Sequence record: PV764602.1
Strand: one strand, 5' to 3'
Length of the DNA stretch: 64,000 nucleotides
The position numbers and the translations under genes are program-made. Shown piece after piece: positions 1 through 64,000 of the stretch (positions within the stretch are counted from its first letter, which is position 1; every line of letters begins with the position of its first letter). The notes under the pieces are model-generated. The model did no database searches. It was not told the DNA's origin and saw nothing but the letters and a program-made list of their open reading frames with translations.

Positions 1-283
1 CTGGCGTTATCGTCCCGAGTTCTGGATGCCGCGTAGCGACATACTTTGCCGTAGCAAGGTTTACGTGCCCGACGCCGAAGTGCTTGCCTCCTGCGTCTGT
101 CGTTATCCTGCCCAGCGAGGACTCTCGGAAGACGAGTCCGGGCAGCATGTCCGAAACTCCATACTCCGCGCCAATCTGTGCAGACAGGTGCAGTACGGTT
201 TGCTGTTTCGGGGTAAGCTTTAGTGCCATCGCCTCTGACGCGAACGGCACAAACATAAGAAGCATAGCGAGAATGAAGCGCAT
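1..283 (-). CDS. Secreted lytic transglycosylase (SLT)-like protein, runs off the window's left edge
   Basis: Hand translation from ATG at 283: MRFILAMLLMFVPFASEAMALKLTPKQQ...LPGLVFRESSLG...HFGVGHVNLATAKYV. Signal peptide, ES catalytic motif and G-x-x-Q/H motif; GAGG SD. Not in the ORF track because it is incomplete. Confidence 0.6.
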   Translation of the reverse strand, partial: MRFILAMLLMFVPFASEAMALKLTPKQQTVLHLSAQIGAEYGVSDMLPGLVFRESSLGRITTDAGGKHFGVGHVNLATAKYVATRHPELGTITP

Positions 284-386
284 GTTAACCTCATGGGTGC
301 GGTGGCCCTGACTGTCCTTTATGTCCGGGTCACATTGTCTACTCAAGCTCCGCCGGTGTACGGCTGTAGAGGATTAATGGGAAGGG

Positions 387-719
387 TTAGAAGATGGTTA
401 CAGCAAGAACGGCCCACATGACTTTACACAACACATGCAAACCTTGATCCACGTTGATTCCGATTAAGCGTTCGCTCTTGAGAAAATCAATTGCGAAGTG
501 ACACGCAGTTTCCAGTACACCCAGCAGTGCGGAGCCTGTTATGAGAGCAACCGCACCACCATGAATCATGGCGTGTGCAGTCAGCGCATGCCACCAAGGC
601 ACGTGCTTGTCTCCAGTACGTCTACACTTGTTTGCTGCGATGAATGGTCCCTGTAATGGATAGTCGGCCAAGGCATGACCAACTATCAGGAAGAACAGAA
701 TGGATAGGAACTCGGTCAA
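387..719 (-). CDS. DUF3307-family membrane protein
   Basis: GHALADYPLQ, HAMIHG, HFAIDFLK and DQGLH motifs typical of DUF3307. Confidence 0.8.
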   Translation of the reverse strand: MTEFLSILFFLIVGHALADYPLQGPFIAANKCRRTGDKHVPWWHALTAHAMIHGGAVALITGSALLGVLETACHFAIDFLKSERLIGINVDQGLHVLCKVMWAVLAVTIF

Positions 720-1141
720 TCGTTGTCCTCGATTTCTTCGTCTTCATCGTCCGGATGAAGCTCCGAGAAGGTTCCGTCGGCGTTCTTGACTTGGGTAGGC
801 AACGCGGTAAGCAACTTACCTTCGTACCAATCGCCAATGCCCCGCCAGAAGCTGCCACCCTGACCAGTGTAGCTAGTTCCCGAATTCTTGCGGTAGCCCA
901 TGAACTCCAACACGTAGCTAAAGAAAGCACACAGCAGCGGCCACCAATAGGTAAGGTAGAACTCACCCATCTTGGCTTCGGGCTTCTGCACCTTGTAGAC
1001 CTTCATCTGCCAGCGCAAATGGGAGAAGGCGTTGGCCACTCCGATCACAAGAAGCTCAAACAGGAACAACAAAAGCAGGATGCCAAGTAGGCTCCATACC
1101 AACACACCTGTTCCGAAGAACAACGTTTTCATATAGCTCAC
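716..1141 (-). CDS. Hypothetical membrane protein with acidic tail
   Basis: ORF with two hydrophobic segments; overlaps both neighbours by 4 nt. Confidence 0.65.
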   Translation of the reverse strand: MSYMKTLFFGTGVLVWSLLGILLLLFLFELLVIGVANAFSHLRWQMKVYKVQKPEAKMGEFYLTYWWPLLCAFFSYVLEFMGYRKNSGTSYTGQGGSFWRGIGDWYEGKLLTALPTQVKNADGTFSELHPDDEDEEIEDND

Positions 1142-1680
1142 TCAACAACCTCCTGATTGGCTGGGTCTGGCGTCATGTCGTACCATTCATGCCCCTCGTA
1201 GAACGGAGCCACTCCGACCACACCGCCAACATCATCATGCAGGGAGGGTGCCACAGTATCTCCGAATTCCTTGGAAGCAACGTACCGCCATTTGCGCGGG
1301 AGGCCGGTATCGTGTTTGCCGGTAGGGTAGCAAAGCGAACGGCCTTGGTAAAAGAAGAAGCATTGATCGCCAATGCGAACACCGAGCTCGGCATTGTCGT
1401 TTACTACCCACTTGACTTCGCTGGCGAGGATTGCTTCGCGCGAAGACGGTCCAGCTGCCGAACGCATCATGCTGAGATACGATCGGAAGTCTACGATGTT
1501 GGTAACACTCACGCGCATCACTGAGCCATTAGGCCAGCCCACTAGGGCCTGCGGTGAGAATAGGACCACCTCCACGTAGTCATCGGTCACCGTCCATCCC
1601 GTAATGAAGATGGGATTAGGCGAACCATTCACTTCCTTGTTGTATGTCCTGATAGCTGCTTCAACTTCCGTTGCTTCCAT
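1138..1680 (-). CDS. Hypothetical phage protein
   Basis: 180-aa ORF in operon context; contains VKWVVNDNAELGVRIGDQCFFFY. Confidence 0.65.
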   Translation of the reverse strand: MEATEVEAAIRTYNKEVNGSPNPIFITGWTVTDDYVEVVLFSPQALVGWPNGSVMRVSVTNIVDFRSYLSMMRSAAGPSSREAILASEVKWVVNDNAELGVRIGDQCFFFYQGRSLCYPTGKHDTGLPRKWRYVASKEFGDTVAPSLHDDVGGVVGVAPFYEGHEWYDMTPDPANQEVVE

Positions 1681-1688
1681 ATCGCACC

Positions 1689-1961
1689 TTACAAAGTCCC
1701 TAGTTCTTTCCGACGCCGCAGTGCCCTACGTAGGTCTGCAACGTTTCCGTATTCTGCCGAATCTTCAATCATGCCGCTGACTTCGCGCAGCAGCGTGTAA
1801 CGCTGTGCAATCACGTCTGAGCGCACAAACCATCCGTTACTCAGAGTGAGCATGTTGTTCGTAACCGGGATGGCCGCTGCGTCCACGCCAAGGGTAGTGG
1901 CGAGCTTGCTGCGTACAATCTCAAGATCGGCCTCAAAGGTCTTGTTCGTGTTTGCTGCCAT
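1689..1961 (-). CDS. Hypothetical protein
   Basis: ATG at 1961 preceded by GGAGG SD. Confidence 0.6.
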   Translation of the reverse strand: MAANTNKTFEADLEIVRSKLATTLGVDAAAIPVTNNMLTLSNGWFVRSDVIAQRYTLLREVSGMIEDSAEYGNVADLRRALRRRKELGTL

Positions 1962-1984
1962 TTGATCCTCCAAGAAAAACTGAA

Positions 1985-2002
1985 AGGGCCCTCCGTGGCC
2001 CT
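1985..2002 (-). terminator. Terminator-like hairpin with ACGGAG hexaloop (CsrA-type site) after csrA
   Basis: Minus strand AGGGCC-ACGGAG-GGCCCT followed by TTCAGTTTTTCTT, 10 nt after the csrA stop. Confidence 0.7.
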
Positions 2003-2011
2003 ATCGGTGTA

Positions 2012-2248
2012 TCAGGTTGCTTCGCTTTCCGCACCCGAAGTGACTTCGGTTGGGCTAGTTGACTTGGCAAACGGCACGCCGCGCTGGATGCGTTCGTGGA
2101 CTTCCTGACGATTGACCGGGGTTTCCTTCGGTGCGTCAATACCGATTTTCACTTGATTGCCCTTGACACCAAGGATACGCACCGTAGACATATTCGAGCC
2201 GGTGCCAATCATGACTGCTTCACCAATGCGGCGAGTAAGAAGCAACAT
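2012..2248 (-). CDS. csrA: Carbon storage regulator CsrA/RsmA homologue
   Basis: [15 protein letters not shown]...[33 protein letters not shown] matches the CsrA consensus, including the Arg equivalent to E. coli R44. Confidence 0.95.
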
Positions 2249-2506
2249 TTTTTGTTTCTCCGTGAAAGTAGTGGGCGACTTTCTTGGTCAGCCCTAGTGA
2301 ATTGAAAAACGAATGAGACGTTCCGTGTTAGACCTAACCACGCATTCGATTGCTGTGTCCCTAGGTGGTGCTGCGCATAGGGCGCAGCTTGTCAGAGCGC
2401 ATATCCAACAAGCTGCGAGCGTCAGAGGGCTCCAATCGGATGCGTGTAGATCGTTAATCCTTACGTGTTTGAGTGGTTGCTTGCGCGTGATTCAATCAAG
2501 GTGCTG

Positions 2507-2866
2507 CTATACCTTATTTACAGTATCCGAGCTACCCATTTGAGCGAAAGCGGAACGCCAACTATCCATGCGTGCCTGCTTTTCTGGATCAAGGGGCAGG
2601 CTGTGATAGAAGGGGTCATGGTCCTTGACCGTCCTCCCTGTGATGGTCAGCATGGTCACGTCGTTCGACCGCACCGCACAAGAGCGCAGGCAACCGGGAC
2701 ATATGTGAACGTACTCCTGCCCGTGAGGCACATACAGCATCATCGGCGGTTCATGCTCAGGATGCTGGCACGGCTTCCACGCTTCCTGCACGGGGCGCAT
2801 GTGGGATTGGATTTTCTCTTCCAGTTCAGAGAAGTCCGTCTTGATGGTAAGCTGTTGCTTGTTCAT
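2507..2866 (-). CDS. Hypothetical protein with Cys/His motif
   Basis: ORF with CQHPEHEPP and HICPGC; start placed at MNKQQ. Confidence 0.55.
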   Translation of the reverse strand: MNKQQLTIKTDFSELEEKIQSHMRPVQEAWKPCQHPEHEPPMMLYVPHGQEYVHICPGCLRSCAVRSNDVTMLTITGRTVKDHDPFYHSLPLDPEKQARMDSWRSAFAQMGSSDTVNKV

Positions 2867-3069
2867 TGCTCGATCATCCCAAGTTCTTGGGCCCGAAGAA
2901 GAGCCACGTGTTTCGTGTTGGCTTCCCACAGGATCGAATCGGTCCGATGCTTGGCCACGTCGGGGTCATGGTTGAACTCGTTCATCAACGCCTGACCATA
3001 GCGCTGATGCTGCGGCTTGGTGCCGAAGAACTTCTTGTCGAAAGCGACCAGTGCGTTTGCGGAAATCAC
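2863..3069 (-). CDS. Hypothetical protein
   Basis: GTG at 3069 with GGAGG SD; 4-nt overlaps with neighbours. Confidence 0.55.
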   Translation of the reverse strand: MISANALVAFDKKFFGTKPQHQRYGQALMNEFNHDPDVAKHRTDSILWEANTKHVALLRAQELGMIEQ

Positions 3070-3428
3070 TTTGCCTCCATAGCATCGGCGAGGGTCAGGG
3101 TTGCGACATAGGGGACCGCAACCGTGGACATTGCGATGAACTCCCAATCACCCATCGGATCAGGCGGTACGAAATGCGCGTCCTTGACCTGAACTCCCTT
3201 GCTTTCCAGATAGCGGAGCACTTCGTTGCGCCAGTCTTCATTTGCCATCCACTCCCACCCACCTAGGTCCGTATTGCGACGGGGCAGGCGATAGAAGCGT
3301 ACCACGCGATCCTGCTGTGCAGCTTCGGCAACCAGCGAGACGAAACGCTCGGCTGCCTCGAAGCCAGTCTCAGTGGGCACAGCACGGCCGATGATGGGAA
3401 GGGAGCGAAGGGTGGCGATCAGTTTCAT
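3066..3428 (-). CDS. Hypothetical protein
   Basis: ATG at 3428 with AAGGAG SD. Confidence 0.6.
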   Translation of the reverse strand: MKLIATLRSLPIIGRAVPTETGFEAAERFVSLVAEAAQQDRVVRFYRLPRRNTDLGGWEWMANEDWRNEVLRYLESKGVQVKDAHFVPPDPMGDWEFIAMSTVAVPYVATLTLADAMEAK

Positions 3429-3633
3429 TCGGTTCTCCTTGATCGGGCGCATGACCCGACAATTCCTGAGTCAGTAGATTGGCCAGCGCGGCCATGTGTT
3501 GTTGAATGATGCTTTGCTGCTCACGTTTCTGCTCGGTGGGAGAAAGAGCGGACAACTCGATCCGCTTCTTCCAGAGCGCCGCGTTACACTCACGTGCAAC
3601 TCGACCAACGTGTTCCCGCGTTTTCTTATTCAC
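3370..3633 (-). CDS. Hypothetical protein
   Basis: ORF track; operon context, overlaps the next gene. Confidence 0.5.
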   Translation of the reverse strand: MNKKTREHVGRVARECNAALWKKRIELSALSPTEQKREQQSIIQQHMAALANLLTQELSGHAPDQGEPNETDRHPSLPSHHRPCCAH

Positions 3634-3884
3634 TTTGCGCGTCTGCGCCTCCGTGCTAGCCGGGCATTCCTATAGTGCTGATAACCCGGAATCAAAACAA
3701 AGGGTATTGCGACAATGAAGCCTCCCGCCAGAAGCAGCAGGAGGGCAACACCTAGGACCGTGATGTGGCCCTCCATGCCAGTGGCGATCCACATTCCTAC
3801 CAACCCAATACCAAGGAAGGCGTACAACGTGACGAGGCTGTTAACCCCGCGTGCTTCATGCAACAACAGGAATCGCAGGAACAT
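3630..3884 (-). CDS. Small two-TM membrane protein
   Basis: Two hydrophobic helices and a basic C-terminal tail. Confidence 0.6.
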   Translation of the reverse strand: MFLRFLLLHEARGVNSLVTLYAFLGIGLVGMWIATGMEGHITVLGVALLLLLAGGFIVAIPFVLIPGYQHYRNARLARRRRRAK

Positions 3885-3893
3885 AACCGCTCC

Positions 3894-4169
3894 TTACATT
3901 TGAATGGTGGCCTCGCCGTAGTGGCGACCACGCACCGGGAAATTACTGACGCCAGTGACGCCAATACTCTTGAGGACAACGCTGATGCGTCCCGCTTCTG
4001 CCGGGGTCAGCTTGGTAGCTGCCAGCAGCTTAGTCATTTCCGGCGACTGGAAATGGTGACTCAGGCCATACTTCGGATCGTCACGCAACGCGATGGCTGC
4101 ACGTTGCAGACTGAGGGCGTTGGCTTTGTGCAGGGGATTGATACCCACCGCGTTGACGGTCTTGCTCAT
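3894..4169 (-). CDS. Hypothetical protein
   Basis: ORF track, start placed at MSKTV. Confidence 0.5.
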   Translation of the reverse strand: MSKTVNAVGINPLHKANALSLQRAAIALRDDPKYGLSHHFQSPEMTKLLAATKLTPAEAGRISVVLKSIGVTGVSNFPVRGRHYGEATIQM

Positions 4170-4186
4170 TCGTCGAACTACTCCGG

Positions 4187-4702
4187 TTAGTTGAGCGCGA
4201 GGTCGCGTTCTTTGGTCTTGTATGCGCACATGATTGCACGCGTGTTCATGTAGTCAGGATCGGACATCTGCTCACCAGTCGTCTGACCGTTCCACATAAT
4301 GTCGAAGATGCAGCCGCAGAAGATGTTCGGCATCGTGCGAGCTTCTACCAGCACTTCCTCATCATCGAAGCCCATGCCTTCCGACGCCTTCAAGTCAGGG
4401 ACGCACTGTGCAATGAAGTGCGCCCGACGTTCGTCTTTCGACGGTGCCACGAACTCGGGCAGCGGCTTGCGCGGCGTACCTTCTTGGATGGATTTCTCAA
4501 TGTCCTCCATGAGGACTTCGGAGGTCGTCTTCTCCGTGACCCCTTGCGGCGGCTTGGACTCGATGGTCGGAGGGGCGGAAGGGATGGCGCTGGCGGACGG
4601 AGGCTGCGGCCCGAAGAAGTACAGGGCAGCCAGCACGATGACAGCGATCAGGAGAGGGTAAACAAGCCAGCCCGGCGGCTGGAACTTGGACTTCTTTTCC
4701 AT
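4187..4702 (-). CDS. Membrane-anchored protein with Pro-rich linker and 4-Cys domain
   Basis: N-terminal TM segment; AQC, FCGC and MC cysteines; AAGGA SD. Confidence 0.65.
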   Translation of the reverse strand: MEKKSKFQPPGWLVYPLLIAVIVLAALYFFGPQPPSASAIPSAPPTIESKPPQGVTEKTTSEVLMEDIEKSIQEGTPRKPLPEFVAPSKDERRAHFIAQCVPDLKASEGMGFDDEEVLVEARTMPNIFCGCIFDIMWNGQTTGEQMSDPDYMNTRAIMCAYKTKERDLALN

Positions 4703-4742
4703 GACAGATTCCTTTTGGTTGGCGACCTATGAAATTAGGTCA

Positions 4743-5228
4743 TTACGTGATTTCGAGGCCAAGGCAAGCGAAGGTCAACTCACCGATGAATTTACCGCCT
4801 GCACACTCCAGTCGGACGAAAGAGCCTAGCGGCACCATCTTGGACCGAGCGTATGCCTTCTGTTCAGCGAGATACAGGACACCAACGACACCGTTCTTGT
4901 AGTCCGAACGGGCGGAGGAAGACAGGTCGGAAATGTAGAACGTGGTGCTGCCGTCCTTGTTATCGGTGACGCGATCCAGCACGCCTGCGATCAACAGCTG
5001 CTGGTTCTCGAATTCGCCGAGGCGGTGGGGTTCATACACCCGAGCTTGGTAGATGCCAAGAGGCAGGGTTTCCTTGAACCCCTTGGCATTCCACTCGGCC
5101 CTGCTGATGATGGTGTTGACCTCGTTGTCATTGGAAGCGGCTTGGCCGTTCCCCGAACACGCCGCGAACAGTGCGGTCAGGGTGGCGATGACGATGGCAC
5201 GGAACGAAGCGCTCAGATACTTGTGCAT
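4743..5228 (-). CDS. Lipoprotein, possibly OB-fold (tRNA_anti-like)
   Basis: Signal peptide with FAAC lipobox; LLIAGVLDRV strand pattern; CAAGGA SD. Confidence 0.5.
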   Translation of the reverse strand: MHKYLSASFRAIVIATLTALFAACSGNGQAASNDNEVNTIISRAEWNAKGFKETLPLGIYQARVYEPHRLGEFENQQLLIAGVLDRVTDNKDGSTTFYISDLSSSARSDYKNGVVGVLYLAEQKAYARSKMVPLGSFVRLECAGGKFIGELTFACLGLEIT

Positions 5229-5251
5229 GGTGAACTTCCTTGACGGTTGAG

Positions 5252-5653
5252 TTAGTGCTTGCAGGAACAGGAGTTGTTGTGCCGGTGCACGTGCCACGCA
5301 CGCATGTTGACGATGTGCGCAATGATGAGTGCTACACCGAACACCACCATTGGGATCGCGTGCAGCCATTCGGACTGGTCAAACCAGTCGTGCCAGATGA
5401 TTGAGGCACTCATGGCAACCGCAGCGAGGAACATCCACTTCCACGAATGCGGATCACGATGACGCCATGTGCCAATCGCTAGCGTGGCGGCAGCGAACGC
5501 AAACGTACCGAGCAGCAGGTAGGTGTGGATGATTTCTTCGCCTTGGACGAATCCAAAGAAGGAAACGCCGAAGAACGCGAGGACAGGAACAGCGGCGCAG
5601 TGCACAGCGCACAGAGCCGATGCAGAGATACCGAGGCGGTCAAGAATTTTCAT
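5252..5653 (-). CDS. MerC-family membrane metal-transport protein with His/Cys tail
   Basis: LDRLGISASALCAVHCAAVP N-terminal signature, four TM segments, C-terminal HVHRHNNSCSCKH. Confidence 0.8.
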   Translation of the reverse strand: MKILDRLGISASALCAVHCAAVPVLAFFGVSFFGFVQGEEIIHTYLLLGTFAFAAATLAIGTWRHRDPHSWKWMFLAAVAMSASIIWHDWFDQSEWLHAIPMVVFGVALIIAHIVNMRAWHVHRHNNSCSCKH

Positions 5654-5654
5654 G

Positions 5655-6050
5655 TTAGGCCCTCAGAGCGAAGTTGTCGTCGTGAGCGCAGTCACCGATT
5701 TCTTCCTCGTAGAAGCGAAGGCCCTTGGCAGTCAGCTTGTAGTACACGTCGGTACCACGGCGAGTCTCGATCAGCACCGAACGGAACAGGCCCTGACGAA
5801 GTGCCCACGCCATCGTGTCGGTGTTGATCGCGTCGCCAACATTGAGGATACGTGTGGGCCGACCATCTTCCAGCATGCCGATGCGGTAGCTGTAGATCGG
5901 ACGTTCAATGGGCCAGCCGCCCTTGGTGTGACCAATCACCTCGTTGCGTTCCAGCTGCGGGAACAGGATGCGTTGCGCAGTGTTGACCATGATGGAAGAC
6001 AGCACAGCGGTGATGGCGGCGGTGGATTCTGCGGCAGTGCGACGATTCAT
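5655..6050 (-). CDS. Hypothetical protein
   Basis: ORF with AAGGA SD. Confidence 0.55.
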   Translation of the reverse strand: MNRRTAAESTAAITAVLSSIMVNTAQRILFPQLERNEVIGHTKGGWPIERPIYSYRIGMLEDGRPTRILNVGDAINTDTMAWALRQGLFRSVLIETRRGTDVYYKLTAKGLRFYEEEIGDCAHDDNFALRA

Positions 6051-6092
6051 TTCCAGCTTCCTTGGTTGAAGATATTGAGATACAGGCGCTAC

Positions 6093-6425
6093 TCACTCGG
6101 AGTAGATGGTAGGGCGTTTGGTTTGCTTGCTCTTGAGTTCGCCAGTGAGGGAGCGAAGACGCTCCCACGTGATCGGTCCAGCCATGCCCTTCGCTTTCTT
6201 GAAAGCAGTACGCACGAATCGGTCTTCGCAGTCGAGGCGTTGAGCCATATCGGCGTAGCTGACGTTCTCGCCCTCGATCAAGTAACGATCAATCTTGACC
6301 GGGCGCTTCTTGGCAAAGTCACGCTGCGTTGCAATGTGGAAGCCTTGCATCGTAGGTGCTTTGTCGGGTTTGCTAAGGGGATCGTATGATCCCCGTTTGA
6401 TGAGGTGACTCACAGCTTTTTCCAT
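6093..6425 (-). CDS. Hypothetical basic protein, possible HTH
   Basis: VSYADMAQRLDCEDRFVRTAF is HTH-like. Confidence 0.45.
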   Translation of the reverse strand: MEKAVSHLIKRGSYDPLSKPDKAPTMQGFHIATQRDFAKKRPVKIDRYLIEGENVSYADMAQRLDCEDRFVRTAFKKAKGMAGPITWERLRSLTGELKSKQTKRPTIYSE

Positions 6426-7198
6426 TCCTCGTAGGTCATGACTTGCGTGACGTAGCCCGGCCACGTCTTTTCAGTGGCGACGTTGAGGGCAGTTTCGTGC
6501 AAGTCGAACAACCACGGCTCAACATCGCCGAAGTCCTTACCGAAGTGTTCGATCTGGCCATAGGTGCCCGCGTATCGACCCGGCTCCCCATTCTCCAGTG
6601 CGACACGACGGATGATGCACCAGCGCGTAGGTTCGATGAAGGGTATACCCTCAGCTTCGGCCATGCCCTTCGCTTCTTCGACCGCTTCCTTAGCGGTGGC
6701 GTAACTGCCGAACCCGGTGTTGAACGGTTCATGCAGTCCCTCTTCATTTACAATGATGATGACGGCGAAGAAGCCCCGAATGCCGTGCGTCACAGTTGCA
6801 TATGCAGTGATGGGCGGTTCGTAGTCCGGGTAGTGCTCCTTCAACGCCTCAGCAATCGTGGCTTCGGTGTCGAACGTGTTGCTCAGTTCCTTCGGCAGTT
6901 CGTAGAACGTGGAGTAATCATGGTCATCCATGAAGCCCCCGAACTCGCGCGCATGGTCATCGTTGAGGATGATGAAGCGACCGACCAGTTCGTACTTGAG
7001 CTTGAGGACAGTGTGCACACCATTCTCAGCGTATTGCGATCGGACAGTGCTTGCACCCTTTCGCTCACGATCGGCTTGTTCTTCCGCAGCCTTGGCCGTG
7101 CGGTACAGGCCCGAGCAGTAGTCCTCGTAGTTGCAGCAGGTGCAGCCGGTGCCGTGGTGGATGGTGTAGCAGAAACCGACGGGTGCATGCTTGCTCAT
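6410..7198 (-). CDS. Hypothetical protein
   Basis: 262-aa ORF with GCTCC motif. Confidence 0.6.
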   Translation of the reverse strand: MSKHAPVGFCYTIHHGTGCTCCNYEDYCSGLYRTAKAAEEQADRERKGASTVRSQYAENGVHTVLKLKYELVGRFIILNDDHAREFGGFMDDHDYSTFYELPKELSNTFDTEATIAEALKEHYPDYEPPITAYATVTHGIRGFFAVIIIVNEEGLHEPFNTGFGSYATAKEAVEEAKGMAEAEGIPFIEPTRWCIIRRVALENGEPGRYAGTYGQIEHFGKDFGDVEPWLFDLHETALNVATEKTWPGYVTQVMTYEEWKKL

Positions 7199-7506
7199 GT
7201 TTCATCCTCAGTGCTGTAGGTGCGCCATGCGCTTTCGCGGGCGGGTGCGTAACGCAGATGCTTGACGGCGTAACGGTTTCCGTAGTGATCCGTCTTCCAC
7301 TCATCGGTGAACCCGATTTCACGAACCGCTGCTTGGTAGGTGTCCGGATCGTCCTCGTAGTAACCGTTGGTGTTGTCGATGCTGTGCCAGTGGGCAAACT
7401 TGCCACCGCACACGTTGCACTTGTTGGGATAGCTCGCGTTGTGCGTGTCCCAAATCATGTGGTGCCCGTTTTCGCACAGGCGTTCTTCACTTCCTCGATA
7501 GCCCAC
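7195..7506 (-). CDS. Hypothetical Zn-ribbon-like protein
   Basis: CENGH and CNVCG motifs. Confidence 0.55.
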   Translation of the reverse strand: MGYRGSEERLCENGHHMIWDTHNASYPNKCNVCGGKFAHWHSIDNTNGYYEDDPDTYQAAVREIGFTDEWKTDHYGNRYAVKHLRYAPARESAWRTYSTEDET

Positions 7507-7507
7507 G

Positions 7508-8077
7508 TCACTTCCTCTTGGCGTAGTAGCGATGCCCCTTGTGGGGGAATGCGTTGTGGCCGAACGGATGGATGGTGTCCAACTCGTAGCCGGAACTATG
7601 GCGATAGATGCGCGTCGTTTCGTGTGTCGAAGTGGTTTTCGTTACGCGGTCCACATACACACGTTGATCGTCCATCAATGCCTCGCGCACGATCTGGCGC
7701 ACTTGACGCAACGTGCGAACCTTGCGGTCGATGAGGATTTCACCGAAGACTTCATACACGCGACGGCGCTTGTACTTCGGACGGTTTCGGCTGAACGATA
7801 CTGCTTCCTTGAACGCTGCTTTCAACAGCGCGACCGAATCGCCGTGATGCTCCTGCGGCGACCAAAACTCAATGAAGCACCACCCGCCCTTCTCATCATA
7901 GCTTTGCAGGAAGGCGTGCGACTTTCGGTGCGCCTTGTAGTGAGGGCTCTCAATCCAGTTGTCCGTGACACTGGAACGAAGGGCAACCATTTGCTCCGGC
8001 GTGCCGTTCTCAACGACGACGCCCCAATTCTTGTCAGCGAACGGCTTGCAGTAGGTGAAGGTCGGGCGACGGCTCAT
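7508..8077 (-). CDS. Hypothetical protein
   Basis: ORF track, start placed at MSRRPT. Confidence 0.55.
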   Translation of the reverse strand: MSRRPTFTYCKPFADKNWGVVVENGTPEQMVALRSSVTDNWIESPHYKAHRKSHAFLQSYDEKGGWCFIEFWSPQEHHGDSVALLKAAFKEAVSFSRNRPKYKRRRVYEVFGEILIDRKVRTLRQVRQIVREALMDDQRVYVDRVTKTTSTHETTRIYRHSSGYELDTIHPFGHNAFPHKGHRYYAKRK

Positions 8078-8298
8078 CCTGTGAAACTCCTTTTCATCAA
8101 ATCGCGTGGGTTCGGATACTGCTGTTTCAACTTGTGCGTTCGCATAGCATCCCGATCCTGCCGGATGAGTTGCTTCGCTTTGTCTTTCACCGTCAGCTGC
8201 CAATCGCCCGCCGCACGCAACCCACCTTTCACGCTCAGGGATCGCAGCAGGGATTGTGTGGCGTTGGTGTTGGTGATTGCAACGATGGGGAGGATCAT
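8074..8298 (-). CDS. Hypothetical protein
   Basis: Start MILPIV with GAGGGA SD. Confidence 0.45.
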   Translation of the reverse strand: MILPIVAITNTNATQSLLRSLSVKGGLRAAGDWQLTVKDKAKQLIRQDRDAMRTHKLKQQYPNPRDLMKRSFTG

Positions 8299-8678
8299 TT
8301 TGTATCCCTCGGATAGTGGTAACCGAAGAACCACACCGGGTAGCCATTGGACTGGTTGGTGTAGTGAGTGATCTTGGTCAGTACGAGTTCGGGCTGATCG
8401 AAATACAACCGCAGGAACTCTTCGATTTGGGCCGGAGTGCGCTGCGGGCTATAGAAATACTGACCCGAGTTGCCCCACACTTTCTTAGCGCAACGGTCGA
8501 ACTTGCTGCTATCCCACGAGAACATGCGGTCACTATATGCGCCGCTGTTGAGGTGGGTTTCCAAAACGTCCACGTGATTCTGGAATTGAACACGGCCACC
8601 GAATTCATCGGTAAGCTCTTGGAACTGACCATCCACGAAGACGAAGGTGCGGTGGCCGAACTGATTATCCAGCGACAT
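8295..8678 (-). CDS. Hypothetical phage protein
   Basis: 127-aa ORF; 4-nt overlap with next gene. Confidence 0.6.
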   Translation of the reverse strand: MSLDNQFGHRTFVFVDGQFQELTDEFGGRVQFQNHVDVLETHLNSGAYSDRMFSWDSSKFDRCAKKVWGNSGQYFYSPQRTPAQIEEFLRLYFDQPELVLTKITHYTNQSNGYPVWFFGYHYPRDTK

Positions 8679-8964
8679 AGTGCTTCCCCTTTAGGGCCTT
8701 GAATACGTATTCGTTGATGTGAACGAACTGGAAACAAGCAGCGACGCACGCAGCAACGAGGAAACACAGGGCTAACACAAGCTTGCCCTTGCCAGCCAAC
8801 GCCACACACCAGCACGCATAGGTCAACACGGTTACGATATTGAGATTTATCTCCACCCTATCTCGTTGGTAGCACCAGCCAAAGTAAAGCAGAACGTCCC
8901 ACATGTTGTAGAAGATGTACGCCCGGTCACCGTGGATATACATGCGATCACTCCATCGCATCAA
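8665..8964 (-). CDS. Small membrane protein
   Basis: Hydrophobic C-terminal half. Confidence 0.5.
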   Translation of the reverse strand: MMRWSDRMYIHGDRAYIFYNMWDVLLYFGWCYQRDRVEINLNIVTVLTYACWCVALAGKGKLVLALCFLVAACVAACFQFVHINEYVFKALKGKHYVAG

Positions 8965-9232
8965 GTGCAGTACGAACGAATTCGCGGAAGTCTTGATCGC
9001 TCAGGTTGTTGATGTTGGCGCGCACCTGCTCGACGAAGTGCTCCGCTTTCAAGGGGACGCGGTTGGTAACTAGATTACCCCGAGTGTGCTTTTCACACAC
9101 GGCGCAGAAGTCCCTGTAACTCGCCCTGCGCACGTGATGCGCGGGTGTACTGTCAGGCGTGCAATCGTCGCACAGGTAAGAGGTCTTGACCTGCACGCGC
9201 ACCGAAAGATGCTTAGACTGAACTTGGTTCAT
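8948..9232 (-). CDS. Hypothetical Zn-finger-like protein
   Basis: CDDC and CAVC pairs. Confidence 0.55.
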   Translation of the reverse strand: MNQVQSKHLSVRVQVKTSYLCDDCTPDSTPAHHVRRASYRDFCAVCEKHTRGNLVTNRVPLKAEHFVEQVRANINNLSDQDFREFVRTALDAME

Positions 9233-9444
9233 TTACCCAACTCCTTGTAGAAAGCAATGTCCAACCGCCATGTGGCGAAGACGATCAGGGCGACCAGCAG
9301 GTTGATTGATCCGATGATCGAGAACGCAAGCCCTAACGATTTGAAGAAGGCTGGCAGCGCGCACATGATGCTGCCGATGAGGGTGCCCACAATGAGGTTC
9401 TTGCCCTTATGGCGCTTGAACCACGGAATGAATCGCATATCCAT
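9229..9444 (-). CDS. Small two-TM membrane protein
   Basis: Start MDMRF; two hydrophobic helices. Confidence 0.5.
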   Translation of the reverse strand: MDMRFIPWFKRHKGKNLIVGTLIGSIMCALPAFFKSLGLAFSIIGSINLLVALIVFATWRLDIAFYKELGK

Positions 9445-9677
9445 TAGCGCTTCCCTGGCTTGGTCTTTGGCATGCCGATGGCGCTTGAAGCAGCCCGGCG
9501 ATCCTTGGATGATTTGATCTTGAGTGCAGCGTCGGCGTGGCACTTGGCCGTGTAGATGTTGAACGTCTCTCCGGTACGCTCGCTACGTACCTTGCTTTCC
9601 AGTGCGCCATACTCGATGACTTTGTGAATGCCATCGCGGCCTTCGACGCGGCAGAACTTGTCCCAAGACTGGATCAT
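9444..9677 (-). CDS. Hypothetical basic protein
   Basis: AGGGG SD; stop overlaps the next start. Confidence 0.5.
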   Translation of the reverse strand: MIQSWDKFCRVEGRDGIHKVIEYGALESKVRSERTGETFNIYTAKCHADAALKIKSSKDRRAASSAIGMPKTKPGKR

Positions 9678-9719
9678 TGCGTTACCCCTTGTGGTGAATA
9701 GTCAGGCGATGCCCGTGCG

Positions 9720-10064
9720 TTACTTGATGATGAGCTTTTGATTGGAGCAGCAGTCCAACAATTGCTCGTACACTTCCGGTGTTACGTTGACACAGCCAGC
9801 GGTAATGCCTCGGCGGTCAGCAGGGTTGTCTGACTGGATGCGACGTTCCCGATGCTGTGCGTTGCCAAGTGTGTAGGTGCGGTGGATAGCAGACACGCCC
9901 TTGGCAGTGTGCCTGAACATGAGAACGTCGCCGCCGTATCCCGGCCAGTCCGTCTCAGCGTGCGTCATCTGAAACTCGCCGCGCGGAGTATCGGTTCCTA
10001 CTAAAGCAGGATGGCACTGACCCGCAAAGCAAATCAGCGCCAACGTCACGTCTACGATTACCAT
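9720..10064 (-). CDS. Minimal L,D-transpeptidase (YkuD) catalytic-domain protein
   Basis: LVGTDTPRGEF, SAIHRTY and ITAGCVNV carry the YkuD His...Gly-Cys signature. Confidence 0.75.
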   Translation of the reverse strand: MVIVDVTLALICFAGQCHPALVGTDTPRGEFQMTHAETDWPGYGGDVLMFRHTAKGVSAIHRTYTLGNAQHRERRIQSDNPADRRGITAGCVNVTPEVYEQLLDCCSNQKLIIK

Positions 10065-10080
10065 GATCCTTTCCTTGAAA

Positions 10081-10106
10081 GGAGGGGCAGCCTAAGCCAC
10101 CCCTCC
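10081..10106 (-). terminator. Hairpin or weak intrinsic terminator
   Basis: GGAGGGGTGGC-TTAG-GCTGCCCCTCC then TTTC on the minus strand. Confidence 0.5.
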
Positions 10107-10112
10107 GGTGAA

Positions 10113-11486
10113 TCAACCTTCGATCTTGCTGCGGATGATGTACTGCACCGGCTTCACTTCCTGCGGCAGTTCGCACAGGCGAAGCTGGATGGTAGTGACC
10201 ATGCGCTGATTGGCGCTCGACGTGCCCATGCCAGCCTGACCCCATTCCTGACTGCGACCACCGCCGCCCAGCGCAACGTTGCGGTTACCCGAAACACCAA
10301 CCACCGTGGTGAACATGGTGACCTGATGCCCGTAGTAGCGCGGGCCAGTCGGACCTTCAAAGGTCAGGTACGGCACCAAGTTACCATTGGCATCGGTGTA
10401 GGGCACCAGTTCCTGGGTGATGCCTTGGTCGATGCTCGACTTGATGAACAGGCCGTGGAAGGTTCCGTTGACTCGCTCAGTCACAACCTTTTGCAGCGGA
10501 CCACAGGCCGACGTTTCCTTGATGATGTTGCCAGTGGCGACATACGAGGAAGGAGTCAGCGGCACGACAGCTGGGATGCTCAGGGCCAGTGCGCGGTAGC
10601 TCGAATTGTTGGAAGCGTCAACGTGCGTGCTGCTGTTGCCACTGCCATCATTCGACATGCTGCTCGACTGCCCACCAACCTTGGTGCTGGTCGATTGGCC
10701 ACCGACATTGGTGGACTGACCAACCGCGTTGGTGTTGGCGCTGCTCTGGCCCTGCGAGGCCGAGTTCGCATTCTTGTTGCTGCTGTTACCGCTGCCGTCA
10801 TTCGACAGGCCGTTGATGCTGCTCTGGCCCAGCGCGTTGGTATTGTTGCCCGTGGTTGCCGAGTTGTTACCTCCGGTCAGCGCGTTCGCGTTGCCATTGG
10901 TATTGCTGCTCGACTGACCTTGGCCTTGCGATGCGGAACCGCCCTGACCACCCGCACCACCTGCACCACCAGCGCCGCCGTTGGCAGTGGTCGTGTTGTT
11001 CGACCCGTTGCCATTGCCCATGTTGCTGTTGGAACTGTTGCCGCCGTTGATGGCGTTGGCGTTGGAGGAATTGCCGCCCGTCATATCGCCCGTGCGGTTG
11101 CCACCATTCGACAGGGAGTTTCCGCCGCTGCTACTCGACGTGTTGCCAACCGAGGAACGGTTGTCGTTGTCGTTGTTGCTCAGGTTGCCTGTGGCCGAAC
11201 CGCCTGCGCCACCCTGAGCATGACCACCCTGCACCGTGTTGCCGCTTTGGTCAACCGTGTTACCGCTCTGCTGGAGGTTGTTCTCACCAGTGTTGCTGTT
11301 GCCCGATTGGTTCGATGCAGTCGAGTTGCCGATCTGCGTGGAGTTGGAATTGGTGTTGTCCGCCGTGGTGGACGTGTCACCCATGTTCTGATTGGAGCAG
11401 TTGACCGTACCTTCGGGGCACGGCGGGTTCTGCGCCAGTGCGGAGAACGGCAGGGACAGGGCCAATGCAAGAATGAGCTTATTCAT
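10113..11486 (-). CDS. Secreted Asn/Gly/Ser/Gln-rich low-complexity protein with globular C-terminal domain
   Basis: Signal peptide MNKLILALALSLPFSALA; ~270-aa N/G/S/T/Q tract; C-terminal domain with two Cys. Confidence 0.8.
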   Translation of the reverse strand: MNKLILALALSLPFSALAQNPPCPEGTVNCSNQNMGDTSTTADNTNSNSTQIGNSTASNQSGNSNTGENNLQQSGNTVDQSGNTVQGGHAQGGAGGSATGNLSNNDNDNRSSVGNTSSSSGGNSLSNGGNRTGDMTGGNSSNANAINGGNSSNSNMGNGNGSNNTTTANGGAGGAGGAGGQGGSASQGQGQSSSNTNGNANALTGGNNSATTGNNTNALGQSSINGLSNDGSGNSSNKNANSASQGQSSANTNAVGQSTNVGGQSTSTKVGGQSSSMSNDGSGNSSTHVDASNNSSYRALALSIPAVVPLTPSSYVATGNIIKETSACGPLQKVVTERVNGTFHGLFIKSSIDQGITQELVPYTDANGNLVPYLTFEGPTGPRYYGHQVTMFTTVVGVSGNRNVALGGGGRSQEWGQAGMGTSSANQRMVTTIQLRLCELPQEVKPVQYIIRSKIEG

Positions 11487-11593
11487 AGATTCCTTTTAAG
11501 GACGCCTTCGCTTTAATCGTAACCCTGCGCCTCGGGTTACCGCGCTAATGTGAAGCAGGGATACACCATGTATCCCTGCTCTACTACCGAAGA

Positions 11594-12232
11594 TTACTCT
11601 TCGTCTTCCTCGTCGTCGCCGTTGTCATCCGGGTCTTCCGTGATGGCTTCCTGCGCGGCGCGTGCTGCCTTCTTTTCCGCACGCTTGCGTTCCTGGGCTG
11701 CCTCTTCCTCCGCTTCGCGTGCAGCACGCTCTGCATCGGCGACGGCCTGACGTGCCTGGAACACTTGTTCCATCGACTCACCCAGCGCGCCGTCCAGCAG
11801 TTCTTCCAGCAGCTTGTCAGCGCTCAGTTCGCCTTCGGCCGTCGCATCCTTGTTCGCCAGAAGGGCCGCAGCCTTCTTCTTGAGAACCTTGATGTGCGGC
11901 ATGACGTTGACCTCGTAGTTCTCGGCCAGTTCCTTGCTGGTGAACAGCTTCCCGTCCTTCGCCTTGTAACGCGTCACCTTGACCGCGCCAGTGGAACCGG
12001 CTTCAACCGTGAAGCTGCCGTCAGCGTGTGCCTTGATCGCGTTGCGGTAGTCTGCGATCAGGCCGCCGATTTCCCCTTCGATCAGTTCACGGAACATGTT
12101 GGCCTTGCGATCCTGCGCGCCTTCCAGTGCAGTCTGGATCAGACCACGCATCTGTGCGAGGCAGACGGCCTCTTCCGACTGGAACAAGGTGTTGGTGCCA
12201 TCGGCGATCCAGCGAGCGACTTTCTTTGCCAT
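11594..12232 (-). CDS. Hypothetical protein with coiled coil and acidic tail
   Basis: Twice-repeated R-(W/Y)-x-A-x(0-1)-DG-x-x-(x)-LF-x-S-x-E motif. Confidence 0.65.
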   Translation of the reverse strand: MAKKVARWIADGTNTLFQSEEAVCLAQMRGLIQTALEGAQDRKANMFRELIEGEIGGLIADYRNAIKAHADGSFTVEAGSTGAVKVTRYKAKDGKLFTSKELAENYEVNVMPHIKVLKKKAAALLANKDATAEGELSADKLLEELLDGALGESMEQVFQARQAVADAERAAREAEEEAAQERKRAEKKAARAAQEAITEDPDDNGDDEEDEE

Positions 12233-12271
12233 GATGCTACTTCCTTCTTTGAGTGATGTTGCGAGTGGGTG

Positions 12272-12781
12272 TTACGGAGTGGTGGGTTCTTGCTCGATTT
12301 CTTGGACAGCAGCGAGCACTTCTGCTTCGGGAATCTCGATGTAGTTGGATTCCCAATCCAACTTGCCGAACGGCAGCATGAGGCATTCATCCGGTTCCAT
12401 TACAATTGGCACGTCGTTGTTATGTGCCATGAGGCGTGCAATTGCCTCCTTGAGGGTCGGCGCCATCACCGACTTATCGTAGATGAAAATGTCGTTCTGT
12501 TCTTTTTCGTGATCTTCCTTGAAGGTGTAGTAGAGACGGTACTTGTTGTTGGGAAGTCGAGGCTCCATAACCTCTTCTTCATCATCGACATAATCGTCCG
12601 AAGAATCCGTGGCGACTTTGCCATAGGACTCACGGTACAGTTCACCCATGCGGCTGAGGTCGTCAGGAAGTGACGCAGTGACCGAGAGTGCTCCGTTGCA
12701 GTAGCGAACAACGAAAACCTCTTGCTCGCCGCCGTCAACGTCAATGACAAGGGTATCCCCTTCCGCGATTACGATACGCAT
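12272..12781 (-). CDS. Hypothetical acidic protein
   Basis: 169-aa ORF. Confidence 0.6.
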   Translation of the reverse strand: MRIVIAEGDTLVIDVDGGEQEVFVVRYCNGALSVTASLPDDLSRMGELYRESYGKVATDSSDDYVDDEEEVMEPRLPNNKYRLYYTFKEDHEKEQNDIFIYDKSVMAPTLKEAIARLMAHNNDVPIVMEPDECLMLPFGKLDWESNYIEIPEAEVLAAVQEIEQEPTTP

Positions 12782-13185
12782 TAAAGCTCCCCGAGCTCTT
12801 GCTCGATCAGGTTGAGATTGATTTCAAGTTTACGCGCCTGCTCCGTAAACTCATTGGCTTCGACATGGAGCCGCCGAATATCCGAGGGTAGCGACCACAG
12901 CACTTGATGCGCAACCACGACACACCCGAAGATCAGCGCCACGATGGGAATTGCTATCATCGGGATGTTGTTCGCAAAGATGGACAGTACAATAAGCGTC
13001 ATAAGCGTCACCAGCATCACTGCTGCACCCAGCAACCCGAACATACGCACGCGGCGCAGTTTCTTGATCGCCTCGAACTTGATGCGTCGCATCGCGTACA
13101 GGTGCCCGATGTGCGACACCAAATCATCCTTGGCGTCCGTGAGCACCTGTATCCGCATCTTGTTCCGCCAATTATCCGTAATCAT
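12781..13185 (-). CDS. Two-TM membrane protein
   Basis: Hydrophobic hairpin flanked by coiled segments. Confidence 0.6.
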   Translation of the reverse strand: MITDNWRNKMRIQVLTDAKDDLVSHIGHLYAMRRIKFEAIKKLRRVRMFGLLGAAVMLVTLMTLIVLSIFANNIPMIAIPIVALIFGCVVVAHQVLWSLPSDIRRLHVEANEFTEQARKLEINLNLIEQELGEL

Positions 13186-13439
13186 TCAGTACCTACCTGC
13201 GAGGAAGAGTAGAAGGCCGCTTGCTCCTGTTTCAGTTCGGCCTTGCGGTGGAAGAACGTGGCCCGACGCCACATGAGGACAATGTAAGCAACCACTGCGA
13301 TCAACCCGATCGTCCAGTGGATGAAGACCGCCAGAGCGATCCCGACGATCAGTACGAGGTACATGATCGTCGTGTGTTTCTGGATCGCATCCCTGCACCT
13401 GCCCAAGTCTGCGATCACGTCCGAGTAAGTGCGGCTCAC
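13182..13439 (-). CDS. Small two-TM membrane protein
   Basis: Hydrophobic hairpin; GTG start overlapping the upstream stop. Confidence 0.55.
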   Translation of the reverse strand: MSRTYSDVIADLGRCRDAIQKHTTIMYLVLIVGIALAVFIHWTIGLIAVVAYIVLMWRRATFFHRKAELKQEQAAFYSSSQVGTE

Positions 13440-13981
13440 GGCAGAATCTCCAGTTCATCGAACGAAGGCACGCCATGTACCCGAGACTCGCCGCGCTTTA
13501 CGTAAGCCTTGCCCGGCACCGTGGGGCGATACCCCCATGCGTAGCTGGCCAGAGCGCCTTCCCCTTCGGTCTTCATGATGAGGTTCTCCGGCTTGAAGTG
13601 CGGCGATGCCTTGATGGCATCGAGTTCCGCTTGGTCCCACACCGGGAAACGCCAGTCGTGGTTGACGTTATCCACTGTCGTGATTAAGCCGTTCAGACGG
13701 CCCGGCGTCAACCACTGTTTCGTTGCAAGATCATATGCCAGCGTGCGGCACATGCTGCCCGTGCACTCGAAACCCGAGTGGTTTATCAGGCGCACCTCGT
13801 CAGTGACTGGCTCCACGATCCAACCGCGTGGATGGGTGCCAAGCTTGCCAACGATCATGAACTCCGTATCCTCGTCAAGGGCCATGCCCTCGGCGGCACG
13901 GGCGAGCACAAGAATCTGATTGCCCACTCGGGTGGAGAAATTGTTGCGGCGGTTGTCACGAACAAAGATGAGGTTCTTCAT
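13436..13981 (-). CDS. Hypothetical phage protein
   Basis: ATG at 13981 with AGGA SD; HSGFECTGSMCRT...TPGR motif. Confidence 0.6.
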   Translation of the reverse strand: MKNLIFVRDNRRNNFSTRVGNQILVLARAAEGMALDEDTEFMIVGKLGTHPRGWIVEPVTDEVRLINHSGFECTGSMCRTLAYDLATKQWLTPGRLNGLITTVDNVNHDWRFPVWDQAELDAIKASPHFKPENLIMKTEGEGALASYAWGYRPTVPGKAYVKRGESRVHGVPSFDELEILP

Positions 13982-14000
13982 TGATCCGTCCTCGGATGCG

Positions 14001-14261
14001 TTAGAGTTTGAGCTTGATGACAGTGGCGTGGTCCCACTCTTCCGGCTTGCGCGCATCGTTGTCGTACTTGACCATGCGCGCTTGATGCAACCACTCTTCG
14101 AGTGTGCACCAGTTGAGGTGCAGGATTGGAACGCTGGATTCGATAGCGTGATCCTGATCCTCCCCGATGAAGTAGTGATAGCCTTCACCCTTCACCAGTT
14201 CCAGCTTCATGCCCTCCGCTGCGATAGCGGCGTTTACTTTCTTGTAGGTCAGACGTGCCAT
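14001..14261 (-). CDS. Hypothetical protein
   Basis: Start MARLTY with GAGGA SD. Confidence 0.55.
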   Translation of the reverse strand: MARLTYKKVNAAIAAEGMKLELVKGEGYHYFIGEDQDHAIESSVPILHLNWCTLEEWLHQARMVKYDNDARKPEEWDHATVIKLKL

Positions 14262-14271
14262 GATCCGATCC

Positions 14272-14700
14272 TCAGTAGGAAGCGACGTTGACCGAAATGC
14301 GATCAACGATGTTGCGCTGCGCGACTTCATCACACACAAGCATGACCGAAGCCTTGTCGTCTTCCGTAGGGCGATGACCCTGCAACTTCCACTTGGTCCG
14401 AACGTCAACCACGCAACCGCACAGCACGTCAGCGCTAACGTCGTAGCCCGAAGAGTAGCCCAGCATCGGAGCAACTACACTCCGACACTGGCGCATATCA
14501 GCCAAGGCTGCATCGTTCATGGTTGGCTCCGATCCCACCGCAGCCTTGACGCTATTGACGATGCGCGTGGGCAGCTTGCTCGTCTCTTCCGAGAAGAGCT
14601 TGCCCGGGTTGACGTGGACAAAGGCGGCGAGTGCGAGCATCCCGCAAACAACCTTGGCAGCGGCGGCGATGAATTCGTTGGTGGTCGGGGCAGTGTTCAT
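14272..14700 (-). CDS. Hypothetical membrane-anchored protein
   Basis: Start MNTAP with AGGAG SD; N-terminal hydrophobic segment; four Cys in the soluble part. Confidence 0.55.
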   Translation of the reverse strand: MNTAPTTNEFIAAAAKVVCGMLALAAFVHVNPGKLFSEETSKLPTRIVNSVKAAVGSEPTMNDAALADMRQCRSVVAPMLGYSSGYDVSADVLCGCVVDVRTKWKLQGHRPTEDDKASVMLVCDEVAQRNIVDRISVNVASY

Positions 14701-14728
14701 TGCGTTGTCTCCTATGGAGTGCGTTAAA

Positions 14729-14753
14729 GGGCACGCCAAAGTTTGGCGTGCCC
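14729..14753 (-). terminator. Perfect inverted repeat, probable terminator
   Basis: GGGCACGCCAAA-G-TTTGGCGTGCCC. Confidence 0.6.
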
Positions 14754-14759
14754 ATTTCA

Positions 14760-14951
14760 TTAGCGGCGATTGCGAAGGCGGACTGCTTCGTCGCGTTCGT
14801 CAAAGTAGAGCGGCAAGGGATCGTTCTCAATCCCGTTTATCATGTTCTCGATTCGTTGCGCCCCGTCTTCTGCGCGTTGGTCAAGATTGTGTGAAGCGAT
14901 GGCCCGTCTCTTTGCAGGGATGCGCGAGGTGTACTGTACGAGCTTCCTCAT
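14760..14951 (-). CDS. Small hypothetical protein
   Basis: Start MRKLV with GGAG SD, downstream of the extended -10 promoter. Confidence 0.5.
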   Translation of the reverse strand: MRKLVQYTSRIPAKRRAIASHNLDQRAEDGAQRIENMINGIENDPLPLYFDERDEAVRLRNRR

Positions 14952-15028
14952 GTTGTCTCCGATGAGTGCGTTATTTTCAAAGTGTGTTTGGCGTGCTGCA
15001 TACGACAGGCACACTACTCCACACGTAC

Positions 15029-15039
15029 ATTATAGCACA
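15029..15039 (-). promoter_or_regulatory. Extended -10 sigma70 promoter (early)
   Basis: Minus strand TGTGCTATAAT matches TRTGnTATAAT; lies downstream of a hairpin plus T-tract that follows the helicase gene. Confidence 0.7.
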
Positions 15040-15146
15040 AGTAAATCGGGGTGCACGCCACCCCTGATTCCCGTTAAGCTGCCGTTCAGGTTCAGTTCGA
15101 GCACCCTTTGAAAAATCGAGGGGTCGGAACACCCTCGTTTCAGGGC

Positions 15147-17051
15147 CTACGCTTCCTGCGCCCTCGCTTCCTTCATTTCCGCCTTTACCTTATCCAGTGC
15201 CTCCTGCACTTCCTCCAGCCGGGCCATGAGTTCAGGCGACTCGACCGTTTTTAGCTGCTTACGCAAACGGTACATTTGCACCGACAGGGAATTGTACTGA
15301 GGCCAGCGCTTTCGGAAATCCGTCAAGGCTACGCTACGTCGCTTTTTCAGCGCGGCTTTTTTGCCTAGTCCCTTTGTCGATACGCGCTGCTGCGCCTCTT
15401 CGGATCGTAGGTGCTGAACACTCCACGGCGTATAGCTGCCCAACTTCTCCATCCAATTGCGATCCACAATGGGGAGGTGACTCATGCGCGCACAGATCAA
15501 TTCTGCCAGTCCAAGAGTTGGAACCACCGCTATCATAGGTTCCTCGCTCAGATGGTTTCTGATACAACCCCGACCAATTGATTGAATGGCCTTGTCCACC
15601 ACGAAATCCTGTCGGGCATCATACTTGGGGAGCAGGGCTTGCAGCAAACGCTCAAGTGGCTTGTCCGGATTCACTGCGGCCAAGAAAGCTACCACGTTAC
15701 TGTCTCGGTACGCATTCGTACCCTCAACGCGTCCAAGGTCTAGATACTGAAAATGATCCGGGTTGAGTTTGTGCTTGTCGTATCCCTTGTTGACGATGAT
15801 CGGGTTGACGGTAGTAGGGGGATGCTTCTTCCACCACAGCTGCGCGATCTTTTGCACGCACCGCATTTGCCATTCCAAGACATTCAGGTGGCACCCAGCT
15901 TCATCCATGTACTTGACCATAGCGCGTTGCGACTTGCGTAGCTTGGCAGGGTAGGCTCCTGCGGAGTTCATGTACTCGCTTAGATCGCGCAAGGTGCTTG
16001 TAGAGATACCGAGTTCGTCTTTCTTTTCCTTGAATGAAGTCAATTTGCTCTTCGGGAGAATCATTCCGCCATCTAGCAGGTACTTGCTTGGCATCTGCGG
16101 AGTGTCGAGTAGTGGGATCAGGATCAGATGCTTGCACCTGTGCATGATCGTATTCAGCGCCTTACCTAGTCCGCCCTCTGCATATTTCTCCAAGAATTCT
16201 GCGGTGGCATTGCGGACGCTACATCCCTCCATCTTCAACAGATGATACATCTGGGATGTTTCAAAATCTGCTGACAGAATGTAGACAGCTTTGAACCCCG
16301 TGAACGGGTTGGACGGCAGGGTGATCCTCACTAGACGTCGTTTTGATTGGGTGCCTTCAAACATGCCATACACTTTCAAGCGTGTAGGCTGTGACGGCTC
16401 CGGCACAATGCTCAGGTAGAGTTGGTCTAGCTGCTTGTAAGAACGGGCCGCTCCTTTGGTGCGCAGCTGTGCGAGAATCTCCGCCTTTACTGTGCGCCTA
16501 GCAGTGATCTGGCTGATGCCGCTTGCCCCAACCTCCTTGGTCTTGAAGAGACTGTGGAATAACTCTTCTACGCCTGCATCCATCTGAACTGAGTCCAGCA
16601 TATCAGCCCACTTCCGACTTTCGTCAAAGAGCACAGTAGTCTTCTTGAATGCAGGAGATTTGCGCAGGCTGATGAATGCGTGATGGGTGATGAACAGAAC
16701 TGAGCCCGGCAGGAAGTCTACAGCGTCGAGGGAGGACACACCCCTCCCGAGTAGGATATTGTTGATCTTGTCCTTGACCTTCTGCCCGCCCGCATTCCGA
16801 GTCCCCTTACCACTACTGATGCTGATGATTCTGTCGTGGTACTTCTTGGGTAGTACAGCACGCAGACCTTCCATCGTCTGCTCGAAAAGATTGATGGTCG
16901 GGGCCACATAGAAGACGTAACCCCTATGATGTTTCTTGGATTTCTTCTGAGACTTGGCACCGAGAATGATGTGGCGTCTCATGAACGCAATTGCTGCGGA
17001 GGTCTTGCCTGTTCCGGGCGGTGCTGACACGTAGTTGATAGATACAGTCAT
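15147..17051 (-). CDS. SF2 helicase-like protein, candidate origin-binding/replication initiator
   Basis: Walker A APPGTGKT, Ia YVAPTINL, LFITHHAF, Walker B VLFDES, motif VI QSIGRGCIR; basic coiled-coil C-terminus. Confidence 0.75.
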   Translation of the reverse strand: MTVSINYVSAPPGTGKTSAAIAFMRRHIILGAKSQKKSKKHHRGYVFYVAPTINLFEQTMEGLRAVLPKKYHDRIISISSGKGTRNAGGQKVKDKINNILLGRGVSSLDAVDFLPGSVLFITHHAFISLRKSPAFKKTTVLFDESRKWADMLDSVQMDAGVEELFHSLFKTKEVGASGISQITARRTVKAEILAQLRTKGAARSYKQLDQLYLSIVPEPSQPTRLKVYGMFEGTQSKRRLVRITLPSNPFTGFKAVYILSADFETSQMYHLLKMEGCSVRNATAEFLEKYAEGGLGKALNTIMHRCKHLILIPLLDTPQMPSKYLLDGGMILPKSKLTSFKEKKDELGISTSTLRDLSEYMNSAGAYPAKLRKSQRAMVKYMDEAGCHLNVLEWQMRCVQKIAQLWWKKHPPTTVNPIIVNKGYDKHKLNPDHFQYLDLGRVEGTNAYRDSNVVAFLAAVNPDKPLERLLQALLPKYDARQDFVVDKAIQSIGRGCIRNHLSEEPMIAVVPTLGLAELICARMSHLPIVDRNWMEKLGSYTPWSVQHLRSEEAQQRVSTKGLGKKAALKKRRSVALTDFRKRWPQYNSLSVQMYRLRKQLKTVESPELMARLEEVQEALDKVKAEMKEARAQEA

Positions 17052-17109
17052 GTTTCTCTGTCCTAGAAAAGCGCCTGCCGTGGGCGGCGCTGCTGCCTGA
17101 TATTTACAG

Positions 17110-17588
17110 GATTTCTAACTGTAGAAATCAGGCCCAGTTATGGCCTTCCTAAAACCTGGGATTTTTGTGTCAGGATACCTACATGCTCATTTGAATCTCG
17201 GTAGGGTGAGACGCGTAGCGTCGAATCCCTAGGTAGGCGCAGCCTACCACCTAAAGGTGCACTTCTCGGTAAGCCAGCGATCCTTTAGGATCGCTGGCGT
17301 TTCGCGGTCGTCGCTTACGCGCCTCCCTTGAATATCCCTAGGGAGAGAAATTTCCCCCTAGAGTTGTTAGAAATACTACTCTTACTTTATAGGAGTACGA
17401 TTTCTAACAAAATTCCTGAAAAGTTGCATCTGTGTAGCCGGGAACCGACTCTACAGGGCCTCCCGTTCAATCCTGTGTAAAACACCTCACTTTGCAATTC
17501 CTTTAGGAGTTCGATTTCTAACAACCACCCTGCTGCGGCTGTAGAAATCCCTTCCGATTTCTAACACCCTTTAGGAGTTCGATTTCTA
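17110..17588. repeat. Iteron-like (G)ATTTCTA(AC) repeats and palindromes; candidate replication origin
   Basis: Eight copies in both orientations (17110, 17122r, ~17368r, 17399, 17513, 17542r, 17556, 17581). CTTTAGGAGTTCGATTTCTA is exact at 17501 and 17569; 12-bp-arm palindrome at 17273-17298. Confidence 0.65.
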
Positions 17589-17995
17589 CATGCGATCCCC
17601 CTAGACACGCCAGCGTTACAGTAAAATCGCCCTTATTTCGCAGTTCTGGGCTTAATCTTCGGTCTATTACCGTCCCAGCCTCTTGGGAGGGCCTAAACTG
17701 GCAAAATAAGGGTCCGAACTGCCTCATTTGCGGAAATACGTTTCCGGCAGTTCTGCCCTTACGGAACCACCCCGCACGGGTCAGGATCGACCCAGGAGGG
17801 TCAGAATGGGTCCAGAAGGCCAAAATCGCCTAGGATCGAGCATATCTACGCTGGATGCACGTTGTTTTCTCGCAATTTGAGTGTACGAGGGCGATAGAAC
17901 CCCTCAGCCTACCATCACCTGCTCTGGCGTTGTCCGGGTTGGGGTGGAAATTGTGTCATAACAACTTACGGACAACTTCAACTGAGGAACACGTT

Positions 17996-19846
17996 GTGAA
18001 TCTCATTCCAACTGTTTTTGCTTCACAGAAGCCGTCCCTTCCCAGCGCTGAGGTTGCTTTCGCTTCCTTTGGCTGCGAAGGCTGCGGCAACCACTTCTCG
18101 GTGCAGGCCAGCATGAGCACTCCGTTCTGCGTTCTGTGTGGTTGCGACAATACCACTCGATTGCAGGACAGCGTTACTGCCTCCGCTCTGGATCCGATCA
18201 CTGAAGAAGCCAATTGCGCAGTAGTAGAATGCTCCTGCTGCAATCAGCACCTCGTCATGAGTTCCGCGGTCGAAGACAACGGCGTTGTTTTCTGTTCGGT
18301 CTGCGGCACTGACAATCATTTCGTTTCGGAAGCTGCTTCTGACGACGATGATGAGGACGAGGACGAAGAGGACGCTTGCGTCAAGATTGGTCGGGAAAGC
18401 CAAGGCCGCACTGAAGTCGAACTGGAAGCGGACAAGGTCGCTGATCCGCAGACGTTCGTGGATGCCAACGAGCCGCCGCACTACCGCGAGTCGAACCCGG
18501 CCGCTGCGAAGCGCGACAAGAACAACGAAGAAAAGGCCGCTGCCAAGTGTGCATCCGATAAGGATGACAAGGAAGAAGCCAAGAAGGAAGACCCGGGCCT
18601 TGCTCATGAGCGTGAACGCCACGGCATGCTGAAGAAGGATAAGGAAGAGGATGCGGGCTGCGACGAATTCAAGGTCGGTGACCCGCAGACGTTCGTGAAC
18701 AACCACGAACCGGAAAACCACCGCGAGTCCAATCCGGCTGACGCTCATCGTAACAACGAGAACGAAGAAGTGAAGGCAACCAAGGGCGATGCCAACATCG
18801 AAACCACTGCTGCCCGTAAGGGTCGCACCACCGATCTGGACAAGGTTGATCGCTCTGAACTGAGTTCGGTTCCGGGCGCTGATGGCCGTCTGCCTGAGTT
18901 CAAGTTCCCCTCGGAAGAGGAGGTCTACAAGAACAGCGTGGCTAAGGATAAGCTGGATCAGAAGAGCGTGCAGCCGGATGGCACGGACAACTGCGTGAAC
19001 GAAGACGCCTTCAAGGGCGAGCAGTTCAAGGCAGTTCCGCTGCTGGACATTGTGCGTACTTCGCAGCCGGGCAATCCGCCGATTCGCTTTGGCCGTGTCG
19101 AAGCCTCCATCGTTGCATACGTCGGTCCGTACACCGTCGCTGTGCTGGAAGAGGCAAACGTCAACGTCAACGTGCGCGAGCACTTCAAGACTCAGGCGTA
19201 TCTGGAAGCCATCGCCAACAGCGTTGAGATTTCCGGCTTCGATGAGACTCTGGCCTCCTTCGGCTTCGAGCACCTGACCATCAAGAGCAATGATACGGCC
19301 ATCGCCGCCCTTGCTAATGATCGTGTCGAAGCTCGCGCTGCGGAACTGGCCTCGGCTCAGAATCAGGCTTCGCTGGACGAAGTGCAGGCGTGCCTCGCTA
19401 TCGCCAGCACCGGCATCACCAAGCAGTTCTTCGATGCGGGCAACCCCATCCGAGACGCGCTGGTTGCTTCGCTGGAGAATGCGGGCCTGCGCAATCCCCA
19501 CCGTATTGTCGATGAGGCTCTGGCTTCTTCGCAGGACGGGTACAACAAGGCTCTGATCGCTGAGGCGTTCAACCTGCTGTCTATGCCGGTCGAGGCGCGC
19601 AACGCTATTGCCAAGACCGTCGTCGGTTCGCGTCACGTCTATGAACGTGCCAACGCGGGCGTCCACGAAACCACCAGCACCGTCGTTGCTTCGCTGCGTC
19701 AGCCTATGGTCGGCGTCAACGAAGAAGTGACTGCTAGTGTTCCGCGCCAGAGCGGAGTCGGTAGCAATGCGCGCGGCAATGCCGTTCACCGCACTGTTAC
19801 GCAATTGAGGTCGGAAGTGGGTAAGGGTCGCCTGTTCGGCGGCTGA
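17996..19846 (+). CDS. Probable prohead scaffolding/core protein with N-terminal Zn ribbons
   Basis: GTG start with GAGGA SD; four CxxC motifs, acidic/basic middle, helical C-terminus; lies upstream of the capsid genes; highly biased codons. Confidence 0.6.
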   Translation: MNLIPTVFASQKPSLPSAEVAFASFGCEGCGNHFSVQASMSTPFCVLCGCDNTTRLQDSVTASALDPITEEANCAVVECSCCNQHLVMSSAVEDNGVVFCSVCGTDNHFVSEAASDDDDEDEDEEDACVKIGRESQGRTEVELEADKVADPQTFVDANEPPHYRESNPAAAKRDKNNEEKAAAKCASDKDDKEEAKKEDPGLAHERERHGMLKKDKEEDAGCDEFKVGDPQTFVNNHEPENHRESNPADAHRNNENEEVKATKGDANIETTAARKGRTTDLDKVDRSELSSVPGADGRLPEFKFPSEEEVYKNSVAKDKLDQKSVQPDGTDNCVNEDAFKGEQFKAVPLLDIVRTSQPGNPPIRFGRVEASIVAYVGPYTVAVLEEANVNVNVREHFKTQAYLEAIANSVEISGFDETLASFGFEHLTIKSNDTAIAALANDRVEARAAELASAQNQASLDEVQACLAIASTGITKQFFDAGNPIRDALVASLENAGLRNPHRIVDEALASSQDGYNKALIAEAFNLLSMPVEARNAIAKTVVGSRHVYERANAGVHETTSTVVASLRQPMVGVNEEVTASVPRQSGVGSNARGNAVHRTVTQLRSEVGKGRLFGG

Positions 19847-19886
19847 TCCTCTTCAATCAATCATTTCACTACTGAGGTAAAATCCC

Positions 19887-20600
19887 ATGTTGGACTTTTC
19901 GCAGACCCGTCTCCGTTCGAGCACCTCTCGCAAGACCGGTACCCCGTTCCTCGTCAATGAAGAAGGCCTGGCCCTCGTCGCTGACACCAACGTTCAGGAC
20001 GGCGTGACCGTTTCGACCGGCGCTGCCGGTGAACAGTTCGTCGGCCTGTCGATCACCACTCAGCTGGATCCGGTTTCGGTTCCGCAGGTTGTGGAAGTCG
20101 TGGTCGGTGCCAACGGTCAGTTCAAGCTGCCGGCCGTGCCGTACACCGGCGCTGCTCTGTTCGTCAAGAATCAGACCAGCAACGAAGCCCTGACCGCTGT
20201 GGCCGTTGGTGCTACCCCGACCGCCGCTCAGTACGCTCCGACCGCTGACGCTCAGGTCTTCGCCACCGCCACTGCTTCGGCTGGCAACACCATCCTCGTC
20301 GCCTACCGCGTCGCTGCCACTGTCGAACTGGTCCGTTGGATTCAGGGTGACCAGCTGCCGGGCCACAACGTCGCCGCTACCCTGAACACCGTCGGCGTGT
20401 TCACCAGTGGTGATATCCGTACCTCCTGCTTCGATACCGGCGCTGACTGGACTGCCGCCGCCCTGTACGTGAAGCTGGGTCCGAACGGCCTGTTCACTGC
20501 CACCACCAACATCGCTGAAGCCATTCCGGGCGTTCGCGTCCTGAGCCGTCCGTCCACTGGTTCGGCTTGGCTGGGCCTGAGCGTCGGCTTCAACGGTTAA
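19887..20600 (+). CDS. Head structural protein (decoration/minor capsid-like)
   Basis: Immediately upstream of the major capsid gene; Ala/Thr/Val-rich; strong codon bias. Confidence 0.55.
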   Translation: MLDFSQTRLRSSTSRKTGTPFLVNEEGLALVADTNVQDGVTVSTGAAGEQFVGLSITTQLDPVSVPQVVEVVVGANGQFKLPAVPYTGAALFVKNQTSNEALTAVAVGATPTAAQYAPTADAQVFATATASAGNTILVAYRVAATVELVRWIQGDQLPGHNVAATLNTVGVFTSGDIRTSCFDTGADWTAAALYVKLGPNGLFTATTNIAEAIPGVRVLSRPSTGSAWLGLSVGFNG

Positions 20601-20630
20601 TTCATTGACACACCTCTGAGGAACATTCAA

Positions 20631-21728
20631 ATGTCGAACATTCAGTTTTCTTCGCAGCGCCGCCCGGTGCGCTCGGCTGTCGCTACTGACTTCCGCTTGT
20701 CCGGTCGCAGTGAACGCCTTGTCGGTCAGGACGGCCACATCAACGCAAGCTCCAAGGCGGACGCACTGAAGACCCTGGCCGCTCTGGCCCAGGAAGTTGC
20801 CAGCGGCACCCACGTGGTGACCGAAGAGGCCGCCGCGACTGCGGAGACTATGGCCAAGGCCCACCGCGAAATGGTGCAGGCCGCTTTCGATGATCCGAAG
20901 GAACACGAAGCTCTGGGCGCCGTGCTGACCGACGAAATCAACTTCGCCGCCAACAAGCAGGGCTTCGCTCGTAAGCTCCTGAAGCGTCAGGAACTCCAGC
21001 AGGGCCAGTACCCCCAGACCCTGCTGCCGTTCCAGAACGTCATGGGCGTAGTGGCTACCGGTCCGGTCAAGTGTGAAACTCAGCTGATCCGCAACCGTCG
21101 CTTCTGGCCGCAGGAGTTCTTCATCGAGGCTCGCCCGTACATCGAGCAGCGCGAAATCGATCAGACCAACACGGACATCCTTCAGGACAAGTACCTGGAA
21201 GCTCTGGAAGGCATCATGGTGCAGGAAGATCGCACTTGGCGTGCGATGGCCCTCCAGTCGGTCGGTATCGTGAACCCGTCCACCACCATCGTGGGCGACC
21301 TGACCCCGCAGGGTCTGGCCCAGGTTCGCACCCAGCTGATCTCGAACCGCATCGGCGCGACCAACCTGGTCATGGCCGCTGACCTGTGGAACGACATTAT
21401 CGGCTCGCAGCAGTTCATGAGCGGCGTCGATCCGGTCACCCGTCACGAAATCGTTCTGACTGGTGAAATCGGTCGCCTGCTGGGCATGACCATCACCACT
21501 GACGCCTACCGTCACCCGTACCACCACGTTCTGCCGAAGGGCGAGTTCTGGGTGGTGTCGGATCCGAACTACCACGGTAACTTCACTGATCGCGGTGGCG
21601 TCGTCGCCGAGCCGATCGGTATCGCTACCGAGGGCGTCCCGGGCCGTGGTTGGGCGATGTTCGAGACCGTTTCGATGGTCATCGCCAACGCCGCTTCGAT
21701 TGCTCTGGCGCGTCGCGTCGGTTCGTAA
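20631..21728 (+). CDS. Major capsid protein
   Basis: 365 aa, extreme C-ending codon bias, HK97-like C-terminal pattern (GEIGRLLGMTITTD...GEFWVV), GHINASSK N-region, followed by a strong terminator. Confidence 0.8.
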   Translation: MSNIQFSSQRRPVRSAVATDFRLSGRSERLVGQDGHINASSKADALKTLAALAQEVASGTHVVTEEAAATAETMAKAHREMVQAAFDDPKEHEALGAVLTDEINFAANKQGFARKLLKRQELQQGQYPQTLLPFQNVMGVVATGPVKCETQLIRNRRFWPQEFFIEARPYIEQREIDQTNTDILQDKYLEALEGIMVQEDRTWRAMALQSVGIVNPSTTIVGDLTPQGLAQVRTQLISNRIGATNLVMAADLWNDIIGSQQFMSGVDPVTRHEIVLTGEIGRLLGMTITTDAYRHPYHHVLPKGEFWVVSDPNYHGNFTDRGGVVAEPIGIATEGVPGRGWAMFETVSMVIANAASIALARRVGS

Positions 21729-21744
21729 TTCCCCCGACAGGGAT

Positions 21745-21776
21745 AGGGAGTGGGAGCTTCGGCTCCCCTCCCTTTT
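21745..21776 (+). terminator. Intrinsic terminator after the major capsid gene
   Basis: GGGAGTGGGAGC-TTCG-GCTCCCCTCCC-TTTT. Confidence 0.85.
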
Positions 21777-21777
21777 G

Positions 21778-21885
21778 AATGTACTAACGAGACGATTCAC
21801 CAGTCCTTGTATGAACCAAAAGATGGGCCGATTAGGCTATCAAGGATGGCGTAAGGCTGTTGGTGTTTCGTCCCTTTAGTACATT
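21778..21885 (+). ncRNA. Candidate structured RNA (long interrupted hairpin) upstream of the tRNA
   Basis: Nested helices AATGTACTAA/TTAGTACATT, GACGA/TCGTC, CACCA/TGGTG and TCCTTG/CAAGGA. Confidence 0.45.
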
Positions 21886-21890
21886 TACTT

Positions 21891-21966
21891 GGACATGTAG
21901 CTCAGCTGGTAGAGCACCGGACTGTTAATCCGGCCGTCGCAGGTTCGATCCCTGCCTTGTCCGCCA
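21891..21966 (+). tRNA. trnN: tRNA-Asn (GTT) with encoded CCA
   Basis: Cloverleaf: acceptor GGACATG/CTTGTCC, D arm GCTC/GAGC, anticodon stem CCGGA/TCCGG with GTT at 21924-21926, T loop TTCGATC, 3' GCCA. Confidence 0.95.
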
Positions 21967-22011
21967 AAATCTGCACTGGTGTGCGCGCCCGACGTCGCCA
22001 CTGGCAAATCC

Positions 22012-22043
22012 TCGGGCTACCTCGAAAGGGGTGGCCCTTTTTC
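22012..22043 (+). terminator. Intrinsic terminator after the tRNA
   Basis: GGGCTACCTC-GAAA-GGGGTGGCCC-TTTTT. Confidence 0.8.
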
Positions 22044-22068
22044 ATTTCTGCACTCCGAGGACAACGCT

Positions 22069-22524
22069 ATGCTGGAGACGGCGAGTGACAAGAAAAAGAA
22101 GGAAGAGCAAAAACTGCATAAGGACGTGACGGAAATCATTAAGCACGAACGCCTTGGTGCTCAGAAGGGCCGAGAGGTTGAATTGCTTCAAGCGCATCAA
22201 AATAGATTGAGACACGCAGGGCGCTCCATGCAGGCCGAGAGTCTGAGCCCCCACATTCGCATCAATTCAGTTGAATCCCAAGATCATAGAGAAGCAGCAC
22301 AGAAGCTCACTCATCGACTCAAGGAAAAGGTGGCCTTCCTCAAAGAAAGTGGCCGCGCCGACAAGGGCAAGGAGTTGCACACGCAGCTTGCCGAACAATA
22401 CAAACACTTGCACTATTGGGCCAACGCAGGCCACACCCGCAACAAAAGTCCGACCCTGCTGCGAGCACGCGACGATTTCTACAATCGTCACATGGAGCAT
22501 CAGCGGCTTGCGCTGAAACAATAA
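22069..22524 (+). CDS. Basic His/Lys/Arg-rich protein, probable internal head protein
   Basis: ATG with GAGGA SD; MLETAS N-terminus; His-rich helices. Confidence 0.6.
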   Translation: MLETASDKKKKEEQKLHKDVTEIIKHERLGAQKGREVELLQAHQNRLRHAGRSMQAESLSPHIRINSVESQDHREAAQKLTHRLKEKVAFLKESGRADKGKELHTQLAEQYKHLHYWANAGHTRNKSPTLLRARDDFYNRHMEHQRLALKQ

Positions 22525-22536
22525 CTGGAGGCATTC

Positions 22537-24159
22537 ATGCAATACAACAAGGCACGCGACCTTCTGTTGGTCGCCATGACTCATCCGGACACTGGGGAGG
22601 CACTCGCAGCCCTCCTTAGTGCCCGTTCGGCTCAAGGCTTTGAGTCACTGCATCATGAACTAGAAGCTACTAGCGCGGCAGAATACGCAGCGCTGGAAAG
22701 TGAGTTCGATACGGTGTACGCAGGCCGTACCGACAACGCCGATGGTACTGACGGCAACTACCCACACATGCCGGGCAAGTACGATCACAGTTCTAACGGC
22801 CGCGCAAACCCTGACGACATTCTGAAGGGCAACGGCCTCGACCAGTACCCAGGTACAAAGGTAACCTTCCTTATGGACGGCAAGATTGGCAACTCGGGTG
22901 ATAGCCCGAACGACCCTGCGCTCTCTAACATGCAGGACGCAGAAACTGTTCGACAGTCCAATCCCGAAGACGTTGAGCTTGACGACATTATTGGTGACGG
23001 TGATCCTATCGTTTCCACTGCGCCGGGTGAGTTCAACTACGCGCTGGATGGTGAACACAACAACAACTTTGACGTGAGTGATTTCACTCGCGCCAACAAT
23101 GATCCGAACGATCAAGACACCGTGCACGGCATCGACGACGTTCTGGATGATGAAAGTAACGAAGTTGATCCGCAGCTGCAAGACATTCCGTTTGATGACG
23201 ATGGTGAAAACGTAGATACGGAATCAGAGCAGAATTCTTCAGCCGACGATGACGGCGATGCATCGGATGATCCCACCATGGAAAAGCAAAAGAAGCCCTC
23301 CTGGACTGACCTTGAAGGTCGGGACGACGATGAAATGGTGAACCCCCAGCTGGCGGACGTGGACGATTCGTGCTTGGTTGTCAAGCATCCTGATTCGGTC
23401 ATCAAGCGCCTTGGCAATCACCTCAAGTATCGCCATGATTCGGAAGACAATGGTGCTGGCTATGGCACCAGCTACGAACATTCGTCCGCCGATGATGATG
23501 ACGTATACGATGAAGATGACGACATTCTCGATACCGACAACGAGGATTTCACCATCTTTGATGACGACCCGCTGTATGATCCGAACGATGACGATGAGGA
23601 TGAAGAGAACGAGCAGGATGACGATGACGAAGATCACAACGATGGGGATTATGTTCCAGCATCGGTTGATCTGCCTAACGCCAGTCAGTACCCTGTGCAA
23701 TCCGCTGAGGACATGCCGGTAAAGATTTGGGATCGTGGTGAGCAGGTATCGGACGTGGAGAATGATGGCGACGATGACGTGCGCCTGAATCAAGTGCAGT
23801 TGGCAGACACCGACACCAACGGTGAGGAGGACCAACTTGACATTTACCCGCCGGACGTTAATTGCACCATCACCATCGAAGGACTGGTTCCGGGTGAGTA
23901 TTGGTACAAGCATCGGGCTGTAGAAGATGCTGCCTACCACTTGCAGGAACAGGATCGTTTCGAGAAGGCGGCATCAGCATTCACCACCCTGCACATGGAT
24001 GCTAAGCGCACTGGTAACACTGAAGACGCCCGCAACTTCCATAAGCAGTTTGAGCACGCAAAGCGCTGGGCGGGTCTGCACGGCACCCGCGCTCAGGAAC
24101 TTCTGAGGCTGCCTGCTGTACGACGCAAGCCGCTGCCGGAACCCCACGGCCTGTCGTAA
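22537..24159 (+). CDS. Very acidic (Asp-rich) head-associated protein with basic His-containing C-terminus
   Basis: 540 aa with long D/E tracts; GGAGG SD; late-operon context. Confidence 0.65.
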   Translation: MQYNKARDLLLVAMTHPDTGEALAALLSARSAQGFESLHHELEATSAAEYAALESEFDTVYAGRTDNADGTDGNYPHMPGKYDHSSNGRANPDDILKGNGLDQYPGTKVTFLMDGKIGNSGDSPNDPALSNMQDAETVRQSNPEDVELDDIIGDGDPIVSTAPGEFNYALDGEHNNNFDVSDFTRANNDPNDQDTVHGIDDVLDDESNEVDPQLQDIPFDDDGENVDTESEQNSSADDDGDASDDPTMEKQKKPSWTDLEGRDDDEMVNPQLADVDDSCLVVKHPDSVIKRLGNHLKYRHDSEDNGAGYGTSYEHSSADDDDVYDEDDDILDTDNEDFTIFDDDPLYDPNDDDEDEENEQDDDDEDHNDGDYVPASVDLPNASQYPVQSAEDMPVKIWDRGEQVSDVENDGDDDVRLNQVQLADTDTNGEEDQLDIYPPDVNCTITIEGLVPGEYWYKHRAVEDAAYHLQEQDRFEKAASAFTTLHMDAKRTGNTEDARNFHKQFEHAKRWAGLHGTRAQELLRLPAVRRKPLPEPHGLS

Positions 24160-24201
24160 CAGAGAAGGAGCGCAGGATTCCTGCGCCCCTACAGGTGATC
24201 T

Positions 24202-24885
24202 ATGAAACCCCAGCGAGCACTGATTACGCAGTTGATTCACTCGGTCGGTACTAAGCTCTCTATGGCGTTCCACCTTCCGGCTCCTGTTGTTACTACAGGT
24301 AATAACCCCGTGCAGGAATTCCTGCGTAGGGCTAACGGCCAGAAGGATACTCCGGAAACTCAGTATCCCTTCTTCTACTTGAAGCCACGTGCGTTCAATC
24401 TGAATCGCCAAAGCTACAATCCACATCGGATGGCAAAGAGTCCTCTAGCGTCTCAACTCGGGCGCTTGGATGATGGTACCTTCATTCAGATGAGGTTGGT
24501 TCCAACGTTGGTCACTATTGAAGTTGGGTATGTGACTAACGACAGTCTTGAATACGAGGTATGGGCGGCTAATTGGATCGCGCTGGCGGCTTCGGGTAGG
24601 ATAGACTTTGACTTCAAGTACAACGGCATCAAGATGGGCGTCTTCGTTGAGTTGGCCGATCAGATTGAAATCCCCGAAATCGACCAAGGTGAGGACATAA
24701 ATCAAATAGTGGGCACTACTACCTTGACCCTCCACGGTTACGTAGAAATGCCCGGCCGACCCACTGAGGAAATCGGCACGGTGTCCCCGAAGCTTAGTTT
24801 TTCCACCACAACGGCCACGGCTGACCCCGAACGCTTCACGACCTACGCAAAGGTTGGTCCTAAAACCACTGTGAGAGACCGATAA
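24202..24885 (+). CDS. Probable neck/tail-completion protein
   Basis: Position between head genes and sheath; beta-strand pattern. Confidence 0.45.
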   Translation: MKPQRALITQLIHSVGTKLSMAFHLPAPVVTTGNNPVQEFLRRANGQKDTPETQYPFFYLKPRAFNLNRQSYNPHRMAKSPLASQLGRLDDGTFIQMRLVPTLVTIEVGYVTNDSLEYEVWAANWIALAASGRIDFDFKYNGIKMGVFVELADQIEIPEIDQGEDINQIVGTTTLTLHGYVEMPGRPTEEIGTVSPKLSFSTTTATADPERFTTYAKVGPKTTVRDR

Positions 24886-25343
24886 TGGCATCTGGCAATT
24901 TTATCCCATACGATAATTTCATCAAGGAAGTGTTCAGCGGCGCGCTGAACTACTCCACTGATAACATCCAAGCAATGCTGCTTGGTAACAACTACGTTCC
25001 GGACCGGTCCTCGCACAAGTTCCTGTCGGACGTTGTAACCTACGAGGTTCCTGCTACGGGCGGTTACGCACGACAGGTTCTGAGCAACAAGAAGGTGGAA
25101 CTGCTGTCTCCATCTGGCTTCACCAAGATCACCGCAGATAACATCCTGTTCGGTGAGAACGTAACCATTCGAGCGCGTTACCTTGTTCTGTTCAACGCTA
25201 CCCCGACTGGTACCAACGCCCAGCAACTGATGTTCTACGTCGATCTGAACAGTGGTGGTACGGAAGCGGTGCAGTCCGCCAACAGTACCTTTGCTCTGGA
25301 CATTTCGCCGAACGGCATCTATCAGATTGATCCCATCCAGTGA
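24885..25343 (+). CDS. Virion structural protein
   Basis: SHKFLSDV...GGYARQVL...ITADNILF...ARYLVLFN pattern of small beta-rich virion proteins. Confidence 0.55.
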   Translation: MASGNFIPYDNFIKEVFSGALNYSTDNIQAMLLGNNYVPDRSSHKFLSDVVTYEVPATGGYARQVLSNKKVELLSPSGFTKITADNILFGENVTIRARYLVLFNATPTGTNAQQLMFYVDLNSGGTEAVQSANSTFALDISPNGIYQIDPIQ

Positions 25344-25684
25344 AGACTCTGATCGCTGGGTTGAACATTCAGACGGCAGATGACTACATCAAGAAGACGG
25401 CACTTCGCACAATCATCGGAGTGCCTCTCCCCAAGGAAATCGTCGTCTCTCAGACGTTGGCATTGAACAACAATGTTCCCGTCACCATAACGGGAAGGGA
25501 TGATTCAGTCGTTACGATCATTTCTCCCGCCAAGCCGGTCAAGGTTACGGCACGTATCGGTAATACCCCTGTGGAGTTCCCTGAGAGCATCACGCCTCTC
25601 ATTCTTCCGGGCAAGGTTACCAATATCGTGGTCACCTCCTTGAATGTTGATCCGGTGAATGTTTTCATCCTTCAAGGAGCATGA
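25340..25684 (+). CDS. Hypothetical virion protein
   Basis: 4-nt overlap; beta-rich. Confidence 0.55.
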   Translation: MKTLIAGLNIQTADDYIKKTALRTIIGVPLPKEIVVSQTLALNNNVPVTITGRDDSVVTIISPAKPVKVTARIGNTPVEFPESITPLILPGKVTNIVVTSLNVDPVNVFILQGA

Positions 25685-25685
25685 C

Positions 25686-25952
25686 ATGAGTAATCGTATC
25701 CTTAGCACTTCTACCATCAGCCGCGCCGTCCGCATCCTGAATCCGACCACCGGCGACGTGCAGGAAATTCAGGTACAGCGTGGTCAGTACGAACTGCCGG
25801 AAGGTTACAGTATCGCTGCCGCTGACCTTGCCCTGTATTCCCCGTTCCTTTCGCAGATTGATGTTGAAGGAAAGGTGATTCCGCTGGCTGGGGTTCAGTC
25901 GATCCCTGACACGCCGATTGCGGTGCCCACTAACGACGCTGACGACAACTAA
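25686..25952 (+). CDS. Small hypothetical protein upstream of the sheath
   Basis: ATG at 25686 with AAGGAG SD. Confidence 0.6.
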   Translation: MSNRILSTSTISRAVRILNPTTGDVQEIQVQRGQYELPEGYSIAAADLALYSPFLSQIDVEGKVIPLAGVQSIPDTPIAVPTNDADDN

Positions 25953-25963
25953 GGTAACTTCCA

Positions 25964-27961
25964 ATGGCAAACCCGATTGGTAACAATCAAGCTTCTGACG
26001 TTTATGTCAGTGAGCTTAACCTCAGCACCATCATCACTACGGTAGCAACTTCGGTTGGCGCTATGGTGGGTGCTACTACGCAAGGCAAGCTGGGCCGCCA
26101 GTTGGTCAGCGACTACGCCTCGTTCAAGACGCAGTACGGTCCGAGCAACCCGTCGCAGTCTCGCGTGCACATGGCGGTACGTGATTACTTCACCAAGGGT
26201 GGCGAAGGTATCATCTTCAAGCGCGTCTGTGGTGCCGGTTACAAGTATGCAGGTGTCCTCCTGCAATACACCGGGTCGACTGGTAATCAGACCCTCAAGC
26301 TGACGCCGTATGGCATCGGCGGTGAGAATCCGGCTGACACCATCGACTTCCGCAGCGCCGGTGGCGTGTCGGACTCGAATCAGAACCTGTGCTACATCTA
26401 CGGTATTGGTCCGGGTACTCGTTACAACCAGTACGCGATCAGCATCACCTCCAACAACATCATGCCTCCGGGCAACCTGAGCCTGACGCCTGCCCTTACC
26501 GGCGGCATCTTGCAGGGTGGCACGCAGTACACCTACGGTGTCTCGGCCATGAGTGCCTTGGGTGAAACTCTGACCTCCACCCAGCTGAACATCACGCTGG
26601 AGCAGACCACCAGTGGTTCCGTCGTCATTTCGTGGGACCCGGTCCCCGGTGCCATCGGCTATCGCATCTACGGTCGTTCGACTGGTTCGACTGGCACTGG
26701 CACTGTGTCGCTGGGCCTGATTGGTTCGGTTGGTCAGGGCATCGTGCAGTTCGTGGATACCGGCCGCACTGTTCCCACCACTGTTCCGCCGACTCCGGTC
26801 AACTCGAACAGTAACCGCTTCACGTTCACTGACGTGTTTGCAATCAACGTGTACGATCTGGCTTCCAGCGTCAATGCCCCGGTCGAGACTCACGCTGTCA
26901 CGCTTGCCCCGAGTGTCAACGGTATGCAGCAGCAGCAGGAAATCGAGACGGTCATCAACACGCAGTCGCAGTACATTCGCGTGGTGAGTAACTACCCGAA
27001 CATGACTGTGGCTCCTCCGACCATCTTCACGTTGCAGGCTGTCACGATGAACGGCGGCGCTAACGGCGCAGCTGTGACCTCGGCGGACCTCATCAACGGT
27101 TGGCAGGCTTTCGCTGACAAGGACACCGTGCAGGTTGCCCAACTGATTGACGGCGGCTACGCTATCCCGTCGGTCCAGAAGGCTATGCTGTCGATTGCCA
27201 AGGATCGTCAGGACTGCGTGGTGTTCGGTGACGTTCCGTCCGATCAGCAGAACGCGATTGACGCGGTGGCTTACCGCACCCTGACTCTGAATGAAAACAG
27301 TGATCGCATCATGCTGTTCACTTCGGACATTCAGGAAATCGATCCTGACACCAACTCGTTGGTTTGGGTGCCGGGCTCCGGTGCAGCGGCAGGTTCGGCG
27401 GCGGCTGTGGACAGTCAGATTGGTTCGGGTGGCTCCATCGCAGGCCCGACCTACGGTGCGATTACCACTGCGGTCAAGCTGCGCCACAACTACACCAAGG
27501 CACAGCGTAACATGCTGGCCGGTTCGCAGGTTAACTACTGGCGTAGCCGTACCGGCATCGGTACGTACCTCGCCGAGCAGAAGACTTGCTCGACGCCCAT
27601 TTCGGCCGTCACCTACTACTCTGTGCGTCGTATCTTCGACGTGATGGAGCAGTCGATTGAACTGGCTCTGACCTACTCGCTGCAAGCTCCGAACACGCAG
27701 TTCACTGCGCAGCAGATTGCGAGCATGCTGACTCAGTACCTCAACGGACTGGTTTCGGCACAGCGCATCAACGGCTTCAGTGTGCGAGTGGACAACTCTC
27801 CGGCAGTGCGTGCTCAGGGCAACCTGCAAGTGTATGCGGCCATCGAACCGATCCTGCCCATTGACAAGATCGGTCTGCTGACCATCATCACCCCGCAGGG
27901 CGCCAACTTCGAGGAAATCCTCGGCAACGTGGCTCCGGGCGCAACCGTCTCTGCAACCTAA
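25964..27961 (+). CDS. Contractile tail sheath protein
   Basis: SDVYVSELNLS...VGAMVG N-terminus; RQDCVVFGDVP, WVPGSG, SVRRIFDVMEQSI and EPILPIDKI C-terminal sheath motifs. Confidence 0.92.
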   Translation: MANPIGNNQASDVYVSELNLSTIITTVATSVGAMVGATTQGKLGRQLVSDYASFKTQYGPSNPSQSRVHMAVRDYFTKGGEGIIFKRVCGAGYKYAGVLLQYTGSTGNQTLKLTPYGIGGENPADTIDFRSAGGVSDSNQNLCYIYGIGPGTRYNQYAISITSNNIMPPGNLSLTPALTGGILQGGTQYTYGVSAMSALGETLTSTQLNITLEQTTSGSVVISWDPVPGAIGYRIYGRSTGSTGTGTVSLGLIGSVGQGIVQFVDTGRTVPTTVPPTPVNSNSNRFTFTDVFAINVYDLASSVNAPVETHAVTLAPSVNGMQQQQEIETVINTQSQYIRVVSNYPNMTVAPPTIFTLQAVTMNGGANGAAVTSADLINGWQAFADKDTVQVAQLIDGGYAIPSVQKAMLSIAKDRQDCVVFGDVPSDQQNAIDAVAYRTLTLNENSDRIMLFTSDIQEIDPDTNSLVWVPGSGAAAGSAAAVDSQIGSGGSIAGPTYGAITTAVKLRHNYTKAQRNMLAGSQVNYWRSRTGIGTYLAEQKTCSTPISAVTYYSVRRIFDVMEQSIELALTYSLQAPNTQFTAQQIASMLTQYLNGLVSAQRINGFSVRVDNSPAVRAQGNLQVYAAIEPILPIDKIGLLTIITPQGANFEEILGNVAPGATVSAT

Positions 27962-27964
27962 TGG

Positions 27965-27990
27965 ATGGGGCTTCGGCCCCATTCCCTTTC
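27965..27990 (+). terminator. Hairpin/terminator between sheath and tube
   Basis: GGATGGGGC-TTCG-GCCCCATTCC-CTTT. Confidence 0.6.
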
Positions 27991-28011
27991 ACCATCAAGA
28001 GGTAATTCTAC

Positions 28012-28527
28012 ATGGCCCGTACTTGGGTACTTCAAGACCTCGCCGGATTGCCGGATCCGCTTCAGCCGTACAACTTCGACCTGTCCATCCCCAACGTACC
28101 GGGTGGTGGTAATGGTTACCAGTTGATGCTGCGCTGCGCGTCCGCCACCCTGCCGGGTCACGCTAACGAGGATGGTATCCTGCCACTGCGTGGTTCGGAA
28201 ATCACCTACGCTGGTCGTCCGCTGTGGGAACACGCGTTCAACCCCACGTTCTCTGAACACCGCGATATGGTTTCCCGTCAGTCGCTGCTGAACTGGATTC
28301 TGTACGCACGCGACAACCGCACCAGCCCGACTGCTGGTGCGTACATGACGAACTATAAGACCATTGGCGACCTCATCATCTACGATGACATTGGTAAAGA
28401 AATTCGTCGTATCCGACTCCACGGTCTGTGGTGTCAGAGCTTGCAGGAAGCGCAGCTTGAATCGCAGGGTAGCGGCCCGGTGATGCTCGGCGCTTCGTTC
28501 CGTTACGATTGGTTTGAAGACCTGTAA
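28012..28527 (+). CDS. Tail tube protein (T4 gp19-like)
   Basis: DPLQPYNFDL, CASATLPG, YAGRPLW, ASFRYDWF; follows the sheath gene. Confidence 0.85.
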   Translation: MARTWVLQDLAGLPDPLQPYNFDLSIPNVPGGGNGYQLMLRCASATLPGHANEDGILPLRGSEITYAGRPLWEHAFNPTFSEHRDMVSRQSLLNWILYARDNRTSPTAGAYMTNYKTIGDLIIYDDIGKEIRRIRLHGLWCQSLQEAQLESQGSGPVMLGASFRYDWFEDL

Positions 28528-28543
28528 CCAATCAGGCACGTCG

Positions 28544-28574
28544 AAGGGGCCGTAGGTAACACTACGGCCCTTTT
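28544..28574 (+). terminator. Intrinsic terminator after the tube gene
   Basis: AAGGGGCCGTAG-GTAACA-CTACGGCCC-TTTT. Confidence 0.8.
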
Positions 28575-28609
28575 CTGATTCAGGCACTCCAAACCACTGA
28601 GGTAACAGC

Positions 28610-29464
28610 ATGGCGTTCTCTCTAAAGCTACCGGGTGTGGAAGCACTCGGAAAACAAGTTGCTGGCTTCGCTGGTGGTGTCGCCAAGCAGATCGGTGGCA
28701 ATCTTCTCGCTCCAATCGCTAACCTTACTTCCGGCAACGGTGGTTACTCAAAGGTTCCTTCGGGCGGCCAGATCGGTGACTACGTTGGTGGCCTGCTTAG
28801 TAACGCAGCCAAGAACAAGTATCGTGAAGTAACTGGAGACTTGGTTAACAAGATCGGTAGTAAGGTAGGCAAGCAGCTTGCAGGTGCGTTGTTCTCTAAC
28901 GTGTTGTCTACCGGCTATGGAACTGGTCAGTTGAAGGAGCTTGTAGCCCGAGGTGATCCGCACCTTCTCATCGACTGGTCCATCATCATGCCTAGCCTCA
29001 AAGGTGCGAATGGTCTGTCGGATTCCTTGGTTGAGTCGATTGACTTTAGTGCTCCTAGCTATGGCACACGCCGCATCCAGTTGGGCACCACTCACGTGAA
29101 CTATCCTGGGTATAAGGAAAATTCACCAATCAACATTGTCTTTGCGGAAGACACTGACCACACGGTATCACAGTACCTTAATTGGTGGCGGTCGTGTATT
29201 CGTGACGTTGACGGCACTTACTCCTATCCGCAGTCGTACAAAGCGGACATCAACGTCCTAGCTCTAACTCCAGATGGCAAGGTCGCAGCGATGATGACTT
29301 TGCTCGGTTGTTACCCCGACGGTCCCTTGTCTTATCCGTATGCCTCGGGCACATCTGAATACCTCCGGTTGCATCAGTCGTTCGCATGCGACCATGTTGC
29401 CTTCTCGTACCCCAACTCGGGTACGGTGAGTGTAGGTAATGCACAGACGATTCCCAGTACCTGA
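28610..29464 (+). CDS. Tube-like baseplate/tail-initiator protein (gp54-like)
   Basis: C-terminal tube-fold pattern (DPHLLIDW, YLNWWRSCI, LLGCYP); Gly-rich N-terminus. Confidence 0.65.
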   Translation: MAFSLKLPGVEALGKQVAGFAGGVAKQIGGNLLAPIANLTSGNGGYSKVPSGGQIGDYVGGLLSNAAKNKYREVTGDLVNKIGSKVGKQLAGALFSNVLSTGYGTGQLKELVARGDPHLLIDWSIIMPSLKGANGLSDSLVESIDFSAPSYGTRRIQLGTTHVNYPGYKENSPINIVFAEDTDHTVSQYLNWWRSCIRDVDGTYSYPQSYKADINVLALTPDGKVAAMMTLLGCYPDGPLSYPYASGTSEYLRLHQSFACDHVAFSYPNSGTVSVGNAQTIPST

Positions 29465-29515
29465 GCATCCTCAAGCAAATAACCACCACATAAGGAACCA
29501 AGAAAGGTAACGATT

Positions 29516-29896
29516 ATGCGTGAGATTGCAGCACTCAGCAAAGAGACTTTTCGTAACTGGCCCATCGAGCGTCGGGAAGCCTATCTCAAGGCTCACCCGA
29601 ACAGCAAGTTCCATTACCATGAATTGATTGAGCGCAAGGGCGTCAAGCTCCCTGCGACCACTCCTAAGCTTGGTACAAACTGGGCTGAGCACGCACGCTA
29701 TCCAGACCCGGATCACCATCGCCGCCACGCGAAGGCACATGCTATCGCGGCGGAGCATATCAAGGAACAGGCAAAGAAGCACCGGGCTCATACCCCTGCC
29801 TACCATGATTTGCTGGAGCAGGCATCCCTGCGCCTCAAATGGAAGGAACGGCACGAAAAGCTCTACAAGAAGCTGGCCGACGATCTACTGAAGTAA
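29516..29896 (+). CDS. Basic His-rich protein, probable internal head protein
   Basis: YLKAHPNSKF motif and HHRRHAKAH. Confidence 0.55.
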   Translation: MREIAALSKETFRNWPIERREAYLKAHPNSKFHYHELIERKGVKLPATTPKLGTNWAEHARYPDPDHHRRHAKAHAIAAEHIKEQAKKHRAHTPAYHDLLEQASLRLKWKERHEKLYKKLADDLLK

Positions 29897-29925
29897 CACT
29901 CACTTGATTTCCTGGACTACAACCC

Positions 29926-30996
29926 ATGACCTCCAAGAACGAACTGCCTGCACGCAAGCGCAAACTTGCGTTCACTGTTACCACCAAGACGGCGGAAGGT
30001 GAGACTATTGCCGAAAGCCGTCCCCGTCAAGACCCTCCAAAGCCAGCTGCCCCGCCGCCGATGGGCGGTCAGTCGGGCGGCCGTATGAAGGTAGCACTGC
30101 CTACTGTAGCAGAGGAAGAACGCGAAGCCACTCTCGCCGATTCGGACTCACGCTATATCGAAATCGACCACCTGCCTAGCGGCGGTGTGTTCTATCCCTT
30201 CGAGCGTCTGAGTATTCGCCGCCTCGGCGTACCCGAGGTACGCAAGGCGTATCAGGCTCACATGACCAAGAGCTTCCGCACCTTCGTGCAGATTCTCACT
30301 CCTAGCATCGACCGCGATGCTTACTCGTTGACCATTGGTGATTTCTGGTACCTGATGTACTTCCATCAGAGTAACAGCTACCCGAAGTCTCCTGCTACCA
30401 TGTCGTTTGAGTGTATGGGCAAGGAGCATCTGGAGAAGGTCAAGAACGGCGAACTTGAGCCCGAAACCCTCCGTCAGAAGATGGAAGTGCGCTACAAGGA
30501 ATTGAAAGAGCATTCCATCAACGAGGAAATCGGTTACCAGCTTGCTGAACTGATTAGTGAAGTACGTGAACGCTTCAACGTTACTCTGTATCCCCCGACG
30601 GTTCAGGACACGATTGAAATGGTTGAAGAAATGGAAGCGCTCGATGAGAAGGCTCTGAACGCCTCGTCTTCGGACAAGCTTGCTACTTCGGCTCTCGACT
30701 TCGTGCGCAACAAGAGCGCATACGCTGATCTTGAATGGATCAACGAGTACGCCTCCTACCTGCACCCGGCCATACACGGCACTTCCATCAAGCAGCGTAG
30801 GGAGTTCCTTGATTCGCTGGACAACGACATGCTTGAACTGTTCGATTACATCGACCGCTTCAAGAAGCTGTCCCAGCACGGCATTGTGGAAACTGTCAAA
30901 ACTAAGTGTACGGTGTGCGCGGCTGAGAGGATGGTTCCGACCTCCCTCTCGGCCGCCATGTTTCTTCCCGATCTACAGCGAGCAAAGCTTGCTTGA
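29926..30996 (+). CDS. Baseplate hub assembly/tail chaperone (T4 gp26-like)
   Basis: LPSGGVFYP, LTIGDFWYL and C-terminal CTVC; upstream of the tape measure gene. Confidence 0.7.
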   Translation: MTSKNELPARKRKLAFTVTTKTAEGETIAESRPRQDPPKPAAPPPMGGQSGGRMKVALPTVAEEEREATLADSDSRYIEIDHLPSGGVFYPFERLSIRRLGVPEVRKAYQAHMTKSFRTFVQILTPSIDRDAYSLTIGDFWYLMYFHQSNSYPKSPATMSFECMGKEHLEKVKNGELEPETLRQKMEVRYKELKEHSINEEIGYQLAELISEVRERFNVTLYPPTVQDTIEMVEEMEALDEKALNASSSDKLATSALDFVRNKSAYADLEWINEYASYLHPAIHGTSIKQRREFLDSLDNDMLELFDYIDRFKKLSQHGIVETVKTKCTVCAAERMVPTSLSAAMFLPDLQRAKLA

Positions 30997-30997
30997 A

Positions 30998-31150
30998 ATG
31001 CAGATGCAGATCGAAGCTTACCTAAACGTGACGATTGACAAGGACATGGAGTTCCGTGCCTTGTATTATCGCTACGCCAAGGTGAAAGAAGAACTGCGGA
31101 AGCAAGAGGAAGAAAATAAGCGCCGCCAGCAATCTAGAGGACAACGGTAA
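30998..31150 (+). CDS. Small chaperone-like ORF (gp51/gpT-like); possible +1 frameshift extension of the upstream gene
   Basis: Frame open from 30680; ATG 1 nt after the upstream stop; ends 2 nt before the tape measure gene. Confidence 0.55.
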   Translation: MQMQIEAYLNVTIDKDMEFRALYYRYAKVKEELRKQEEENKRRQQSRGQR

Positions 31151-31152
31151 TC

Positions 31153-33918
31153 ATGGCAAAGCGCCCTCCTAGCAAGCCCATCAAGGGCAAAGTCAAAACC
31201 AAGCTGCTGGATCAGCCGCCTGTACGAAAGGCCATCCCGAAGACTGCCGGTAGGGCCTTGAACAACGACAAGATCAAGGTATCGGCGCAGTTGAAGAAGC
31301 CTACCGAAGCTGCGAAGCGTGCTGCCAAGGCGAACAAGAAGGCAATCGTCAAGCCGGTTCCACCCCCTATCGACCCACGACTGCTAGGTAAGAACGGGCG
31401 CCCGCTTGTCGGTGCTGCACTCAAGATGCGCCTTGACAAGATCAGGGCCACGGGCGCACGCCCTCCTGAATCTCCGCCGCTTGATAAGAACGGGCGTCCA
31501 CTAGCAGGCAACGCCCTTCGCATGTGGCAGATGAAGAAGGACCGGGAGTACGCCGCTGCACGTGAGCACGCAATTCGCAATCTGAAAATCACTGCACCTC
31601 AGGAAGAGACCGATCCTATCGGGGTGGCCGCAGCCGCTTCAATTCAACAGCAGCTGGCAGGCGACCTTGACCCGGAAGAGCAGCATCGACTTCGGCAGAT
31701 GGAACTGCGTGATCGCATGCGCATGGCCAAGTTCAACATCCGAGTACGTGCTCGAAAGGCTGCTGAGAAGCAACAGCAGATGGCCGAACAAGCTCAGATG
31801 GAAAACACAGCGCAGTCTATGCGTGAACGTGTGGAAGAGTGGCGCATCAATCGAGGAGACAACTACGCAGCCTCGGACTACGAGACGGAAGTGGCAGACA
31901 CTGCTACCGCGCTCGACAACTGGACTGGCCCTATTGTCCAGAGCCCTGCTGACATTGAACACCCGTCCGCACCTTCTTCTGCACCCCGACGTCGTAGTAA
32001 GCGAGGCTGGCGTCCTAGCAGCTGGCAAGCACGTGGTTACCCGAAGCCTTGGGAAGACCCCGAGCAGGTTGCATTGATGGAAGAGGCTGGCGTTCCACCG
32101 GACTCCCCGACTACCAACCCGCGCCAGCGCGATGAGAAGATCACGCAGAGCGAAATTGAAGCGGCTGAAAAGATTTCCGAAGTCATTGGCGACAAGATCG
32201 AAGAAGTCATCGAAACCAAGCGCTCTAAGCGCAAGGTCGAAGACGCAGAAGCCCCTGATGATCCAGAACACGTCATCATTGAACCGAAGGACAACAAGGA
32301 ATTGTTCAACGGTCTGGACAACATCGGTAACGTTGGTCAGGACTTAGCAGACACCATGTCCGAGCAATTCAAGCAGGAGGAACGCCACCGTCGTCGCGCT
32401 GAATTGGATCGTAAGCGCAAGGCTAGCAGGGATGACGATTTCGGCATGCCTTCGGGATTCCGCAACGCAGCTGCTATCGCTGCCGCAGGCCCCAAGCAGC
32501 TTCTGAGCGAAGTCGGTAACGTGCTCAAGAGCCTCGTTGGTGTTGGTGGTATCCTCGGAACCCTGTGGGCGGTTCGTGAGAACTTCGACCGCGCTCCCCG
32601 AGTGATGAATTCTATCACCAAGGGCTTTAAGGGATTGATGGCGAGCGCTTACGACTTGGTAGGTATGCACGATGAAGCAGACGCTCTCCGTGCAGAAGCT
32701 GACGCGATTCAAGACAAAGACCTTGCTTCGGGTAAGGACGCTGCTGTCGTTGGTGGTACTGTTGCAGGTGCTTCATTGTTTACGCGTCCGGGACGCTGGC
32801 TTGCAGGTAAGCTGATGCGTGGCGGCTGGCGCGCAGGTGGTAGTCTTCTGGGCCGTGCCGCTACTCTGGCACGTGCTAACCCTTGGGTGGCTGGTGCTAT
32901 GGCCATGTTCCATACCGAAGACCTCGGTGGTCCTGAACGTGCTGATGGTACTCGCTCCGATGAAATGCCACTGGCCATGCCAATGCGTACTCCGCAGCAG
33001 CTAGAAGCCGACTTCAACAGCACCGATCCTAAGCGTCGTGAATATGCTGCGCGTGTGCGTGTTGCGCAGAAGTATTGGGATGACAAGAATCGGACGTACA
33101 CCGTAGACAAGGGCGCGTTTGACGCAGAAGTAAGGGCGCTCTTGCGAGGCGATGATACTTCGGGGTGGAACTCGGCACGTGCTTCTAGTGGCGCAGGTAA
33201 CTTCTCTATCTCACAAGGCCAACGTGACCTTATGAGCGGTACGTACCAAGCTTTCCGTAAGGCGGGCCTCTCCCATGAGGGTGCACTGGCTCACACGGCT
33301 GAGATTGGACGGGAAGGTGCCTTCCTCGGTAAGAACGTATTCGGTAGTCATGTCGATCCTGCTAATGGCGCGACCAACGTTGGCTTCATGAGTTGGCAAG
33401 GCTCTCGGGGTAAGGCACTTATGGCCCGTTTGCAGTCTAAGGGAATGCTCAACTCTGACGGTAGCATTATCCCAAGTCAGGCAGCCCTAGATGAAATGGC
33501 TCAGTTCTCCGTTGATGAAATGGCGAATGGCTCCAAGGATCAGCAGGCAACTCTTGATTACTTGAAGCGTGACAACATCAGTTCTAACCGGGCGATGGAT
33601 ATGCTTGGTGAGAACCACATCAAGTGGCGCATCAACGATCCTAAGTATCGTGCTTCGGGTATCCGTAATCGTACTGGCTACTATAACGAGGCCAGTAAGC
33701 TCATGGGTCAGGGCACCATGCAGCAGATTCCTAACGAGGTTACTCCGTTCCAGTCCAAGGAATCGGTGCAACCCCAGCAAGACTGGAATCAGATGAAGCG
33801 TGATATGGGCCTCAGTGCAACGCCGTTCCCCTCCAACCGTGGCGAAATGCCTAGTCTTAGTTCCAGCTACATTGATGACATGCTGCTTGTTGGCATCAAT
33901 GGCGGTCTCATCACTTGA
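31153..33918 (+). CDS. Tape-measure-like protein with C-terminal phage tail lysozyme domain
   Basis: Gly/Ala helical middle; FRKAGLSHEGALAHTAEIGRE...VGFMSWQGSRGKAL lysozyme motif; position after the chaperones. Confidence 0.75.
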   Translation: MAKRPPSKPIKGKVKTKLLDQPPVRKAIPKTAGRALNNDKIKVSAQLKKPTEAAKRAAKANKKAIVKPVPPPIDPRLLGKNGRPLVGAALKMRLDKIRATGARPPESPPLDKNGRPLAGNALRMWQMKKDREYAAAREHAIRNLKITAPQEETDPIGVAAAASIQQQLAGDLDPEEQHRLRQMELRDRMRMAKFNIRVRARKAAEKQQQMAEQAQMENTAQSMRERVEEWRINRGDNYAASDYETEVADTATALDNWTGPIVQSPADIEHPSAPSSAPRRRSKRGWRPSSWQARGYPKPWEDPEQVALMEEAGVPPDSPTTNPRQRDEKITQSEIEAAEKISEVIGDKIEEVIETKRSKRKVEDAEAPDDPEHVIIEPKDNKELFNGLDNIGNVGQDLADTMSEQFKQEERHRRRAELDRKRKASRDDDFGMPSGFRNAAAIAAAGPKQLLSEVGNVLKSLVGVGGILGTLWAVRENFDRAPRVMNSITKGFKGLMASAYDLVGMHDEADALRAEADAIQDKDLASGKDAAVVGGTVAGASLFTRPGRWLAGKLMRGGWRAGGSLLGRAATLARANPWVAGAMAMFHTEDLGGPERADGTRSDEMPLAMPMRTPQQLEADFNSTDPKRREYAARVRVAQKYWDDKNRTYTVDKGAFDAEVRALLRGDDTSGWNSARASSGAGNFSISQGQRDLMSGTYQAFRKAGLSHEGALAHTAEIGREGAFLGKNVFGSHVDPANGATNVGFMSWQGSRGKALMARLQSKGMLNSDGSIIPSQAALDEMAQFSVDEMANGSKDQQATLDYLKRDNISSNRAMDMLGENHIKWRINDPKYRASGIRNRTGYYNEASKLMGQGTMQQIPNEVTPFQSKESVQPQQDWNQMKRDMGLSATPFPSNRGEMPSLSSSYIDDMLLVGINGGLIT

Positions 33919-33926
33919 GGTAACAC

Positions 33927-34991
33927 ATGGGATTTTCTATCGGCGGTTTTGTAAAGTCGGCCTCGACTTCTGTGGCCAACTACGCCACCAACACTGCAAA
34001 GGGAGCGATCAACAAAGCTTACGGGTCTGTCACCGAAGCACTCAACCGATCCATCGGTATTGGTGGTAGCCCACTTGAGCAGCGTAAGCTGGCAGATCAG
34101 AATGCGAGTAGCGAGTTGCAGCAAGCCTACACCCCGAACGCCGCGTATCAAGTTATCTTGAGCGCGGACACGGATAACGGCGAGCCCCTAATCGTCTCCG
34201 GCTGGTATGGAGCGGAGACGCTCAACTTCAGTTTTGGTGGTAGCTATGATGCACCATTTGCTCAGGGCCTCCTGAGCATGATGGGCGGTCCAACTCTGGA
34301 AACCATTGCACGTCTGAACGGCGTGCAGTCGGTTACCAAAGATATGACTGCACAGATTTGGCAAGGCGCTACCCGTATCGCCGTGGACATTCCGTTGGTG
34401 ATCGCAGCACAGTACGATGGCGAGCAGGAAATCATGCAGACCATCAACAGCTTGGCCCGTATGGCACTCCCCTCTGAAACTGAAAGTGGCTTCCTCCGCG
34501 CCCCGGGTCCTCGCCCAAATCTGAATCGGGCAGTTGACAACATTGGTGACACCTTCAACAACATTTCCACTGGCTTCAAGGACTTCGCTAAGGAAGCTGC
34601 TTCGGGTGGACTCAATAAGCAGTCCCTGACGCAGGTTCTTTCCGGCGGTCCCAATAGTCTGCTTGGTGCGAGTGCTGAATTCATTGGCTCGCCCGTGCGT
34701 GAAGTGGAGGGCAACATTGCGTTGAAGATCGGTAACATCCTGCACCTAGAGAGTGTGGTGGTTGAGAGCATCAGTCCGACTATCGAATGGCAGTTGGATG
34801 GACGAGGTAAGCCCATGTTTGCAACCATCAACATTCACGTGAGTACGTTCAAAATTCCTACGGCAGAGGAAATGACCAACATCCTCATGCTCAGTGCTCC
34901 CACTCCTAGCCGTGCGCAGAACCAGCAGTCTCAGAACTTCGGTTCGATTGACCTGTTTGGCAACAACATGCAAGATTTCATCGGAGGGTAA
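33927..34991 (+). CDS. Baseplate tube-cap/initiator protein (gp48-like)
   Basis: AQIWQG, FLRAPGP, ESVVVESIS and PMFATINIHVST; follows the tape measure gene. Confidence 0.6.
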   Translation: MGFSIGGFVKSASTSVANYATNTAKGAINKAYGSVTEALNRSIGIGGSPLEQRKLADQNASSELQQAYTPNAAYQVILSADTDNGEPLIVSGWYGAETLNFSFGGSYDAPFAQGLLSMMGGPTLETIARLNGVQSVTKDMTAQIWQGATRIAVDIPLVIAAQYDGEQEIMQTINSLARMALPSETESGFLRAPGPRPNLNRAVDNIGDTFNNISTGFKDFAKEAASGGLNKQSLTQVLSGGPNSLLGASAEFIGSPVREVEGNIALKIGNILHLESVVVESISPTIEWQLDGRGKPMFATINIHVSTFKIPTAEEMTNILMLSAPTPSRAQNQQSQNFGSIDLFGNNMQDFIGG

Positions 34992-34994
34992 CGC

Positions 34995-35384
34995 ATGAAC
35001 CAGTACAAGCAGCGTACCTATATCCCGGTGACGACTGTTCCTGTGGACGTGAAGGGTAGCGAGACTGAGCAGCTGCTGGATTATCTGGCAAGCTCGATGA
35101 ACAATCCTCAGTTCCGATTGTCGAAACAGATTCCTGTCAGCACTCCTGAAATGATTACTCCGAAATACGAGTTTTCGCCGGAGATCATGAGCTATGACAA
35201 GTACGGTACTGAGTATCTGTGGTGGGTGCTATGCAGGTACAACGGCATCATCCATCCCCTCCACCCCATCCTCGGCTTCGTCGCTGGTAATTGGGTCAAC
35301 GTTCCTAGCGCTGCTGACGTTACGCAGTGGCTCAAGAACATCGGTCTTGACCAGCAACAAATTTCCCGTCTAGTAAGGGTCTAA
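34995..35384 (+). CDS. Baseplate wedge protein (gp53/LysM-like)
   Basis: ISYxxYG-type MSYDKYGTEYLWWVLCRYNGIIHP motif. Confidence 0.75.
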   Translation: MNQYKQRTYIPVTTVPVDVKGSETEQLLDYLASSMNNPQFRLSKQIPVSTPEMITPKYEFSPEIMSYDKYGTEYLWWVLCRYNGIIHPLHPILGFVAGNWVNVPSAADVTQWLKNIGLDQQQISRLVRV

Positions 35385-35385
35385 C

Positions 35386-36513
35386 ATGCTCAAGTATGAC
35401 AACGGGCTGGAATTGGACGTTACCATTGGTGGCGTCCAGCTTCCTGACAATGAGTTCTCGTTTCACCACCTGTCCCTAGTCAGTGACACTCGGTATTTCT
35501 TGCCGATGATGTTCATGCAGTTCGCTGACCAAGGCGACATTCTTCGGAAGGCTGGCGTTACCCTGTTTGACGCCGTACCCATTGTCATTAGCTTGGGCAC
35601 TGGCGATCAGAAAAGGAACTACGAGTTCCGCCTCCACCGTCCTGAGCAAGTCACCAGCGGCAACCTGACCATCTACAAAATGAGCGGGTATCTAGATGCC
35701 CCCAAGTACCTAGCTGAGTCTCAGAACATTGGCTACACGGGTACTAGCTCTGAAATCATCAGTCAAATCGGTGAACGTAGCGGCCTCACGCCACAGGTTG
35801 AGGATACCACCGACAACCAACGATGGTGGCAGGCCAACCGCCGCAATGCTGAGTTCGTTCGCTACATGGCCCAGCATGGATACAAGTCAGATGATTCCCT
35901 CATGTGTACGGGTGTGCGCTTCGACCGCTCCTTGCGATACATGGACCTGAACGCCATCGAGCCGCGAGATATGTGGCTGAGTTACACAAAGATGGACCAA
36001 AACGTCGTTACAATCGTTGACCACCGATTTAACGATCCTATGGGTGGGAATAATTTGATTAGGGGATACAGGAGTCGCACGGTAGATCAGAAGGTCAACA
36101 CTCCTGACACCAACTACAACGACACCACCATCAATCCCCGTGCTTCTACCGTGAGCATGAACCTGGACCTACAATCGCAGATTCAGCGAGGCAAGGTCGA
36201 GTTCTCACCGCTGTACGCTCCGGGTCAGGTGCACGATAACTGGGCCAAGGCCCGCCACCAAAACCTGCGCGGTCGCTATCTCAACAATTCGATCTGCGTT
36301 GCGCTGACCACTAACCAATCTAATCTGGACCTGTTTGATAGTGTCAAGATTGACAGCAGCTTGTCGATCCGAGACAACACCATCGGCGATGGTCAGAACA
36401 ACAGTCGGGAAGGTCAGTACATTGTGGCAGGCAAGGAGATCATGCTTGTCGGTCGCAACTACGGCGAGAAGATCAAACTGATGCGCGGCGGTATGAACGG
36501 AGAGAGTCAATGA
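35386..36513 (+). CDS. Baseplate hub protein (gp27/gpD-like)
   Basis: Size and position between gp53-like and spike genes; WWQANRRNAEFVRYMA. Confidence 0.65.
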   Translation: MLKYDNGLELDVTIGGVQLPDNEFSFHHLSLVSDTRYFLPMMFMQFADQGDILRKAGVTLFDAVPIVISLGTGDQKRNYEFRLHRPEQVTSGNLTIYKMSGYLDAPKYLAESQNIGYTGTSSEIISQIGERSGLTPQVEDTTDNQRWWQANRRNAEFVRYMAQHGYKSDDSLMCTGVRFDRSLRYMDLNAIEPRDMWLSYTKMDQNVVTIVDHRFNDPMGGNNLIRGYRSRTVDQKVNTPDTNYNDTTINPRASTVSMNLDLQSQIQRGKVEFSPLYAPGQVHDNWAKARHQNLRGRYLNNSICVALTTNQSNLDLFDSVKIDSSLSIRDNTIGDGQNNSREGQYIVAGKEIMLVGRNYGEKIKLMRGGMNGESQ

Positions 36514-37247
36514 GTATCGGTATGGGCGTCCGTGAATCGGACAGCTACAAGGGCATTATTTTCTATGGCAAGGTAGTGGACAACAATGACCCCGAACAGC
36601 TACGGCGTGTACGTGTCCATATCCCCGAGGTCTACGGTGATACCCCTCCCGAGGAATTGCCGTGGGCCTTCCCCAAATGTCCTCCTAGCGGCACTGGCCA
36701 AAGTAGCACCTTCGGTAGCTACGGTGTGTTGGACGTAGACAGCGAAGTATGGGTGGAGTTCCAGCAAGGCGATCCCCACTTCCCTATGGTGATTGGCGTA
36801 GCCTTGCGCGCCGACCTTCGGAAGCAGACTGAGCTAGTCAACTATCCTCACCGCTACGGCCTTGACGATTCCAAGGGTAACTGGATCATCGTTGACAAGC
36901 TGACAGGCGACGTGGAGATTGGCCACTTCTCTGACACCCGTGTACGCATCGAGCCTAATGGTAACCTGCACATCACTTCGGTAGCCAATCAAACGATCAC
37001 GGTTGAGCAAAATCAAGAGACCGAAATCAAGGGTAACGCTACTGTGCAGGTGAAGGGTAACGTCAACGTTACCGTTAACGGCAATGCGGAAATGAAGGTC
37101 GATGGGGCTATGAAGGCTAACATCGGTCAGAACCTCCAAGCTACTGTGGGCGGTAGTGCCACTGCCCAGGTTACTGGCCCCGCCACCATCAATTCAGCAG
37201 TCAAGATTTCGCTCAACGCACCAACGGTAAGTATCAACGGAGCATAA
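36510..37247 (+). CDS. Central baseplate spike (gp5/gpV OB-fold plus beta-helix)
   Basis: GKVVDNNDPEQLRRVRVHIP, LPWAFP and VWVEFQQGDPHFP; 8-residue VxGN repeats. Confidence 0.88.
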   Translation: MSIGMGVRESDSYKGIIFYGKVVDNNDPEQLRRVRVHIPEVYGDTPPEELPWAFPKCPPSGTGQSSTFGSYGVLDVDSEVWVEFQQGDPHFPMVIGVALRADLRKQTELVNYPHRYGLDDSKGNWIIVDKLTGDVEIGHFSDTRVRIEPNGNLHITSVANQTITVEQNQETEIKGNATVQVKGNVNVTVNGNAEMKVDGAMKANIGQNLQATVGGSATAQVTGPATINSAVKISLNAPTVSINGA

Positions 37248-37248
37248 G

Positions 37249-38181
37249 ATGGGAACGATCACCATTTCAGTGACAGAGCCTTTGCCTACGTTCGACAGTC
37301 TGTATCAGGCAATGCTCCCGAATCTGACGTTCCCTCCGACCGGATTCCAGTGGCCACCCGCCCTCCCCGGTATCCCCACTATGTTTCCCTCTATCAGCTG
37401 CCCTAACATGAGTGGTGTCATGGCGATGGGCCAGTTGATGACCGAGCAGTTGCTCACGTCTGCGTTCATGATGATTAAGCCTATCTCAGAATTCCTAGGC
37501 TTGGCAATGTCTGCCATCCCCAAGATTCCCATCCTGAACATTGGCGTAGATCAGTTGCTCACTATGTCGGGTGATGATTTGATCGCGGCAGCAAAGGGCG
37601 CAATGCCTTCGCTACCTAACCTCTACTTCTCCCTCGACATACCGGACATCAACGTCGTGCAGTGGCTGACGCAGCTGAAGTCTAGCTACCTTATGTCACT
37701 AGCCGGGTACTTGCAAAACATCATTAAGCAGGTGACAGACAAGATCAAGATTCCGGGCATGCCCACGTTGCCTACCATCCCCACGATGGAAGACGTGAAG
37801 CAAATGCTGATAGATCAGATTCCCCCTCCGATCAATGACCTTCGCAACGTTGACCTCAACGCGCTATTGGCCAACATCAGCATCCCAGGCATCCCCTTCG
37901 TTTTCTCCCTGCCGTCGCCTTTCATCCCTAACATTTCGATGCCTGAGATTGACTTCAACGAAATGATTTCGGGACTGTACAATAGCATCGTCATGATGCC
38001 GATGAAGACAATGCAGGACTTCATCATGGACAAACTAAGTAGTGTGATTTCCCTCCAGCTGCCTACGCTGGTTTTGGTCATTCCCACTATTGAGATTCCC
38101 ATTCCGGAAATCCCAATCCCTGTTATCCCGCCGCTGCCTAGCATCCCGGACCTGCCTCCGCTCACCATCCCTGTACCTTGA
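37249..38181 (+). CDS. Pro/Ile/Met-rich hydrophobic protein following the spike
   Basis: About 45 Pro in 310 aa, in (I/L/M)-P-x triads. Confidence 0.7.
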   Translation: MGTITISVTEPLPTFDSLYQAMLPNLTFPPTGFQWPPALPGIPTMFPSISCPNMSGVMAMGQLMTEQLLTSAFMMIKPISEFLGLAMSAIPKIPILNIGVDQLLTMSGDDLIAAAKGAMPSLPNLYFSLDIPDINVVQWLTQLKSSYLMSLAGYLQNIIKQVTDKIKIPGMPTLPTIPTMEDVKQMLIDQIPPPINDLRNVDLNALLANISIPGIPFVFSLPSPFIPNISMPEIDFNEMISGLYNSIVMMPMKTMQDFIMDKLSSVISLQLPTLVLVIPTIEIPIPEIPIPVIPPLPSIPDLPPLTIPVP

Positions 38182-38198
38182 TTCATTGGAGAATCTAT

Positions 38199-38831
38199 AT
38201 GACTATTTCTACCCCTTGGCTATCCGGAGGTAGCGGCCTAACTACTTCTGGCCCCAATGACTTGAAGCCTGCACAGTTCATAGATCAAGTAAAGGCGTTG
38301 CCCTTTGGGCCAGCGCGTTACGAAGCGTGGCCGGGCCCAAACGGTCTTCAGCTTGACCCTAATAAGTTGCAGGGACAGATGGCCACTATTGAGGTTGGCT
38401 CTGCTCTATACAACCTGCTGGCTCCGTTTCTTTTTCATCAGGTCCAGTCCCCAAATAACTATTCGTACAAATTCGATCTATACGATTCCGTTGAGGAGTG
38501 TGTAGAAATACGGGCGTACAAGTTTGAACCTGGTACCACGTTTGATAACGGTGACCATTTCTCCTTCCTCCATACTAGCATGACAGCTGACTCGCATCGT
38601 AAGCTAGTGGCGTTTTGGAATTTGAACTGGACCCTCTCGGATCCAGCCACCATGTCTATACCTCCCCTATATCTCGCCTGTGATTACCCTTGGACCACTT
38701 ATTGGTACGCTGGAGATGATGCACTTCGGATGGTGCCGGGGCCTGTGTGCTGGACTATAGGGCGCATGATGCCCTATATGCCTACTATGTACTGGTTAGA
38801 GGTATTCTTTAAGGGCCCAACTTTCGTGTAA
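38199..38831 (+). CDS. Degenerate 2OG-Fe(II) oxygenase paralogue A
   Basis: Aligns by eye to 39786..40391 (YKFDLY, HRKL, KGPTF); HxD is HFS and the distal His and Arg are lost. Confidence 0.65.
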   Translation: MTISTPWLSGGSGLTTSGPNDLKPAQFIDQVKALPFGPARYEAWPGPNGLQLDPNKLQGQMATIEVGSALYNLLAPFLFHQVQSPNNYSYKFDLYDSVEECVEIRAYKFEPGTTFDNGDHFSFLHTSMTADSHRKLVAFWNLNWTLSDPATMSIPPLYLACDYPWTTYWYAGDDALRMVPGPVCWTIGRMMPYMPTMYWLEVFFKGPTFV

Positions 38832-38847
38832 GCAGGAGGCCCTTGAA

Positions 38848-39789
38848 ATGCCTGTATCTAATCCACCTACCTTGTTGAGTGTCATTGCAGAGTTCGGAGG
38901 CCCTAACAATCTTGGGGCCTATTACCGCAAAGGTCCATACGTACCTGACGGTCCTCCGCAGAATGCCAACATCAGTGATACGCCGGGCGGTCTTCGTCTC
39001 AGTCAGTTTGCGGGTGCGGTCAAGTACAATCTCAGTGCGTCCCTGAATCGCACGACCGCCAACACCAGTGGTAGTGGCAACAGCCAGTCGGGACGTGTCC
39101 TAACTCCACAGCTGATTGTTTACCCCGTTAACGGCAGCGGCAACTACAGCTACTACTGGAACTACACCGCAGGCGTCCCTGTTAGCGGAAATACCAGTAG
39201 TACGTTCCAGCTGTACGCTGATCTCAACAATGGTCAGAACATTTCTGGCAACGGTAACTGCGTGGTTACCGATAACGTCACTGGTCAGAATGCGATCCCT
39301 AGCTTTACGTTCTACCTAAGCTGGACGTATGAACGCCCACCCACCTGTGTTGTCATGGAAGCATACCTGCACGATGGAAAGCAGGCAGGCATGTACAACT
39401 CCAACGATCCTCTGCTGTTGGTCGATCCATACGCAAGGACTTCGGAGACGCTGAACATCGTAGATGCGCAGACCTTCACCCGAGAGTGTGTGACCTTGGT
39501 TACTGCCAATGGCTCACGCCTAACGTGCTCCACCACTGCACCTATTCCAGTCAAAGCCGACTCGGAAACGCTGGTTCGTGCGGTGGATGCTCTAGGCCAC
39601 CACGTTGCTACTACCACACGCCCTAACGACGTGATCCCATCGGTCACTTGGGATAAGGTAGTGCGTGTGCTGCCTGCTGGTGAGCGTGCTGTCCGCAATA
39701 TCTACATCTACGACAAGTGCTTCTGGGCTTCGGATGACAATCGTTCGTTCATCCTCCATCACAACACGACTGGTAAGCAGATCATATGA
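38848..39789 (+). CDS. Adhesin-like tail protein with C-terminal Hint domain
   Basis: N-terminal attachment-type domain ending LRLSQFAGA; Hint from C (39346) to HHN (39765) followed by TTGKQII. Confidence 0.65.
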   Translation: MPVSNPPTLLSVIAEFGGPNNLGAYYRKGPYVPDGPPQNANISDTPGGLRLSQFAGAVKYNLSASLNRTTANTSGSGNSQSGRVLTPQLIVYPVNGSGNYSYYWNYTAGVPVSGNTSSTFQLYADLNNGQNISGNGNCVVTDNVTGQNAIPSFTFYLSWTYERPPTCVVMEAYLHDGKQAGMYNSNDPLLLVDPYARTSETLNIVDAQTFTRECVTLVTANGSRLTCSTTAPIPVKADSETLVRAVDALGHHVATTTRPNDVIPSVTWDKVVRVLPAGERAVRNIYIYDKCFWASDDNRSFILHHNTTGKQII

Positions 39790-40391
39790 TCGTCAACAAA
39801 GAACCACGCACCGCTACTCCGATGAATTGGTTGCCTACGTACTACCTCAGTCGGATGTTTAACGCAGAAGAGTGCGCCACCATCATCAAGGAGTCAGAGG
39901 ACTCCGGACTGTTTGTGCAAGGCCGCACCATTGGCGACAATAACGTGACTGTAACAGAGCAAGGCCGTCAGGTGGCCATTATCCGACTGGCTGGAGGTAC
40001 GCTGTACGAAATGATGCGCCAACGGATACTGGAACGGCTGCCTGACCTAAACTCCTGCTATCAGTTTGAACTGTTCGGCGCAGATGAAGTCTTCAAGGAA
40101 ATCCATATCCTGAAGTACGTGGAAGGTAATTTCCACGGTGAACATTTGGACCTCGCCGGTTACGAGGAAATGTGCAACCGGAAGCTCAGCCTCATCGTCC
40201 AGTTGAATCCGGATTACGAGGGCGGTGAATTAGTCCTCTACAACTCTTATCCCGAGAAACCTCTGACCAATAGCAAGCAGGCTGGCGACGCAGTGGTGTT
40301 CCCTGCATGGATGCCGCACGAAGTAAGACCTGTTGACTACGGGACTAGATACGTTCTTGTGGTTTGGTTGCGAGGCCCTAAATTTAGATAG
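39786..40391 (+). CDS. 2OG-Fe(II) oxygenase (prolyl-hydroxylase/PKHD-like)
   Basis: HLD...RKLS...YEGGEL...FPAWMPHEV...TRY...WLRGPKFR: complete HxD..H triad and 2OG-binding Arg. Confidence 0.9.
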   Translation: MIVNKEPRTATPMNWLPTYYLSRMFNAEECATIIKESEDSGLFVQGRTIGDNNVTVTEQGRQVAIIRLAGGTLYEMMRQRILERLPDLNSCYQFELFGADEVFKEIHILKYVEGNFHGEHLDLAGYEEMCNRKLSLIVQLNPDYEGGELVLYNSYPEKPLTNSKQAGDAVVFPAWMPHEVRPVDYGTRYVLVVWLRGPKFR

Positions 40392-40401
40392 GGAGGTACT
40401 C

Positions 40402-40989
40402 ATGGCCGTATCAAACCCACCAACATTGGTGAGCGTGCGTAACGAATTCGGTGGCAACGGAAATCTCCGTGCCTACACACGAGGCGGTGGCCTTGTTCCA
40501 GATGGGCCTGCGCAGAATGCGAACATCAGCAAAACTCCGGATGGTTTGCGGCTTAGTCAATTTGCAGGAGCAACTAAAATCACTGCACAGTTGACCGACA
40601 TTTATGCGCAGCAGTCCTACTACGGACAATCGGGTCAAGACAACACTGCTTCTGCCACCATCCAGTTTAGTACCGATGGCAACATCTACTACACATGGGG
40701 TATGGGAGCTTTGCAGACGTACCGATGGTTGGCTGGCGGTAATGCAAGTGATTTTGACGTAGAAGGATTTAATCAGCAGATCGCAGGTAACGGTCAAACC
40801 TCGGGCACGATGAATCGTCAGAATTTGGGTGGTTCTCCCCGATGGTCATGTTCCGCTGCAACCCGATTTGGTTTTGTTGATTCTTCCATGTCATTTGGCT
40901 GCCGAATCTACCAAGCGGGTACTGGTAACGTTATCGCTACAGCGAATTTCAGTATTTATGCCGCCGCCTCAGATGGTAGCATCGGATAG
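40402..40989 (+). CDS. Adhesin-like tail protein, paralogue without Hint
   Basis: First ~59 aa closely match 38848..39789; the remainder is unrelated. Confidence 0.65.
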   Translation: MAVSNPPTLVSVRNEFGGNGNLRAYTRGGGLVPDGPAQNANISKTPDGLRLSQFAGATKITAQLTDIYAQQSYYGQSGQDNTASATIQFSTDGNIYYTWGMGALQTYRWLAGGNASDFDVEGFNQQIAGNGQTSGTMNRQNLGGSPRWSCSAATRFGFVDSSMSFGCRIYQAGTGNVIATANFSIYAAASDGSIG

Positions 40990-41044
40990 CAACTCCATCT
41001 TCTAGTAACAACCAAAACGTTTGACACAACAAGGGAGAAGAAAC

Positions 41045-41722
41045 ATGTTCCAAGAAAGGGACCAAACTACAGCCAAATGGAATCCCCTCTGCCACGAACA
41101 GGTCAACTTGATTAACTCTTCGCTGATCGCGCGCCTCAAGGCGAAGGCAGATGAGTATCCGGTTAACCCTTACGGTTGTGGGTGGGATAACGGCGTTCCA
41201 CTGGACCTTACTGCACCAACGGCCAGTGACGCGTCGCCAGAAGCTGCGTTGATTCACGACACCCGAACACTCATCGCAGAATGCGTCCACCGCCTAGCAG
41301 GCTTCTATCCATTCGATTTGTATTTCAAGGATGCGGCCTTTGTTGTTCCTGCCCCACAACCTTCTTCGGTACGCTTAGTGCGACTCGCTATGGGTGCGAA
41401 GCTTAATCCGCCCCACGCTGGTACGGCGGTTGCTCCCGGCGCCACGAATCGCATTGATCTGAATACGCATAGTCAGGCTCATCAGAAGATTCATATGATG
41501 ATCCCGCTCTCTGCTTACGAAGGTAACGACGTGTTCTTCCCCTTCTTCGATCCGAACTTGCAGGAATGGAAAGACGTGTCGCCCACCATCACTAACGCAC
41601 GGGCTGACTGGACAGGCATCACGTTGTCATGGCCTGCGTGGCGGTTGTGTAGGTTCAGTCCCGTCGAGGACGGCGAAGCCTACCTCCTGCTAGTCACGTT
41701 GTACGGACCTCGCTTCCAGTAA
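41045..41722 (+). CDS. Degenerate 2OG-Fe(II) oxygenase paralogue B
   Basis: YPFDLY, HQKI..AYEG and WPAWRLCRFSPVEDGEAY..YGPRFQ; both His ligands and the Arg are lost. Confidence 0.65.
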   Translation: MFQERDQTTAKWNPLCHEQVNLINSSLIARLKAKADEYPVNPYGCGWDNGVPLDLTAPTASDASPEAALIHDTRTLIAECVHRLAGFYPFDLYFKDAAFVVPAPQPSSVRLVRLAMGAKLNPPHAGTAVAPGATNRIDLNTHSQAHQKIHMMIPLSAYEGNDVFFPFFDPNLQEWKDVSPTITNARADWTGITLSWPAWRLCRFSPVEDGEAYLLLVTLYGPRFQ

Positions 41723-41748
41723 GTGCCCACATCTAATTCGGAACCAAC

Positions 41749-42153
41749 ATGGCAACCACCAACAACATCCTGTTTAGTGACTTCAACACGCTAGTCGGGT
41801 TGAATAACAAGCAAGCCATCGTCATCAATGATGATGCAGTTGCCAATGTGGTGCTCAACATTGTTCTGATCCAGAAGCGCAGCCGTAAGTTTCGGATTGG
41901 GTATGGAGCATCAAGTCACTTCTTCCTGCAAAAGCAGGTGACTGCTGAGAACGCGGAGAAGTACAGGATGACCCTCTACCAAGACCTGACCAAATGGGCC
42001 GGGTCTGTAGCCAAGTTTGATATGGCGGGCATCCAAGTGAAGCCTCTCCAGAATTACGACGGTTACGGAGTGGTCATCCTGTACAAGTCCAACCTTTCGG
42101 GTTACTACAATCAGGTTTCAGTCCAGCTGCCGTCCACCTCGGTGGCACGCTAA
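41749..42153 (+). CDS. Baseplate wedge protein (gp25-like)
   Basis: DAVANVVLNIVL...RKFRIGYGA; size; upstream of the J-like gene. Confidence 0.75.
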   Translation: MATTNNILFSDFNTLVGLNNKQAIVINDDAVANVVLNIVLIQKRSRKFRIGYGASSHFFLQKQVTAENAEKYRMTLYQDLTKWAGSVAKFDMAGIQVKPLQNYDGYGVVILYKSNLSGYYNQVSVQLPSTSVAR

Positions 42154-42338
42154 TACCGAAAATAGGGCCAAAATAGGCCCACAGCACCCTCTACCCACAG
42201 GGCGCCAAATTTAGAGGCTCCAGCTTCCATCTACGACCCCAATCCTTGCGTCAAAACGCATAGTTGGGGCGTAGATTTTGGCTACATTTTCCACTCCCCA
42301 ACCCTCATTTTCCTATGGCCACTGACCGGAATTCAACC

Positions 42339-44096
42339 ATGACAACTGTAACCGCGTTGTCCAATATCCGCCCTGACTTCGATGACATTGCAGCACAGCT
42401 GGGATCGAGTCTGACGCGCAAGGCGAACTGGGCTCCGCTGCTTCCTACTCAGACTGCAAGCCTCTTGATTGAAGGCGTGGCCGCCGCCACTGCGTTCCTG
42501 CAAACCGGTGTGCAGAACAGCTTTGAAGAAACGTTCCCTCAGACCGCCCGTATGCCTTCGAGCCTGCGGGCGTCTGCGCGTCGGCTCGGTGTCCGTCTGA
42601 CGCGCAAGTCCCCTGCACAGACTCGGGTACGGCTCACGCGAGCCACCGCAGCCACGTCCGTCCTGATCCCTGAGTTCTCGGCCTTCCAAGCGCCGGGTGT
42701 GTCTCTGTTCAACCGCTCTGCCATACTGTTCCCCGTCGGTACCCTCTCCGCTGAATTCGACTTGTACGAAGGCTTTATCACTCAGGTTTCGTACACGGGT
42801 CAAGGTGCTGACAGTCAGATGATCGTTGTATCTGTCCCCGGCTTCACCATCAGCAACATGGACGTGCGGGTCACTGTCAGTGGCCGTCCGCTGCAAGTGG
42901 TGACTGATGGCATCTGGCACTACCCCATCACGAACAGTGGCGATCCTAACTACGTGGTATCGGACAACACGCTGCCTACGGGCGAGCTTCTGCTTGAGTT
43001 CGGTAACACTCAGTTCGGCATGATCCCTCAGCGTGGTGCGCAGATTCTTGTGTCCTATGCTGTGACCAATGGTACCTCCGGCAACAACGTACAGTTTGAG
43101 AATCAGCGCATCACGTACTCGGCCAACGGTGTTGAGTTCACTGGCAGCGCGCTTACTCCACTCACCGGAGGTACTGACGAACTTGACGCAGAGCAGTACC
43201 GCGATAGTCCGTTGATCTACGCGTCCTACGAGCGCGCGGTTGCTATTCCAGACATGCCTGCTATTGCTACGAAGTATCCCGGCGTTGTCGATGCCATCTT
43301 CCTTGGTCAGAAGGACATTGCTCCGAATCTCAAGGAATTCATGAACGTTGTCTACACCTACGTTCTGATGGATACGGGTTCTCAGATTTCTGCTACGCAG
43401 TACACGGACTTCCTCAAGTGGTGGCAGCCTCGCTCGATGCCCCTTGAGTACGTCCGCCAAACCGCCAAGCAAATTGCAGTAGACGTTGCAGGCACCATCT
43501 ACATCACGGGTCAGGGCGATCCGGATTCCATCTTGGCCAAGGCGCGCGCAGCAGTTGCCAAACTGTTCACTGCACGCCAAGGTTACTTGGGTCGCGATCT
43601 GTACGTGGACGACCTTATTGACTCCATCCGTACTTCGGACCCTTACGTTGACCACGTTACCCTGACTTCACCCACCGCTGACGTTATCTGTAAGATCAAC
43701 GCACCGCAGGCCCCTACTGTTACTCCGGCTACTGGCGGTACGCTCCCCAACGGTACGTACATCTATTCGGTGTCTGCTGTCTCCAATCTCAGCCCTGTGC
43801 AAGAAACGTTCGCTTCGGTGAATGGTGCGGTGACGCTGACGGGAACGAACAACGCCGCACGTATCAAGTGGAATGCAGTGGCAGGTGCTGTGCAATACAA
43901 GGTGTACGGGCGCACTGCTTCCCAAGAAATGTTCCTGCTTGCCACGGTCAGCGCATCTTCTGCGCTTGAATTCTTGGACACGGGTTCTGTTACTACTGGC
44001 GCTGCTGTCAACAAGATCAACACTGCGGGTATCTCTTACGTTACCCTCAACAATACGAACTTGCAGGTGGCGTTCACTGATCGAGTAGGTGTCTGA
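42339..44096 (+). CDS. Baseplate J/gp6-like wedge protein with FN3-like insertion
   Basis: TARMPSSLRASARRLG, GGTDELDAEQYR and ERAVAIPD; alternative start at 42315. Confidence 0.85.
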   Translation: MTTVTALSNIRPDFDDIAAQLGSSLTRKANWAPLLPTQTASLLIEGVAAATAFLQTGVQNSFEETFPQTARMPSSLRASARRLGVRLTRKSPAQTRVRLTRATAATSVLIPEFSAFQAPGVSLFNRSAILFPVGTLSAEFDLYEGFITQVSYTGQGADSQMIVVSVPGFTISNMDVRVTVSGRPLQVVTDGIWHYPITNSGDPNYVVSDNTLPTGELLLEFGNTQFGMIPQRGAQILVSYAVTNGTSGNNVQFENQRITYSANGVEFTGSALTPLTGGTDELDAEQYRDSPLIYASYERAVAIPDMPAIATKYPGVVDAIFLGQKDIAPNLKEFMNVVYTYVLMDTGSQISATQYTDFLKWWQPRSMPLEYVRQTAKQIAVDVAGTIYITGQGDPDSILAKARAAVAKLFTARQGYLGRDLYVDDLIDSIRTSDPYVDHVTLTSPTADVICKINAPQAPTVTPATGGTLPNGTYIYSVSAVSNLSPVQETFASVNGAVTLTGTNNAARIKWNAVAGAVQYKVYGRTASQEMFLLATVSASSALEFLDTGSVTTGAAVNKINTAGISYVTLNNTNLQVAFTDRVGV

Positions 44097-45712
44097 TGAC
44101 TATCTATAACGGCGATGATCCGAATACCTTGTTGCCTAATGCTTCATCCATCAACCCACTAATCACCTACGGCTTCCATCAAGTCTATGGCAAGATGGAC
44201 GGGAATGGCGTTGTTGTGGATACGATGGGCATCATGCTGCCAGAAGGTTTCCGTGATCTTGACGTGTGGCGAGACTTCGCTGATAGCGTCGATGAGGTGA
44301 TGAACAGCGAGATTGCAACGCAGATCGAAAGCCTGATGAGCACGAACGACCCGTATGCGTCTTCGGTGAATCCTGCTATTGACCGCCGTACCCTCCTGTA
44401 CCTCATTGGTGCAATCGGATTCAAGTACAAGCAAAACGACGTGTTTGACATTGATGATTTGAAGCGGTTCGTTCGGCATACTCCGCAATTTTGGGGTGAG
44501 AAGGGCAACCGCTTCTTCATTCAGTACATGAGCTATGTCGTTAACGCCCAGCTTCAAATGCAATACCTGTGGACGCAGGACTACAAGGTGTTCGTACCCG
44601 AGGGTAGTCCGCTGATTGGTCGCCCTGTGTGGGAGTCCGCAGTAAATGCCACTGCCAACGTGGTCCCATTCGGTACAGGCGATGGGGCTCAGACTGTGTT
44701 TCCCCTGATGGTGATGAACTCCACCATCGACAGCGTTTCGGGGACCCCTACGATCTACCGCGTTGACTGGGCAGGACAAACGCGCCTATACAACACACCA
44801 CGCACCAACCGCATTAGGCGAAGTGTGGAAATTGGTAGCTCAGCATGGACCAATAGCAGTCCTACCAATCTGATAGTGCAGACCACTTCGGCCTTGGCAC
44901 CCGACGGTAGCGCGACGGCCTCCGTGCTCAAGCCCATGACTACGGGAGCCAATGCAGCTTCGCTGCTCGATGGTAGCGCGGTGACGCCCGGTCCTGTGAC
45001 TTGTAGCGTTTACCAGTCTTCTGAGGGACTGGCCGCAGGGCAAAAAGTTCGATACGCGCTATGGAGTGTGAATTCCAGCAATGTCACCACTCTAGTTGGT
45101 CAGACAGATTTGGAGTGGACGGGCACTCAGATGCGCGTGGCGGCGTATAGCGGCGTTGCTTCTAGCGTCCTACAGTCTTTGGGTGACGGCTGGTACCGGA
45201 TTGAGTATACGGGTACAACTGACGTTGGTGCACGCCTTTCAATCCAGCCGGGCCTAACCCACACCAATCCTGTTACGGTGTGGGGTGCTCAATTGGAGCA
45301 GGGTAGTTCCGCTACTCGCCTCATCAAGACTTATGGCGTTGAAGTAACCACCACGGATTTCGCCTTCACTAACAGTAATCGGAGTATCACCCTGTCGTCA
45401 CCTCTACCTGTAGGCGCAAGCCTTAGCTGGAGCGGAACGTACAATCAGGCAGGCACTTGGTACCCAACAAGTCACGTATACATCGTCTATGACGTTGATA
45501 AGTTCCGAGGCTCAGTCTCGAATAATTTCAATAGTCAAGACAGCTTGGCTGCATTTTTCTACACCATCGCTCCAATTGAACTGGTGATCCAGTCCTTCGT
45601 TCTCAACGTCAACTTTGATCCTACGATTCTACAGTTGGCGGGTGACGTGCAGATTAGCGTGTATACGCCGATGGAAGTGGAAGCTATTACTCCGATGAAC
45701 ACTAGGGCTTGA
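44096..45712 (+). CDS. Baseplate wedge protein (gpI/gp7-like) with inserted carbohydrate-binding-like domain
   Basis: FWGEKG and WYPTSHV flank GTGDGAQTVF and VWGAQLEQG inserts. Confidence 0.7.
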   Translation: MTIYNGDDPNTLLPNASSINPLITYGFHQVYGKMDGNGVVVDTMGIMLPEGFRDLDVWRDFADSVDEVMNSEIATQIESLMSTNDPYASSVNPAIDRRTLLYLIGAIGFKYKQNDVFDIDDLKRFVRHTPQFWGEKGNRFFIQYMSYVVNAQLQMQYLWTQDYKVFVPEGSPLIGRPVWESAVNATANVVPFGTGDGAQTVFPLMVMNSTIDSVSGTPTIYRVDWAGQTRLYNTPRTNRIRRSVEIGSSAWTNSSPTNLIVQTTSALAPDGSATASVLKPMTTGANAASLLDGSAVTPGPVTCSVYQSSEGLAAGQKVRYALWSVNSSNVTTLVGQTDLEWTGTQMRVAAYSGVASSVLQSLGDGWYRIEYTGTTDVGARLSIQPGLTHTNPVTVWGAQLEQGSSATRLIKTYGVEVTTTDFAFTNSNRSITLSSPLPVGASLSWSGTYNQAGTWYPTSHVYIVYDVDKFRGSVSNNFNSQDSLAAFFYTIAPIELVIQSFVLNVNFDPTILQLAGDVQISVYTPMEVEAITPMNTRA

Positions 45713-46857
45713 CCATGACCCAACTTTACATCACTGAGGCAGGCATTGCCGCTGCCAACTCGTCCAGTCCTAACGGACCGATGATTCAGATCGTGTCGTT
45801 CGCTCTAGGCAGCGATTACGGATACACCCCTCCGCCGTCCTCTGTGTATCCGGGCGCTAACAGCGTCGTTACTTCGCAGAGTGCTCTACGGGGTACGGTA
45901 CGCTATCCAGTAGGCAATCAGCGTGCTGTGCCCAGTAACTACCACCTTGCTGCTGATGGCATCACAGGCGTGTTCACGCTGGTAGTTGGTCTGGACGTGG
46001 GCGACTTCTCGTTTGGTGAAGTCGCTCTCTACATGCCCGGCAACGTCATGTTCGGTATCGCAGTTCTTCCGCAACTGCAAACCAAACTGACCACTACGCA
46101 GAGTCAGACGGGCAACATCATCAACATGACGGTCAGTTTCCAGCTGAACGGCGTCAAGCCCAACATCACTGTGCAAAATGTCACGACCGCACTAGCAGAT
46201 ATTCGCACGGTCGGTACCGTTGACGTGATGAGCCCTCCGTCGGCCAGCCCTACCAACAATGCCATTTCTTTGCAGGTTGATGAATACAACCGCAGCAATT
46301 TGATGACGAAGCGTGACACCGACCTGTGGCAGTCACAACAGTATGACTGGGTTGTGCATGAAGGTGTTGTGCAGGTATCGGGCGATAAGACTCTGAGTGA
46401 TGCGACTCTGGCTACGTCGCCTATCTACGTTGCACCGGGCCGCTACATTCTGCAATTCACCAGTGGTGCGTTGAAGGGTCAGGTTCGCCAAATCACGGCC
46501 TTCCCTGTATGGGCTGCGAGTGTAGTGCGTCGTGTGGGTGACGTTGTTCAGCCGACCAACAATCCCAACGTTCTGCTTAGGTGCACCACCGCTGGTACTT
46601 CGGGCACTGCCCAGCCGTCGTGGAACACTGGCGCTTCGGGTGCCACCACTACTGATGGCACGGCGGTGTGGACGTATACGCCCAACCGGGACTCCCCGAA
46701 TACCACGCTTTCGTGGGCAGGCTCTACCTCGTCCAATGCGCTGAACGGCGTTACTTACACCGTGTATCGTGCTGCATCCTTCAGTGGCATTCGTCAGTAC
46801 ATCGGCGAATACATGCTGGACGCAATGCCCATCAACTATTACAATCAACACCACTGA
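45709..46857 (+). CDS. Proximal tail fibre/baseplate-anchored fibre (gpH-like N-terminus)
   Basis: LYITEAGIAAA, GDFSFGEVALY; CBM-like WAAS...RCTTAGTSG module. Confidence 0.7.
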   Translation: MTMTQLYITEAGIAAANSSSPNGPMIQIVSFALGSDYGYTPPPSSVYPGANSVVTSQSALRGTVRYPVGNQRAVPSNYHLAADGITGVFTLVVGLDVGDFSFGEVALYMPGNVMFGIAVLPQLQTKLTTTQSQTGNIINMTVSFQLNGVKPNITVQNVTTALADIRTVGTVDVMSPPSASPTNNAISLQVDEYNRSNLMTKRDTDLWQSQQYDWVVHEGVVQVSGDKTLSDATLATSPIYVAPGRYILQFTSGALKGQVRQITAFPVWAASVVRRVGDVVQPTNNPNVLLRCTTAGTSGTAQPSWNTGASGATTTDGTAVWTYTPNRDSPNTTLSWAGSTSSNALNGVTYTVYRAASFSGIRQYIGEYMLDAMPINYYNQHH

Positions 46858-46869
46858 GGATTTCCCAAC

Positions 46870-47217
46870 ATGGCTTTCACTCCTTCCTCCGGCGTCCTCG
46901 GTCAGATCAGGCCCTCGGGCGCAACTGAGACTGTTCTCTACACCTGCCCCGCTGATGCACGCGCCTCTGTCAGCATTACCTGCTGCAACACGGATAGCGG
47001 CTCTACCACTGTAACGGTCAAGGTGAGGTCAGGTTCCACGTCCACTGCTCTTGTGAGCGGTGCTCAGTTGGCACCCGCAGGTGAGCAGGGACACTCAATC
47101 GACATTCGCGCTCTAATTCTTGGGCCGGGCCAATCGGTAGCAGTCACTAGCTTCAGCGGTACTGTAGATTTCAGTGCAATCGGGTACACGGCGCCTTCCA
47201 ACGTCGTTGCGTTCTAA
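46870..47217 (+). CDS. Small tail-fibre-associated protein
   Basis: TVLYTCP beta-sandwich pattern; located among fibre genes. Confidence 0.55.
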   Translation: MAFTPSSGVLGQIRPSGATETVLYTCPADARASVSITCCNTDSGSTTVTVKVRSGSTSTALVSGAQLAPAGEQGHSIDIRALILGPGQSVAVTSFSGTVDFSAIGYTAPSNVVAF

Positions 47218-47227
47218 GAGGTGACCG

Positions 47228-49513
47228 ATGATTACCCATCAGGATACACTGTTCTCCAACATCCTATACGGAAATAATTGGAGTGCAGCTACCTACCAAG
47301 CCGCAAATCGGTTCACCATCCAAGGTGACAAGCGAACTTCGTATGAGGTAGGTACCCAGGTTCAGATTCTCACGTCTGCTGTAGCTACTATGCAGTACAG
47401 CTACGTTAGTGCAGTTACGTTCGCCTCCAACGTTACTACGGTGACGGTGAGCGACGGTCTATTCGCTTCGGGTCAGAAGATCAACGTTCGTGCATCGCCG
47501 TTTGGTGCCAACAACATGCCCCTCGGCCGACGCTTCAAAGAAATCAGCGTGTTCGGTGCGAACGGCCTGACGATCTCGAATGCGAGTCCGAAGTTCACCC
47601 TGTTCGTTGAAGGCGTTGGTGCGGGCAAGGTCAACACGTTCACTTTCCAGCCGGGCTCGGATGGTATCTCGTTCAAGGTTGGCCGTGATGCAATCGGTCT
47701 CGATGCCATGCGCATTGACGCCACTTCGACTGCCATCACCAAGGTGACGTTGTTCTCGCCCCTGACCTTTGGCGCGACGTATACGGGCGCCCTGACTTCG
47801 CTGACCGACCTTCTGACGATTGGTCAATACGCACTGACCTATTCGGCTACGGGTTCTTCGACCGGCAGCAATCGTCTGTATATCTCCGGCCCTAATGGCG
47901 GCGAGTTCACCGTTGGTCCTACCAACGATGCTCAGGTATTCCGTCGTATTCGACTGCGTGCTACTGACGTTGTGGTCGAGAACAATCCCGGCGGTTCCTC
48001 GCAAGCAGGCTCGATCTGGCATAGCCTCAACTTCGATCCTGACACCCGTGTTACCAAGGGTCAGAATGGTTCTTGGATGGATTCGGCTTACACTGCGATC
48101 AACAACCTTAACAACGCTCAGGGGTATTTCAACCAGTGGGCATCGGGCGCCGCACAGGCTCCTGTTGCAGGTTCGACGGGTGTTGTGCAAACCATGCACA
48201 GTGCGGGTGGCAACAACTTTAACCCTGTGGCTGGTGCTTCGCTGGTGCAGACGGCTTATGTCACCAATGGCACCGCACCTGCCCTGTATGTGCGACGCAA
48301 CGTAGGTGCTTCGGGTTGGTCTGCATGGACTAAGCTGTATACCCAAGCAGATTTCTCGCTTGGCGATTACGTCAAGATCGCAGGCGGTGATACCATCCAG
48401 TCCCCGATCACTGTACGTACTGCCTTGTCCGTTGGCACGACTGCGGATGCAACGTCCACCCTGAACTTCGGTACCTCGGCCAGTCCCAACGGTCCTGCTG
48501 CTACCATTTCTGTTACGGGCGGCGCAGCGACCACGGGTCGTGGTGCAATGACTATCAACGCGCAGTCCATCGCGCTGCCTGCACTGAACGTCAACGGTAC
48601 GATGAACGTTTCGGGCGCTGCTTCGATGGCGGGCCCACTGACCATCACTACTGGCTCCATACTGCTGGGTAACGGCACGTATGGGGAATCGCGTATTAGC
48701 AATACCTTCGACGACTGGTATTTGTATTCCAGTCCTACGGGACTTGGCTGGTACAGTATCAGTAAGGGTAGTGCTTTCTCACTGGACAAGAACAGCAAGG
48801 CGTTCACGTTCAATGGTGCGGGTACCATCAACGGTCAGACTACCATCAATGGTGGTCTGAACGTGGCGAGTGGTAGCGGTATCATCACTTCGGGCAACGT
48901 TGTTGGTGCCAACGGCAACTTCTCCAATGACGTGTTTGCTCCGGGCGCTTTCCGTGGTGCTCGCCTGCACATTTACGCAGGCTGCATTGCCTACGGTCAG
49001 GGCTTCCTGCCTAGCTGGAACGACTACGGTGATGGCGCAACGGTCCTGACTAACGCACGCGGCGGTGGTACGGGCGGTTTCAAGTTCCGTCAGATGAATA
49101 GTGACGGTGGTGGTCAGGTTTTCCTTGCCTTCATCAACCCGAACGGTACCATCGGTTCGGCGTCGGACGAACGCATGAAGGAATTCGGTAAGGTACTCGA
49201 CCTGTCTGACGCTCTTCGGTTCATCCGTGAGCAGCGAGTCAAGCATATCAAGTGGAAGCACACCGGCGAGGAGGATATTGCGTTTGGTGCGCAGAGCATC
49301 TTCAAGACCACTAGGTTCCTGGCCCACTATGACAAGGGTGCTGACTTCTGGCAGCTGTACTACCCGAAGGTCGCTCTGTATCATCACGAAGCTCTCTTCC
49401 ATATCCTTGAAGTGCAGAACAATCACGAAGCCGACATTCAGATCCTGATTCGCAAGAACGAAAATCTGGAAGAGGAAGTGAAGCAGCTGCGCGAACGGTT
49501 GGATTCTCTCTAA
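47228..49513 (+). CDS. Long tail fibre with C-terminal Peptidase S74 intramolecular chaperone
   Basis: G/S/T/N-rich shaft, WSAWTKL, SASDERMK cleavage motif and terminal coiled coil. Confidence 0.85.
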   Translation: MITHQDTLFSNILYGNNWSAATYQAANRFTIQGDKRTSYEVGTQVQILTSAVATMQYSYVSAVTFASNVTTVTVSDGLFASGQKINVRASPFGANNMPLGRRFKEISVFGANGLTISNASPKFTLFVEGVGAGKVNTFTFQPGSDGISFKVGRDAIGLDAMRIDATSTAITKVTLFSPLTFGATYTGALTSLTDLLTIGQYALTYSATGSSTGSNRLYISGPNGGEFTVGPTNDAQVFRRIRLRATDVVVENNPGGSSQAGSIWHSLNFDPDTRVTKGQNGSWMDSAYTAINNLNNAQGYFNQWASGAAQAPVAGSTGVVQTMHSAGGNNFNPVAGASLVQTAYVTNGTAPALYVRRNVGASGWSAWTKLYTQADFSLGDYVKIAGGDTIQSPITVRTALSVGTTADATSTLNFGTSASPNGPAATISVTGGAATTGRGAMTINAQSIALPALNVNGTMNVSGAASMAGPLTITTGSILLGNGTYGESRISNTFDDWYLYSSPTGLGWYSISKGSAFSLDKNSKAFTFNGAGTINGQTTINGGLNVASGSGIITSGNVVGANGNFSNDVFAPGAFRGARLHIYAGCIAYGQGFLPSWNDYGDGATVLTNARGGGTGGFKFRQMNSDGGGQVFLAFINPNGTIGSASDERMKEFGKVLDLSDALRFIREQRVKHIKWKHTGEEDIAFGAQSIFKTTRFLAHYDKGADFWQLYYPKVALYHHEALFHILEVQNNHEADIQILIRKNENLEEEVKQLRERLDSL

Positions 49514-49520
49514 GGACATT

Positions 49521-49538
49521 GGGCACAGGGACGTGCTC
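49521..49538 (+). promoter_or_regulatory. CsrA/RsmA-type binding hairpin
   Basis: GGGCAC-AGGGAC-GTGCTC; ACAGGGACGT matches (A/U)CANGGANG(U/A). Confidence 0.6.
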
Positions 49539-49556
49539 CCTTTTTAGGTAGAGGCT

Positions 49557-50948
49557 ATGTGGATCACCCCTCAGAATCAAACTCTTGATGACACGTTCGA
49601 TCCATACTTTCCGGGTACAACTCGGTGGTATGGTTACACCGGCATCCTCATCAACAATACGCAAGACACCTACGATCGGTACGCTCCTTTGCAGTATGGC
49701 AGGCAAGCTCCATCCACGGCGATCCTTGCGCAGAATCAGGTAGACCTGAATCAGATTTACGCAGCCCGAGGTACAGCCGGCTACCTGCAAGGTATCTCTA
49801 TCCCAAATTGCTACGTGGGCTGCTCTGGCGTTACCATCAACGATCTTCTCGCTGCTCGATGCACCATCATCATCAAGAACGACGGTACGTGGCAGCAGTG
49901 GTTCTATTCCACCAACTACAAGACGGATAGCCCGGGTGCATATGCACCTCCTAATCGTGGCATCCCTCGAACCGAAACCAACTTCAGCAACGGACGCATG
50001 AACGCCGCCGGTAACTGGGCACAGATTCCGTTCGCTGGTGTGGGTAACAACTACGAGACTTTCTGCCACGCTCCTTGGGCTCCATACGAAAGCAAGAACC
50101 CACCTGATCTAGATTGGGGTACTGCCGATCACTATAATCGGTATGATGCTGCACTCATCAACTATATCTGGCACAACTTTAAGGGCCAAGGACAGTTCGG
50201 TAGTGCTAGTGATCCATACGTGGTGCAGAACACTACACAGAACCCTAATGAAGACATTCCAGATGGTCGGGTATATCGCATCGACCGCGATATTCGGTTC
50301 ACCCTTGGCTTGACTGCACAGGGACGCAACAACGTTCGTTGGAACTACGATGACAACGGTGCTCTGTCATGGTACAACCGAGCCAACTTTTCGGTGTACA
50401 TTCAGACACCCGGCGGCGGTCAGCGTGTAGGTGCCACCTGCCTTATGACCAATGAGATTCGTTGGAATGCGTGGAATTGGACGGGTGGTAGTGTCGGCGG
50501 CGGTGGTGGCGGTGGTGGCGGTGGTTGCGTTGCTGCTACCAGCTATGTTGACTTCCAAAAGACCGCAGGCACTGTTGAGGCAGGCGACTACCTCATGGGT
50601 ATGACGGATGATCTGCAATTTATGGAGCTACACGTCCTGAGTGTGCGTCGTCAAGTGCAACCGTGTGTCCGACTCTACTCAAAGAGTGGCGTCACCCTTG
50701 TGTGCTCAAAGTCCACGCCGCTGACCCTACAGAACGGAGATTGCGTGCTGGCAGGCGAAGCACGAGCAGGTATCAAGCTTCCGGTACGATTCTTCGCGGC
50801 TGATCCTGAGTGGGAAACCATCGTCAAGATCGAGGAGGTTGGCAACCGGGAAGTGATGCTCATCAACTGCGGTGGACAGAGCTATGCTGCCGGTGAGTTG
50901 CCGGGCCGCTATATCTACACCCACAACAACAACCAGCAGAAGATGTGA
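49557..50948 (+). CDS. Fibre-tip adhesin-like protein with Gly10 linker and C-terminal Hint domain
   Basis: Aromatic/Asn-rich body; G10-C start of Hint at 50526; THN at 50919-50927 followed by NNQQKM. Confidence 0.7.
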   Translation: MWITPQNQTLDDTFDPYFPGTTRWYGYTGILINNTQDTYDRYAPLQYGRQAPSTAILAQNQVDLNQIYAARGTAGYLQGISIPNCYVGCSGVTINDLLAARCTIIIKNDGTWQQWFYSTNYKTDSPGAYAPPNRGIPRTETNFSNGRMNAAGNWAQIPFAGVGNNYETFCHAPWAPYESKNPPDLDWGTADHYNRYDAALINYIWHNFKGQGQFGSASDPYVVQNTTQNPNEDIPDGRVYRIDRDIRFTLGLTAQGRNNVRWNYDDNGALSWYNRANFSVYIQTPGGGQRVGATCLMTNEIRWNAWNWTGGSVGGGGGGGGGGCVAATSYVDFQKTAGTVEAGDYLMGMTDDLQFMELHVLSVRRQVQPCVRLYSKSGVTLVCSKSTPLTLQNGDCVLAGEARAGIKLPVRFFAADPEWETIVKIEEVGNREVMLINCGGQSYAAGELPGRYIYTHNNNQQKM

Positions 50949-51367
50949 TGATTGGTTCTGACCAACTCTCAGAAGTAGGTGTACCTGTCGGAGAGCTCTC
51001 CATTGGGAGGACTCTCGACGTATATGCGGTGGACGATCTACACTCGGTCATCCGCCTGAAAGGAACCGTCTCAAATCGGGTCCTGCGCAGTGCAGAAGTA
51101 GTAACCATCACAACTGCCTCCGGCGCTTCCGTTGTGGTGGCTGCCCAAAGTCGCCTCCCTGTCTATAGCGGACAGACAGCGCTGGCTAAGAATGTTGGTG
51201 CCAACATGATTGCTGTGATGGCCCCTAATGGCGCTTTTCGGTGGGAGCGGGTTGCCACCATCGAGGCTGGTACTGAGGCCGTAGTGGACCTCAAGTGTGA
51301 AGGCTACATAGTAGCCGGTAACGATCCTAAAACCGGGCTAATCTTGGTGTCTGGATCGCTGCCGTGA
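50948..51367 (+). CDS. Stand-alone catalytically dead Hint-like protein
   Basis: TGATG-coupled; aligns by eye to the upstream Hint (VVTITTASGASVVV, WERVATIE); C1 and HN are absent. Confidence 0.55.
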   Translation: MIGSDQLSEVGVPVGELSIGRTLDVYAVDDLHSVIRLKGTVSNRVLRSAEVVTITTASGASVVVAAQSRLPVYSGQTALAKNVGANMIAVMAPNGAFRWERVATIEAGTEAVVDLKCEGYIVAGNDPKTGLILVSGSLP

Positions 51368-51382
51368 CAGTCAATTTTACGT

Positions 51383-51440
51383 AAGGACATAAGGCTACGG
51401 ATAGCAGCCTCACATAAAGACACTTCCCAACAAATAAGGA
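51383..51440 (+). promoter_or_regulatory. Leader with three ANGGA motifs, one in an ACGGAT hexaloop
   Basis: AAGGA at 51383, GCT-ACGGAT-AGC at 51394-51405, AAGGA SD at ~51435. Confidence 0.5.
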
Positions 51441-51446
51441 ACGATC

Positions 51447-52124
51447 ATGCAACTCCAGGTTCTTCTCTCCTCTGTCGAAGCTCTCAAGTACGTTGCCGGC
51501 CTGCGGCTGCCTGCTGTCAAGGCGTTCAAGGTCAGTTCATACCTGCAACGTGCTCAGGTCCATATTGACGCATGGCAGGCAACTGGCCGGACTCTGGCCC
51601 AGCGCCACTACGGCGAAGACCAGCAGCCGCTGTCTCCCGAAGACGCCGTACAGTTCAAGGCAGCCACTGACGAAGTGCTTGCTTCGGACGTCGAAGTCGA
51701 TACTGTCAAGCTCCTGAGCTACCCGGCAGACTTCAAGGAGGAAAGTTTCATCCCCCTGAACATGGCCATCCTGTCTGAGCACTTTGTTGACGTTACCAAG
51801 CCCGAAGCTACTGGTGTCACTAAGATTAGTCGGGGTAAGCTGATTGGTGCCTACATGTCCCTGCAACAGCTGGGTCAGCAGGAACTGCCGAAGGCCGTTG
51901 GCGAAAATTTGCTGTTCAACCTGATGACGGTCCGAGACCTACTGAATTCGTTCTCGGAACGCGACGGTGAACTGACTAAGCAGGGCGATGCGAAGGCTCT
52001 GGAGGAATATCGTTCCGAGGAAGTGGAGGTCAACTTCTATCCCATCAACATCAATGCGTTTGGTGATGTTGAAGTGGCTCCGGCACTTCTCGTAGATGCC
52101 GCGTGGCTCATCACTGAGGAATGA
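51447..52124 (+). CDS. Tandem two-domain helical protein (DUF1617-like, possible fibre chaperone)
   Basis: Two related halves, each ending in an EV(E/D)V...(P/A)xx(M/L) pattern. Confidence 0.5.
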   Translation: MQLQVLLSSVEALKYVAGLRLPAVKAFKVSSYLQRAQVHIDAWQATGRTLAQRHYGEDQQPLSPEDAVQFKAATDEVLASDVEVDTVKLLSYPADFKEESFIPLNMAILSEHFVDVTKPEATGVTKISRGKLIGAYMSLQQLGQQELPKAVGENLLFNLMTVRDLLNSFSERDGELTKQGDAKALEEYRSEEVEVNFYPININAFGDVEVAPALLVDAAWLITEE

Positions 52125-52127
52125 TTC

Positions 52128-52673
52128 ATGGCTGAGTTTGACATTGCCTATAGGCAGCAGAACATCGAGTCGGATTTGATTGATGATCCTACTGACCCTG
52201 GGGCTGTGACAAACTATGGTTGGAACCTTGGCTCCCTCCGCTTGGTGGGAGTCGAGGCCGACTACGAATTCGTCAAGAGTATGACGGCGGCAACTGCCAA
52301 GGAATTGTATCGTCAGTATTTCTGGCATCCACTTTGGACCGAACTCAAATGTCAGCAGGCGGCAAACAAGCTGTTTACCCTCGCTGTGACAACGTGTGCA
52401 CCCAACAACTTCAACTTGGCTACTCGCTGTTTGCAGAGGGCCTTGTGGGCATCGGGCGCTTACGTGCATGAGGATGGAAAGCTTACAGAGGATGTAATAA
52501 GCGCGGCTAACGCCGTTGAGTGTTCGGCCCTAAGCTCTGCCATGCGTAGTGAAATGGCCTCCTACTACAGGACGCTTAACGCGGAGTATGAACTGAGGGT
52601 CAAGTACAAGCTGCCCGTGGTAGTCCCCGTGAATCGTTACATTCGCGTGTGGCTTCACAACTCCTATCGTTGA
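52128..52673 (+). CDS. GH108-family lysozyme-like protein (divergent)
   Basis: DDPTDPGAVTNYG, AKELYRQYFW, LQRAL and DG motifs; the canonical EGGY reads ESDL. Confidence 0.7.
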   Translation: MAEFDIAYRQQNIESDLIDDPTDPGAVTNYGWNLGSLRLVGVEADYEFVKSMTAATAKELYRQYFWHPLWTELKCQQAANKLFTLAVTTCAPNNFNLATRCLQRALWASGAYVHEDGKLTEDVISAANAVECSALSSAMRSEMASYYRTLNAEYELRVKYKLPVVVPVNRYIRVWLHNSYR

Positions 52674-52683
52674 AGAGGATGGC

Positions 52684-53409
52684 ATGACCATGAGCACGGA
52701 AACCGTTCTGATCGGTCTTGGCTGTCTACCTGATAACGCTCAAGCCCTTGAGGGGGCGTGCATTCGGTACGGCATCGAGACTACGTGGCACAAGTCCATT
52801 TTCATCGGACAGATCGCTGTAGAAACAGGTGGCTTCCGTGCCACCCGCGAAAGCATGAATTACAGCGTTGAAGGTCTTATCAATGGTTTTGGCCGTCACC
52901 GTATCAGTGTGGCGGACGCTCAGAAATACGGGCGTATTGATAAGGTCGTGAACGGCAAGAAAACTGTTATCCGAGCAGCTAACCAAGTAGCCATCGCCAA
53001 CATCCTGTACGGCGGTGAGTGGGGACGCAAGAATTTGGGTAATACCGAGTTGAACGACGGATGGAATTTCAGGGGCGGCGGTGACAAGCAATTGACTGGC
53101 CGCGCTAATTGGACCAACTACAGCATGGACACCTATGGTGACTTGCGTGTGCTGGAGAATCCTACTCTGATCGAACTCTATCCCGACAAGAGCTACACTG
53201 CTGGTTGGTTCTGGCAACGCAACAAGCTGGGTGACATTGCTTCGCAATATGTGCTCCCTGATGATCCCAAATCTCCGGAGTACGATTCCATCCTGCGTTC
53301 TACTGTTACGGTAGTTACCAAGAAGGTCAACGGCGGTGACAAGGGTTTGGAGGATCGCATCATGTGGACGAAAAAGGCCCTGCAAGGCTTCAATCAACTC
53401 GTACTGTGA
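52684..53409 (+). CDS. GH19-family endolysin
   Basis: FIGQIAVETGGF, ESMNYS, DGWNFRGGGDKQLTGRANW and VTKKVNGG..GLEDR. Confidence 0.88.
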   Translation: MTMSTETVLIGLGCLPDNAQALEGACIRYGIETTWHKSIFIGQIAVETGGFRATRESMNYSVEGLINGFGRHRISVADAQKYGRIDKVVNGKKTVIRAANQVAIANILYGGEWGRKNLGNTELNDGWNFRGGGDKQLTGRANWTNYSMDTYGDLRVLENPTLIELYPDKSYTAGWFWQRNKLGDIASQYVLPDDPKSPEYDSILRSTVTVVTKKVNGGDKGLEDRIMWTKKALQGFNQLVL

Positions 53410-53461
53410 CTAACGTGCTGGGAACATTAGTTCCCAGCATTCTTCGTATAGGCCCCTGACT

Positions 53462-53827
53462 ATGAGAATTTTAGCCAATAGCACCAAGGTACGCGAAGGG
53501 GATTTCTCCAAGCTTCGTATCCCAAAAGCAAAGCAAGTCAAGGTGCACACGCATGACGCATGGCAGGGCCGAAAGAATCATCACCTGTCCTACGATTTTA
53601 CTGCACCTAGCACTAGCATGCACCATCAAGCAGTCGGGAAGGCCATCCATGAGCATCTTGCGTCTCATGGCCTGTCTCCACACAAACGCTCCAGTTCGGG
53701 CAACACGGTTACCATTGAGTACAGGCACCCATCGGGTCACCGCGCCGTTGTCAAGATGAAGCGTACAAAGCTCGCAGGCGATCCCAACCATCACGTGGAA
53801 TTCGCCGTAGAGAAGACCGGTAACTAA
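53462..53827 (+). CDS. Basic His-rich protein, probable internal head protein
   Basis: MRILANS N-terminus; His/Lys-rich. Confidence 0.55.
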   Translation: MRILANSTKVREGDFSKLRIPKAKQVKVHTHDAWQGRKNHHLSYDFTAPSTSMHHQAVGKAIHEHLASHGLSPHKRSSSGNTVTIEYRHPSGHRAVVKMKRTKLAGDPNHHVEFAVEKTGN

Positions 53828-53847
53828 CACTTCAATGAGGTAACGTC

Positions 53848-54189
53848 ATGCCCTTGTGGTTGACTGCATGGTTTGCGAAAATGTGGGCCAAGTGCTCGCA
53901 GTATGTCATTGCCGCTGGCTCCATATTGGCGGCAATTGCTGGTATCTTCCTGTACGGTCGCTTCAAGGGTAAGTCCGCCGCCGATGCAAAGCATGCGGAG
54001 CAGGATGCGAAACGAATTGAGGCTGAAACCAAGATCGTTGAGAAGATCGACCAAGCTCACGAATCTACCCGTGAGCAGGTCGAGGAAAAAATCGAGAAAA
54101 TCCCTGCTCCAACTACGGATCCTAACGAGACAGTTAGGGTGGGGGATGCACCTAAAGATTCGGCCGCAGGCAAATTGAGGGGCTGGTAA
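53848..54189 (+). CDS. Inner-membrane spanin (Rz-like)
   Basis: N-terminal TM segment plus coiled coil; near the lysins and followed by a lipoprotein. Confidence 0.7.
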   Translation: MPLWLTAWFAKMWAKCSQYVIAAGSILAAIAGIFLYGRFKGKSAADAKHAEQDAKRIEAETKIVEKIDQAHESTREQVEEKIEKIPAPTTDPNETVRVGDAPKDSAAGKLRGW

Positions 54190-54416
54190 TGAAAACTCTC
54201 CTGATTATCGCCATCGCCTTACTTGCAGGCTGCGCAACTACTCCACAAGTGGTGGCTCAAACCGACATTTGCGCTGGCTGGAAGGCCATCAAGGTCAACG
54301 AAAACGACGAATTCACGGATGGAACTGCCAAGCAGATTCTAGCGCACAATTGTCAAGGCGCAGCCTTGAAGTGCTGGGCCTATCCGAGGAATGATCCCCA
54401 AATTTGTGAACGCTAA
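54189..54416 (+). CDS. Outer-membrane spanin lipoprotein (Rz1-like)
   Basis: LLAGC lipobox; Cys-containing mature part; TAATG coupling. Confidence 0.75.
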   Translation: MKTLLIIAIALLAGCATTPQVVAQTDICAGWKAIKVNENDEFTDGTAKQILAHNCQGAALKCWAYPRNDPQICER

Positions 54417-54425
54417 GAGGTAACA

Positions 54426-56810
54426 ATGCCGCTGCCCACTTCCATCCAACCCATCATTGAGAATACTCCGGACATTCTCAAAGCATGTGTTGAAGTCTAT
54501 CAGTCCATGTCTCTGCTACAGGACCGGGGCTTCATGTTCTTGAACGAGCAGATTGAATTGCTCACGTCTACGGGTCAGGTGGCACACGTCACCACTGCGT
54601 ATGGTACTCAGGTTGAGTTGCCCACGTATCATACTCTGGCAGCCACCTCGAACGCCTCTACGGAATTGGTGCAGCAGTTTCAGCGCCAAATCTACGACGT
54701 GTTCACTAGCAACAACCCGACGGTAATCATTAGTGACGGTCTTGGTAACGACACTCAGGTGATCGGCTATCAGACCATGAACGACAAGGTTAACGCTACG
54801 TCGGACGTGGCTTCTATCGCCAACACCAACGCGCTCAACGCGCTGGGTAAGGCCACCGAAGCGCTGAACCGTGTTACCAACTCCGAGCTCAACGCCAACG
54901 TGGCTTTGGCGAACGGCACACCACCCACCTATCAGACGCGTTCGGTTCTCGATACTGTTACGACGATGCAACGCAATAGTATCGCCTACGTGATCGCTGA
55001 TCCGGTTCCCACCAACAACACCATCTACCAGTACAACGGTACTGCATGGACTCCTCAGTATGATCGGCTGCTGACCGCCCTAGGTAGTCCGCGTGGCTAT
55101 CTGGCCCCACTCACGGGCGCTATCTACCGTACCTATCAGAGCAAGCTAGAATCACTGGTTACTCCTGAAGACGTGGGGGCCAAGGGTGACGGCACTACTG
55201 ATGACGGTCCCGCCTTCATCGCCGCCGCTGCGAACGGGCGCCTGATTGTGCTGTCCCCCAACAAGACCTACCGTATCACCTCCAACGCCACTGTAGGCAG
55301 CATCATGCCTAATGGCTCCAAGATTTCCATCGGTCCGGGCGCTACCCTGACTTTTGATGGCCTGATCGTGGACGATGCTACGGTTGTGTTTACGGGTGAG
55401 GGCAACGCCGTCAGCAGCACTAGCGTCTACAGCGTTGGCTGGTTCGCAGGTGATAGCTTTAACGCCAAGTGGCTCGCCATGAAGCGTGGTTTCACCCAGC
55501 AGGTAGTCAAGTACGTCACGCTGCCGATGCCGCACCGCACCGATCCTGCGGCAACTACCGCAGCTTCGGACGGTCAGGCACGTTGGAAGCTTACGGACTC
55601 TGTGGTCTTCAACAATACGGAATCTAACCTGATCGTCAATGCGCTGGGCGAATTCCTTGTGGACCAGTCCGCCTCGCTGTCGGCAGGTGCTTTCATCCTT
55701 GGCGAGCTGACTGCCCCCTCCAGCATCAACTTCCCGAACGGCTTGCGCGTCCTGTGTAACGGTAGTGCAACTTATGGTCTGCGCGTTCGCGGCGGTAGCA
55801 GCATCAGTTTTGAAGAACTACTGGTTCTGGACAGTGCAACCAACTCCGGCATCCTGTGGGACAACTATAACGGCCCGAGTCATCGCATTAGCTTCGACCG
55901 CGTGCGTATCGACGGCTTTGGTGTGGCAGGCGTAACTATCCAGCCGCAGGGTGGCCCGAGCTATCCGAACCAATCGCCTCCGATCACTTCGTGTTCGATC
56001 AATTCGCTGCAAACGCGAGGCGGTCGTAGCGGCTGCACGAACTTCGTCAAGATCGCGGGTAACGTGGATGGCCTGACCATCACCAACGTCCTTGAAGATC
56101 GTCCGTCGGGTAGCCTGCTGTTCGACTGGAGCGATTCCATGTTCTCGCTGACTAACACTCAGTACGGCACGATTGGTCGCTCCGGTTTGGAGATTGGTCA
56201 CATTCAGGCGACCAGCACCCAGCTGCCCATCATCCGTGCGTTCGACAGCACTTCCGCTGCTGACCCTGCGAATGGCAAGATCACGTTCTCGGTAGAGCAC
56301 ATCTATCAGGCGTATCAGCAGAACATCGTTCCGGTCATCATGGAATACTCGAAGAACTGCACCATCGGACGTATCAACGCAGGACGCCCCACCTCTAGTC
56401 AGGAAGTGCTTGTCCGTATCTTCCGCGACTGCGAGGGTATTTCTCTGACCGGTACACACTACACCGCTGTTCGTAGTCAGGCCCTGCGTACTCAGTTTGA
56501 CGGACGCTTCGGCATGGTGGACGTGGTGCAGCAGAACTCTGCGATCTTCACGGATCTAAACACTGCGGCACTGACGTTCAAGTTTGACCTAATCTGCCTC
56601 ACCTCCGCGTCTACTTACGCTTCGGGTTGGGCAGGCGCCAACGCTCTCGATATTCCCACGTCGCTGACCAAGAATATCAACGTTGCCCAGGGTCCGCTGG
56701 AAGGAACGACCGGCCCTGAAAGCACCCTCAGCATCAGTGCTGCGGAAAACAAGTTCTTTGTGGAAAACCGAACCGGACAGAATCAGCTCGTTGCGGTTCT
56801 CATGTCCTAA
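54426..56810 (+). CDS. Tailspike/polysaccharide depolymerase (beta-helix)
   Basis: TPEDVGAKGDGTTDDGPAF pectate-lyase-like helix start; N-terminal anchor domain. Confidence 0.75.
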   Translation: MPLPTSIQPIIENTPDILKACVEVYQSMSLLQDRGFMFLNEQIELLTSTGQVAHVTTAYGTQVELPTYHTLAATSNASTELVQQFQRQIYDVFTSNNPTVIISDGLGNDTQVIGYQTMNDKVNATSDVASIANTNALNALGKATEALNRVTNSELNANVALANGTPPTYQTRSVLDTVTTMQRNSIAYVIADPVPTNNTIYQYNGTAWTPQYDRLLTALGSPRGYLAPLTGAIYRTYQSKLESLVTPEDVGAKGDGTTDDGPAFIAAAANGRLIVLSPNKTYRITSNATVGSIMPNGSKISIGPGATLTFDGLIVDDATVVFTGEGNAVSSTSVYSVGWFAGDSFNAKWLAMKRGFTQQVVKYVTLPMPHRTDPAATTAASDGQARWKLTDSVVFNNTESNLIVNALGEFLVDQSASLSAGAFILGELTAPSSINFPNGLRVLCNGSATYGLRVRGGSSISFEELLVLDSATNSGILWDNYNGPSHRISFDRVRIDGFGVAGVTIQPQGGPSYPNQSPPITSCSINSLQTRGGRSGCTNFVKIAGNVDGLTITNVLEDRPSGSLLFDWSDSMFSLTNTQYGTIGRSGLEIGHIQATSTQLPIIRAFDSTSAADPANGKITFSVEHIYQAYQQNIVPVIMEYSKNCTIGRINAGRPTSSQEVLVRIFRDCEGISLTGTHYTAVRSQALRTQFDGRFGMVDVVQQNSAIFTDLNTAALTFKFDLICLTSASTYASGWAGANALDIPTSLTKNINVAQGPLEGTTGPESTLSISAAENKFFVENRTGQNQLVAVLMS

Positions 56811-56816
56811 CGTGGT

Positions 56817-56834
56817 GGTCACATGGACGTGACC
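56817..56834 (+). promoter_or_regulatory. CsrA/RsmA-type binding hairpin or terminator
   Basis: GGTCAC-ATGGAC-GTGACC-CTTTCTT; ACATGGACGT matches the full consensus. Confidence 0.6.
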
Positions 56835-56851
56835 CTTTCTTGAGGTGCACA

Positions 56852-56995
56852 ATGAAGCTATTGGTATTGATCGGAGTGCTAGCTCTGGCAGGCTGCAACT
56901 CGATGCCTACGCCGTCCAAGCCGCTGAACACTGGGGACGAAACGCAACCTCCTCCGGGTTGTGTGGAACTACGTAAGCAAGGAGGCAAGTGCTAA
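56852..56995 (+). CDS. Small lipoprotein (47 aa), below the ORF-track size cutoff
   Basis: MKLLVLIGVLALAGCNSMPTPSKPLNTGDETQPPPGCVELRKQGGKC; GAGGTG SD. Confidence 0.7.
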   Translation: MKLLVLIGVLALAGCNSMPTPSKPLNTGDETQPPPGCVELRKQGGKC

Positions 56996-57417
56996 TGGCC
57001 CTGTCGGTACAAGATTACACGGCACTGCGACGCATCCACTCCAAGGCAATGTCTGCCTTCAAGTATGTGTCGGACAAAACCAAATGGGGACTGGTAGAGT
57101 ATTGGGAACCCGAGGACGTACTGTTCCCCGTAGGTGCTAGGTTTACGGGAGATTGCGAAGAATTCGCTAGAGTGTGCATGCAGGAAAGCATCAAGGCCGG
57201 TTACAAAGCACGGCTCGTTGCATGCCTTACTGAAGGTGGCGAAGGCCACTGCATCTGTGAGGTGGCGGATGAGGAAGAAACGGGATCGTTCTTCTTAGAC
57301 AACCGCAAGACCAACATCGTTACCAAACTGGGATTGACTGGCTACAAGTTCTACAGCGTGTCGCCTTGGAATCCCCAATTTAGCGAGACTCGGCCGTGGA
57401 GGCTGGTCAAGGAGTAA
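56995..57417 (+). CDS. Transglutaminase-like cysteine proteinase (BTLCP/C93)
   Basis: KYVSD..WGLVEYW, GDCEEF, GHCI and LDNR give the Cys-His-Asp triad. Confidence 0.85.
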   Translation: MALSVQDYTALRRIHSKAMSAFKYVSDKTKWGLVEYWEPEDVLFPVGARFTGDCEEFARVCMQESIKAGYKARLVACLTEGGEGHCICEVADEEETGSFFLDNRKTNIVTKLGLTGYKFYSVSPWNPQFSETRPWRLVKE

Positions 57418-57420
57418 GGT

Positions 57421-57639
57421 ATGTCGCTGGTTCCAACCAACACACCACGGCAAAAGATCGCTGCCAAATACAATCCTAGAATCACTAGGATTCGGAAGCA
57501 GAAAGCGCAACTGCGCAAGTCCTTGAAGAACGCCAATACGGCACAGCGCAAGGTCATCGGTAACAAGATTCTGGCCATGAGTAATCAGATCGCTTTGCTT
57601 ACGGTACAGCGCAACCGCGAGTTGCAGCGCCTCCGATAA
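57421..57639 (+). CDS. Small highly basic protein
   Basis: 72 aa, Arg/Lys-rich coiled segment. Confidence 0.6.
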   Translation: MSLVPTNTPRQKIAAKYNPRITRIRKQKAQLRKSLKNANTAQRKVIGNKILAMSNQIALLTVQRNRELQRLR

Positions 57640-57650
57640 GCCAAAAGAAA

Positions 57651-57677
57651 AGGGCCACCCCTTTCGGAGCGGCCCTT
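57651..57677 (-). terminator. Intrinsic terminator for the minus-strand block
   Basis: Minus strand GGGCCGCTCC-GAAA-GGGTGGCCC-TTTTCTTTT. Confidence 0.75.
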
Positions 57678-57720
57678 ATGTTGTTGGGTTGGACTGCAAG
57701 GATGCTAGTGTCCAGGAGTT

Positions 57721-57749
57721 AAGGGGAGCACGATGCTCCCCTTCTTTTT
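57721..57749 (+). terminator. Intrinsic terminator ending the plus-strand operon
   Basis: AAGGGGAGCA-CGA-TGCTCCCCTT-CTTTTTT. Confidence 0.8.
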
Positions 57750-57751
57750 TA

Positions 57752-58453
57752 TCAGCCCTCGTACTCGTCAGCGTCAACCGGAGACGACTGCTTACGCAGC
57801 ATCTGGCGTTCAGCCCAGCGGGCCAGCTTATCGAAGTTCTTGATCTTGCTGGCTTCCTCGAATACATAACGGTAGTCGGCCGCAGACAGACGTTCATCGC
57901 CACAGTTCTTGATGGACGCGTGCACTGCATCCATGTTCATATCCTTGGCCTGAACCATGATGTTCAAGATGACCGGATTGATCTGATTGGCGATCACCAC
58001 GTCGTTCTCTGCATCCGGGTTGCGAATCGGCTTGCGGTTGCGATCACCCAGCGCTGCCGGGGTCTTGCCACTGCCACCGTTCTCAATGCCCATCGACGCA
58101 TTGATGACCTCGTTACGGATGTTCTGAATACGTGCATGCTCCGCACGTGCATCGCTGCGCTCCATGAACTTGTTGGCCGCTTCCGGGTCGATGATGAGCA
58201 GCAGACCGCTGTTGACCGCACGCTTGAACGGAGCCGAATTGACGATCACGTCACGGTCGCCGATTTCAACAAGGTTCTGAGGAATGAAGGAAGCTTCAAT
58301 CATCAGTCGGTTGTTGTCGTCGATGTGCAGGGACACGCGCGAGCTATCCGAGTGTGCATTCACCGCCATGCGGTTTACGTTCAGCACCCACAGTTCGTCG
58401 TGCTCCGAACGAATGGCGTCCATGATGGTGATGGCGTGGTTTTCAAGACTCAT
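57752..58453 (-). CDS. Conserved-type jumbo phage hypothetical protein
   Basis: SFIPQNL..PFKRAVNSGLL motif; GGAG SD. Confidence 0.6.
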   Translation of the reverse strand: MSLENHAITIMDAIRSEHDELWVLNVNRMAVNAHSDSSRVSLHIDDNNRLMIEASFIPQNLVEIGDRDVIVNSAPFKRAVNSGLLLIIDPEAANKFMERSDARAEHARIQNIRNEVINASMGIENGGSGKTPAALGDRNRKPIRNPDAENDVVIANQINPVILNIMVQAKDMNMDAVHASIKNCGDERLSAADYRYVFEEASKIKNFDKLARWAERQMLRKQSSPVDADEYEG

Positions 58454-58953
58454 GAGAAATCTCCGATGGGTTTAAGGATTTGATACTCCGCCTTTGTCAG
58501 GTTCAATACCCTGCGCAGGCGGTGATTGTGGGCATTGAGGAAAGCCAAGTCGCCTTCCTCTAACTTTTTGATTCCCGACAGGAATGCCTTCCAGTTCTTT
58601 CTAGACAAGGCAGCTATGAACTTGCTGACGGACCATTTCGATTGGCTAAACCAAGGCGAAGCTAGTTTGTCTCTGCACAGCTGCTCAATGTCATCCGGTA
58701 GCACTGTCGTGGCATACGGCACGCGCTCTAGGAATGTTGCATACTCATCGAGAATCAGGATGCGGGCTATTCTTAACTTACCTCTCTCCCGAGAGGTACG
58801 CAGGGCAGCTAACGTGATGCCCTTGGTGGTTGCAATGAGCTTCGGGGTAGTAACACCTTTGATGCACATTCCCTGAGCCCAATACATGCAGGAGAAGTTC
58901 CCACATGATCCTGTATAAGAAGTACCGATAAGTGGACAGCGAAGCTTTGTCAC
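58450..58953 (-). CDS. Hypothetical protein with Cys-rich N-terminus
   Basis: C-x10-C-x4-C-x7-C cluster; 4-nt overlaps. Confidence 0.6.
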   Translation of the reverse strand: MTKLRCPLIGTSYTGSCGNFSCMYWAQGMCIKGVTTPKLIATTKGITLAALRTSRERGKLRIARILILDEYATFLERVPYATTVLPDDIEQLCRDKLASPWFSQSKWSVSKFIAALSRKNWKAFLSGIKKLEEGDLAFLNAHNHRLRRVLNLTKAEYQILKPIGDFS

Positions 58954-60188
58954 TTTCTCCCTTTCCGACTAATAGCTTTGAGTAGCTTGTTCAAAGTTGC
59001 CTTGGTGAATTGGTAGTGGGGCAGGCTGTAATATAGCTCGGACGCATACACACCAATAAGCATCGCATCAATAACGTGAGGCTCTTGATCCGTTTGCTTG
59101 TATACGTCCTCAAGGTTGAACTTGGCGTTGAATGCGTTTTTCCACTGCGACGCAGGGAATACCACAGTCGGTTCTTTCGTTCGTACCATGAATGCCCCGA
59201 TCATTGCGTTCACTGCTTCCATCGTGGTGCCGTTCAAGCCCATGCGATACATGAACCTTTCCGCCGCCCACGCAGAAGCACCGAACTCCTGACCTAGTGA
59301 CTCAATCTCATTCAAGAAGCTCAATACTTGCATTCGATGTTCGCTTCCGACCATCGACTTAACTGTGCTGTTGATCTTCCCTGATCCACGTACTACTGGA
59401 AGTTTTCCATACTCCACGTTGAGGCATGCCCATGCACAGTTGGACGTACCTGGGTCGAGACTGAGAATGGTCATCATTGGCCGCTCAACACGGCGAATGA
59501 TTCCCGCAACCCAATCGAACCCTGATCTGAACCACCCTTCGGGAAGCTCATAGGCATTGCGTCCCTTGACCACAAAGACGCGCAGCTTTTTCTTCTTTCC
59601 AGCTTTAGCCAAACTGACGAACTTGTCCCATTCCGAGTACAGCTTGTTTACGCTCACTGCACAGATGGGGGCGCCGTTGGCCATAGCAGACGGAACATAG
59701 TGGCGGACGATCTTGTCAGTGGTAAAGGCGATGGAATCCCCATCCCTAGCCGCCGTGATCTTGCCACGTATACAATTAGTCGGAAGGCGTCCTGAGCGAT
59801 ATTTGGCAGGTGGGGCCTTGCATTTGGGGCAGCTGTCGAACTTGGTAGCCGCAGCCCAATTATGTGCCGCCACGAACTGCTTGTTGCACACCTTGCACAG
59901 GTAACGCCGTCCTTTAGCCTCAATCCGAATGGGTAGCACACGGTCGAATTTCTTGATGACCCGAGCTATCCATTCGGCTTGCTGCTGGCCTCCTGCATAC
60001 ATGCAAGCCTGACACTTGCCTGCACTCGACAACATAACCCGAGGGCTACGATTGAACGTCTTGCCACACCCCACGCACTTGTGGGCTATGGCTATGTCCC
60101 TGCCTCGATACTTACCCAGCATCAAGTTGGAACCAAATCGCTTAGTCAGCGCCGCAGTGTAGGCCGCTGCCTTAGCCCCTTTTGCCAC
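58950..60188 (-). CDS. Zn-ribbon domains fused to a RuvC-like Holliday junction resolvase
   Basis: Four CxxC motifs at the N-terminus; ILSLDPGTSN, AAERF, PASQWKN and HVIDAMLIG RNase H-fold acidic motifs. Confidence 0.8.
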   Translation of the reverse strand: MAKGAKAAAYTAALTKRFGSNLMLGKYRGRDIAIAHKCVGCGKTFNRSPRVMLSSAGKCQACMYAGGQQQAEWIARVIKKFDRVLPIRIEAKGRRYLCKVCNKQFVAAHNWAAATKFDSCPKCKAPPAKYRSGRLPTNCIRGKITAARDGDSIAFTTDKIVRHYVPSAMANGAPICAVSVNKLYSEWDKFVSLAKAGKKKKLRVFVVKGRNAYELPEGWFRSGFDWVAGIIRRVERPMMTILSLDPGTSNCAWACLNVEYGKLPVVRGSGKINSTVKSMVGSEHRMQVLSFLNEIESLGQEFGASAWAAERFMYRMGLNGTTMEAVNAMIGAFMVRTKEPTVVFPASQWKNAFNAKFNLEDVYKQTDQEPHVIDAMLIGVYASELYYSLPHYQFTKATLNKLLKAISRKGRK

Positions 60189-60354
60189 AAATCCTCCGAA
60201 ATTGGCGGTTAAACGTGCTATAGCTGGGATTGTCTAGATAGCCCCAGCAGTTAATTTTAGATGACAGGCAAGCTCCCCTTGAACGTAGCGGGACGCTTCC
60301 TACGCCTATTATTTACAGTATTGCCCTGAACCGATTTCCTCATAAGAGTTGCTC

Positions 60355-61587
60355 ATGGCCACTAGAGTTTCACGGCCGAAAAGGCCATATCTACCTCCCA
60401 AGAATAATCGGTTGGTGAGTGTAGGGCAGCGTAATCTACAAGCCCTGCATCACAACAATCGACAGAACGTAATCAACGCCATCAGCGCTACCGGGTACCC
60501 CATCACCCTCTACAACACTCTGAGGACGGGCATCAAATGTAGCTGCATGTTCGTACAGCAACCTCCGAACCAACTCCTAGATCAAGAGGGGAAGCTTTCG
60601 GAAAGCAATATGAACGCGCTTCTTGAGCCTAGCTCTGGCCTACTTGATTACGGACAAGACACGCTACCCTCTGAGAACCTGCAATCGGTTCTTCCGGTGG
60701 AGCGAATCGCGCTCAACGATACTTCGCGTCCGATCCTGAATCCATACGAGCGCGCCGAACGCACTCAATTTGACCACATCGACACATCCACTGCACAGAT
60801 GGATCGGATGGTGGACGATTGGGATACGCTCGAAATGGATACGGAGTTTGACGCAGTGCTGACCCCTGAACGCTTCATGGCTAATCAGGGACGCGCCTGC
60901 GCCGTGTGCTTCGGTACGGGTTACGTGGGTGGGTACGAACTGCTGCATGGCACTCGACTCATCCTGACGCCTCTGCATCCACATGAGCGCTCGGACACGA
61001 TTGTACTTGATCGCAACGCCAGTCCTAACACGTTTGACAGCATGACGGAAGGTTGGGTTCGTTTCCAAGTCACGCTGCCGCGAGGCACTGACTACGCCCT
61101 ATTCCCCCGACTGTTCAACAACACGATCCCCATCCCCTACAAGGAATGGAAGCTGTTGGATAACGAGGGCATTCGGATGGACCCTGCACGTATCAAGGAA
61201 TTGTGCATTGGTAAACCGATCTTCATTGAGGTACACGTAGGTAAGCTAGTGTTCACCCATCTGGAGATTCTTCTCAGCGGTCGGCCTCAGAATCAGCCGC
61301 TCAAAGCAGACAGTCCTGAAATCCAGACGATCACTGACGTGAACCGAATGGACGCCAAGACGCCTGTTACGTGGATTCTCGGTGGCACCTACAATATCTC
61401 CAAGCGCGCTGTGGTGATTGACCACTTGCCGGGAATGAGTAGGCACTGGCGAGTCAACGACATTCAAGCCCGTCGGGATAACCTCAACTGGATTTACGAA
61501 GAGACTCTATCGAGTCGATTGGTTGATCTGTACGAAATCACCCAACTCCTACGTCCTGTCCGTTATGAAACGGCCCCACTAGACTAA
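60355..61587 (+). CDS. Probable neck/head-tail connector protein
   Basis: CSC and CAVCFGTGYVGGY motifs seen in jumbo phage neck-type proteins. Confidence 0.5.
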   Translation: MATRVSRPKRPYLPPKNNRLVSVGQRNLQALHHNNRQNVINAISATGYPITLYNTLRTGIKCSCMFVQQPPNQLLDQEGKLSESNMNALLEPSSGLLDYGQDTLPSENLQSVLPVERIALNDTSRPILNPYERAERTQFDHIDTSTAQMDRMVDDWDTLEMDTEFDAVLTPERFMANQGRACAVCFGTGYVGGYELLHGTRLILTPLHPHERSDTIVLDRNASPNTFDSMTEGWVRFQVTLPRGTDYALFPRLFNNTIPIPYKEWKLLDNEGIRMDPARIKELCIGKPIFIEVHVGKLVFTHLEILLSGRPQNQPLKADSPEIQTITDVNRMDAKTPVTWILGGTYNISKRAVVIDHLPGMSRHWRVNDIQARRDNLNWIYEETLSSRLVDLYEITQLLRPVRYETAPLD

Positions 61588-61595
61588 AACAACTT

Positions 61596-62903
61596 ATGAA
61601 CAAGCTAAAGCGTCTCGGTCAGTCTACGGTGACTGCTCTCACTGATTATCAGTTCCGCACTGTGGGTGAAGTGGAAAAGGTTCTGGCAAGCATGCCGCTG
61701 CCTACGATGGAAACTGCCACGTCCCTGCGTCGTCTCCCCATCTCCGACTCGAAGGAAGAAGTCCCCGTTGAGGACAACAAGCCAGAAGGTTGGACGCCGG
61801 GCCAGCGCCTGTCCACCAACAAGTTCAAGCATACTGGTGTTCCGGGTGAGCCGGTCAAGTTCAATCAGCGTGAATCGCGCGAGATTCGGGCCCTGACCAA
61901 CCTGCACCACGACTTGGCGGATCAGGGCGAGAAGATCAACTCTCTCAAGGTCAACGCCCTAAATTCGTTCAAGGGTTCCAAGTTTGAATCTCAGATGGAA
62001 CGCGCTCTTGGCCTGTTCGACAAGCGCGAGCGCGAACTGCTGGAACACGAACTGGACGCACACGGTCGCCTGCACGAAATCGCAGAGAATGCGATCCCCG
62101 AGGACGCCCGTGTCACGTTCAACAAGACGGTCAACCCCATCGTCAAGAATCTGGCAGGCAAGTACAAGTCGCTGACCCGTCGCTACACCGTGACTCTGCT
62201 GCCGTCGGATCAGAATGTGGTGCAGTTCCAGCTGATCGTCTCGCTGGAGAAGCTCAAGAATGACAAGGGCTTTGTTTACCCGCACTTCTACATGATTGTC
62301 ACCTGTATCATCGACAATCGGAATCATTACCACTACTACGTGGACACTTCGACGGCCAAGCCGGTTCCCAATGTGACTCCTATCGAGCACGAAAGCCGTG
62401 GCTTCTCCTTCACCAAGGCTGATGACGGTCGCCGCCTGCTGCAATCGCACCTGCTGGTGGACGAAAGCATCGACCTGAGTATCCCGACTGAACTGCCGCG
62501 CAGTAAGGAAGAGATTGAGGGCACCAAATTCCGTAACGACAATATCCGCACGGTCAAGGTCAACGCTGACGATCACACGATCACGTTTACCACGGATAAG
62601 GATGTTGGTCCTAAGCTGGTGGACAAGGTGGTAAAGGACATTCTCGCCGATCTTGCTGGTCTGTTCCTGAGCAAGAACCTGCATGAGAAGATGAAGCACA
62701 AGGTAACCAAGCTGAGCACCGGCGGTTACAAGGTGGTGGTGTGGGTTGGTACTCCGACCGCTCGTATTGGTAAGGAGTATCAGGCAGACAGCCATCGTCT
62801 CGACGTGTTGCAGCACGACCTGGGTCTGGATGAAACTCAGGTCAATCAGATTCGCCGCATGCTGCGTGGCCGCTCGCAGATTCGTATTCCGGATCATGAG
62901 TAA
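61596..62903 (+). CDS. Probable virion (head) protein
   Basis: 435 aa with biased codons; TVTAL and METAT N-terminal motifs. Confidence 0.55.
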   Translation: MNKLKRLGQSTVTALTDYQFRTVGEVEKVLASMPLPTMETATSLRRLPISDSKEEVPVEDNKPEGWTPGQRLSTNKFKHTGVPGEPVKFNQRESREIRALTNLHHDLADQGEKINSLKVNALNSFKGSKFESQMERALGLFDKRERELLEHELDAHGRLHEIAENAIPEDARVTFNKTVNPIVKNLAGKYKSLTRRYTVTLLPSDQNVVQFQLIVSLEKLKNDKGFVYPHFYMIVTCIIDNRNHYHYYVDTSTAKPVPNVTPIEHESRGFSFTKADDGRRLLQSHLLVDESIDLSIPTELPRSKEEIEGTKFRNDNIRTVKVNADDHTITFTTDKDVGPKLVDKVVKDILADLAGLFLSKNLHEKMKHKVTKLSTGGYKVVVWVGTPTARIGKEYQADSHRLDVLQHDLGLDETQVNQIRRMLRGRSQIRIPDHE

Positions 62904-64000
62904 GCTTCGGCAGGTGCTGGTAGTGCAGGCGGACAGGGGCAACAATGTAGATGACCCCAACATTACTCAGGACAGCACGGCGCTAGATAATCACGAACTG
63001 GCAATCTTCGGATTCGGCAAGAAGGCAGCGCATGAACGCAAGCGCACTGCTTTCTACAAGCACCAAGACTCCGAAGTCGAGCACCTGAAAAATCACGCAC
63101 GCTCTACCGGCTTCAACGGACACATCATGCGCGGTGGCAAGTTCACCAAACGATACATCGCGCACATCAAGAAAGTGAATGACCCTGCCATCGCCCACCG
63201 GGTCATTCAATTCCATCACAAGAACCAGCTTGGTGTGAAGCATCGCCTTGGCTATCATCATGGCTTTACTACCGCAGTAGTAGACGCCGGACCTGATCCG
63301 CACACGGATGACTTCCACGATCTAAACGCGGAGCATTCCATGACTGAGAAGACTGAAAACGCTGCACTGTGGAACGGTGAAGCAACGCACACGATGGGCG
63401 ACAATCTTGGCGAGATTATGGATGGTCGCCAGTTTGTCGGTACCCTGCTCGACTACGAGTTCAATGAAGTGCCGGTGTGGTATCAGCCGCGCAACAACAC
63501 GCACTTCCGAGGTTCCTCCACGCTGGTGATCCCTGATCGCACAGTGGCCTACGGTAACTGGAAGGTGCTGTCTACCAACGGCAAATTCCACGTGCGCAAG
63601 CTGCGTGCTTTCCTCGACAAGCAGCTGCCGCCCGACCGCCGTACCCCTGACTACAAGGCGCTCAAGATCGAAATCAATCCGTCGGAGCTGGTCAAGTCTG
63701 TGGATACCACGATCCAGCCCAAGACTCAGGTAGACTTGACGGGCGGCACGATGAAGGTCACACAGGATCGCCGCCTGTGGGATGATGAAACTTCGGTACT
63801 GGCGAACGAACAGATCGACATGCTGCTCACTCAGATGCACGCTGCTGGCTTCAGTTTCGTTCGGAGCTACTACAGCGTGCATTACGCGTTCTACGATGCC
63901 AAGCTGGACTCGCACGTGCTGTTCAACCTCAGCACTTCGCGCACCAAGAGCATCGCAGAAATCGAGAATGCCCTTGCTGCGATCAGCTGGAACTTCCAGC
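62896..64000 (+). CDS. Probable virion protein, runs off the window's right edge
   Basis: Hand translation from ATG 62896 (MSKLRQVLVVQAD...) is open to the window end; His/Lys-rich segment early. Confidence 0.65.
   Translation, partial: MSKLRQVLVVQADRGNNVDDPNITQDSTALDNHELAIFGFGKKAAHERKRTAFYKHQDSEVEHLKNHARSTGFNGHIMRGGKFTKRYIAHIKKVNDPAIAHRVIQFHHKNQLGVKHRLGYHHGFTTAVVDAGPDPHTDDFHDLNAEHSMTEKTENAALWNGEATHTMGDNLGEIMDGRQFVGTLLDYEFNEVPVWYQPRNNTHFRGSSTLVIPDRTVAYGNWKVLSTNGKFHVRKLRAFLDKQLPPDRRTPDYKALKIEINPSELVKSVDTTIQPKTQVDLTGGTMKVTQDRRLWDDETSVLANEQIDMLLTQMHAAGFSFVRSYYSVHYAFYDAKLDSHVLFNLSTSRTKSIAEIENALAAISWNFQ

Follow-up and report, generated by a model that had tools for sequence, protein, structure and literature searches.

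The genome of the Xanthomonas jumbo phage PhiXhv-15 carries six copies of a short hairpin that form a non-random, strand-specific, and position-specific class. Each copy has a 4- to 6-bp G+C stem with a C-G closing pair and the hexaloop A-N-G-G-A-(C/T/G), and each lies on the sense strand and starts 6 to 9 nt past a stop codon. The GGA-loop hairpin is probably a real control element. We lean, tentatively, toward reading these hairpins as putative sites between cistrons at which a CsrA-family protein of host or phage origin binds, with some of them doubling as weak terminators; the identification of CsrA/RsmA as the reader, the choice of protein, and the direction of the effect are all points that we infer. 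The window referred to below is the whole stretch of 64,000 nucleotides that was analyzed, PV764602.1 bases 124001-188000, and positions are counted from its first base unless they are given as record positions.

Results

A preliminary description of the window had listed five intergenic hairpins with an ANGGAN loop, and all five were found as described, in both position and sequence. Three of them are solid (1985, 49521, and 56817; Table 1): their stems are G+C-rich, and all three are present in the minimum-free-energy fold. The remaining two are at chance level. The hairpin at 51394-51405 has a 3-bp stem closed by a T-A pair, not C-G, and a single hairpin of this type is little evidence because shuffles of the window's intergenic DNA give a mean of 0.65 at a stem length of at least 3 bp. 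That at 57696-57705 has a 2-bp stem, does not present a hexaloop directly on a stem of the published kind, and belongs to a category (stem of at least 2 bp) of which shuffled window intergenic sequence already yields about 2 matches. The C-G-closed CANGGANG core was indeed seen in four of the five, two of them (49521 and 56817) fit the longer consensus, none of the hairpins is itself a Shine-Dalgarno sequence, and most other intergenic hairpins carry TTCG or GAAA tetraloops, as the description had it.

Table 1. Coordinates of csrA, the GGA-loop hairpins, and associated sequences in the window
Feature	Position	Strand	Remarks
Shine-Dalgarno GGAGGA	1966-1971	-	Belongs to the 94-aa gene downstream of csrA
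Hairpin, ACGGAG loop	1985-2002	-	6-bp stem, C-G closed; 9 nt past csrA stop; T-rich run after
csrA	2012-2248	-	78 aa; GenBank annotation, Pfam PF02599, PHROG 9500, PDB-chain alignment
ACGGAG	2258-2263	-	Within csrA's own ribosome-binding region; same hexamer as the 3' hairpin loop
Hairpin, AGGGAC loop	49521-49538	+	6-bp stem including one G-U pair; C-G closed; T-run after
Doubtful member	51392-51410	+	Alternative fold of 51394-51405: 5-bp stem, 9-nt loop beginning ACGGAT
Hairpin, ATGGAC loop	56817-56834	+	6-bp stem; C-G closed

The 49521 hairpin is placed 7 nt past the stop codon of a 761-aa gene and 18 nt ahead of the ATG of a 463-aa gene. The one at 56817 lies 6 nt past the stop of a gene for a 794-aa tail-spike-like protein, which has tail-spike PHROG matches, and 17 nt ahead of the ATG of a 47-aa ORF, which is followed by the BTLCP gene (Pfam PF06035 match). 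The 1985 hairpin, taken alone, has a folding energy of -10.9 kcal/mol, and its T-run begins 4 nt past the stem. The 94-aa gene that follows likely starts at the ATG at 1961-1959 rather than at the annotated TTG at 1973, as we infer, and its Shine-Dalgarno sequence, which lies 14 nt 3' of the hairpin, could provide a second GGA site.

Outside the window, three further copies are found at record positions 67446, 195781, and 206668, and these share with 1985, 49521, and 56817 a hexaloop seated directly on the stem. The hairpin ends 17 to 40 nt ahead of the next annotated start at four of the six sites; a fifth ends 11 nt ahead of an annotated TTG and 23 nt ahead of a likelier ATG. When intergenic DNA was compared with shuffled sequence, as the preliminary description had proposed, the strong class (stem of at least 4 bp) proved enriched, whereas weak stems stayed at shuffle level. 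On the sense strand of intergenic DNA, the window has three strong hairpins where shuffles average 0.22 (three were reached in 1 of 300), and the whole genome has six where shuffles average 0.55 (0 of 300), with one on the antisense strand. Loops of the ANGGAN type account for 4 of 22 intergenic hexaloop hairpins (binomial, 3.6e-6), and in a look-elsewhere control any loop pattern fixed at four of six positions reached four in 18 of 2,000 random sets. Hairpin density outside intergenic DNA is ordinary, at 5.5 per 100 kb of strand versus 6.0 in a csrA-less relative.

Among ten aligned copies, columns C4, A5, G7, G8, A9, and G11 are invariant and the C-G closing pair is present in all ten, while the loop N is taken by all four bases and the loop X by three. 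Stem sequences vary among the copies with complementarity kept, evidence that is partly circular because the copies came from a hairpin search. In the genome there are only six sites, in about three sequence types. The downstream Shine-Dalgarno sequence contains GGA at two of these six (GGAGGA after the csrA hairpin, and that after the RNR hairpin) and lacks it at 49521 and 56817, the two main late-gene sites; GGA is frequent in Shine-Dalgarno sequences anyway. An extra GGA is also seen just past the stop codon at three of the six sites.

The csrA gene named in the preliminary description is annotated as such in GenBank, and its product matches PF02599 at 66.9 bits against a cut-off of 27, over residues 1-55 and profile positions 1-52 of 53. 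PHROG 9500, "CsrA-like regulator," matches it at 2.3e-21. The protein consists of a core (residues 1-56) with a 3-residue insertion, followed by a unique C-terminal tail; alignment to PDB chains 1y00, 2bti, and 7yr6 places the insertion after the first strand. The N-terminal Leu/Arg strand, the GxKGNQV segment, and the Arg aligned with E. coli Arg44 are kept in the alignment to solved chains, and the choice of these as the RNA-contact residues that matter is established CsrA knowledge. By profile and residues, the phage protein is a member of the CsrA/RsmA family and is predicted to bind GGA-containing RNA as a homodimer. It is an orphan, the next best homologue outside its own clade being at most 69% identical. 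The ACGGAG hexamer in the ribosome-binding region of csrA may point to autoregulation.

The close relatives PhiXhv-12, PhiXhv-16, Ep026, and Ep032 are 98 to 99% identical to PhiXhv-15. Three of these were compared (PhiXhv-12, PhiXhv-16, and Ep026): the 1985 hairpin is identical in all of them, and all eight sites are identical bar one C-run base, PhiXhv-12 and -16 being without one C of the C-run at the 3' end of the 49521 hairpin, with the hairpin itself unchanged. Conservation is thus uninformative on loop selection, since close relatives are identical and intermediates are absent from the collections searched. The next relatives beyond this set share only about 36 to 49% identity in the major capsid protein, and IMG/VR yielded no relative of the 761-aa protein. 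Post-stop hairpins of this kind were absent from three other phages with a csrA gene, from the 6-kb neighborhoods of five IMG/VR csrA genes, and from PhiXhv-5, which has the same host as PhiXhv-15 and is therefore exposed to the same RsmA.

Among uncultured phages, at least 34 unrelated IMG/VR contigs carry the core GGCC-A(A/C)GGAC-GGCC at this post-stop position; all IMG/VR scans pooled give 40 post-stop sites on 34 contigs in 32 distinct flank contexts. With about 120 matches for each pattern, post-stop sense matches numbered 13 for GGCCAAGGACGGCC and 23 for GGCCACGGACGGCC, versus 1 for the permuted-loop control. When the pattern was blind to the loop, A[AC]GGAC loops made up 7 of 8 post-stop matches versus 4 of 86 matches within ORFs. 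In this uncultured family the GGCC stem is nearly invariant, and a Shine-Dalgarno sequence, containing GGA in most copies read by eye, follows about 10 nt past the hairpin. The flanks are C/A-rich with no U-tract, and the copies are for that reason not intrinsic terminators. No csrA was found on hairpin-bearing contigs in the partial pieces examined; full genomes may differ.

Among cultured phages, blastn with an element-rich locus and with an 81-nt cassette returned chance-level matches only. A 20-nt pattern matched bacterial genomes 10 times, 9 of these within ORFs of high-GC genomes and one in the post-stop position, in a Gammaproteobacteria MAG. At gathering score, Rfam matched only tRNA-Asn in the genome outside record positions 50001-100000 and nothing in four element-rich uncultured loci. 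We found no description of such an element in the literature searched and no such Rfam family.

Discussion

The high-affinity CsrA/RsmE site consists of an A(N)GGAX hexaloop seated directly atop a C-G-closed stem (PMC4005645). The invariant C-G pair and the invariant A, G, G, and A of the phage hairpins are the positions that CsrA/RsmE reads, and we therefore read the hairpins as candidate CsrA sites. Of the earlier proposal, the likeness to a CsrA site stands: the invariant positions match the published site, one copy lies directly 3' of csrA, and the phage protein has kept its core and the Arg44-aligned residue. The tie to the phage's own CsrA is not supported, since no evidence favors this protein over host RsmA or another reader. 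A phage-internal regulon run by the phage's own protein would have csrA and hairpins occur together, and this co-occurrence was not seen in either direction, in view of the three csrA phages and five IMG/VR loci without hairpins and of the hairpin-bearing partial pieces without csrA; the former also give no support to phage csrA as a predictor of the hairpins. The roles suggested for such a regulon, as a "timer" or a "stoichiometry control," are conjecture.

Host RsmA and phage CsrA alike would be expected to recognize the site. The absence of the hairpins from PhiXhv-5, the lack of GGA in the Shine-Dalgarno sequences behind the two main late-gene sites, and the small number of sites weigh against a CsrA-family reader. 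Once bound, a dimer would border the ribosome-binding region of the next cistron and might lower initiation there. A ribosome terminating on the upstream gene could melt the hairpin, which would couple downstream expression to upstream translation. The hairpins with a T-run (1985, 49521, and 56817) would probably also act as weak terminators or attenuators, as in the ColE7 operon.

A chance origin of the motif, with GGA falling by accident in the loops of a few GC-rich hairpins, is very improbable. The sample is small, the motif was chosen after the sequence had been seen, and two of the original five sites are at chance level, all of which would suit such an explanation. The shuffle, strand, and look-elsewhere tests oppose it, however, as do the three further copies outside the window from which the motif was chosen and the loop-specific recurrence in IMG/VR, which stood against the permuted-loop control. 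We consider coincidence close to refuted. The hairpins could instead serve within operons as plain intrinsic terminators, attenuators, or stabilizers of 3' ends, with a GGA loop that is not read by CsrA. All six lie directly past stop codons, a simple terminator scan picks out 49521 and 56817, 1985 has a T-run, and a plain terminator reading also fits three sites because T-rich sequence follows three of the six. The hairpins, moreover, come after long fiber or spike genes, whose products are the 794-aa tail-spike-like protein, a 708-aa protein containing a chaperone domain of the Peptidase_S74 type, and a 265-aa head fiber; attenuation is common behind such genes. Yet the clear terminators of this phage have 8- to 13-bp stems with TTCG or GAAA tetraloops, compared with 4- to 6-bp stems and hexaloops here; a T-run is missing at the other three sites (record positions 67446, 195781, and 206668), and the uncultured copies have C/A-rich tails. 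The conserved part is the loop, though a terminator needs no fixed loop, and on balance we regard this explanation as rather unlikely.

Alternatively, the hairpins might be a sequence-specific RNA element with a reader other than CsrA, either an RNA-binding protein or endonuclease of phage or host, or the small ribosomal subunit, for which the purine-rich loop could serve as a standby or re-initiation site. Such a reader would account for the frequency of the element in phage pieces without a sign of csrA and for its absence from other csrA phages. The fixed short distance past the stop codon and ahead of the ribosome-binding site suits termination-reinitiation, and the near-invariance of the GGCC stem in the uncultured family hints at stem recognition. 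On the other hand, the presence of all four bases at N weakens the case for continuous pairing with rRNA and is expected for CsrA-type binding, in which N is looped out (PMC4005645). Neither a candidate protein common to these phages nor an Rfam match was identified, and we judge a reader of this sort unlikely. A Cas-related RNA nuclease was rejected for this role: what the phage encodes under the name "CRISPR/Cas associated protein" is a PD-(D/E)XK nuclease and not a hairpin-cutting enzyme.

The same loop-specific hairpin is present in intergenic positions of many uncultured phages that are unrelated to one another, and this suggests that phages have a general means of tuning neighboring cistrons. 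In its widest form, which we regard as doubtful, GGCC-A(N)GGA(C/T)-GGCC with its stem variants would be a widespread and undescribed intercistronic cassette of tailed phages, situated 5 to 13 nt past the stop codon and some 20 nt ahead of the following start, that recruits a CsrA-family protein onto polycistronic mRNAs and so sets gene ratios via a global translational regulator of host or phage. If this is true, PhiXhv-15 would be the first cultured phage to combine such sites with a reader gene of its own. If the reader is not CsrA, the hairpin nonetheless stands as a conserved phage RNA motif in need of explanation.

Several known systems bear comparison. Rho-independent terminators likewise have a G+C stem past the stop codon, with a T-rich tail as at three of the phage sites; the phage hairpins differ in their short stems, their fixed-sequence hexaloop, and the lack of a T-run in half of the copies and in the whole uncultured family. 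The sponge sRNAs CsrB, RsmY, and RsmZ also present GGA in hairpin loops, whereas the phage genome is without a clustered array. A sponge RNA was considered and rejected: long gaps hold no more than 3.6 A(N)GGA motifs per 100 nt, none of the gaps stands out, and Rfam gave no such match in the part of the genome scanned. The RsmZ stem-loops and the 20-nt RBS RNA (PMC4005645) share with the phage copies the hexaloop A-N-G-G-A-X on a C-G-closed stem, with variable N and X. In RsmZ a U-A penultimate pair is common and the sites are clustered, while the phage copies mostly have C-G, with A-U in two, and are single and scattered in mRNAs.

The closest parallel in arrangement is the cei-cel T1 hairpin of ColE7, again a mobile element with a GGA-loop hairpin between cistrons that is a partial terminator with a ribosome-binding site close behind. 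E. coli CsrA binds the loop GGA of this intercistronic terminator as well as the cel Shine-Dalgarno sequence and lowers translation of the downstream gene (PMC2896534, which also quotes the SELEX consensus RUACARGGAUGU). ColE7 differs in having one plasmid site with binding shown by gel shift, compared with six dispersed candidate sites in the phage, two of which have GGA in the downstream Shine-Dalgarno sequence.

CsrA homologues on phages, plasmids, and ICEs have already been described (PMC8450108 and PMC7366521), and gp28 of phage PTXU04 is a csrA homologue (PMC11879866). The phage-borne examples resemble the present case in being a small CsrA-family gene in a virulent phage, with a presumed action on RNA during infection. 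The earlier phage, plasmid, and ICE reports concern action on host regulons such as CRISPR-Cas, and in the literature searched we found no report of consensus sites within a phage's own operons; the PhiXhv-15 protein differs further in being a divergent orphan that has an insertion and a tail not shared with others. For the targets of phage-encoded CsrA homologues, the small, well-defined set of consensus sites in the operons of a cultured phage offers concrete places to look.

Results

All five intergenic ANGGAN-loop hairpins listed in the preliminary description are present in the window, which by megablast corresponds to bases 124001 to 188000 of Xanthomonas phage PhiXhv-15 (PV764602.1), a virulent jumbo myovirus of 228.7 kb with X. 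hortorum pv. vitians as its host (PMC13340338). As a class, however, they comprise three solid hairpins (1985, 49521, and 56817), which all occur in the minimum-free-energy fold of the local sequence, and two weak ones; with stems of 2 bp or more, about two matches are already found in shuffled intergenic DNA of the window. The remainder of the genome, analyzed as four separate pieces, each on its own, contains three more intergenic copies with stems of at least 4 bp. In six of six of these copies (three in the window, three outside it), the hairpin starts 6 to 9 nt past the upstream stop codon. The obvious terminators of PhiXhv-15 are a separate class: their stems span 8 to 13 bp, their tetraloops are TTCG or GAAA, and a T-run comes next.

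Positions of hairpins and other features (window, numbering of the stretch; record, numbering of PV764602.1)
Feature	Position	Strand	Remarks
Hairpin, loop ACGGAG	window 1985-2002	-	6-bp G+C-rich stem, C-G closing pair; 9 nt past csrA stop
Hairpin, loop AGGGAC	window 49521-49538		6-bp G+C-rich stem, C-G closing pair; 7 nt past stop of 761-aa gene, next ATG 18 nt on
Hairpin, loop ATGGAC	window 56817-56834		6-bp G+C-rich stem, C-G closing pair; 6 nt past stop of 794-aa tail-spike-like gene, next ATG 17 nt on
Weak hairpin	window 51394		3-bp stem
Weak hairpin	window 57696		2-bp stem
Hairpin	record 67446		after RNR small subunit
Hairpin	record 195781		after head-fibre-like protein
Hairpin	record 206668		after fibre protein with Peptidase_S74 chaperone domain
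C-run	window 49539-49541		one C shorter in PhiXhv-12 and PhiXhv-16
csrA	window 2012-2248	-	GenBank: translational regulator CsrA
Start of gene downstream of csrA	window 1959-1973	-	annotated TTG at 1973; in-frame ATG 1961-1959, GGAGGA Shine-Dalgarno 4 nt upstream
9-mer CTGTAAATA, examples	record 34645, 41852, 56380, 67463	+	copies in the four outside pieces (L003-L006) and the window
9-mer CTGTAAATA, examples	window 17101, 60310	-	
Divergent non-coding region	window 17052-17854		803 nt, between helicase and structural blocks
20-nt repeat	window 17390, 17504, 17572		within the non-coding region
47-aa ORF and protease	window 56852-57417		late operon, after tail-spike-like gene
Nested/overlapping same-strand CDS pairs (GenBank)	window 7508-8347 with 8074-8298; 21979-22524 with 22069-22524		probably annotation artifacts

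The comparison of intergenic with shuffled sequence that the preliminary description proposed came out in its favor for the hairpins with longer stems. In 93 gaps defined from the GenBank gene table (9.4 kb in total), the transcribed strand carries six ANGGAN hexaloops on stems of at least 4 bp, versus 0.55 in dinucleotide shuffles, none of 300 of which reaches six. A single copy lies on the antisense strand. ANGGAN loops make up 4 of 22 intergenic hexaloop hairpins (binomial, 3.6e-6); allowing for the look-elsewhere effect, any 4-of-6 loop pattern reaches four in 18 of 2,000 random loop sets. The motif shows no enrichment beyond the intergenic gaps, with 25 copies genome-wide on both strands (5.5 per 100 kb), about as in a csrA-less relative. 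Chance as the origin of the hairpins is nearly excluded.

Four genomes are 98 to 99% identical to PhiXhv-15, namely, PhiXhv-12, PhiXhv-16, Ep026, and Ep032. Eight sites compared with PhiXhv-15 are identical in the first three, save for a single base of the C-run beside the hairpin at 49521. Since the sites never vary, this identity argues neither for nor against selection, and no relatives at intermediate distance were found in INPHARED or IMG/VR. The records for "Erwinia phage Ep032" (host Erwinia sp. YA1) and "Xanthomonas phage Ep026" (OQ603353 and OQ603359) match the window with equal identity and score in both blast searches, and that of Ep026 is flagged UNVERIFIED; one may bear a wrong host label, or the phage may infect an unusually broad set of hosts.

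Exact copies of the hairpin core were sought in IMG/VR, with a core whose loop was permuted at equal composition serving as control; each scan yielded at least about 120 loci. Among the matches listed, at least 13 of 122 scored for GGCCAAGGACGGCC and at least 23 of 126 for GGCCACGGACGGCC lie 0 to 15 nt after a sense-strand stop codon, versus at least 1 of 120 for the control GGCCAGAGACGGCC; the antisense equivalents number at least 1, 2, and 1, respectively. A pattern that left the loop free (GGCC, any six bases, GGCC, and a common 3' flank) gave eight post-stop matches with the loops ACGGAC (four), AAGGAC (three), and ACTACC (one), and just 4 of 86 in-ORF matches have an ANGGAN loop. Two contigs, L396 and L488, share the downstream flank of their post-stop hairpin but differ in its loop, one having ACGGAC and the other ACTACC, a natural variant without GGA.

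In total, at least 40 post-stop sites occur in at least 34 IMG/VR contigs and 32 distinct flank contexts. These contigs range in G+C from 0.40 to 0.66 and differ in capsid and terminase families, and several hold two to five copies. The flanks are C/A-rich and without a T-run; a Shine-Dalgarno sequence follows about 10 nt past the hairpin, with GGA within it in most copies read by eye, and the start codon lies 18 to 22 nt from the hairpin in most copies for which a Shine-Dalgarno-anchored start was found. No matching Rfam family was found, the cultured-phage collection yielded chance matches only, and among bacterial genomes the one convincing copy is that of a Gammaproteobacteria MAG. From the loop, strand, and position results, it follows that the hairpin is a recurrent phage element, specific in all three respects, and no peculiarity of PhiXhv-15.

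The csrA gene of the preliminary description is borne out by its annotation and by a match of its product to Pfam PF02599 (66.9 bits; cut-off, 27), as well as to PHROG 9500, "CsrA-like regulator." Phage-encoded CsrA is already known (PMC8450108; PMC11879866). Residues 1 to 56 align to solved CsrA chains. Retained features are the GVKGNQV segment, the Leu/Arg strand at the N terminus, and an arginine aligned with Arg44; 3 residues are inserted, and a tail of 22 residues is peculiar to this protein. In a search of 5.8 billion proteins, the only close homologue was the identical protein found within its clade, and no other exceeded 69% identity in the core. Judged by its sequence, the phage CsrA is a divergent orphan and no recent copy of a host gene. 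The ribosome-binding region of csrA itself contains ACGGAG, the loop hexamer of the hairpin at 1985, and a GGAGGA Shine-Dalgarno sequence comes after that hairpin; this arrangement hints at autoregulation, although Shine-Dalgarno sequences often contain GGA anyway. For the downstream gene, the in-frame ATG looks like a better start than the annotated TTG.

The genome has further features of note. The 9-mer CTGTAAATA occurs 18 times, 14 of them in annotated gaps and always on the locally transcribed strand, and in the early region it is often preceded by a TGCCA-N3-TGGCA palindrome; it is probably a phage promoter, with the palindrome as operator. One copy begins 4 nt past the hairpin at record 67446, and that hairpin may therefore be part of the upstream RNR transcript alone. 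The divergent non-coding region, with GATTTCTAA four times, its three copies of one 20-nt repeat, many small hairpins, and no Rfam match, could be an origin or control region. In the late operon, a 47-aa ORF with a lipoprotein-like N terminus directly precedes a 140-aa transglutaminase-like cysteine protease (Pfam PF06035, 36.5 bits).

Discussion

The observation in the preliminary description is partly confirmed and, with the wider evidence, stronger than first thought. Its interpretation finds partial support: the hairpins agree best with a CsrA-type site, but the distribution test does not favor a regulon under the phage's own CsrA. In one pipeline applied to all genomes compared, PhiXhv-15 has seven ANGGAN-type post-stop hairpins (six real and one at a spurious ORF). 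None was counted in three other csrA-carrying phages (Vibrio phages 431E45.1 and VvAW1 and Providencia phage PSTCR8lys), in the csrA-less PhiXhv-5 of the same host species, or in a csrA-less 50-kb stretch of Burkholderia phage BCSR5. Likewise, they are absent from the neighborhoods of five IMG/VR csrA genes, and tblastn found no csrA in the hairpin-bearing IMG/VR pieces, which are partial genomes. On present evidence, the hairpins do not go with phage csrA. Candidate readers are host RsmA, the phage CsrA, or both, between which sequence alone cannot tell.

Plain terminators or stabilizers would suit three of the sites, but such a role leaves the fixed loop and the copies without a T-run unexplained. 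Alternatively, the hairpins might be read by some other RNA-binding protein or by the small ribosomal subunit, although for the latter the variable N position counts against continuous pairing with rRNA.

In an alignment of ten 14-nt cores (six from PhiXhv-15 and four from uncultured phages), the C-G closing pair and the loop A, G, G, and A are invariant, while every base occurs at loop position 2 and three do at position 6. The three outer stem pairs differ on both sides among copies with pairing kept, which is partly circular for copies picked by a hairpin search; the telling result is the set of columns that stay constant. The high-affinity CsrA/RsmE consensus is an ANGGAX hexaloop directly on a C-G-closed stem, with N and X looped out, so that the invariant columns are those that the dimer reads (PMC4005645). 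In the ColE7 operon, the closest tested precedent, CsrA binds the GGA in the loop of the T1 terminator hairpin, which is intercistronic, together with the lysis-gene Shine-Dalgarno sequence, lowering translation of that gene (PMC2896534). Given this precedent and their like layout, the PhiXhv-15 hairpins are best matched as putative intercistronic sites for a CsrA-family protein, and the three followed by T-rich sequence are probably weak attenuators too. As each hairpin starts 6 to 9 nt past a stop codon, a terminating ribosome would, given the known ribosome footprint, unwind it, which would make the freeing of the site depend on upstream translation.

Follow-up and report, generated by a model that had tools for sequence, protein, structure and literature searches.

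The window, meaning the whole 64,000-nucleotide stretch of DNA analysed, corresponds to record positions 124001-188000 of the Xanthomonas jumbo phage PhiXhv-15 (PV764602.1); genome-wide counts refer to the entire public record of 228,725 bp. A helicase gene is the first gene of a 72-kb leftward block. The region upstream of it is the longest intergenic region in the gene tables and constitutes the single major divergent junction of the genome, dividing early/middle genes from structural genes. It spans 804 nt if the start given in GenBank (ATG 17855) is taken, and 945 nt with an alternative start, GTG 17997, which is preceded by a Shine-Dalgarno context (CTGAGGAAC) also found at the major head gene. 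The latter length agrees with the ~940 bp of non-coding DNA given in a preliminary description of this sequence. The relative AT-richness noted there is reflected in a GC content of 0.50 against 0.55 for the genome, and the region holds the genome's AT-richest 50-mer. No convincing ORF for a small protein was found in the intergenic region; a 101-aa ORF with a TTG start (17518-17823) crosses the boundary of the exchanged cassette described below. A sigma-70 consensus scan of 14700-18100 gave no match, and in a consensus scan of the same interval terminator-like sites appeared solely downstream of the helicase. When the upstream sequences of 24 late genes were searched for enriched 7-mers, no late-promoter motif emerged. 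A possible resemblance to the LexA box is no more than a lead. The helicase gene and the elements upstream of it are as follows.

15147-17051, minus strand: SF2 helicase gene, 634 aa, allele A, annotated 'helicase' (XYR93217.1)
17100-17111, minus strand: perfect copy of the promoter-like motif TCCTGTAAATAT, with the RBS and ATG of the helicase ~40 nt further on
17110, 17399, 17513, 17556 and 17581, plus strand: GATTTCTA boxes
17122 and 17542, minus strand: GATTTCTA boxes
17110-17129: inverted pair GATTTCTA-ACTG-TAGAAATC, a candidate operator
17205-17345: GC-rich hairpin/palindrome cluster, including a perfect 12-nt-arm palindrome
17250 (minus strand), 17282, 17500 and 17568: CCTTTAGG
17273-17284 / 17287-17298: the perfect 12-nt-arm palindrome, centred on CCTTTAGG
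17364-17410: 47-nt imperfect palindrome with an AT-rich centre and a box at either end
17368-17375, minus strand: degenerate box TATTTCTA
17386-17588, plus strand: iteron-like array of three 21-nt direct repeats and extra core boxes
17386-17406, 17500-17520 and 17568-17588: the 21-nt direct repeats, in an array unique in the genome
17542-17549 (minus strand) and 17556-17563 (plus strand): extra core boxes of the array

All sequence features listed in the preliminary description were found where it had placed them. The eight boxes in both orientations consist of seven GATTTCTA copies and the degenerate one; the inverted pair lies 58 nt upstream of the helicase ATG (17051), the four CCTTTAGG copies and the 12-bp-arm palindrome are present, and the exact repeat described as 20 bp has a real length of 21 nt. 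The seven GATTTCTA copies fall within 480 nt, and the whole genome holds 11. In the window, GATTTCTA occurs 8 times against 0.88 expected (7 at the locus and 1 at 22474), and CCTTTAGG occurs 5 times against 0.92 expected. TAGGAGTWCGATTTCTA is confined to the locus, with 4 copies when up to 3 mismatches are allowed, and the 17-mer core of the repeat is absent from the rest of the genome. Among the direct repeats, 17500-17520 is identical to 17568-17588 and the copy at 17386-17406 is 81% identical. Box spacings of 25, 43, 68 and 114 nt lack helical regularity.

The arms of the 47-nt palindrome are 21 nt long and 86% complementary. It overlaps the segment 17364-17413, which at 74% AT ranks first among the genome's 50-nt windows, and as such is a candidate DNA-unwinding element. 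Read from the sequence, boxes on either side of the genome's AT-richest stretch form an origin-like anatomy. In keeping with an iteron-type arrangement, three direct repeats of 21 nt and extra cores, unique to the locus, lie beside an AT-rich stretch, and an inverted repeat copy is located at the putative promoter of the candidate initiator.

Assignment of TCCTGTAAATAT as a promoter is inferred from a motif class of 19 genomic copies, 8 of them perfect, which are all co-oriented with genes upon comparison with the gene tables. The class also precedes the clamp loader, primase and topoisomerase genes and a gene annotated as DNA polymerase III. The box pair at 17110-17129 abuts the motif at 17100-17111 from upstream, at the position expected for a -35 element. 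Such contact with the helicase promoter is compatible with the autoregulation proposed earlier, the sign of which we infer. A second long intergenic region, at 34.2-34.75 kb of the record, contains clustered TGCCA-N4-TGGCA palindromes. As TGCCA-N4-TGGCA recurs before several TCCTGTAAATAT-class promoters, repeat clusters in this genome can be regulatory.

The helicase possesses SF2 motifs I (GTGKT), Ia (APT), II (DE), III (SAD) and VI (QxIGRGxIR) on two RecA-like domains of a structure model (AF2, pLDDT 88), as is expected of an SF2 member. Among 43 homologous sequences there is little or no variation at positions G13, K16, T17, VAPT 49-52, D143, E144, S260-A261-D262 and Q490xxGRGxxR498, and the C-terminus of the helicase is basic, with ~90 aa predicted as two long helices. 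Both the SF2 motifs and the basic C-terminus attributed to this protein beforehand thus hold. It is assigned to phrog_2467, and Pfam DEAD covers its N-terminal part only. Sequence and profile searches against solved structures returned motif-I-level matches only. Its nearest folds are those of DinG, XPD and DdmD (Z 13.0-13.8, 339-425 residues aligned, TM-scores 0.3-0.4). A variable insertion domain (residues 146-256) is alpha/beta, reaches pLDDT 75 when folded alone and had no fold match in a structure search, the best Z being 3.9. A weak AbiEi_4 match (E 0.017, residues 166-200) had raised the idea of a winged-helix in this domain, which is unsupported because the best structural match of the domain is only Z 3.9. 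No sequence-specific DNA-binding fold was recognised in the helicase.

Homologues with 26-48% full-length identity occur in phiRSL1, BcepSauron/Saruman, BCSR5, Motura, PhiXhv-16 and metagenomic contigs. The helicase gene opens, in a conserved arrangement, a replication/recombination-type block in phiRSL1, BCSR5, Motura and the uncultured phage L018, and genes following the homologues encode a RecD/PIF1 helicase, a 5'-3' exonuclease or RNase H. Family members are also found at Burkholderia prophage ends and in islands, beside methyltransferase, resolvase and reverse-transcriptase genes; one such island has a gene for a resolvase and two for reverse transcriptases. No plasmid-borne homologue was found. 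Protein-language features link a homologue to YonV-like phage helicases, on whose function we found no paper.

The family is always accompanied by a long private non-coding upstream region. In each of nine further loci, AT content has its local maximum 37-446 nt upstream of the helicase, and phiRSL1, Motura and L018 have private inverted or direct repeats upstream of it. In phiRSL1 an inverted pair is placed on either side of an AT-rich core, and both phiRSL1 and L018 have a further repeat copy at the gene start or at a promoter-like motif. The box sequences themselves are not conserved beside orthologues, so the conservation check suggested in the preliminary description came out negative. 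A crude 10-mer test detected multi-copy boxes clearly in PhiXhv-15 only; of 15 other loci, 3 gave a marginal signal.

Near-identical phages were compared across this region. PhiXhv-15 and PhiXhv-16 share 97.5-99.9% identity across ~220 kb. PhiXhv-16, Ep026 and Ep032 are 98-99% identical to PhiXhv-15 elsewhere, but their helicase allele (allele B) is only 37% identical at the amino acid level. The segments concerned are listed below.

14727-14952, minus strand: 227-nt insertion directly following the helicase gene, with an extra small ORF at 14760-15014 (84 aa)
15149-17742: replaced cassette, comprising the helicase gene and ~690 nt upstream, relative to PhiXhv-16, Ep026 and Ep032
17602-17629, minus strand: 28-nt element GATTTTACTGTAACGCTGGCGTGTCTAG, unique in the genome
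17742-17996, plus strand: segment that the two alleles have in common, containing tandem 20-mers (17778-17817) and a Shine-Dalgarno site before GTG 17997

The biggest non-homologous block between PhiXhv-15 and PhiXhv-16 contains the helicase, ~690 nt of upstream DNA and the 227-nt insertion. Flanks of the cassette are 98.8-99.5% identical between the alleles; inside it, alignment is limited to the 28-mer and to a single 65-nt piece of the helicase gene. The helicase is the cassette's single protein common to both alleles, and the 84-aa ORF, which has no Pfam match, is missing from PhiXhv-16. Among five phages of this backbone, the box array accompanies allele A (PhiXhv-12 and PhiXhv-15) and is missing in allele B (PhiXhv-16, Ep026 and Ep032), in which intergenic query positions 688/691-945 are the sole part kept. 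Protein and cis sites therefore co-vary between near-identical genomes, as in a specificity module, the two alleles amounting effectively to one exchange event. The conserved segment at 17742-17996, which adjoins the head operon and is without boxes, is presumably the leader/control region of that rightward operon.

Allele B shows the same design, built from other sequences. A private box, ACTGTAACG, has 3 of its 4 genome copies in the allele B intergenic region. The GATTTTACTGTAACGCTGGCGTGTCTAG 28-mer, the only upstream element common to both alleles, is present there in two copies, 162 nt apart with an AT-rich stretch in between, and the AT-richest 50-mer of that genome (tied first) adjoins these repeats. 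A palindrome, CTGTAACGTTACAG, is located at the helicase promoter and overlaps the start region. Cumulatively, the locus is a genuine, locus-specific helicase-plus-cis-element module, contained in one self-contained 2.6-kb cassette.

The reading we favour is that this cassette is a candidate autoregulated origin and initiator module, with a probability of roughly 45%. The one-protein initiator with an autoregulated origin envisaged in the preliminary description is favoured by the locus-specific boxes, their exchange together with the helicase, the promoter contact, the AT-rich core and the lack of a recognisable rival initiator in the PhiXhv-15 genome, in which replisome genes are present; GC skew and the search for a DNA-binding fold did not bear it out. 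The matching design of allele B, the comparable layouts in relatives, the promoter class common to replication genes, the site at the divergent junction and the genes next to the homologues also speak for it. Further points against it are the repair or defence character of the nearest folds, the prophage-end and island settings of family members and their absence from plasmids, the irregular box spacing, the 10-mer result outside PhiXhv-15 and a co-variation that amounts to effectively one exchange event. The record's "DnaA" was rejected as an initiator, its product being a clamp loader. In the proposed sequence of events: 1) the helicase would be produced early from its TCCTGTAAATAT-type promoter, alongside other replication genes; 2) it, rather than another protein, would recognise the private boxes, with GATTTCTA as the core within the 21-nt repeat; 3) copies of it would bind at either end of the AT-rich 47-nt palindrome, as well as at the neighbouring direct repeats; 4) the bound helicase would spend ATP on opening the genome's most easily melted DNA, so that unwinding would occur at the locus itself; 5) the DnaB-like helicase, primase and PolA-type polymerase of the phage would then load at the opened DNA, and replication would start there; and 6) binding to the promoter-abutting box pair would feed back on helicase synthesis. 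More tentatively, the phiRSL1 ORF295-like SF2 family may act as an origin-recognising initiator across a jumbo-phage clade, each allele having private boxes and the most meltable DNA, with initiator and origin exchanged together.

A purely transcriptional role for the locus is unlikely, though the most probable of the alternatives. The boxes would then be operators for the helicase or for a helicase-dependent factor, timing the leftward early block and perhaps the rightward head operon, while replication would begin elsewhere or without a fixed origin; large phages can, as established for T4, begin replication from R-loops or by recombination and need no dedicated initiator. The locus does lie at the divergent junction between early/middle and structural genes, where a box pair abuts the promoter motif (allele A) or overlaps the start region (allele B), and the repeat of the 34.2-34.75 kb cluster recurs before promoters. 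The GC-skew check proposed earlier likewise gives no origin signal: over the whole genome, the cumulative skew has its maximum at ~30 kb and its minimum at ~214 kb, and it shows neither at 141 kb, where the locus lies in the record. An AT-skew minimum at the locus is a mere reflection of the coding-strand switch. However, the eight boxes extend over 480 nt and as far as 500 nt from the sole recognisable promoter, and in both alleles, although they are unrelated, boxes lie next to the AT-richest DNA, a feature that a simple operator could do without. An SF2 ATPase would also be an unusual transcriptional repressor, and the head-operon side (17742-17996) is conserved between the alleles and box-free.

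It is improbable that the helicase is an accessory conflict gene, which would serve in defence or counter-defence or exclude co-infecting phages and would be hypervariable through an arms race, with the upstream DNA as a private regulatory or RNA-coding leader instead of an origin. Consistent with such a role, no variable block between the near-identical phages is larger than this cassette, homologues reside at prophage ends and in the resolvase and reverse-transcriptase island mentioned above, and the top Foldseek matches are to the plasmid-defence helicase DdmD (E ~1e-8). The segment 17190-17360 also folds far better than shuffled sequence (z of -6.2 and -4.6 for the minus and plus strands, respectively). 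Rfam, however, gave nothing for the intergenic region of the window, and in ten related loci, at the families' own thresholds, it found tRNAs only. PADLOC families gave no full-length match, aligning only 60-90 residues around Walker A to Cas3/HamB (E 3e-6 or weaker), and the helicase, unlike DdmD, has no nuclease or other effector domain. Its conserved place at the head of a replication/recombination-type block in four phages and its promoter class, common to replication genes, likewise argue against a conflict gene.

The pac sites known from P1 and SPP1 are built of short boxes, repeated in either orientation about a centre that can bend. That the array is a pac site or marks the physical genome ends is very improbable: it resembles P1/SPP1-type pac boxes and the source paper gives no termini for the phages, but the terminase gene is 87 kb distant, the box pair sits on the helicase promoter, and the boxes co-vary with the helicase whereas the terminase is ~99% identical in its aligned parts, differing by a 1341-nt insertion.

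Under the origin-and-initiator reading, the locus would provide the first candidate origin and initiator for the phiRSL1-type clade. The presence of two alleles on a backbone otherwise 98-99% identical amounts to a natural specificity swap, and the hypothesis is therefore directly testable. These phages are under development for biocontrol of lettuce bacterial leaf spot, and differing replication modules matter when near-identical phages share one cocktail. Even if there is no origin here, a promoter class for replication genes is defined and a 'DnaA' annotation corrected.

The true homologues of the PhiXhv-15 helicase are the members of the phiRSL1 ORF295 / phrog_2467 family. We found no paper treating this family, none of whose members has an assigned function, and none mapping an origin or naming an initiator for phiRSL1-type jumbo phages; the PhiXhv-15 locus and its helicase family are undiscussed in the literature searched. 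The best structural match across both RecA-like domains with insertions is to DinG, XPD and DdmD, which are repair or defence helicases and not initiators. Sequence identity to them is just 8-12%, the nuclease domain is absent here, and no cysteine is found among the invariant or nearly invariant columns of the family, in contrast to the Fe-S helicases XPD and DinG, whose first RecA domain has a four-cysteine Fe-S cluster domain inserted.

In iteron replicons, autoregulated Rep proteins and modules of initiator/repeat specificity are established knowledge. The locus resembles such systems (pPS10 RepA, F RepE and pSC101, lambda O/ori, P4 alpha/ori-crr and SaPI Rep/ori) in its direct repeats beside an AT-rich region, in the inverted repeat copy at the putative initiator promoter and in the joint exchange of candidate initiator and repeats. 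It differs in that their initiators are winged-helix or SF3/primase-helicase proteins rather than SF2, the box spacing of PhiXhv-15 is irregular, and its helicase family occurs on no plasmid. If the proposal is true, an SF2 helicase would join the known initiator types of prokaryotic viruses.

The likeness to UL9-type origin-binding helicases drawn in the preliminary description fits the anatomy of the candidate origin and not the protein sequence. The helicase has no sequence or profile match to the UL9 family (a Pfam scan to E=5 gave only N-terminal DEAD and ResIII); its nearest folds lie elsewhere, as described, and no counterpart of the large C-terminal DNA-binding domain of UL9 was recognised, ~90 aa of predicted long helices taking its place. 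Host and virus realm are also different. In HSV oriS/oriL, as at this locus, inverted boxes surround an AT-rich centre within a palindrome, with more boxes alongside, and an SF2 helicase is the initiator, as the PhiXhv-15 helicase would be. If so, the cassette would represent an independently evolved bacterial-virus counterpart of the herpesvirus UL9/oriS system.

The helicase protein (SF2 gene at 15147-17051, minus strand, 634 aa) matched Xanthomonas phage PhiXhv-15 at 100% (PV764602.1, 228,725 bp), and the window corresponds to positions 124001-188000 on the plus strand of that record. PhiXhv-15 is a virulent jumbo myovirus infecting Xanthomonas hortorum pv. vitians, and the helicase/spacer locus, origins and termini are not discussed in its description (PMC13340338). 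We found no paper treating the locus or the helicase protein family. According to whole-record gene tables, rightward genes run from record position 141,855, past the end of the record, to 68,528, and leftward genes from 141,051 back to 68,740, indicating that this locus is the only major divergent junction of the genome. The helicase is gene number one of the 72-kb leftward block, and its spacer, the non-coding DNA up to the rightward gene, is the longest intergenic region of the genome. A spacer of about 940 bp, as first described, is retained (about 945 nt) if the rightward gene begins at GTG 17997; the GenBank ATG at 17855 leaves 804 non-coding nt. The GTG is preceded by a Shine-Dalgarno context, CTGAGGAAC, that also stands before the major head gene and in similar form before other late genes, and the annotated ATG of the 663-aa gene lacks a Shine-Dalgarno site. 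As judged from these start contexts, the rightward gene probably encodes 616 aa and the spacer probably spans 945 nt.

We then compared PhiXhv-15 with PhiXhv-16, to which it is 97.5-99.9% identical across ~220 kb. The largest non-aligning block (record 138,726-141,742) spans the helicase gene together with about 690 nt of its upstream DNA and, on the downstream side, an insertion of 227 nt, and its flanks, 98.8-99.5% identical, reach the helicase stop codon and window position 17742. The two helicases are collinear and just 37% identical. Non-coding DNA within the block is unrelated between the alleles, except for a genome-unique 28-nt element present once in PhiXhv-15 and twice in PhiXhv-16. 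Of five phages with this backbone, two have the box array, both with allele A (PhiXhv-12 and PhiXhv-15); the other three (PhiXhv-16, Ep026 and Ep032) carry allele B, where the spacer is conserved only in its last ~255 nt. No protein besides the helicase was found to be common to both cassette forms. Separately, a 667-nt segment of the baseplate region (window 38168-38836; GenBank ORF 38199-38831, 210 aa) is missing in PhiXhv-16, and further blocks of variation are found at record 100.2-102.4 kb and 188.0-190.3 kb. Relative to PhiXhv-15 (L007:1-2241), the gene for the large terminase subunit of PhiXhv-16 (L019:1-3582) has 1341 nt inserted in frame after nt 603, an insertion that looks intein-like.

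All repeats reported in the preliminary description were recovered. The box core GATTTCTA has eight copies in the 64-kb window, where 0.88 would be expected, seven of them within 17110-17588, and 11 in the whole genome. In a whole-genome search the 17-mer TAGGAGTWCGATTTCTA was confined to the spacer (four copies at up to 3 mismatches), and all four claimed copies of CCTTTAGG were found. The inverted box pair and the 12-nt-arm palindrome were confirmed, as was the exact repeat, at a length of 21 nt.

Features of the helicase spacer in PhiXhv-15 (window coordinates)
17100-17111, minus strand: the helicase copy of TCCTGTAAATAT, perfect; in allele A the box palindrome abuts its upstream side
17110-17129: inverted box pair forming a palindrome, 58 nt ahead of the helicase ATG
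17190-17360: dense cluster of GC-rich hairpins
17273-17298: perfect palindrome with 12-nt arms
17364-17410: 47-nt palindrome with a box at each of its two ends
17500 and 17568: exact 21-nt repeat, with a third copy at 17386, 81% identical
17742-17996: segment kept in both alleles, containing tandem 20-mers; probably part of the rightward head operon

Cumulatively, the box array is real, locus-specific and inherited with the helicase as a unit. Compared with shuffled sequence, the hairpin cluster folds much more strongly on either strand (z -6.2 on the minus strand, -4.6 on the plus strand), and no Rfam match to it was found. Its position upstream of the putative helicase promoter makes a role at the DNA level, as a cruciform-prone or protein-binding element, more likely than one as an mRNA leader.

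The 47-nt palindrome is the AT-richest 50-nt window genome-wide (74% AT versus a mean of 45%). Both of its arms read TTAG-N6-TACTC, one mismatch from what we take to be the Xanthomonadales LexA box, TTAG-N6-TACTA. Allele B possesses a private box, ACTGTAACG (three of four genome copies in its spacer), two 28-nt direct repeats 162 nt apart, and a palindromic pair, CTGTAACGTTACAG, immediately ahead of the start codon; the AT-richest window of PhiXhv-16 (70%, tied first) also falls in the helicase spacer, between the two 28-nt repeats. In nine further loci AT content peaks locally at 37-446 nt before the helicase gene, a weak test given that intergenic DNA is commonly AT-rich. Private repeats, inverted or direct, also precede the helicase in phiRSL1, in Motura and in L018, an uncultured phage of 217 kb. 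In phiRSL1 an inverted pair lies on either side of an AT-rich core, and in both phiRSL1 and L018 one more repeat copy sits at the start of the gene or at a promoter-like motif. A crude test of 10-mer enrichment across the family loci was strong in PhiXhv-15 only, indicating that the array is best developed there and is not universal.

A search of the genome for further occurrences of spacer segments led to TCCTGTAAATAT, which has 19 copies at up to 2 mismatches, eight of them perfect. Comparison with gene tables revealed that every one of the 19 has the orientation of the genes around it and that nearly all are placed shortly upstream of a start codon, preceding the clamp loader, primase, a topoisomerase, a gene annotated as DNA polymerase III, csrA and the helicase; none of the 19 falls in structural blocks. 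We infer a -10-type element of an early/middle promoter class, probably that of the PhiXhv-15 phage group. In allele B the palindrome comes after the corresponding motif, TCCTGTAAAGGT. As a palindrome stands at the helicase promoter in both alleles, a box binder would be positioned to control that promoter. The proposed autoregulation is thus supported, provided that the helicase binds the boxes, which we judge somewhat probable. The most economical reading is a putative origin and initiator cassette with promoter feedback; a purely transcriptional control hub, with which the promoter-side palindromes would also fit, is rather unlikely. A TGCCA-N4-TGGCA palindrome also lies ahead of several TCCTGTAAATAT promoters. 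Four such palindromes occupy the third-longest intergenic region (540 nt; L007:34226-34692, record 34.2-34.7 kb), which holds two of the five AT-richest 50-mers and may be a cluster of sites for a regulator or else another candidate origin.

The SF2 motifs and basic C-terminus described earlier were borne out by a full motif set conserved in 43 homologues and by a confidently predicted structure (pLDDT 88) with two RecA-like domains, insertions and a basic helical tail. Likeness to UL9-type helicases survives in the anatomy of boxes and putative origin, but the helicase matched neither the UL9 family, by sequence or profile, nor any initiator. Its nearest folds are DinG, XPD and DdmD (Z 13.0-13.8), and the internal domain that varies most had no fold match when modelled by itself (Z 3.9); all of this counts against the origin reading. 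Homologues occur in PhiXhv-12, PhiXhv-16, Ep026, Ep032, BcepSauron/Saruman, BCSR5, phiRSL1 and Motura, and in relatives RecD/PIF1 helicase, 5'-3' exonuclease or RNase H genes follow. BcepSauron (L013, L014) has two paralogues, which share 42% and 35% identity with the query and are far apart in the genome. Family members also reside in Burkholderia chromosomes, one next to a DNA methyltransferase (N6_N4) at the end of a prophage, another in an island that also has a resolvase gene and two reverse-transcriptase (RVT_1) genes.

Burkholderia chromosomal loci of the helicase family
L025:4829-7785, L024 and L026:5373-7875: 0.6-1.7 kb of gene-free DNA upstream of each

The L025 and L026 insertions share a chromosomal neighbourhood and have long two-copy repeats in the upstream DNA. 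This placement, together with the finding of no family member on plasmids, also weighs against an origin and leaves room for a conflict-type accessory helicase, but no defence-family model matched the protein and we regard that explanation as improbable.

PhiXhv-15 encodes a DnaB-like helicase, Toprim primase, PolA-type polymerase, UvsW-like SF2 helicase, giant SNF2 protein and RecA-like recombinase, and no recognised origin-binding protein was found among its replication genes. The annotated 'chromosomal replication initiator protein DnaA' (L007:24749-26026, record coordinates) is instead a clamp-loader AAA+ protein (PF13177 DNA_pol3_delta2, E 7.5e-29). GC skew, suggested as a check, argues against an origin here: the cumulative maximum is at ~30 kb and the minimum at ~214 kb, with no extremum at 141 kb, and an AT-skew minimum at 142 kb simply tracks the coding strand. 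Between ~30 and ~214 kb the cumulative curve drops almost steadily whatever the coding strand, then climbs through the polymerase/helicase region. That the box array is a pac site is very improbable. On balance, we put the probability that the region is a replication origin at roughly 0.45. The PhiXhv-15 cassette is an anatomical analogue of HSV UL9/oriS and follows a logic like that of iteron replicons whose initiators are autoregulated; in contrast to both, it is built on an unrelated, uncharacterised SF2 helicase family.

Follow-up and report, generated by a model that had tools for sequence, protein, structure and literature searches.

The baseplate operon of the Xanthomonas jumbo phage PhiXhv-15 carries a gene block in which one 2OG-Fe(II) oxygenase (Ox), intact as judged from its sequence, lies among two small fibre-type genes (adh1 and adh2), a catalytically dead paralogue kept by purifying selection (gene B) and a probable second, very diverged paralogue (gene A). 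The block covers ~4.5 kb (37249-41722) of the window, by which we mean the whole 64,000-nucleotide stretch of record PV764602.1, and is inserted between the spike and gp25-like genes of a baseplate operon of the phiRSL1 type. To our knowledge, thousands of phage 2OG-Fe(II) oxygenase genes have no known target. Ox comes with a baseplate-operon setting, coupling to a fibre-type gene and inactive copies apparently under selection, and this setting reduces the field of candidate substrates to a few proteins encoded beside it. The block is also an instance, in a phage, of a pseudo-enzyme being retained. As a preliminary description of this DNA had supposed, no published description of the arrangement was found in the literature, and the paper describing these phages makes no mention of an oxygenase. 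Read from 5′ to 3′, the PhiXhv-15 genes are spike, Pro-rich protein, A, adh1, Ox, adh2, B and gp25-like, with the following features.

36250..38847, no strand: PhiXhv-15-specific recombinant tract, comprising the 3′ end of a 375-aa gene, the spike gene, the Pro-rich gene and gene A
36510..37247, + strand: gp5/VgrG-type baseplate central spike, left border (PF04717, 9.6e-12; PHROG 430, 5.9e-29; PF22178; PF06715 (Gp5_C) repeats)
37249..38181, + strand: Pro/Ile/Leu-rich protein, 310 aa, first gene of the block, lineage-specific
38199..38831, + strand: gene A, 210 aa, probable very diverged ligand-less Ox paralogue, PhiXhv-15 only
38848..39789, + strand: adh1, 313 aa, small fibre-type protein with an N-module, a Ser/Thr/Asn/Gly-rich middle and a Hint-like C-terminal domain
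39340..39786, + strand: Hint-like (intein-like) autoprocessing-type domain of adh1, from Cys165 to a terminal His-Asn, then a 7-residue tail
39786..40391, + strand: Ox, 201 aa, predicted intact 2OG-Fe(II) oxygenase of the prolyl-hydroxylase/PKHD (PiuC, YbiX) type, overlapping adh1
40402..40989, + strand: adh2, 195 aa, small fibre-type protein with an adh1-like N-module and a different C-terminal domain
41045..41722, + strand: gene B, 225 aa, catalytically dead diverged Ox paralogue
41749..42153, + strand: gp25/W-like baseplate wedge protein, right border

A, adh1, Ox, adh2 and B are all on the + strand and have Shine-Dalgarno-like sequences; adh1 ends and Ox begins within a shared ATGA, and 55 nt separate adh2 from B. 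No terminator-like signals above background were seen among the tightly packed, same-strand genes of the block. The order of these five genes and the ATGA coupling of the oxygenase to the adhesin agree with the preliminary description, which had A follow the spike directly; the Pro-rich gene in fact intervenes. The arrangement is partly confirmed, in that the gene layout is real, and its function we infer rather than demonstrate.

Both flanks can be assigned to known baseplate proteins. The spike has an OB-fold domain followed by C-terminal beta-helix repeats, and has orthologues in phiRSL1, Motura and BcepSaruman. The gp25/W-like gene is placed by homology (PHROG 261 at 1.5e-4; phmmer matches at 2e-9 to 2e-6 to W-like genes in BcepSaruman, Motura and phiRSL1) and by its position before a gp6-like gene (PHROG 219, 3e-39). 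The Pro-rich protein contains 14.5% Pro, has no family match in Pfam, PHROGs or NCBIfam and lacks Gly-X-Y, collagen-like and PAPK-type repeats. Its gene is found only in five close genomes, among which 50 synonymous and 5 non-synonymous differences (dN/dS 0.03) show purifying selection.

Ox is placed in the 2OG-Fe(II) oxygenase superfamily by a profile match, by the HxD...H iron triad and by the 2OG-binding Arg. It matches PF13640 at 2.4e-15 (57.7 bits vs the Pfam cut-off of 27), PHROG 61 at 4.5e-28 and NCBIfam NF003974 at 1.4e-15, and a PDB sequence search returns PiuC (6.5e-6) and P4H (5.8e-4). The HLD/H/R ligands earlier assigned to the active copy are kept as H120, D122, H178 and R188, which are invariant in an alignment with 11 homologues, and by these residues Ox is an intact P4H/PKHD-type enzyme. 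Among its relatives, 4 synonymous and 0 non-synonymous differences were found. The nearest phage homologues are cyanophage proteins with ~29-30% identity over 90% of the length; cyanophage 2OG-Fe(II) oxygenases of the T4-GC_28 type are single genes of the replication module, flanked by UvsY/gp32 on one side and UvsW on the other.

PF13640 and the HxD...H...R pattern are also those of prolyl 4-hydroxylases such as PBCV-1 vCPH, the Bacillus anthracis P4H and the Pseudomonas putida P4H that acts on EF-Tu. In PBCV-1, Pro-rich substrates are encoded nearby, and a Pro-rich protein likewise lies near Ox. Unlike these systems, the block has dead paralogues and a baseplate context, and its Pro-rich protein, without repeats of the collagen-like or PAPK kind, is only a candidate substrate. 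PiuC and YbiX (PKHD) are the best PDB and NCBIfam sequence matches of Ox; however, Ox scores 57 vs 143 bits, far under the NCBIfam equivalog cut-offs, and has no counterpart of the helical extension at the C-terminus of those proteins. PiuC/YbiX genes are found paired with genes for TonB-dependent iron uptake, whereas Ox lies with tail genes.

A and B resemble Ox in several ways. The three proteins have similar lengths, are confined to one 3.5-kb stretch and are interleaved with two paralogous fibre-type genes. Of 448 six-frame segments, no others than these three contain the motif Y.F[ED]L[FY] (residue 90 in A, 92 in Ox and 88 in B), and only one further segment has the GP.F-x-stop ending that all three show; both motifs, defined after inspection of the sequences, are thus common to all three and collinear, as had been claimed. 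BLASTP gives 9e-5 for A vs Ox and 5e-6 for B vs Ox, none of 2000 Smith-Waterman shuffles reaches the observed score in either case (Gumbel p 8e-5 for A and 2e-6 for B), and the alignments begin near residue 60 and extend to the very end of the proteins. The similarity of A to B is not significant. Neither protein has the full iron triad and 2OG-binding Arg: the ligand positions are H-F-S, G and M in A and H-A-G, C and A in B, with the first His kept in both and the acidic ligand, distal His and Arg lost. Two details of the earlier ligand assignment need correction. For A (HFS/W/M), HFS and M stand and the W becomes Gly at the distal-His position; for B (RID/C/A), C and A stand and RID gives way to H-A-G, which BLASTP, MAFFT and hhalign all place at HxD.

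B is present in all five known genomes with a dN/dS of 0.11 (p 6e-5), which shows its retention by purifying selection inside the baseplate operon, and with its lost ligands B bears out the proposal that at least one dead oxygenase copy lies beside an active one. Pfam, NCBIfam, PHROGs and PDB sequence searches give no match for B, hhalign against the PKHD profile gives a probability of 3%, and a family profile built without Ox ranks B second of 344 ORFs with E 0.19; only its pairwise similarity to Ox is significant. A search of 1.84e9 representative proteins returned only B itself. A structural model of B (pLDDT 62, pTM 0.67) has 35 PDB matches at E<=1e-3 in Foldseek, every one at the top of the list being a prolyl hydroxylase or 2OG oxygenase and the best being the prolyl 4-hydroxylases named above; genuine oxygenases made up the alignment that guided the modelling, so the model does not test the fold independently.

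A is the more elusive of the two. It has no match in Pfam, NCBIfam, PHROGs or PDB sequence searches, its hhalign probability against the PKHD profile is 0.2%, family profiles built without Ox do not detect it, and no relatives were found in a word-indexed search of 5.8 billion proteins, in IMG/VR or in JGI metagenome contigs. The double-stranded beta-helix expected of A is not confirmed: despite guidance by the oxygenase alignment, its model has a pLDDT of 45 and a pTM of 0.49, and the best Foldseek match (E 0.7, probability 0.04, TM ~0.2) is noise. From its pairwise similarity to Ox, A is probably a very diverged, ligand-less Ox paralogue.

The block is known from five nearly identical genomes of giant Xanthomonas phages. 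Its core form, present in all five, is adh1 then Ox and adh2 then B, with an oxygenase-type gene 3′ of each fibre-type gene. A, which has no adh gene upstream, is missing from four of the five, the difference being a 665-nt indel, and the next related genera lack the block entirely: phiRSL1 and BcepSaruman have the gp25-like gene directly 3′ of the spike, and Motura has a GIY-YIG homing-endonuclease-like gene at this junction. The synteny put forward as a check therefore holds for the core block and fails for A and in those genera, and the comparison shows the block to be a lineage-specific insertion in an otherwise conserved operon. Across 36250-38847, PhiXhv-15 diverges by 2-7% from all four relatives, and from the first base of adh1 onward there are zero differences; the former is a recombinant tract specific to PhiXhv-15. 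A and adh2 both have a GC3 below that of their neighbours.

The two fibre-type proteins have in common an N-terminal module of ~60 aa (4e-26; adh1 residues ~1-60) that is probably of a docking type. This module also occurs in proteins adjoining giant fibre genes in LucasX, RTH11 and 12 IMG/VR loci. Around the adh relatives in 14 other jumbo-phage loci, no oxygenase-like gene lies within 6 kb, which means that the adh module is not in general dependent on one. Beyond the N-module, adh2 resembles the second gene of tandem pairs on the IMG/VR jumbo contigs L007 to L009 (61.5 bits).

Our tentative reading, to which we give somewhat less than even weight, is that the block is a late-expressed accessory module that provides an oxygenase-type partner after each fibre-like gene, as a modifier or a non-catalytic binder. 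The block would be co-expressed, being translated together with the late baseplate genes, and each oxygenase-type protein would bind the fibre-type protein encoded just upstream, the usual gene position of an assembly partner. Ox may also hydroxylate a residue of a co-encoded virion protein, the candidates being adh1, the N-module common to both fibre-type proteins and the Pro-rich protein. B, like A in PhiXhv-15, would have lost iron/2OG binding and would act as non-catalytic binders, assembly factors or small structural parts. Tfa of lambda/Mu and T4 gp38 offer the same order of fibre gene then small partner gene, here overlapping for adh1-Ox and with a short gap for adh2-B; however, Ox and B have no Pfam/PHROG match to Tfa/gp38 and do not resemble the proteins annotated as tail assembly chaperones in RTH11 and LucasX. 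JARID2 and Epe1 are dead 2OG/JmjC oxygenase-fold scaffolds among eukaryotic chromatin proteins. B is like them in having lost its metal ligands and been retained under selection, a scaffold role for B being only proposed. We know of no phage example of such a scaffold. In favour of the module reading are the gene order with its ATGA coupling and tight packing, the intact Ox, the specific and collinear resemblance of A and B to it with their ligands lost, the selection on B and the Pro-rich gene, the insertion into a conserved operon, the adh N-module beside giant fibre genes elsewhere, the Hint-like hallmarks of adh1 and the prolyl-hydroxylase-like model of B. Against it stand the dispensability of A in four of the five genomes and its lack of an upstream adh gene, the adh relatives in other jumbo phages that have no oxygenase-like neighbour, the location of the nearest phage homologues of Ox outside tail modules, the dependence of the B model on its guiding alignment, the failed A model and the weak showing of both proteins with Ox-free profiles.

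The preliminary description had proposed a modification system with pseudo-enzyme scaffolds. In its full form, the active enzyme would hydroxylate baseplate or fibre proteins, namely the small fibre-type proteins or the Pro-rich protein next to the spike, and the dead paralogues would hold or deliver these substrates during assembly. This would be the first description, for a tailed-phage virion, of post-translational hydroxylation involving pseudo-enzyme partners. One intact oxygenase and a dead B under selection fit this proposal; the partial synteny and the unmatched fold of A do not, and we regard it as doubtful. The analogy to eukaryotic collagen hydroxylases is loose, as their partner subunits PDI and CRTAP are not dead oxygenase folds.

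The same genes can be read in other ways. The spike/gp25 junction could be an insertion hotspot, and Ox could have arrived there solely because insertions are tolerated. Ox would then be an auxiliary enzyme whose target belongs to the host or at least not to the virion, which is the assumption made for the 2OG oxygenases of cyanophages and for proteins of the PiuC/YbiX type. On this view A and B would be ancient duplicates whose roles are minor or unconnected, and their alternation with adh genes would be meaningless. The GIY-YIG-like gene at the Motura junction and the empty junctions of phiRSL1 and BcepSaruman suggest this, as do the replication-module setting of the cyanophage Ox homologues, the restriction of A to one genome, the lower GC3 of A and adh2 and the adh relatives elsewhere without oxygenase neighbours. 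However, B is constrained and kept in every genome, Ox is ATGA-coupled to adh1, and three paralogues within 3.5 kb interleaved with paralogous fibre-type genes would be unlikely for unrelated cargo; we therefore consider a hotspot somewhat unlikely. The fold might instead be put to a non-enzymatic use, with all three proteins serving as fibre assembly partners or baseplate/fibre parts and the Ox active site a leftover. This would account for the gene position, for the loss of the active site in two of three copies of which at least B is selected, and for lineage-specific motifs outside the catalytic residues that all three have in common. We think it unlikely, since none of the four catalytic and co-substrate residues of Ox is lost, its relatives show no non-synonymous difference, and similarity to known tail-fibre assembly proteins is absent.

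A further reading denies the kinship itself: A, and with less likelihood B, would not be related to oxygenases and would resemble Ox by chance or convergence, leaving one enzyme and unrelated orphans. The silent database searches and low hhalign probabilities for both proteins point this way, together with the failure of Ox-free profiles to find A, the poor and unmatched A model despite its guided alignment, and the post hoc definition of the motifs. Chance, however, would have to produce the shuffle statistics over alignments reaching the last residue, a motif unique to the trio in the window at equivalent positions, the common G-P-x-F-x-stop ending and the adjacency of three genes of similar length, and we judge this very unlikely.

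If the block is the late-expressed accessory module proposed above, the C-terminal domain of adh1 may remove itself, or its short tail, in maturation. The earlier recognition of a Hint domain on this adhesin holds in the sense that the domain is Hint-like, with an N-terminal nucleophile and a C-terminal His-Asn. It aligns with the C-termini of fibre-type proteins from DLP6, LucasX and RTH11; Cys165 and the terminal His-Asn are invariant in the four, three of which follow a poly-Gly linker. A PDB profile search (177,635 sequences) gave two matches only, both gp41-1 mini-inteins (E 0.045 and 0.2), and the Pfam Hint models gave none. The first Cys, the terminal His-Asn, the ~145-aa length and the weak collinear profile match are as in BIL/Hint domains and gp41-1. 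Unlike these, the adh1-family domain is extreme C-terminal with a 6-8-residue tail, and the next residue is often no nucleophile; in a weak HMMER alignment to gp41-1, the His of the block-B Thr-x-x-His is apparently replaced by Thr. Peptidase_S74-type fibres have a self-cleaving C-terminal chaperone, and the adh1 C-terminus shows hallmarks of self-cleavage but of a Hint-like kind, with no sequence relation to S74 in Pfam or PHROG. As a by-product, the block brings to light a family of such Hint-like domains at the C-termini of jumbo-phage fibre proteins.

Xanthomonas phage PhiXhv-15 is a jumbo phage with a genome of 228.7 kb (PV764602.1), and the window is identical to its sequence. It was reported in 2026 together with two other jumbo phages of X. 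hortorum pv. vitians. Between the spike and the gp25-like gene lies a block of ~4.5 kb that encodes a Pro-rich protein, a 2OG-Fe(II) oxygenase (Ox), two oxygenase-like proteins (A and B), and two small fibre-type proteins (adh1 and adh2). From the 375-aa baseplate protein to the gp6-like gene all genes lie on the plus strand and are closely packed, and a promoter and terminator scan of the baseplate region gave signals no higher than shuffled background. The coordinates and gene order of the preliminary description stand, except that the Pro-rich gene (37249-38181) separates the spike from A.

Genes of the baseplate region
35386-36513, plus strand: 375-aa baseplate protein
36510-37247, plus strand: gp5/VgrG-type spike (PF04717, Gp5_C)
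37249-38181, plus strand: 310-aa Pro/Ile/Leu-rich protein
38199-38831, plus strand: A
38848-39789, plus strand: adh1
39786-40391, plus strand: Ox, overlapping adh1 as ATGA
40402-40989, plus strand: adh2
41045-41722, plus strand: B
41749-42153, plus strand: gp25/W-like protein
42315-44096, plus strand: gp6-like wedge protein

Ox matches PF13640 (2.4e-15) and PHROG 61 (4.5e-28), and its PDB matches include PiuC-type PKHD hydroxylases (6.5e-6) and a prolyl 4-hydroxylase (5.8e-4). When Ox is aligned with 11 homologues, H120, D122, H178, and R188 are invariant; this and the PF13640 match point to an intact enzyme, in line with the earlier proposal of one active oxygenase in the cassette. The NCBIfam Fe2+-dependent dioxygenase models match Ox but far under their equivalog cut-offs, and its closest cellular relatives are 40-44% identical across less than half of its length; judged by its sequence, Ox is a distant family member. 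A search for further paralogues within the window found none.

A and B resemble Ox in direct comparison. BLASTP E values to Ox are 9e-5 (A) and 5e-6 (B), and the alignments, of 152 and 160 residues, respectively, are 23% identical and reach the final residue. In Smith-Waterman shuffles the observed score against Ox was reached in 0 of 2000 (Gumbel p 8e-5 for A and 2e-6 for B), control pairs gave background or p of about 0.03 at most, and A versus B was not significant. Y.F[ED]L[FY] is confined to 3 of the window's 448 six-frame segments, namely A, Ox, and B (residues 90, 92, and 88), and a terminal G-P-x-F-x-stop occurs in four segments, three of them A, Ox, and B. Both motifs were chosen post hoc; their collinearity is striking nonetheless, and these two of the common motifs claimed for the three proteins are confirmed. 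Searches of Pfam, NCBIfam, PHROGs, and PADLOC gave no match for A, B, and adh2, nor for the Pro-rich protein; queried against PDB sequences, A, B, and adh1 had none at E<=10. Aligned by hhalign to a PKHD alignment, A and B reached a probability of only 0.2% and 3%, and profiles built without Ox missed A and ranked one other of the 344 ORFs above B, whose E of 0.19 was marginal. Since A and B are seen by comparison with Ox but by no family model, the likeness is to the local Ox and not to the family, and it fits an old duplication within the lineage. A as a paralogue of Ox is weakly supported.

The residues aligned with the catalytic ones of Ox are H-F-S, Gly, and Met in A and H-A-G, Cys, and Ala in B. 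The preliminary description had HFS/W/M for A, of which H-F-S and Met hold but Trp at the distal-His position is Gly; for B it had R-I-D at the HxD position, where BLASTP, MAFFT, and hhalign align H-A-G instead. If A and B are paralogues of Ox, neither would bind iron and 2OG canonically. The idea of dead oxygenase copies is supported for B and more weakly for A. As a candidate relative of B, the 1476-aa repeat protein P0034 was rejected; the ends of its FN3-like repeats match B 12-77 (summed E 1.4e-4), which we treat as a repeat-inflated chance match.

Models of A and B were built on alignments placing each alongside Ox and PKHD homologues, and being so guided they are no independent test of fold. 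The leading PDB matches of the alignment-guided B model (pLDDT 62, pTM 0.67, low confidence only in B-specific insertions) are all prolyl hydroxylases or other 2OG oxygenases, among them P3H1, PBCV-1 vCPH, the P4H of P. putida and B. anthracis, and PiuC (E 2e-5 to 1e-3, TM 0.43-0.6); its viral structure matches are 2OG oxygenases of phages and giant viruses. The A model (pLDDT 45) has no meaningful fold match, and the Foldseek matches of this low-confidence model were discarded as noise (E about 1, probability 0.04, TM about 0.2). The double-stranded beta-helix proposed for both may hold for B, whose oxygenase-guided model is prolyl-hydroxylase-like, and remains putative for A.

The fibre-type proteins adh1 and adh2, putative adhesins, have in common an N-terminal module of ~60 aa. 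From the family libraries adh1 drew no more than two weak matches, both to PHROG tail proteins (E 0.0025 and 0.0096). Elsewhere, small proteins (about 155-210 aa) carry the module in LucasX and RTH11, both jumbo phages of Xanthomonas, and at 12 IMG/VR loci; among bacteria and archaea, a scan with one genome for each of 185,579 species did not find it. These proteins have variable, Ser/Thr/Gly/Asn-rich C-termini and are often encoded as tandem pairs adjoining genes for fibres of 1650-1900 aa, and a fair label for adh1 and adh2 would be "small fibre-associated proteins with a docking module". Oxygenase-like genes lie within 6 kb of adh relatives at 0 of 14 loci.

Residues 165-313 of adh1 start with Cys and close with His-Asn and a further seven residues. 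This segment can be aligned with the C-termini of "VlrC", a fibre-like protein of 1824 aa from Stenotrophomonas phage DLP6, and of ~445-aa proteins of LucasX and RTH11; each of these has a poly-Gly linker ahead of the Cys. A profile of the four sequences matched only gp41-1 mini-inteins in the PDB, collinearly (E 0.045 and 0.2). The Hint domain earlier assigned to adh1 has the expected Cys start and His-Asn end, but the statistics are weak and Pfam has no match for the domain. Since the residue after the Asn is often no nucleophile, cleavage rather than splicing would be expected. In the window, a 463-aa protein (49557-50948, plus strand) has a second Hint-like C-terminus (profile E 1e-31, residues about 323-464) with a poly-Gly run, then Cys, and His-Asn plus 6 residues at its end; the 140-aa gene just downstream (50945-51367, plus strand) matches part of the profile core (E 4e-7). 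Pfam matches neither gene. The family occurs at the C-termini of fibre-type proteins in several jumbo phages and the T4-like phage DLP6, and may correspond, in a Hint version, to the self-cleaving chaperone domains of fibres; a literature search on it found no paper.

Loci of the Hint-like family outside the window
L003, 11010-12356, minus strand
L004, 10944-12278, minus strand
L007 and L008, 10834-12165, minus strand
L009, 10585-11922, minus strand
L005, C-terminus of a 1824-aa CDS
L026, a further locus

Each of the five known genomes (PhiXhv-12, -15, -16, Ep026, and Ep032) has the Pro-rich gene, adh1, Ox, adh2, and B; A occurs in PhiXhv-15 only, as a clean 665-nt difference. An exhaustive phmmer search of B against 1.84e9 representative proteins found no relative besides B itself, in a word-indexed set of 5.8e9 proteins A and B each retrieved only itself, and tblastn and pattern scans of a phage collection, IMG/VR, and JGI metagenomes found no relatives of either. 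A public read-assembly contig of 1690 nt (L025), from an independent sample, corresponds to window 37436-39124 at 99.9% identity; its copy of A has a frameshift of a single base, either genuine or introduced in assembly. From ~36250 through the Pro-rich gene PhiXhv-15 diverges by 2-7% from all four relatives; A follows, and from the first base of adh1 onward the sequences are identical. We infer that A is carried by a recombinant tract whose source is an unsampled relative. Given its divergence from Ox, A must have been kept somewhere over a long period. Synonymous and non-synonymous differences number 11 and 4 in B (dN/dS 0.11, p 6e-5), 50 and 5 in the Pro-rich gene, and 4 and 0 in Ox, and we read B as a selected protein and not a decaying remnant.

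In the core form of the block, the set of genes that all five genomes share, an oxygenase-type gene follows each fibre-type gene (adh1 then Ox, adh2 then B), and the assembly partner of a phage fibre is usually encoded just after the fibre gene. As the likeliest reading we tentatively propose that the oxygenase-type proteins would bind the fibre-type proteins, that Ox would in addition hydroxylate a co-encoded protein, and that B (and A) would have a role without catalysis. A search for collagen-like Gly-X-Y repeats as possible substrates found none, only poly-Gly linkers. A purely non-enzymatic role for Ox, A, and B alike is unlikely: the ligand-less A and B could accommodate it, against which stand the invariant residues of Ox. 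That A is no relative of Ox at all, as the silent family profiles might suggest, is very unlikely beside its BLASTP and shuffle scores.

Somewhat unlikely, too, is that the block is accessory cargo at an insertion hotspot, a reading that draws on synteny outside the genus and has to be weighed with the selection on B. In phiRSL1, Motura, and BcepSaruman, of the nearest other genera (gp6-like proteins about 30% identical), the order is PmgG-like, small protein, ~374-aa protein, spike, gp25/W-like, and gp6-like. The gp25/W-like gene directly follows the spike in phiRSL1 and BcepSaruman, and a GIY-YIG homing-endonuclease-like gene occupies the junction in Motura (Achromobacter phage Motura gp135, L020 7689-8570, with basic repeats). 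The preliminary description named synteny in relatives as a check; apart from A the block is shared by the five known genomes, and it is absent at all three of these spike/gp25 junctions. All 4.5 kb are therefore a lineage-specific insertion, at a junction that tolerates insertions. The elements are known singly: there are 2OG oxygenases of phages, pseudo-enzymes, and pairs of fibre and partner genes. The literature searched holds no description of their combination inside a baseplate operon, in agreement with the earlier statement, and the 2026 paper on the PhiXhv jumbo phages does not mention an oxygenase. The case rests on a single narrow genus and a putative function.

Elsewhere in the window, a 129-aa gene (34995-35384) is annotated "tail sheath" in records, probably wrongly, since a sheath protein would be much longer; a baseplate wedge PHROG matches it marginally better (5.9e-10 versus 2.4e-9). 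A tRNA-Asn (GTT; 21891-21966, plus strand) is the single Rfam and ARAGORN match. The 160 nt that separate the gp25-like gene from the gp6-like one (42154-42314) have 15 differences and a 2-nt length change against all relatives, although the genes on either side are identical or nearly so. Ep026 (Xanthomonas phage, OQ603353.1) and Ep032 (Erwinia phage, OQ603359.1), both "UNVERIFIED" with hosts named from different genera, have equal difference counts against PhiXhv-15 per gene and per 250-nt window across a 12.8-kb region. A second PhiXhv-15-specific divergent tract (~44800-46900; as many as 47 differences in 250 nt from each of the four relatives) spans the 3′ part of 44096-45712 and a tail-collar-fibre-like gene (45715-46857), a pattern that we read as mosaic exchange of fibre genes.
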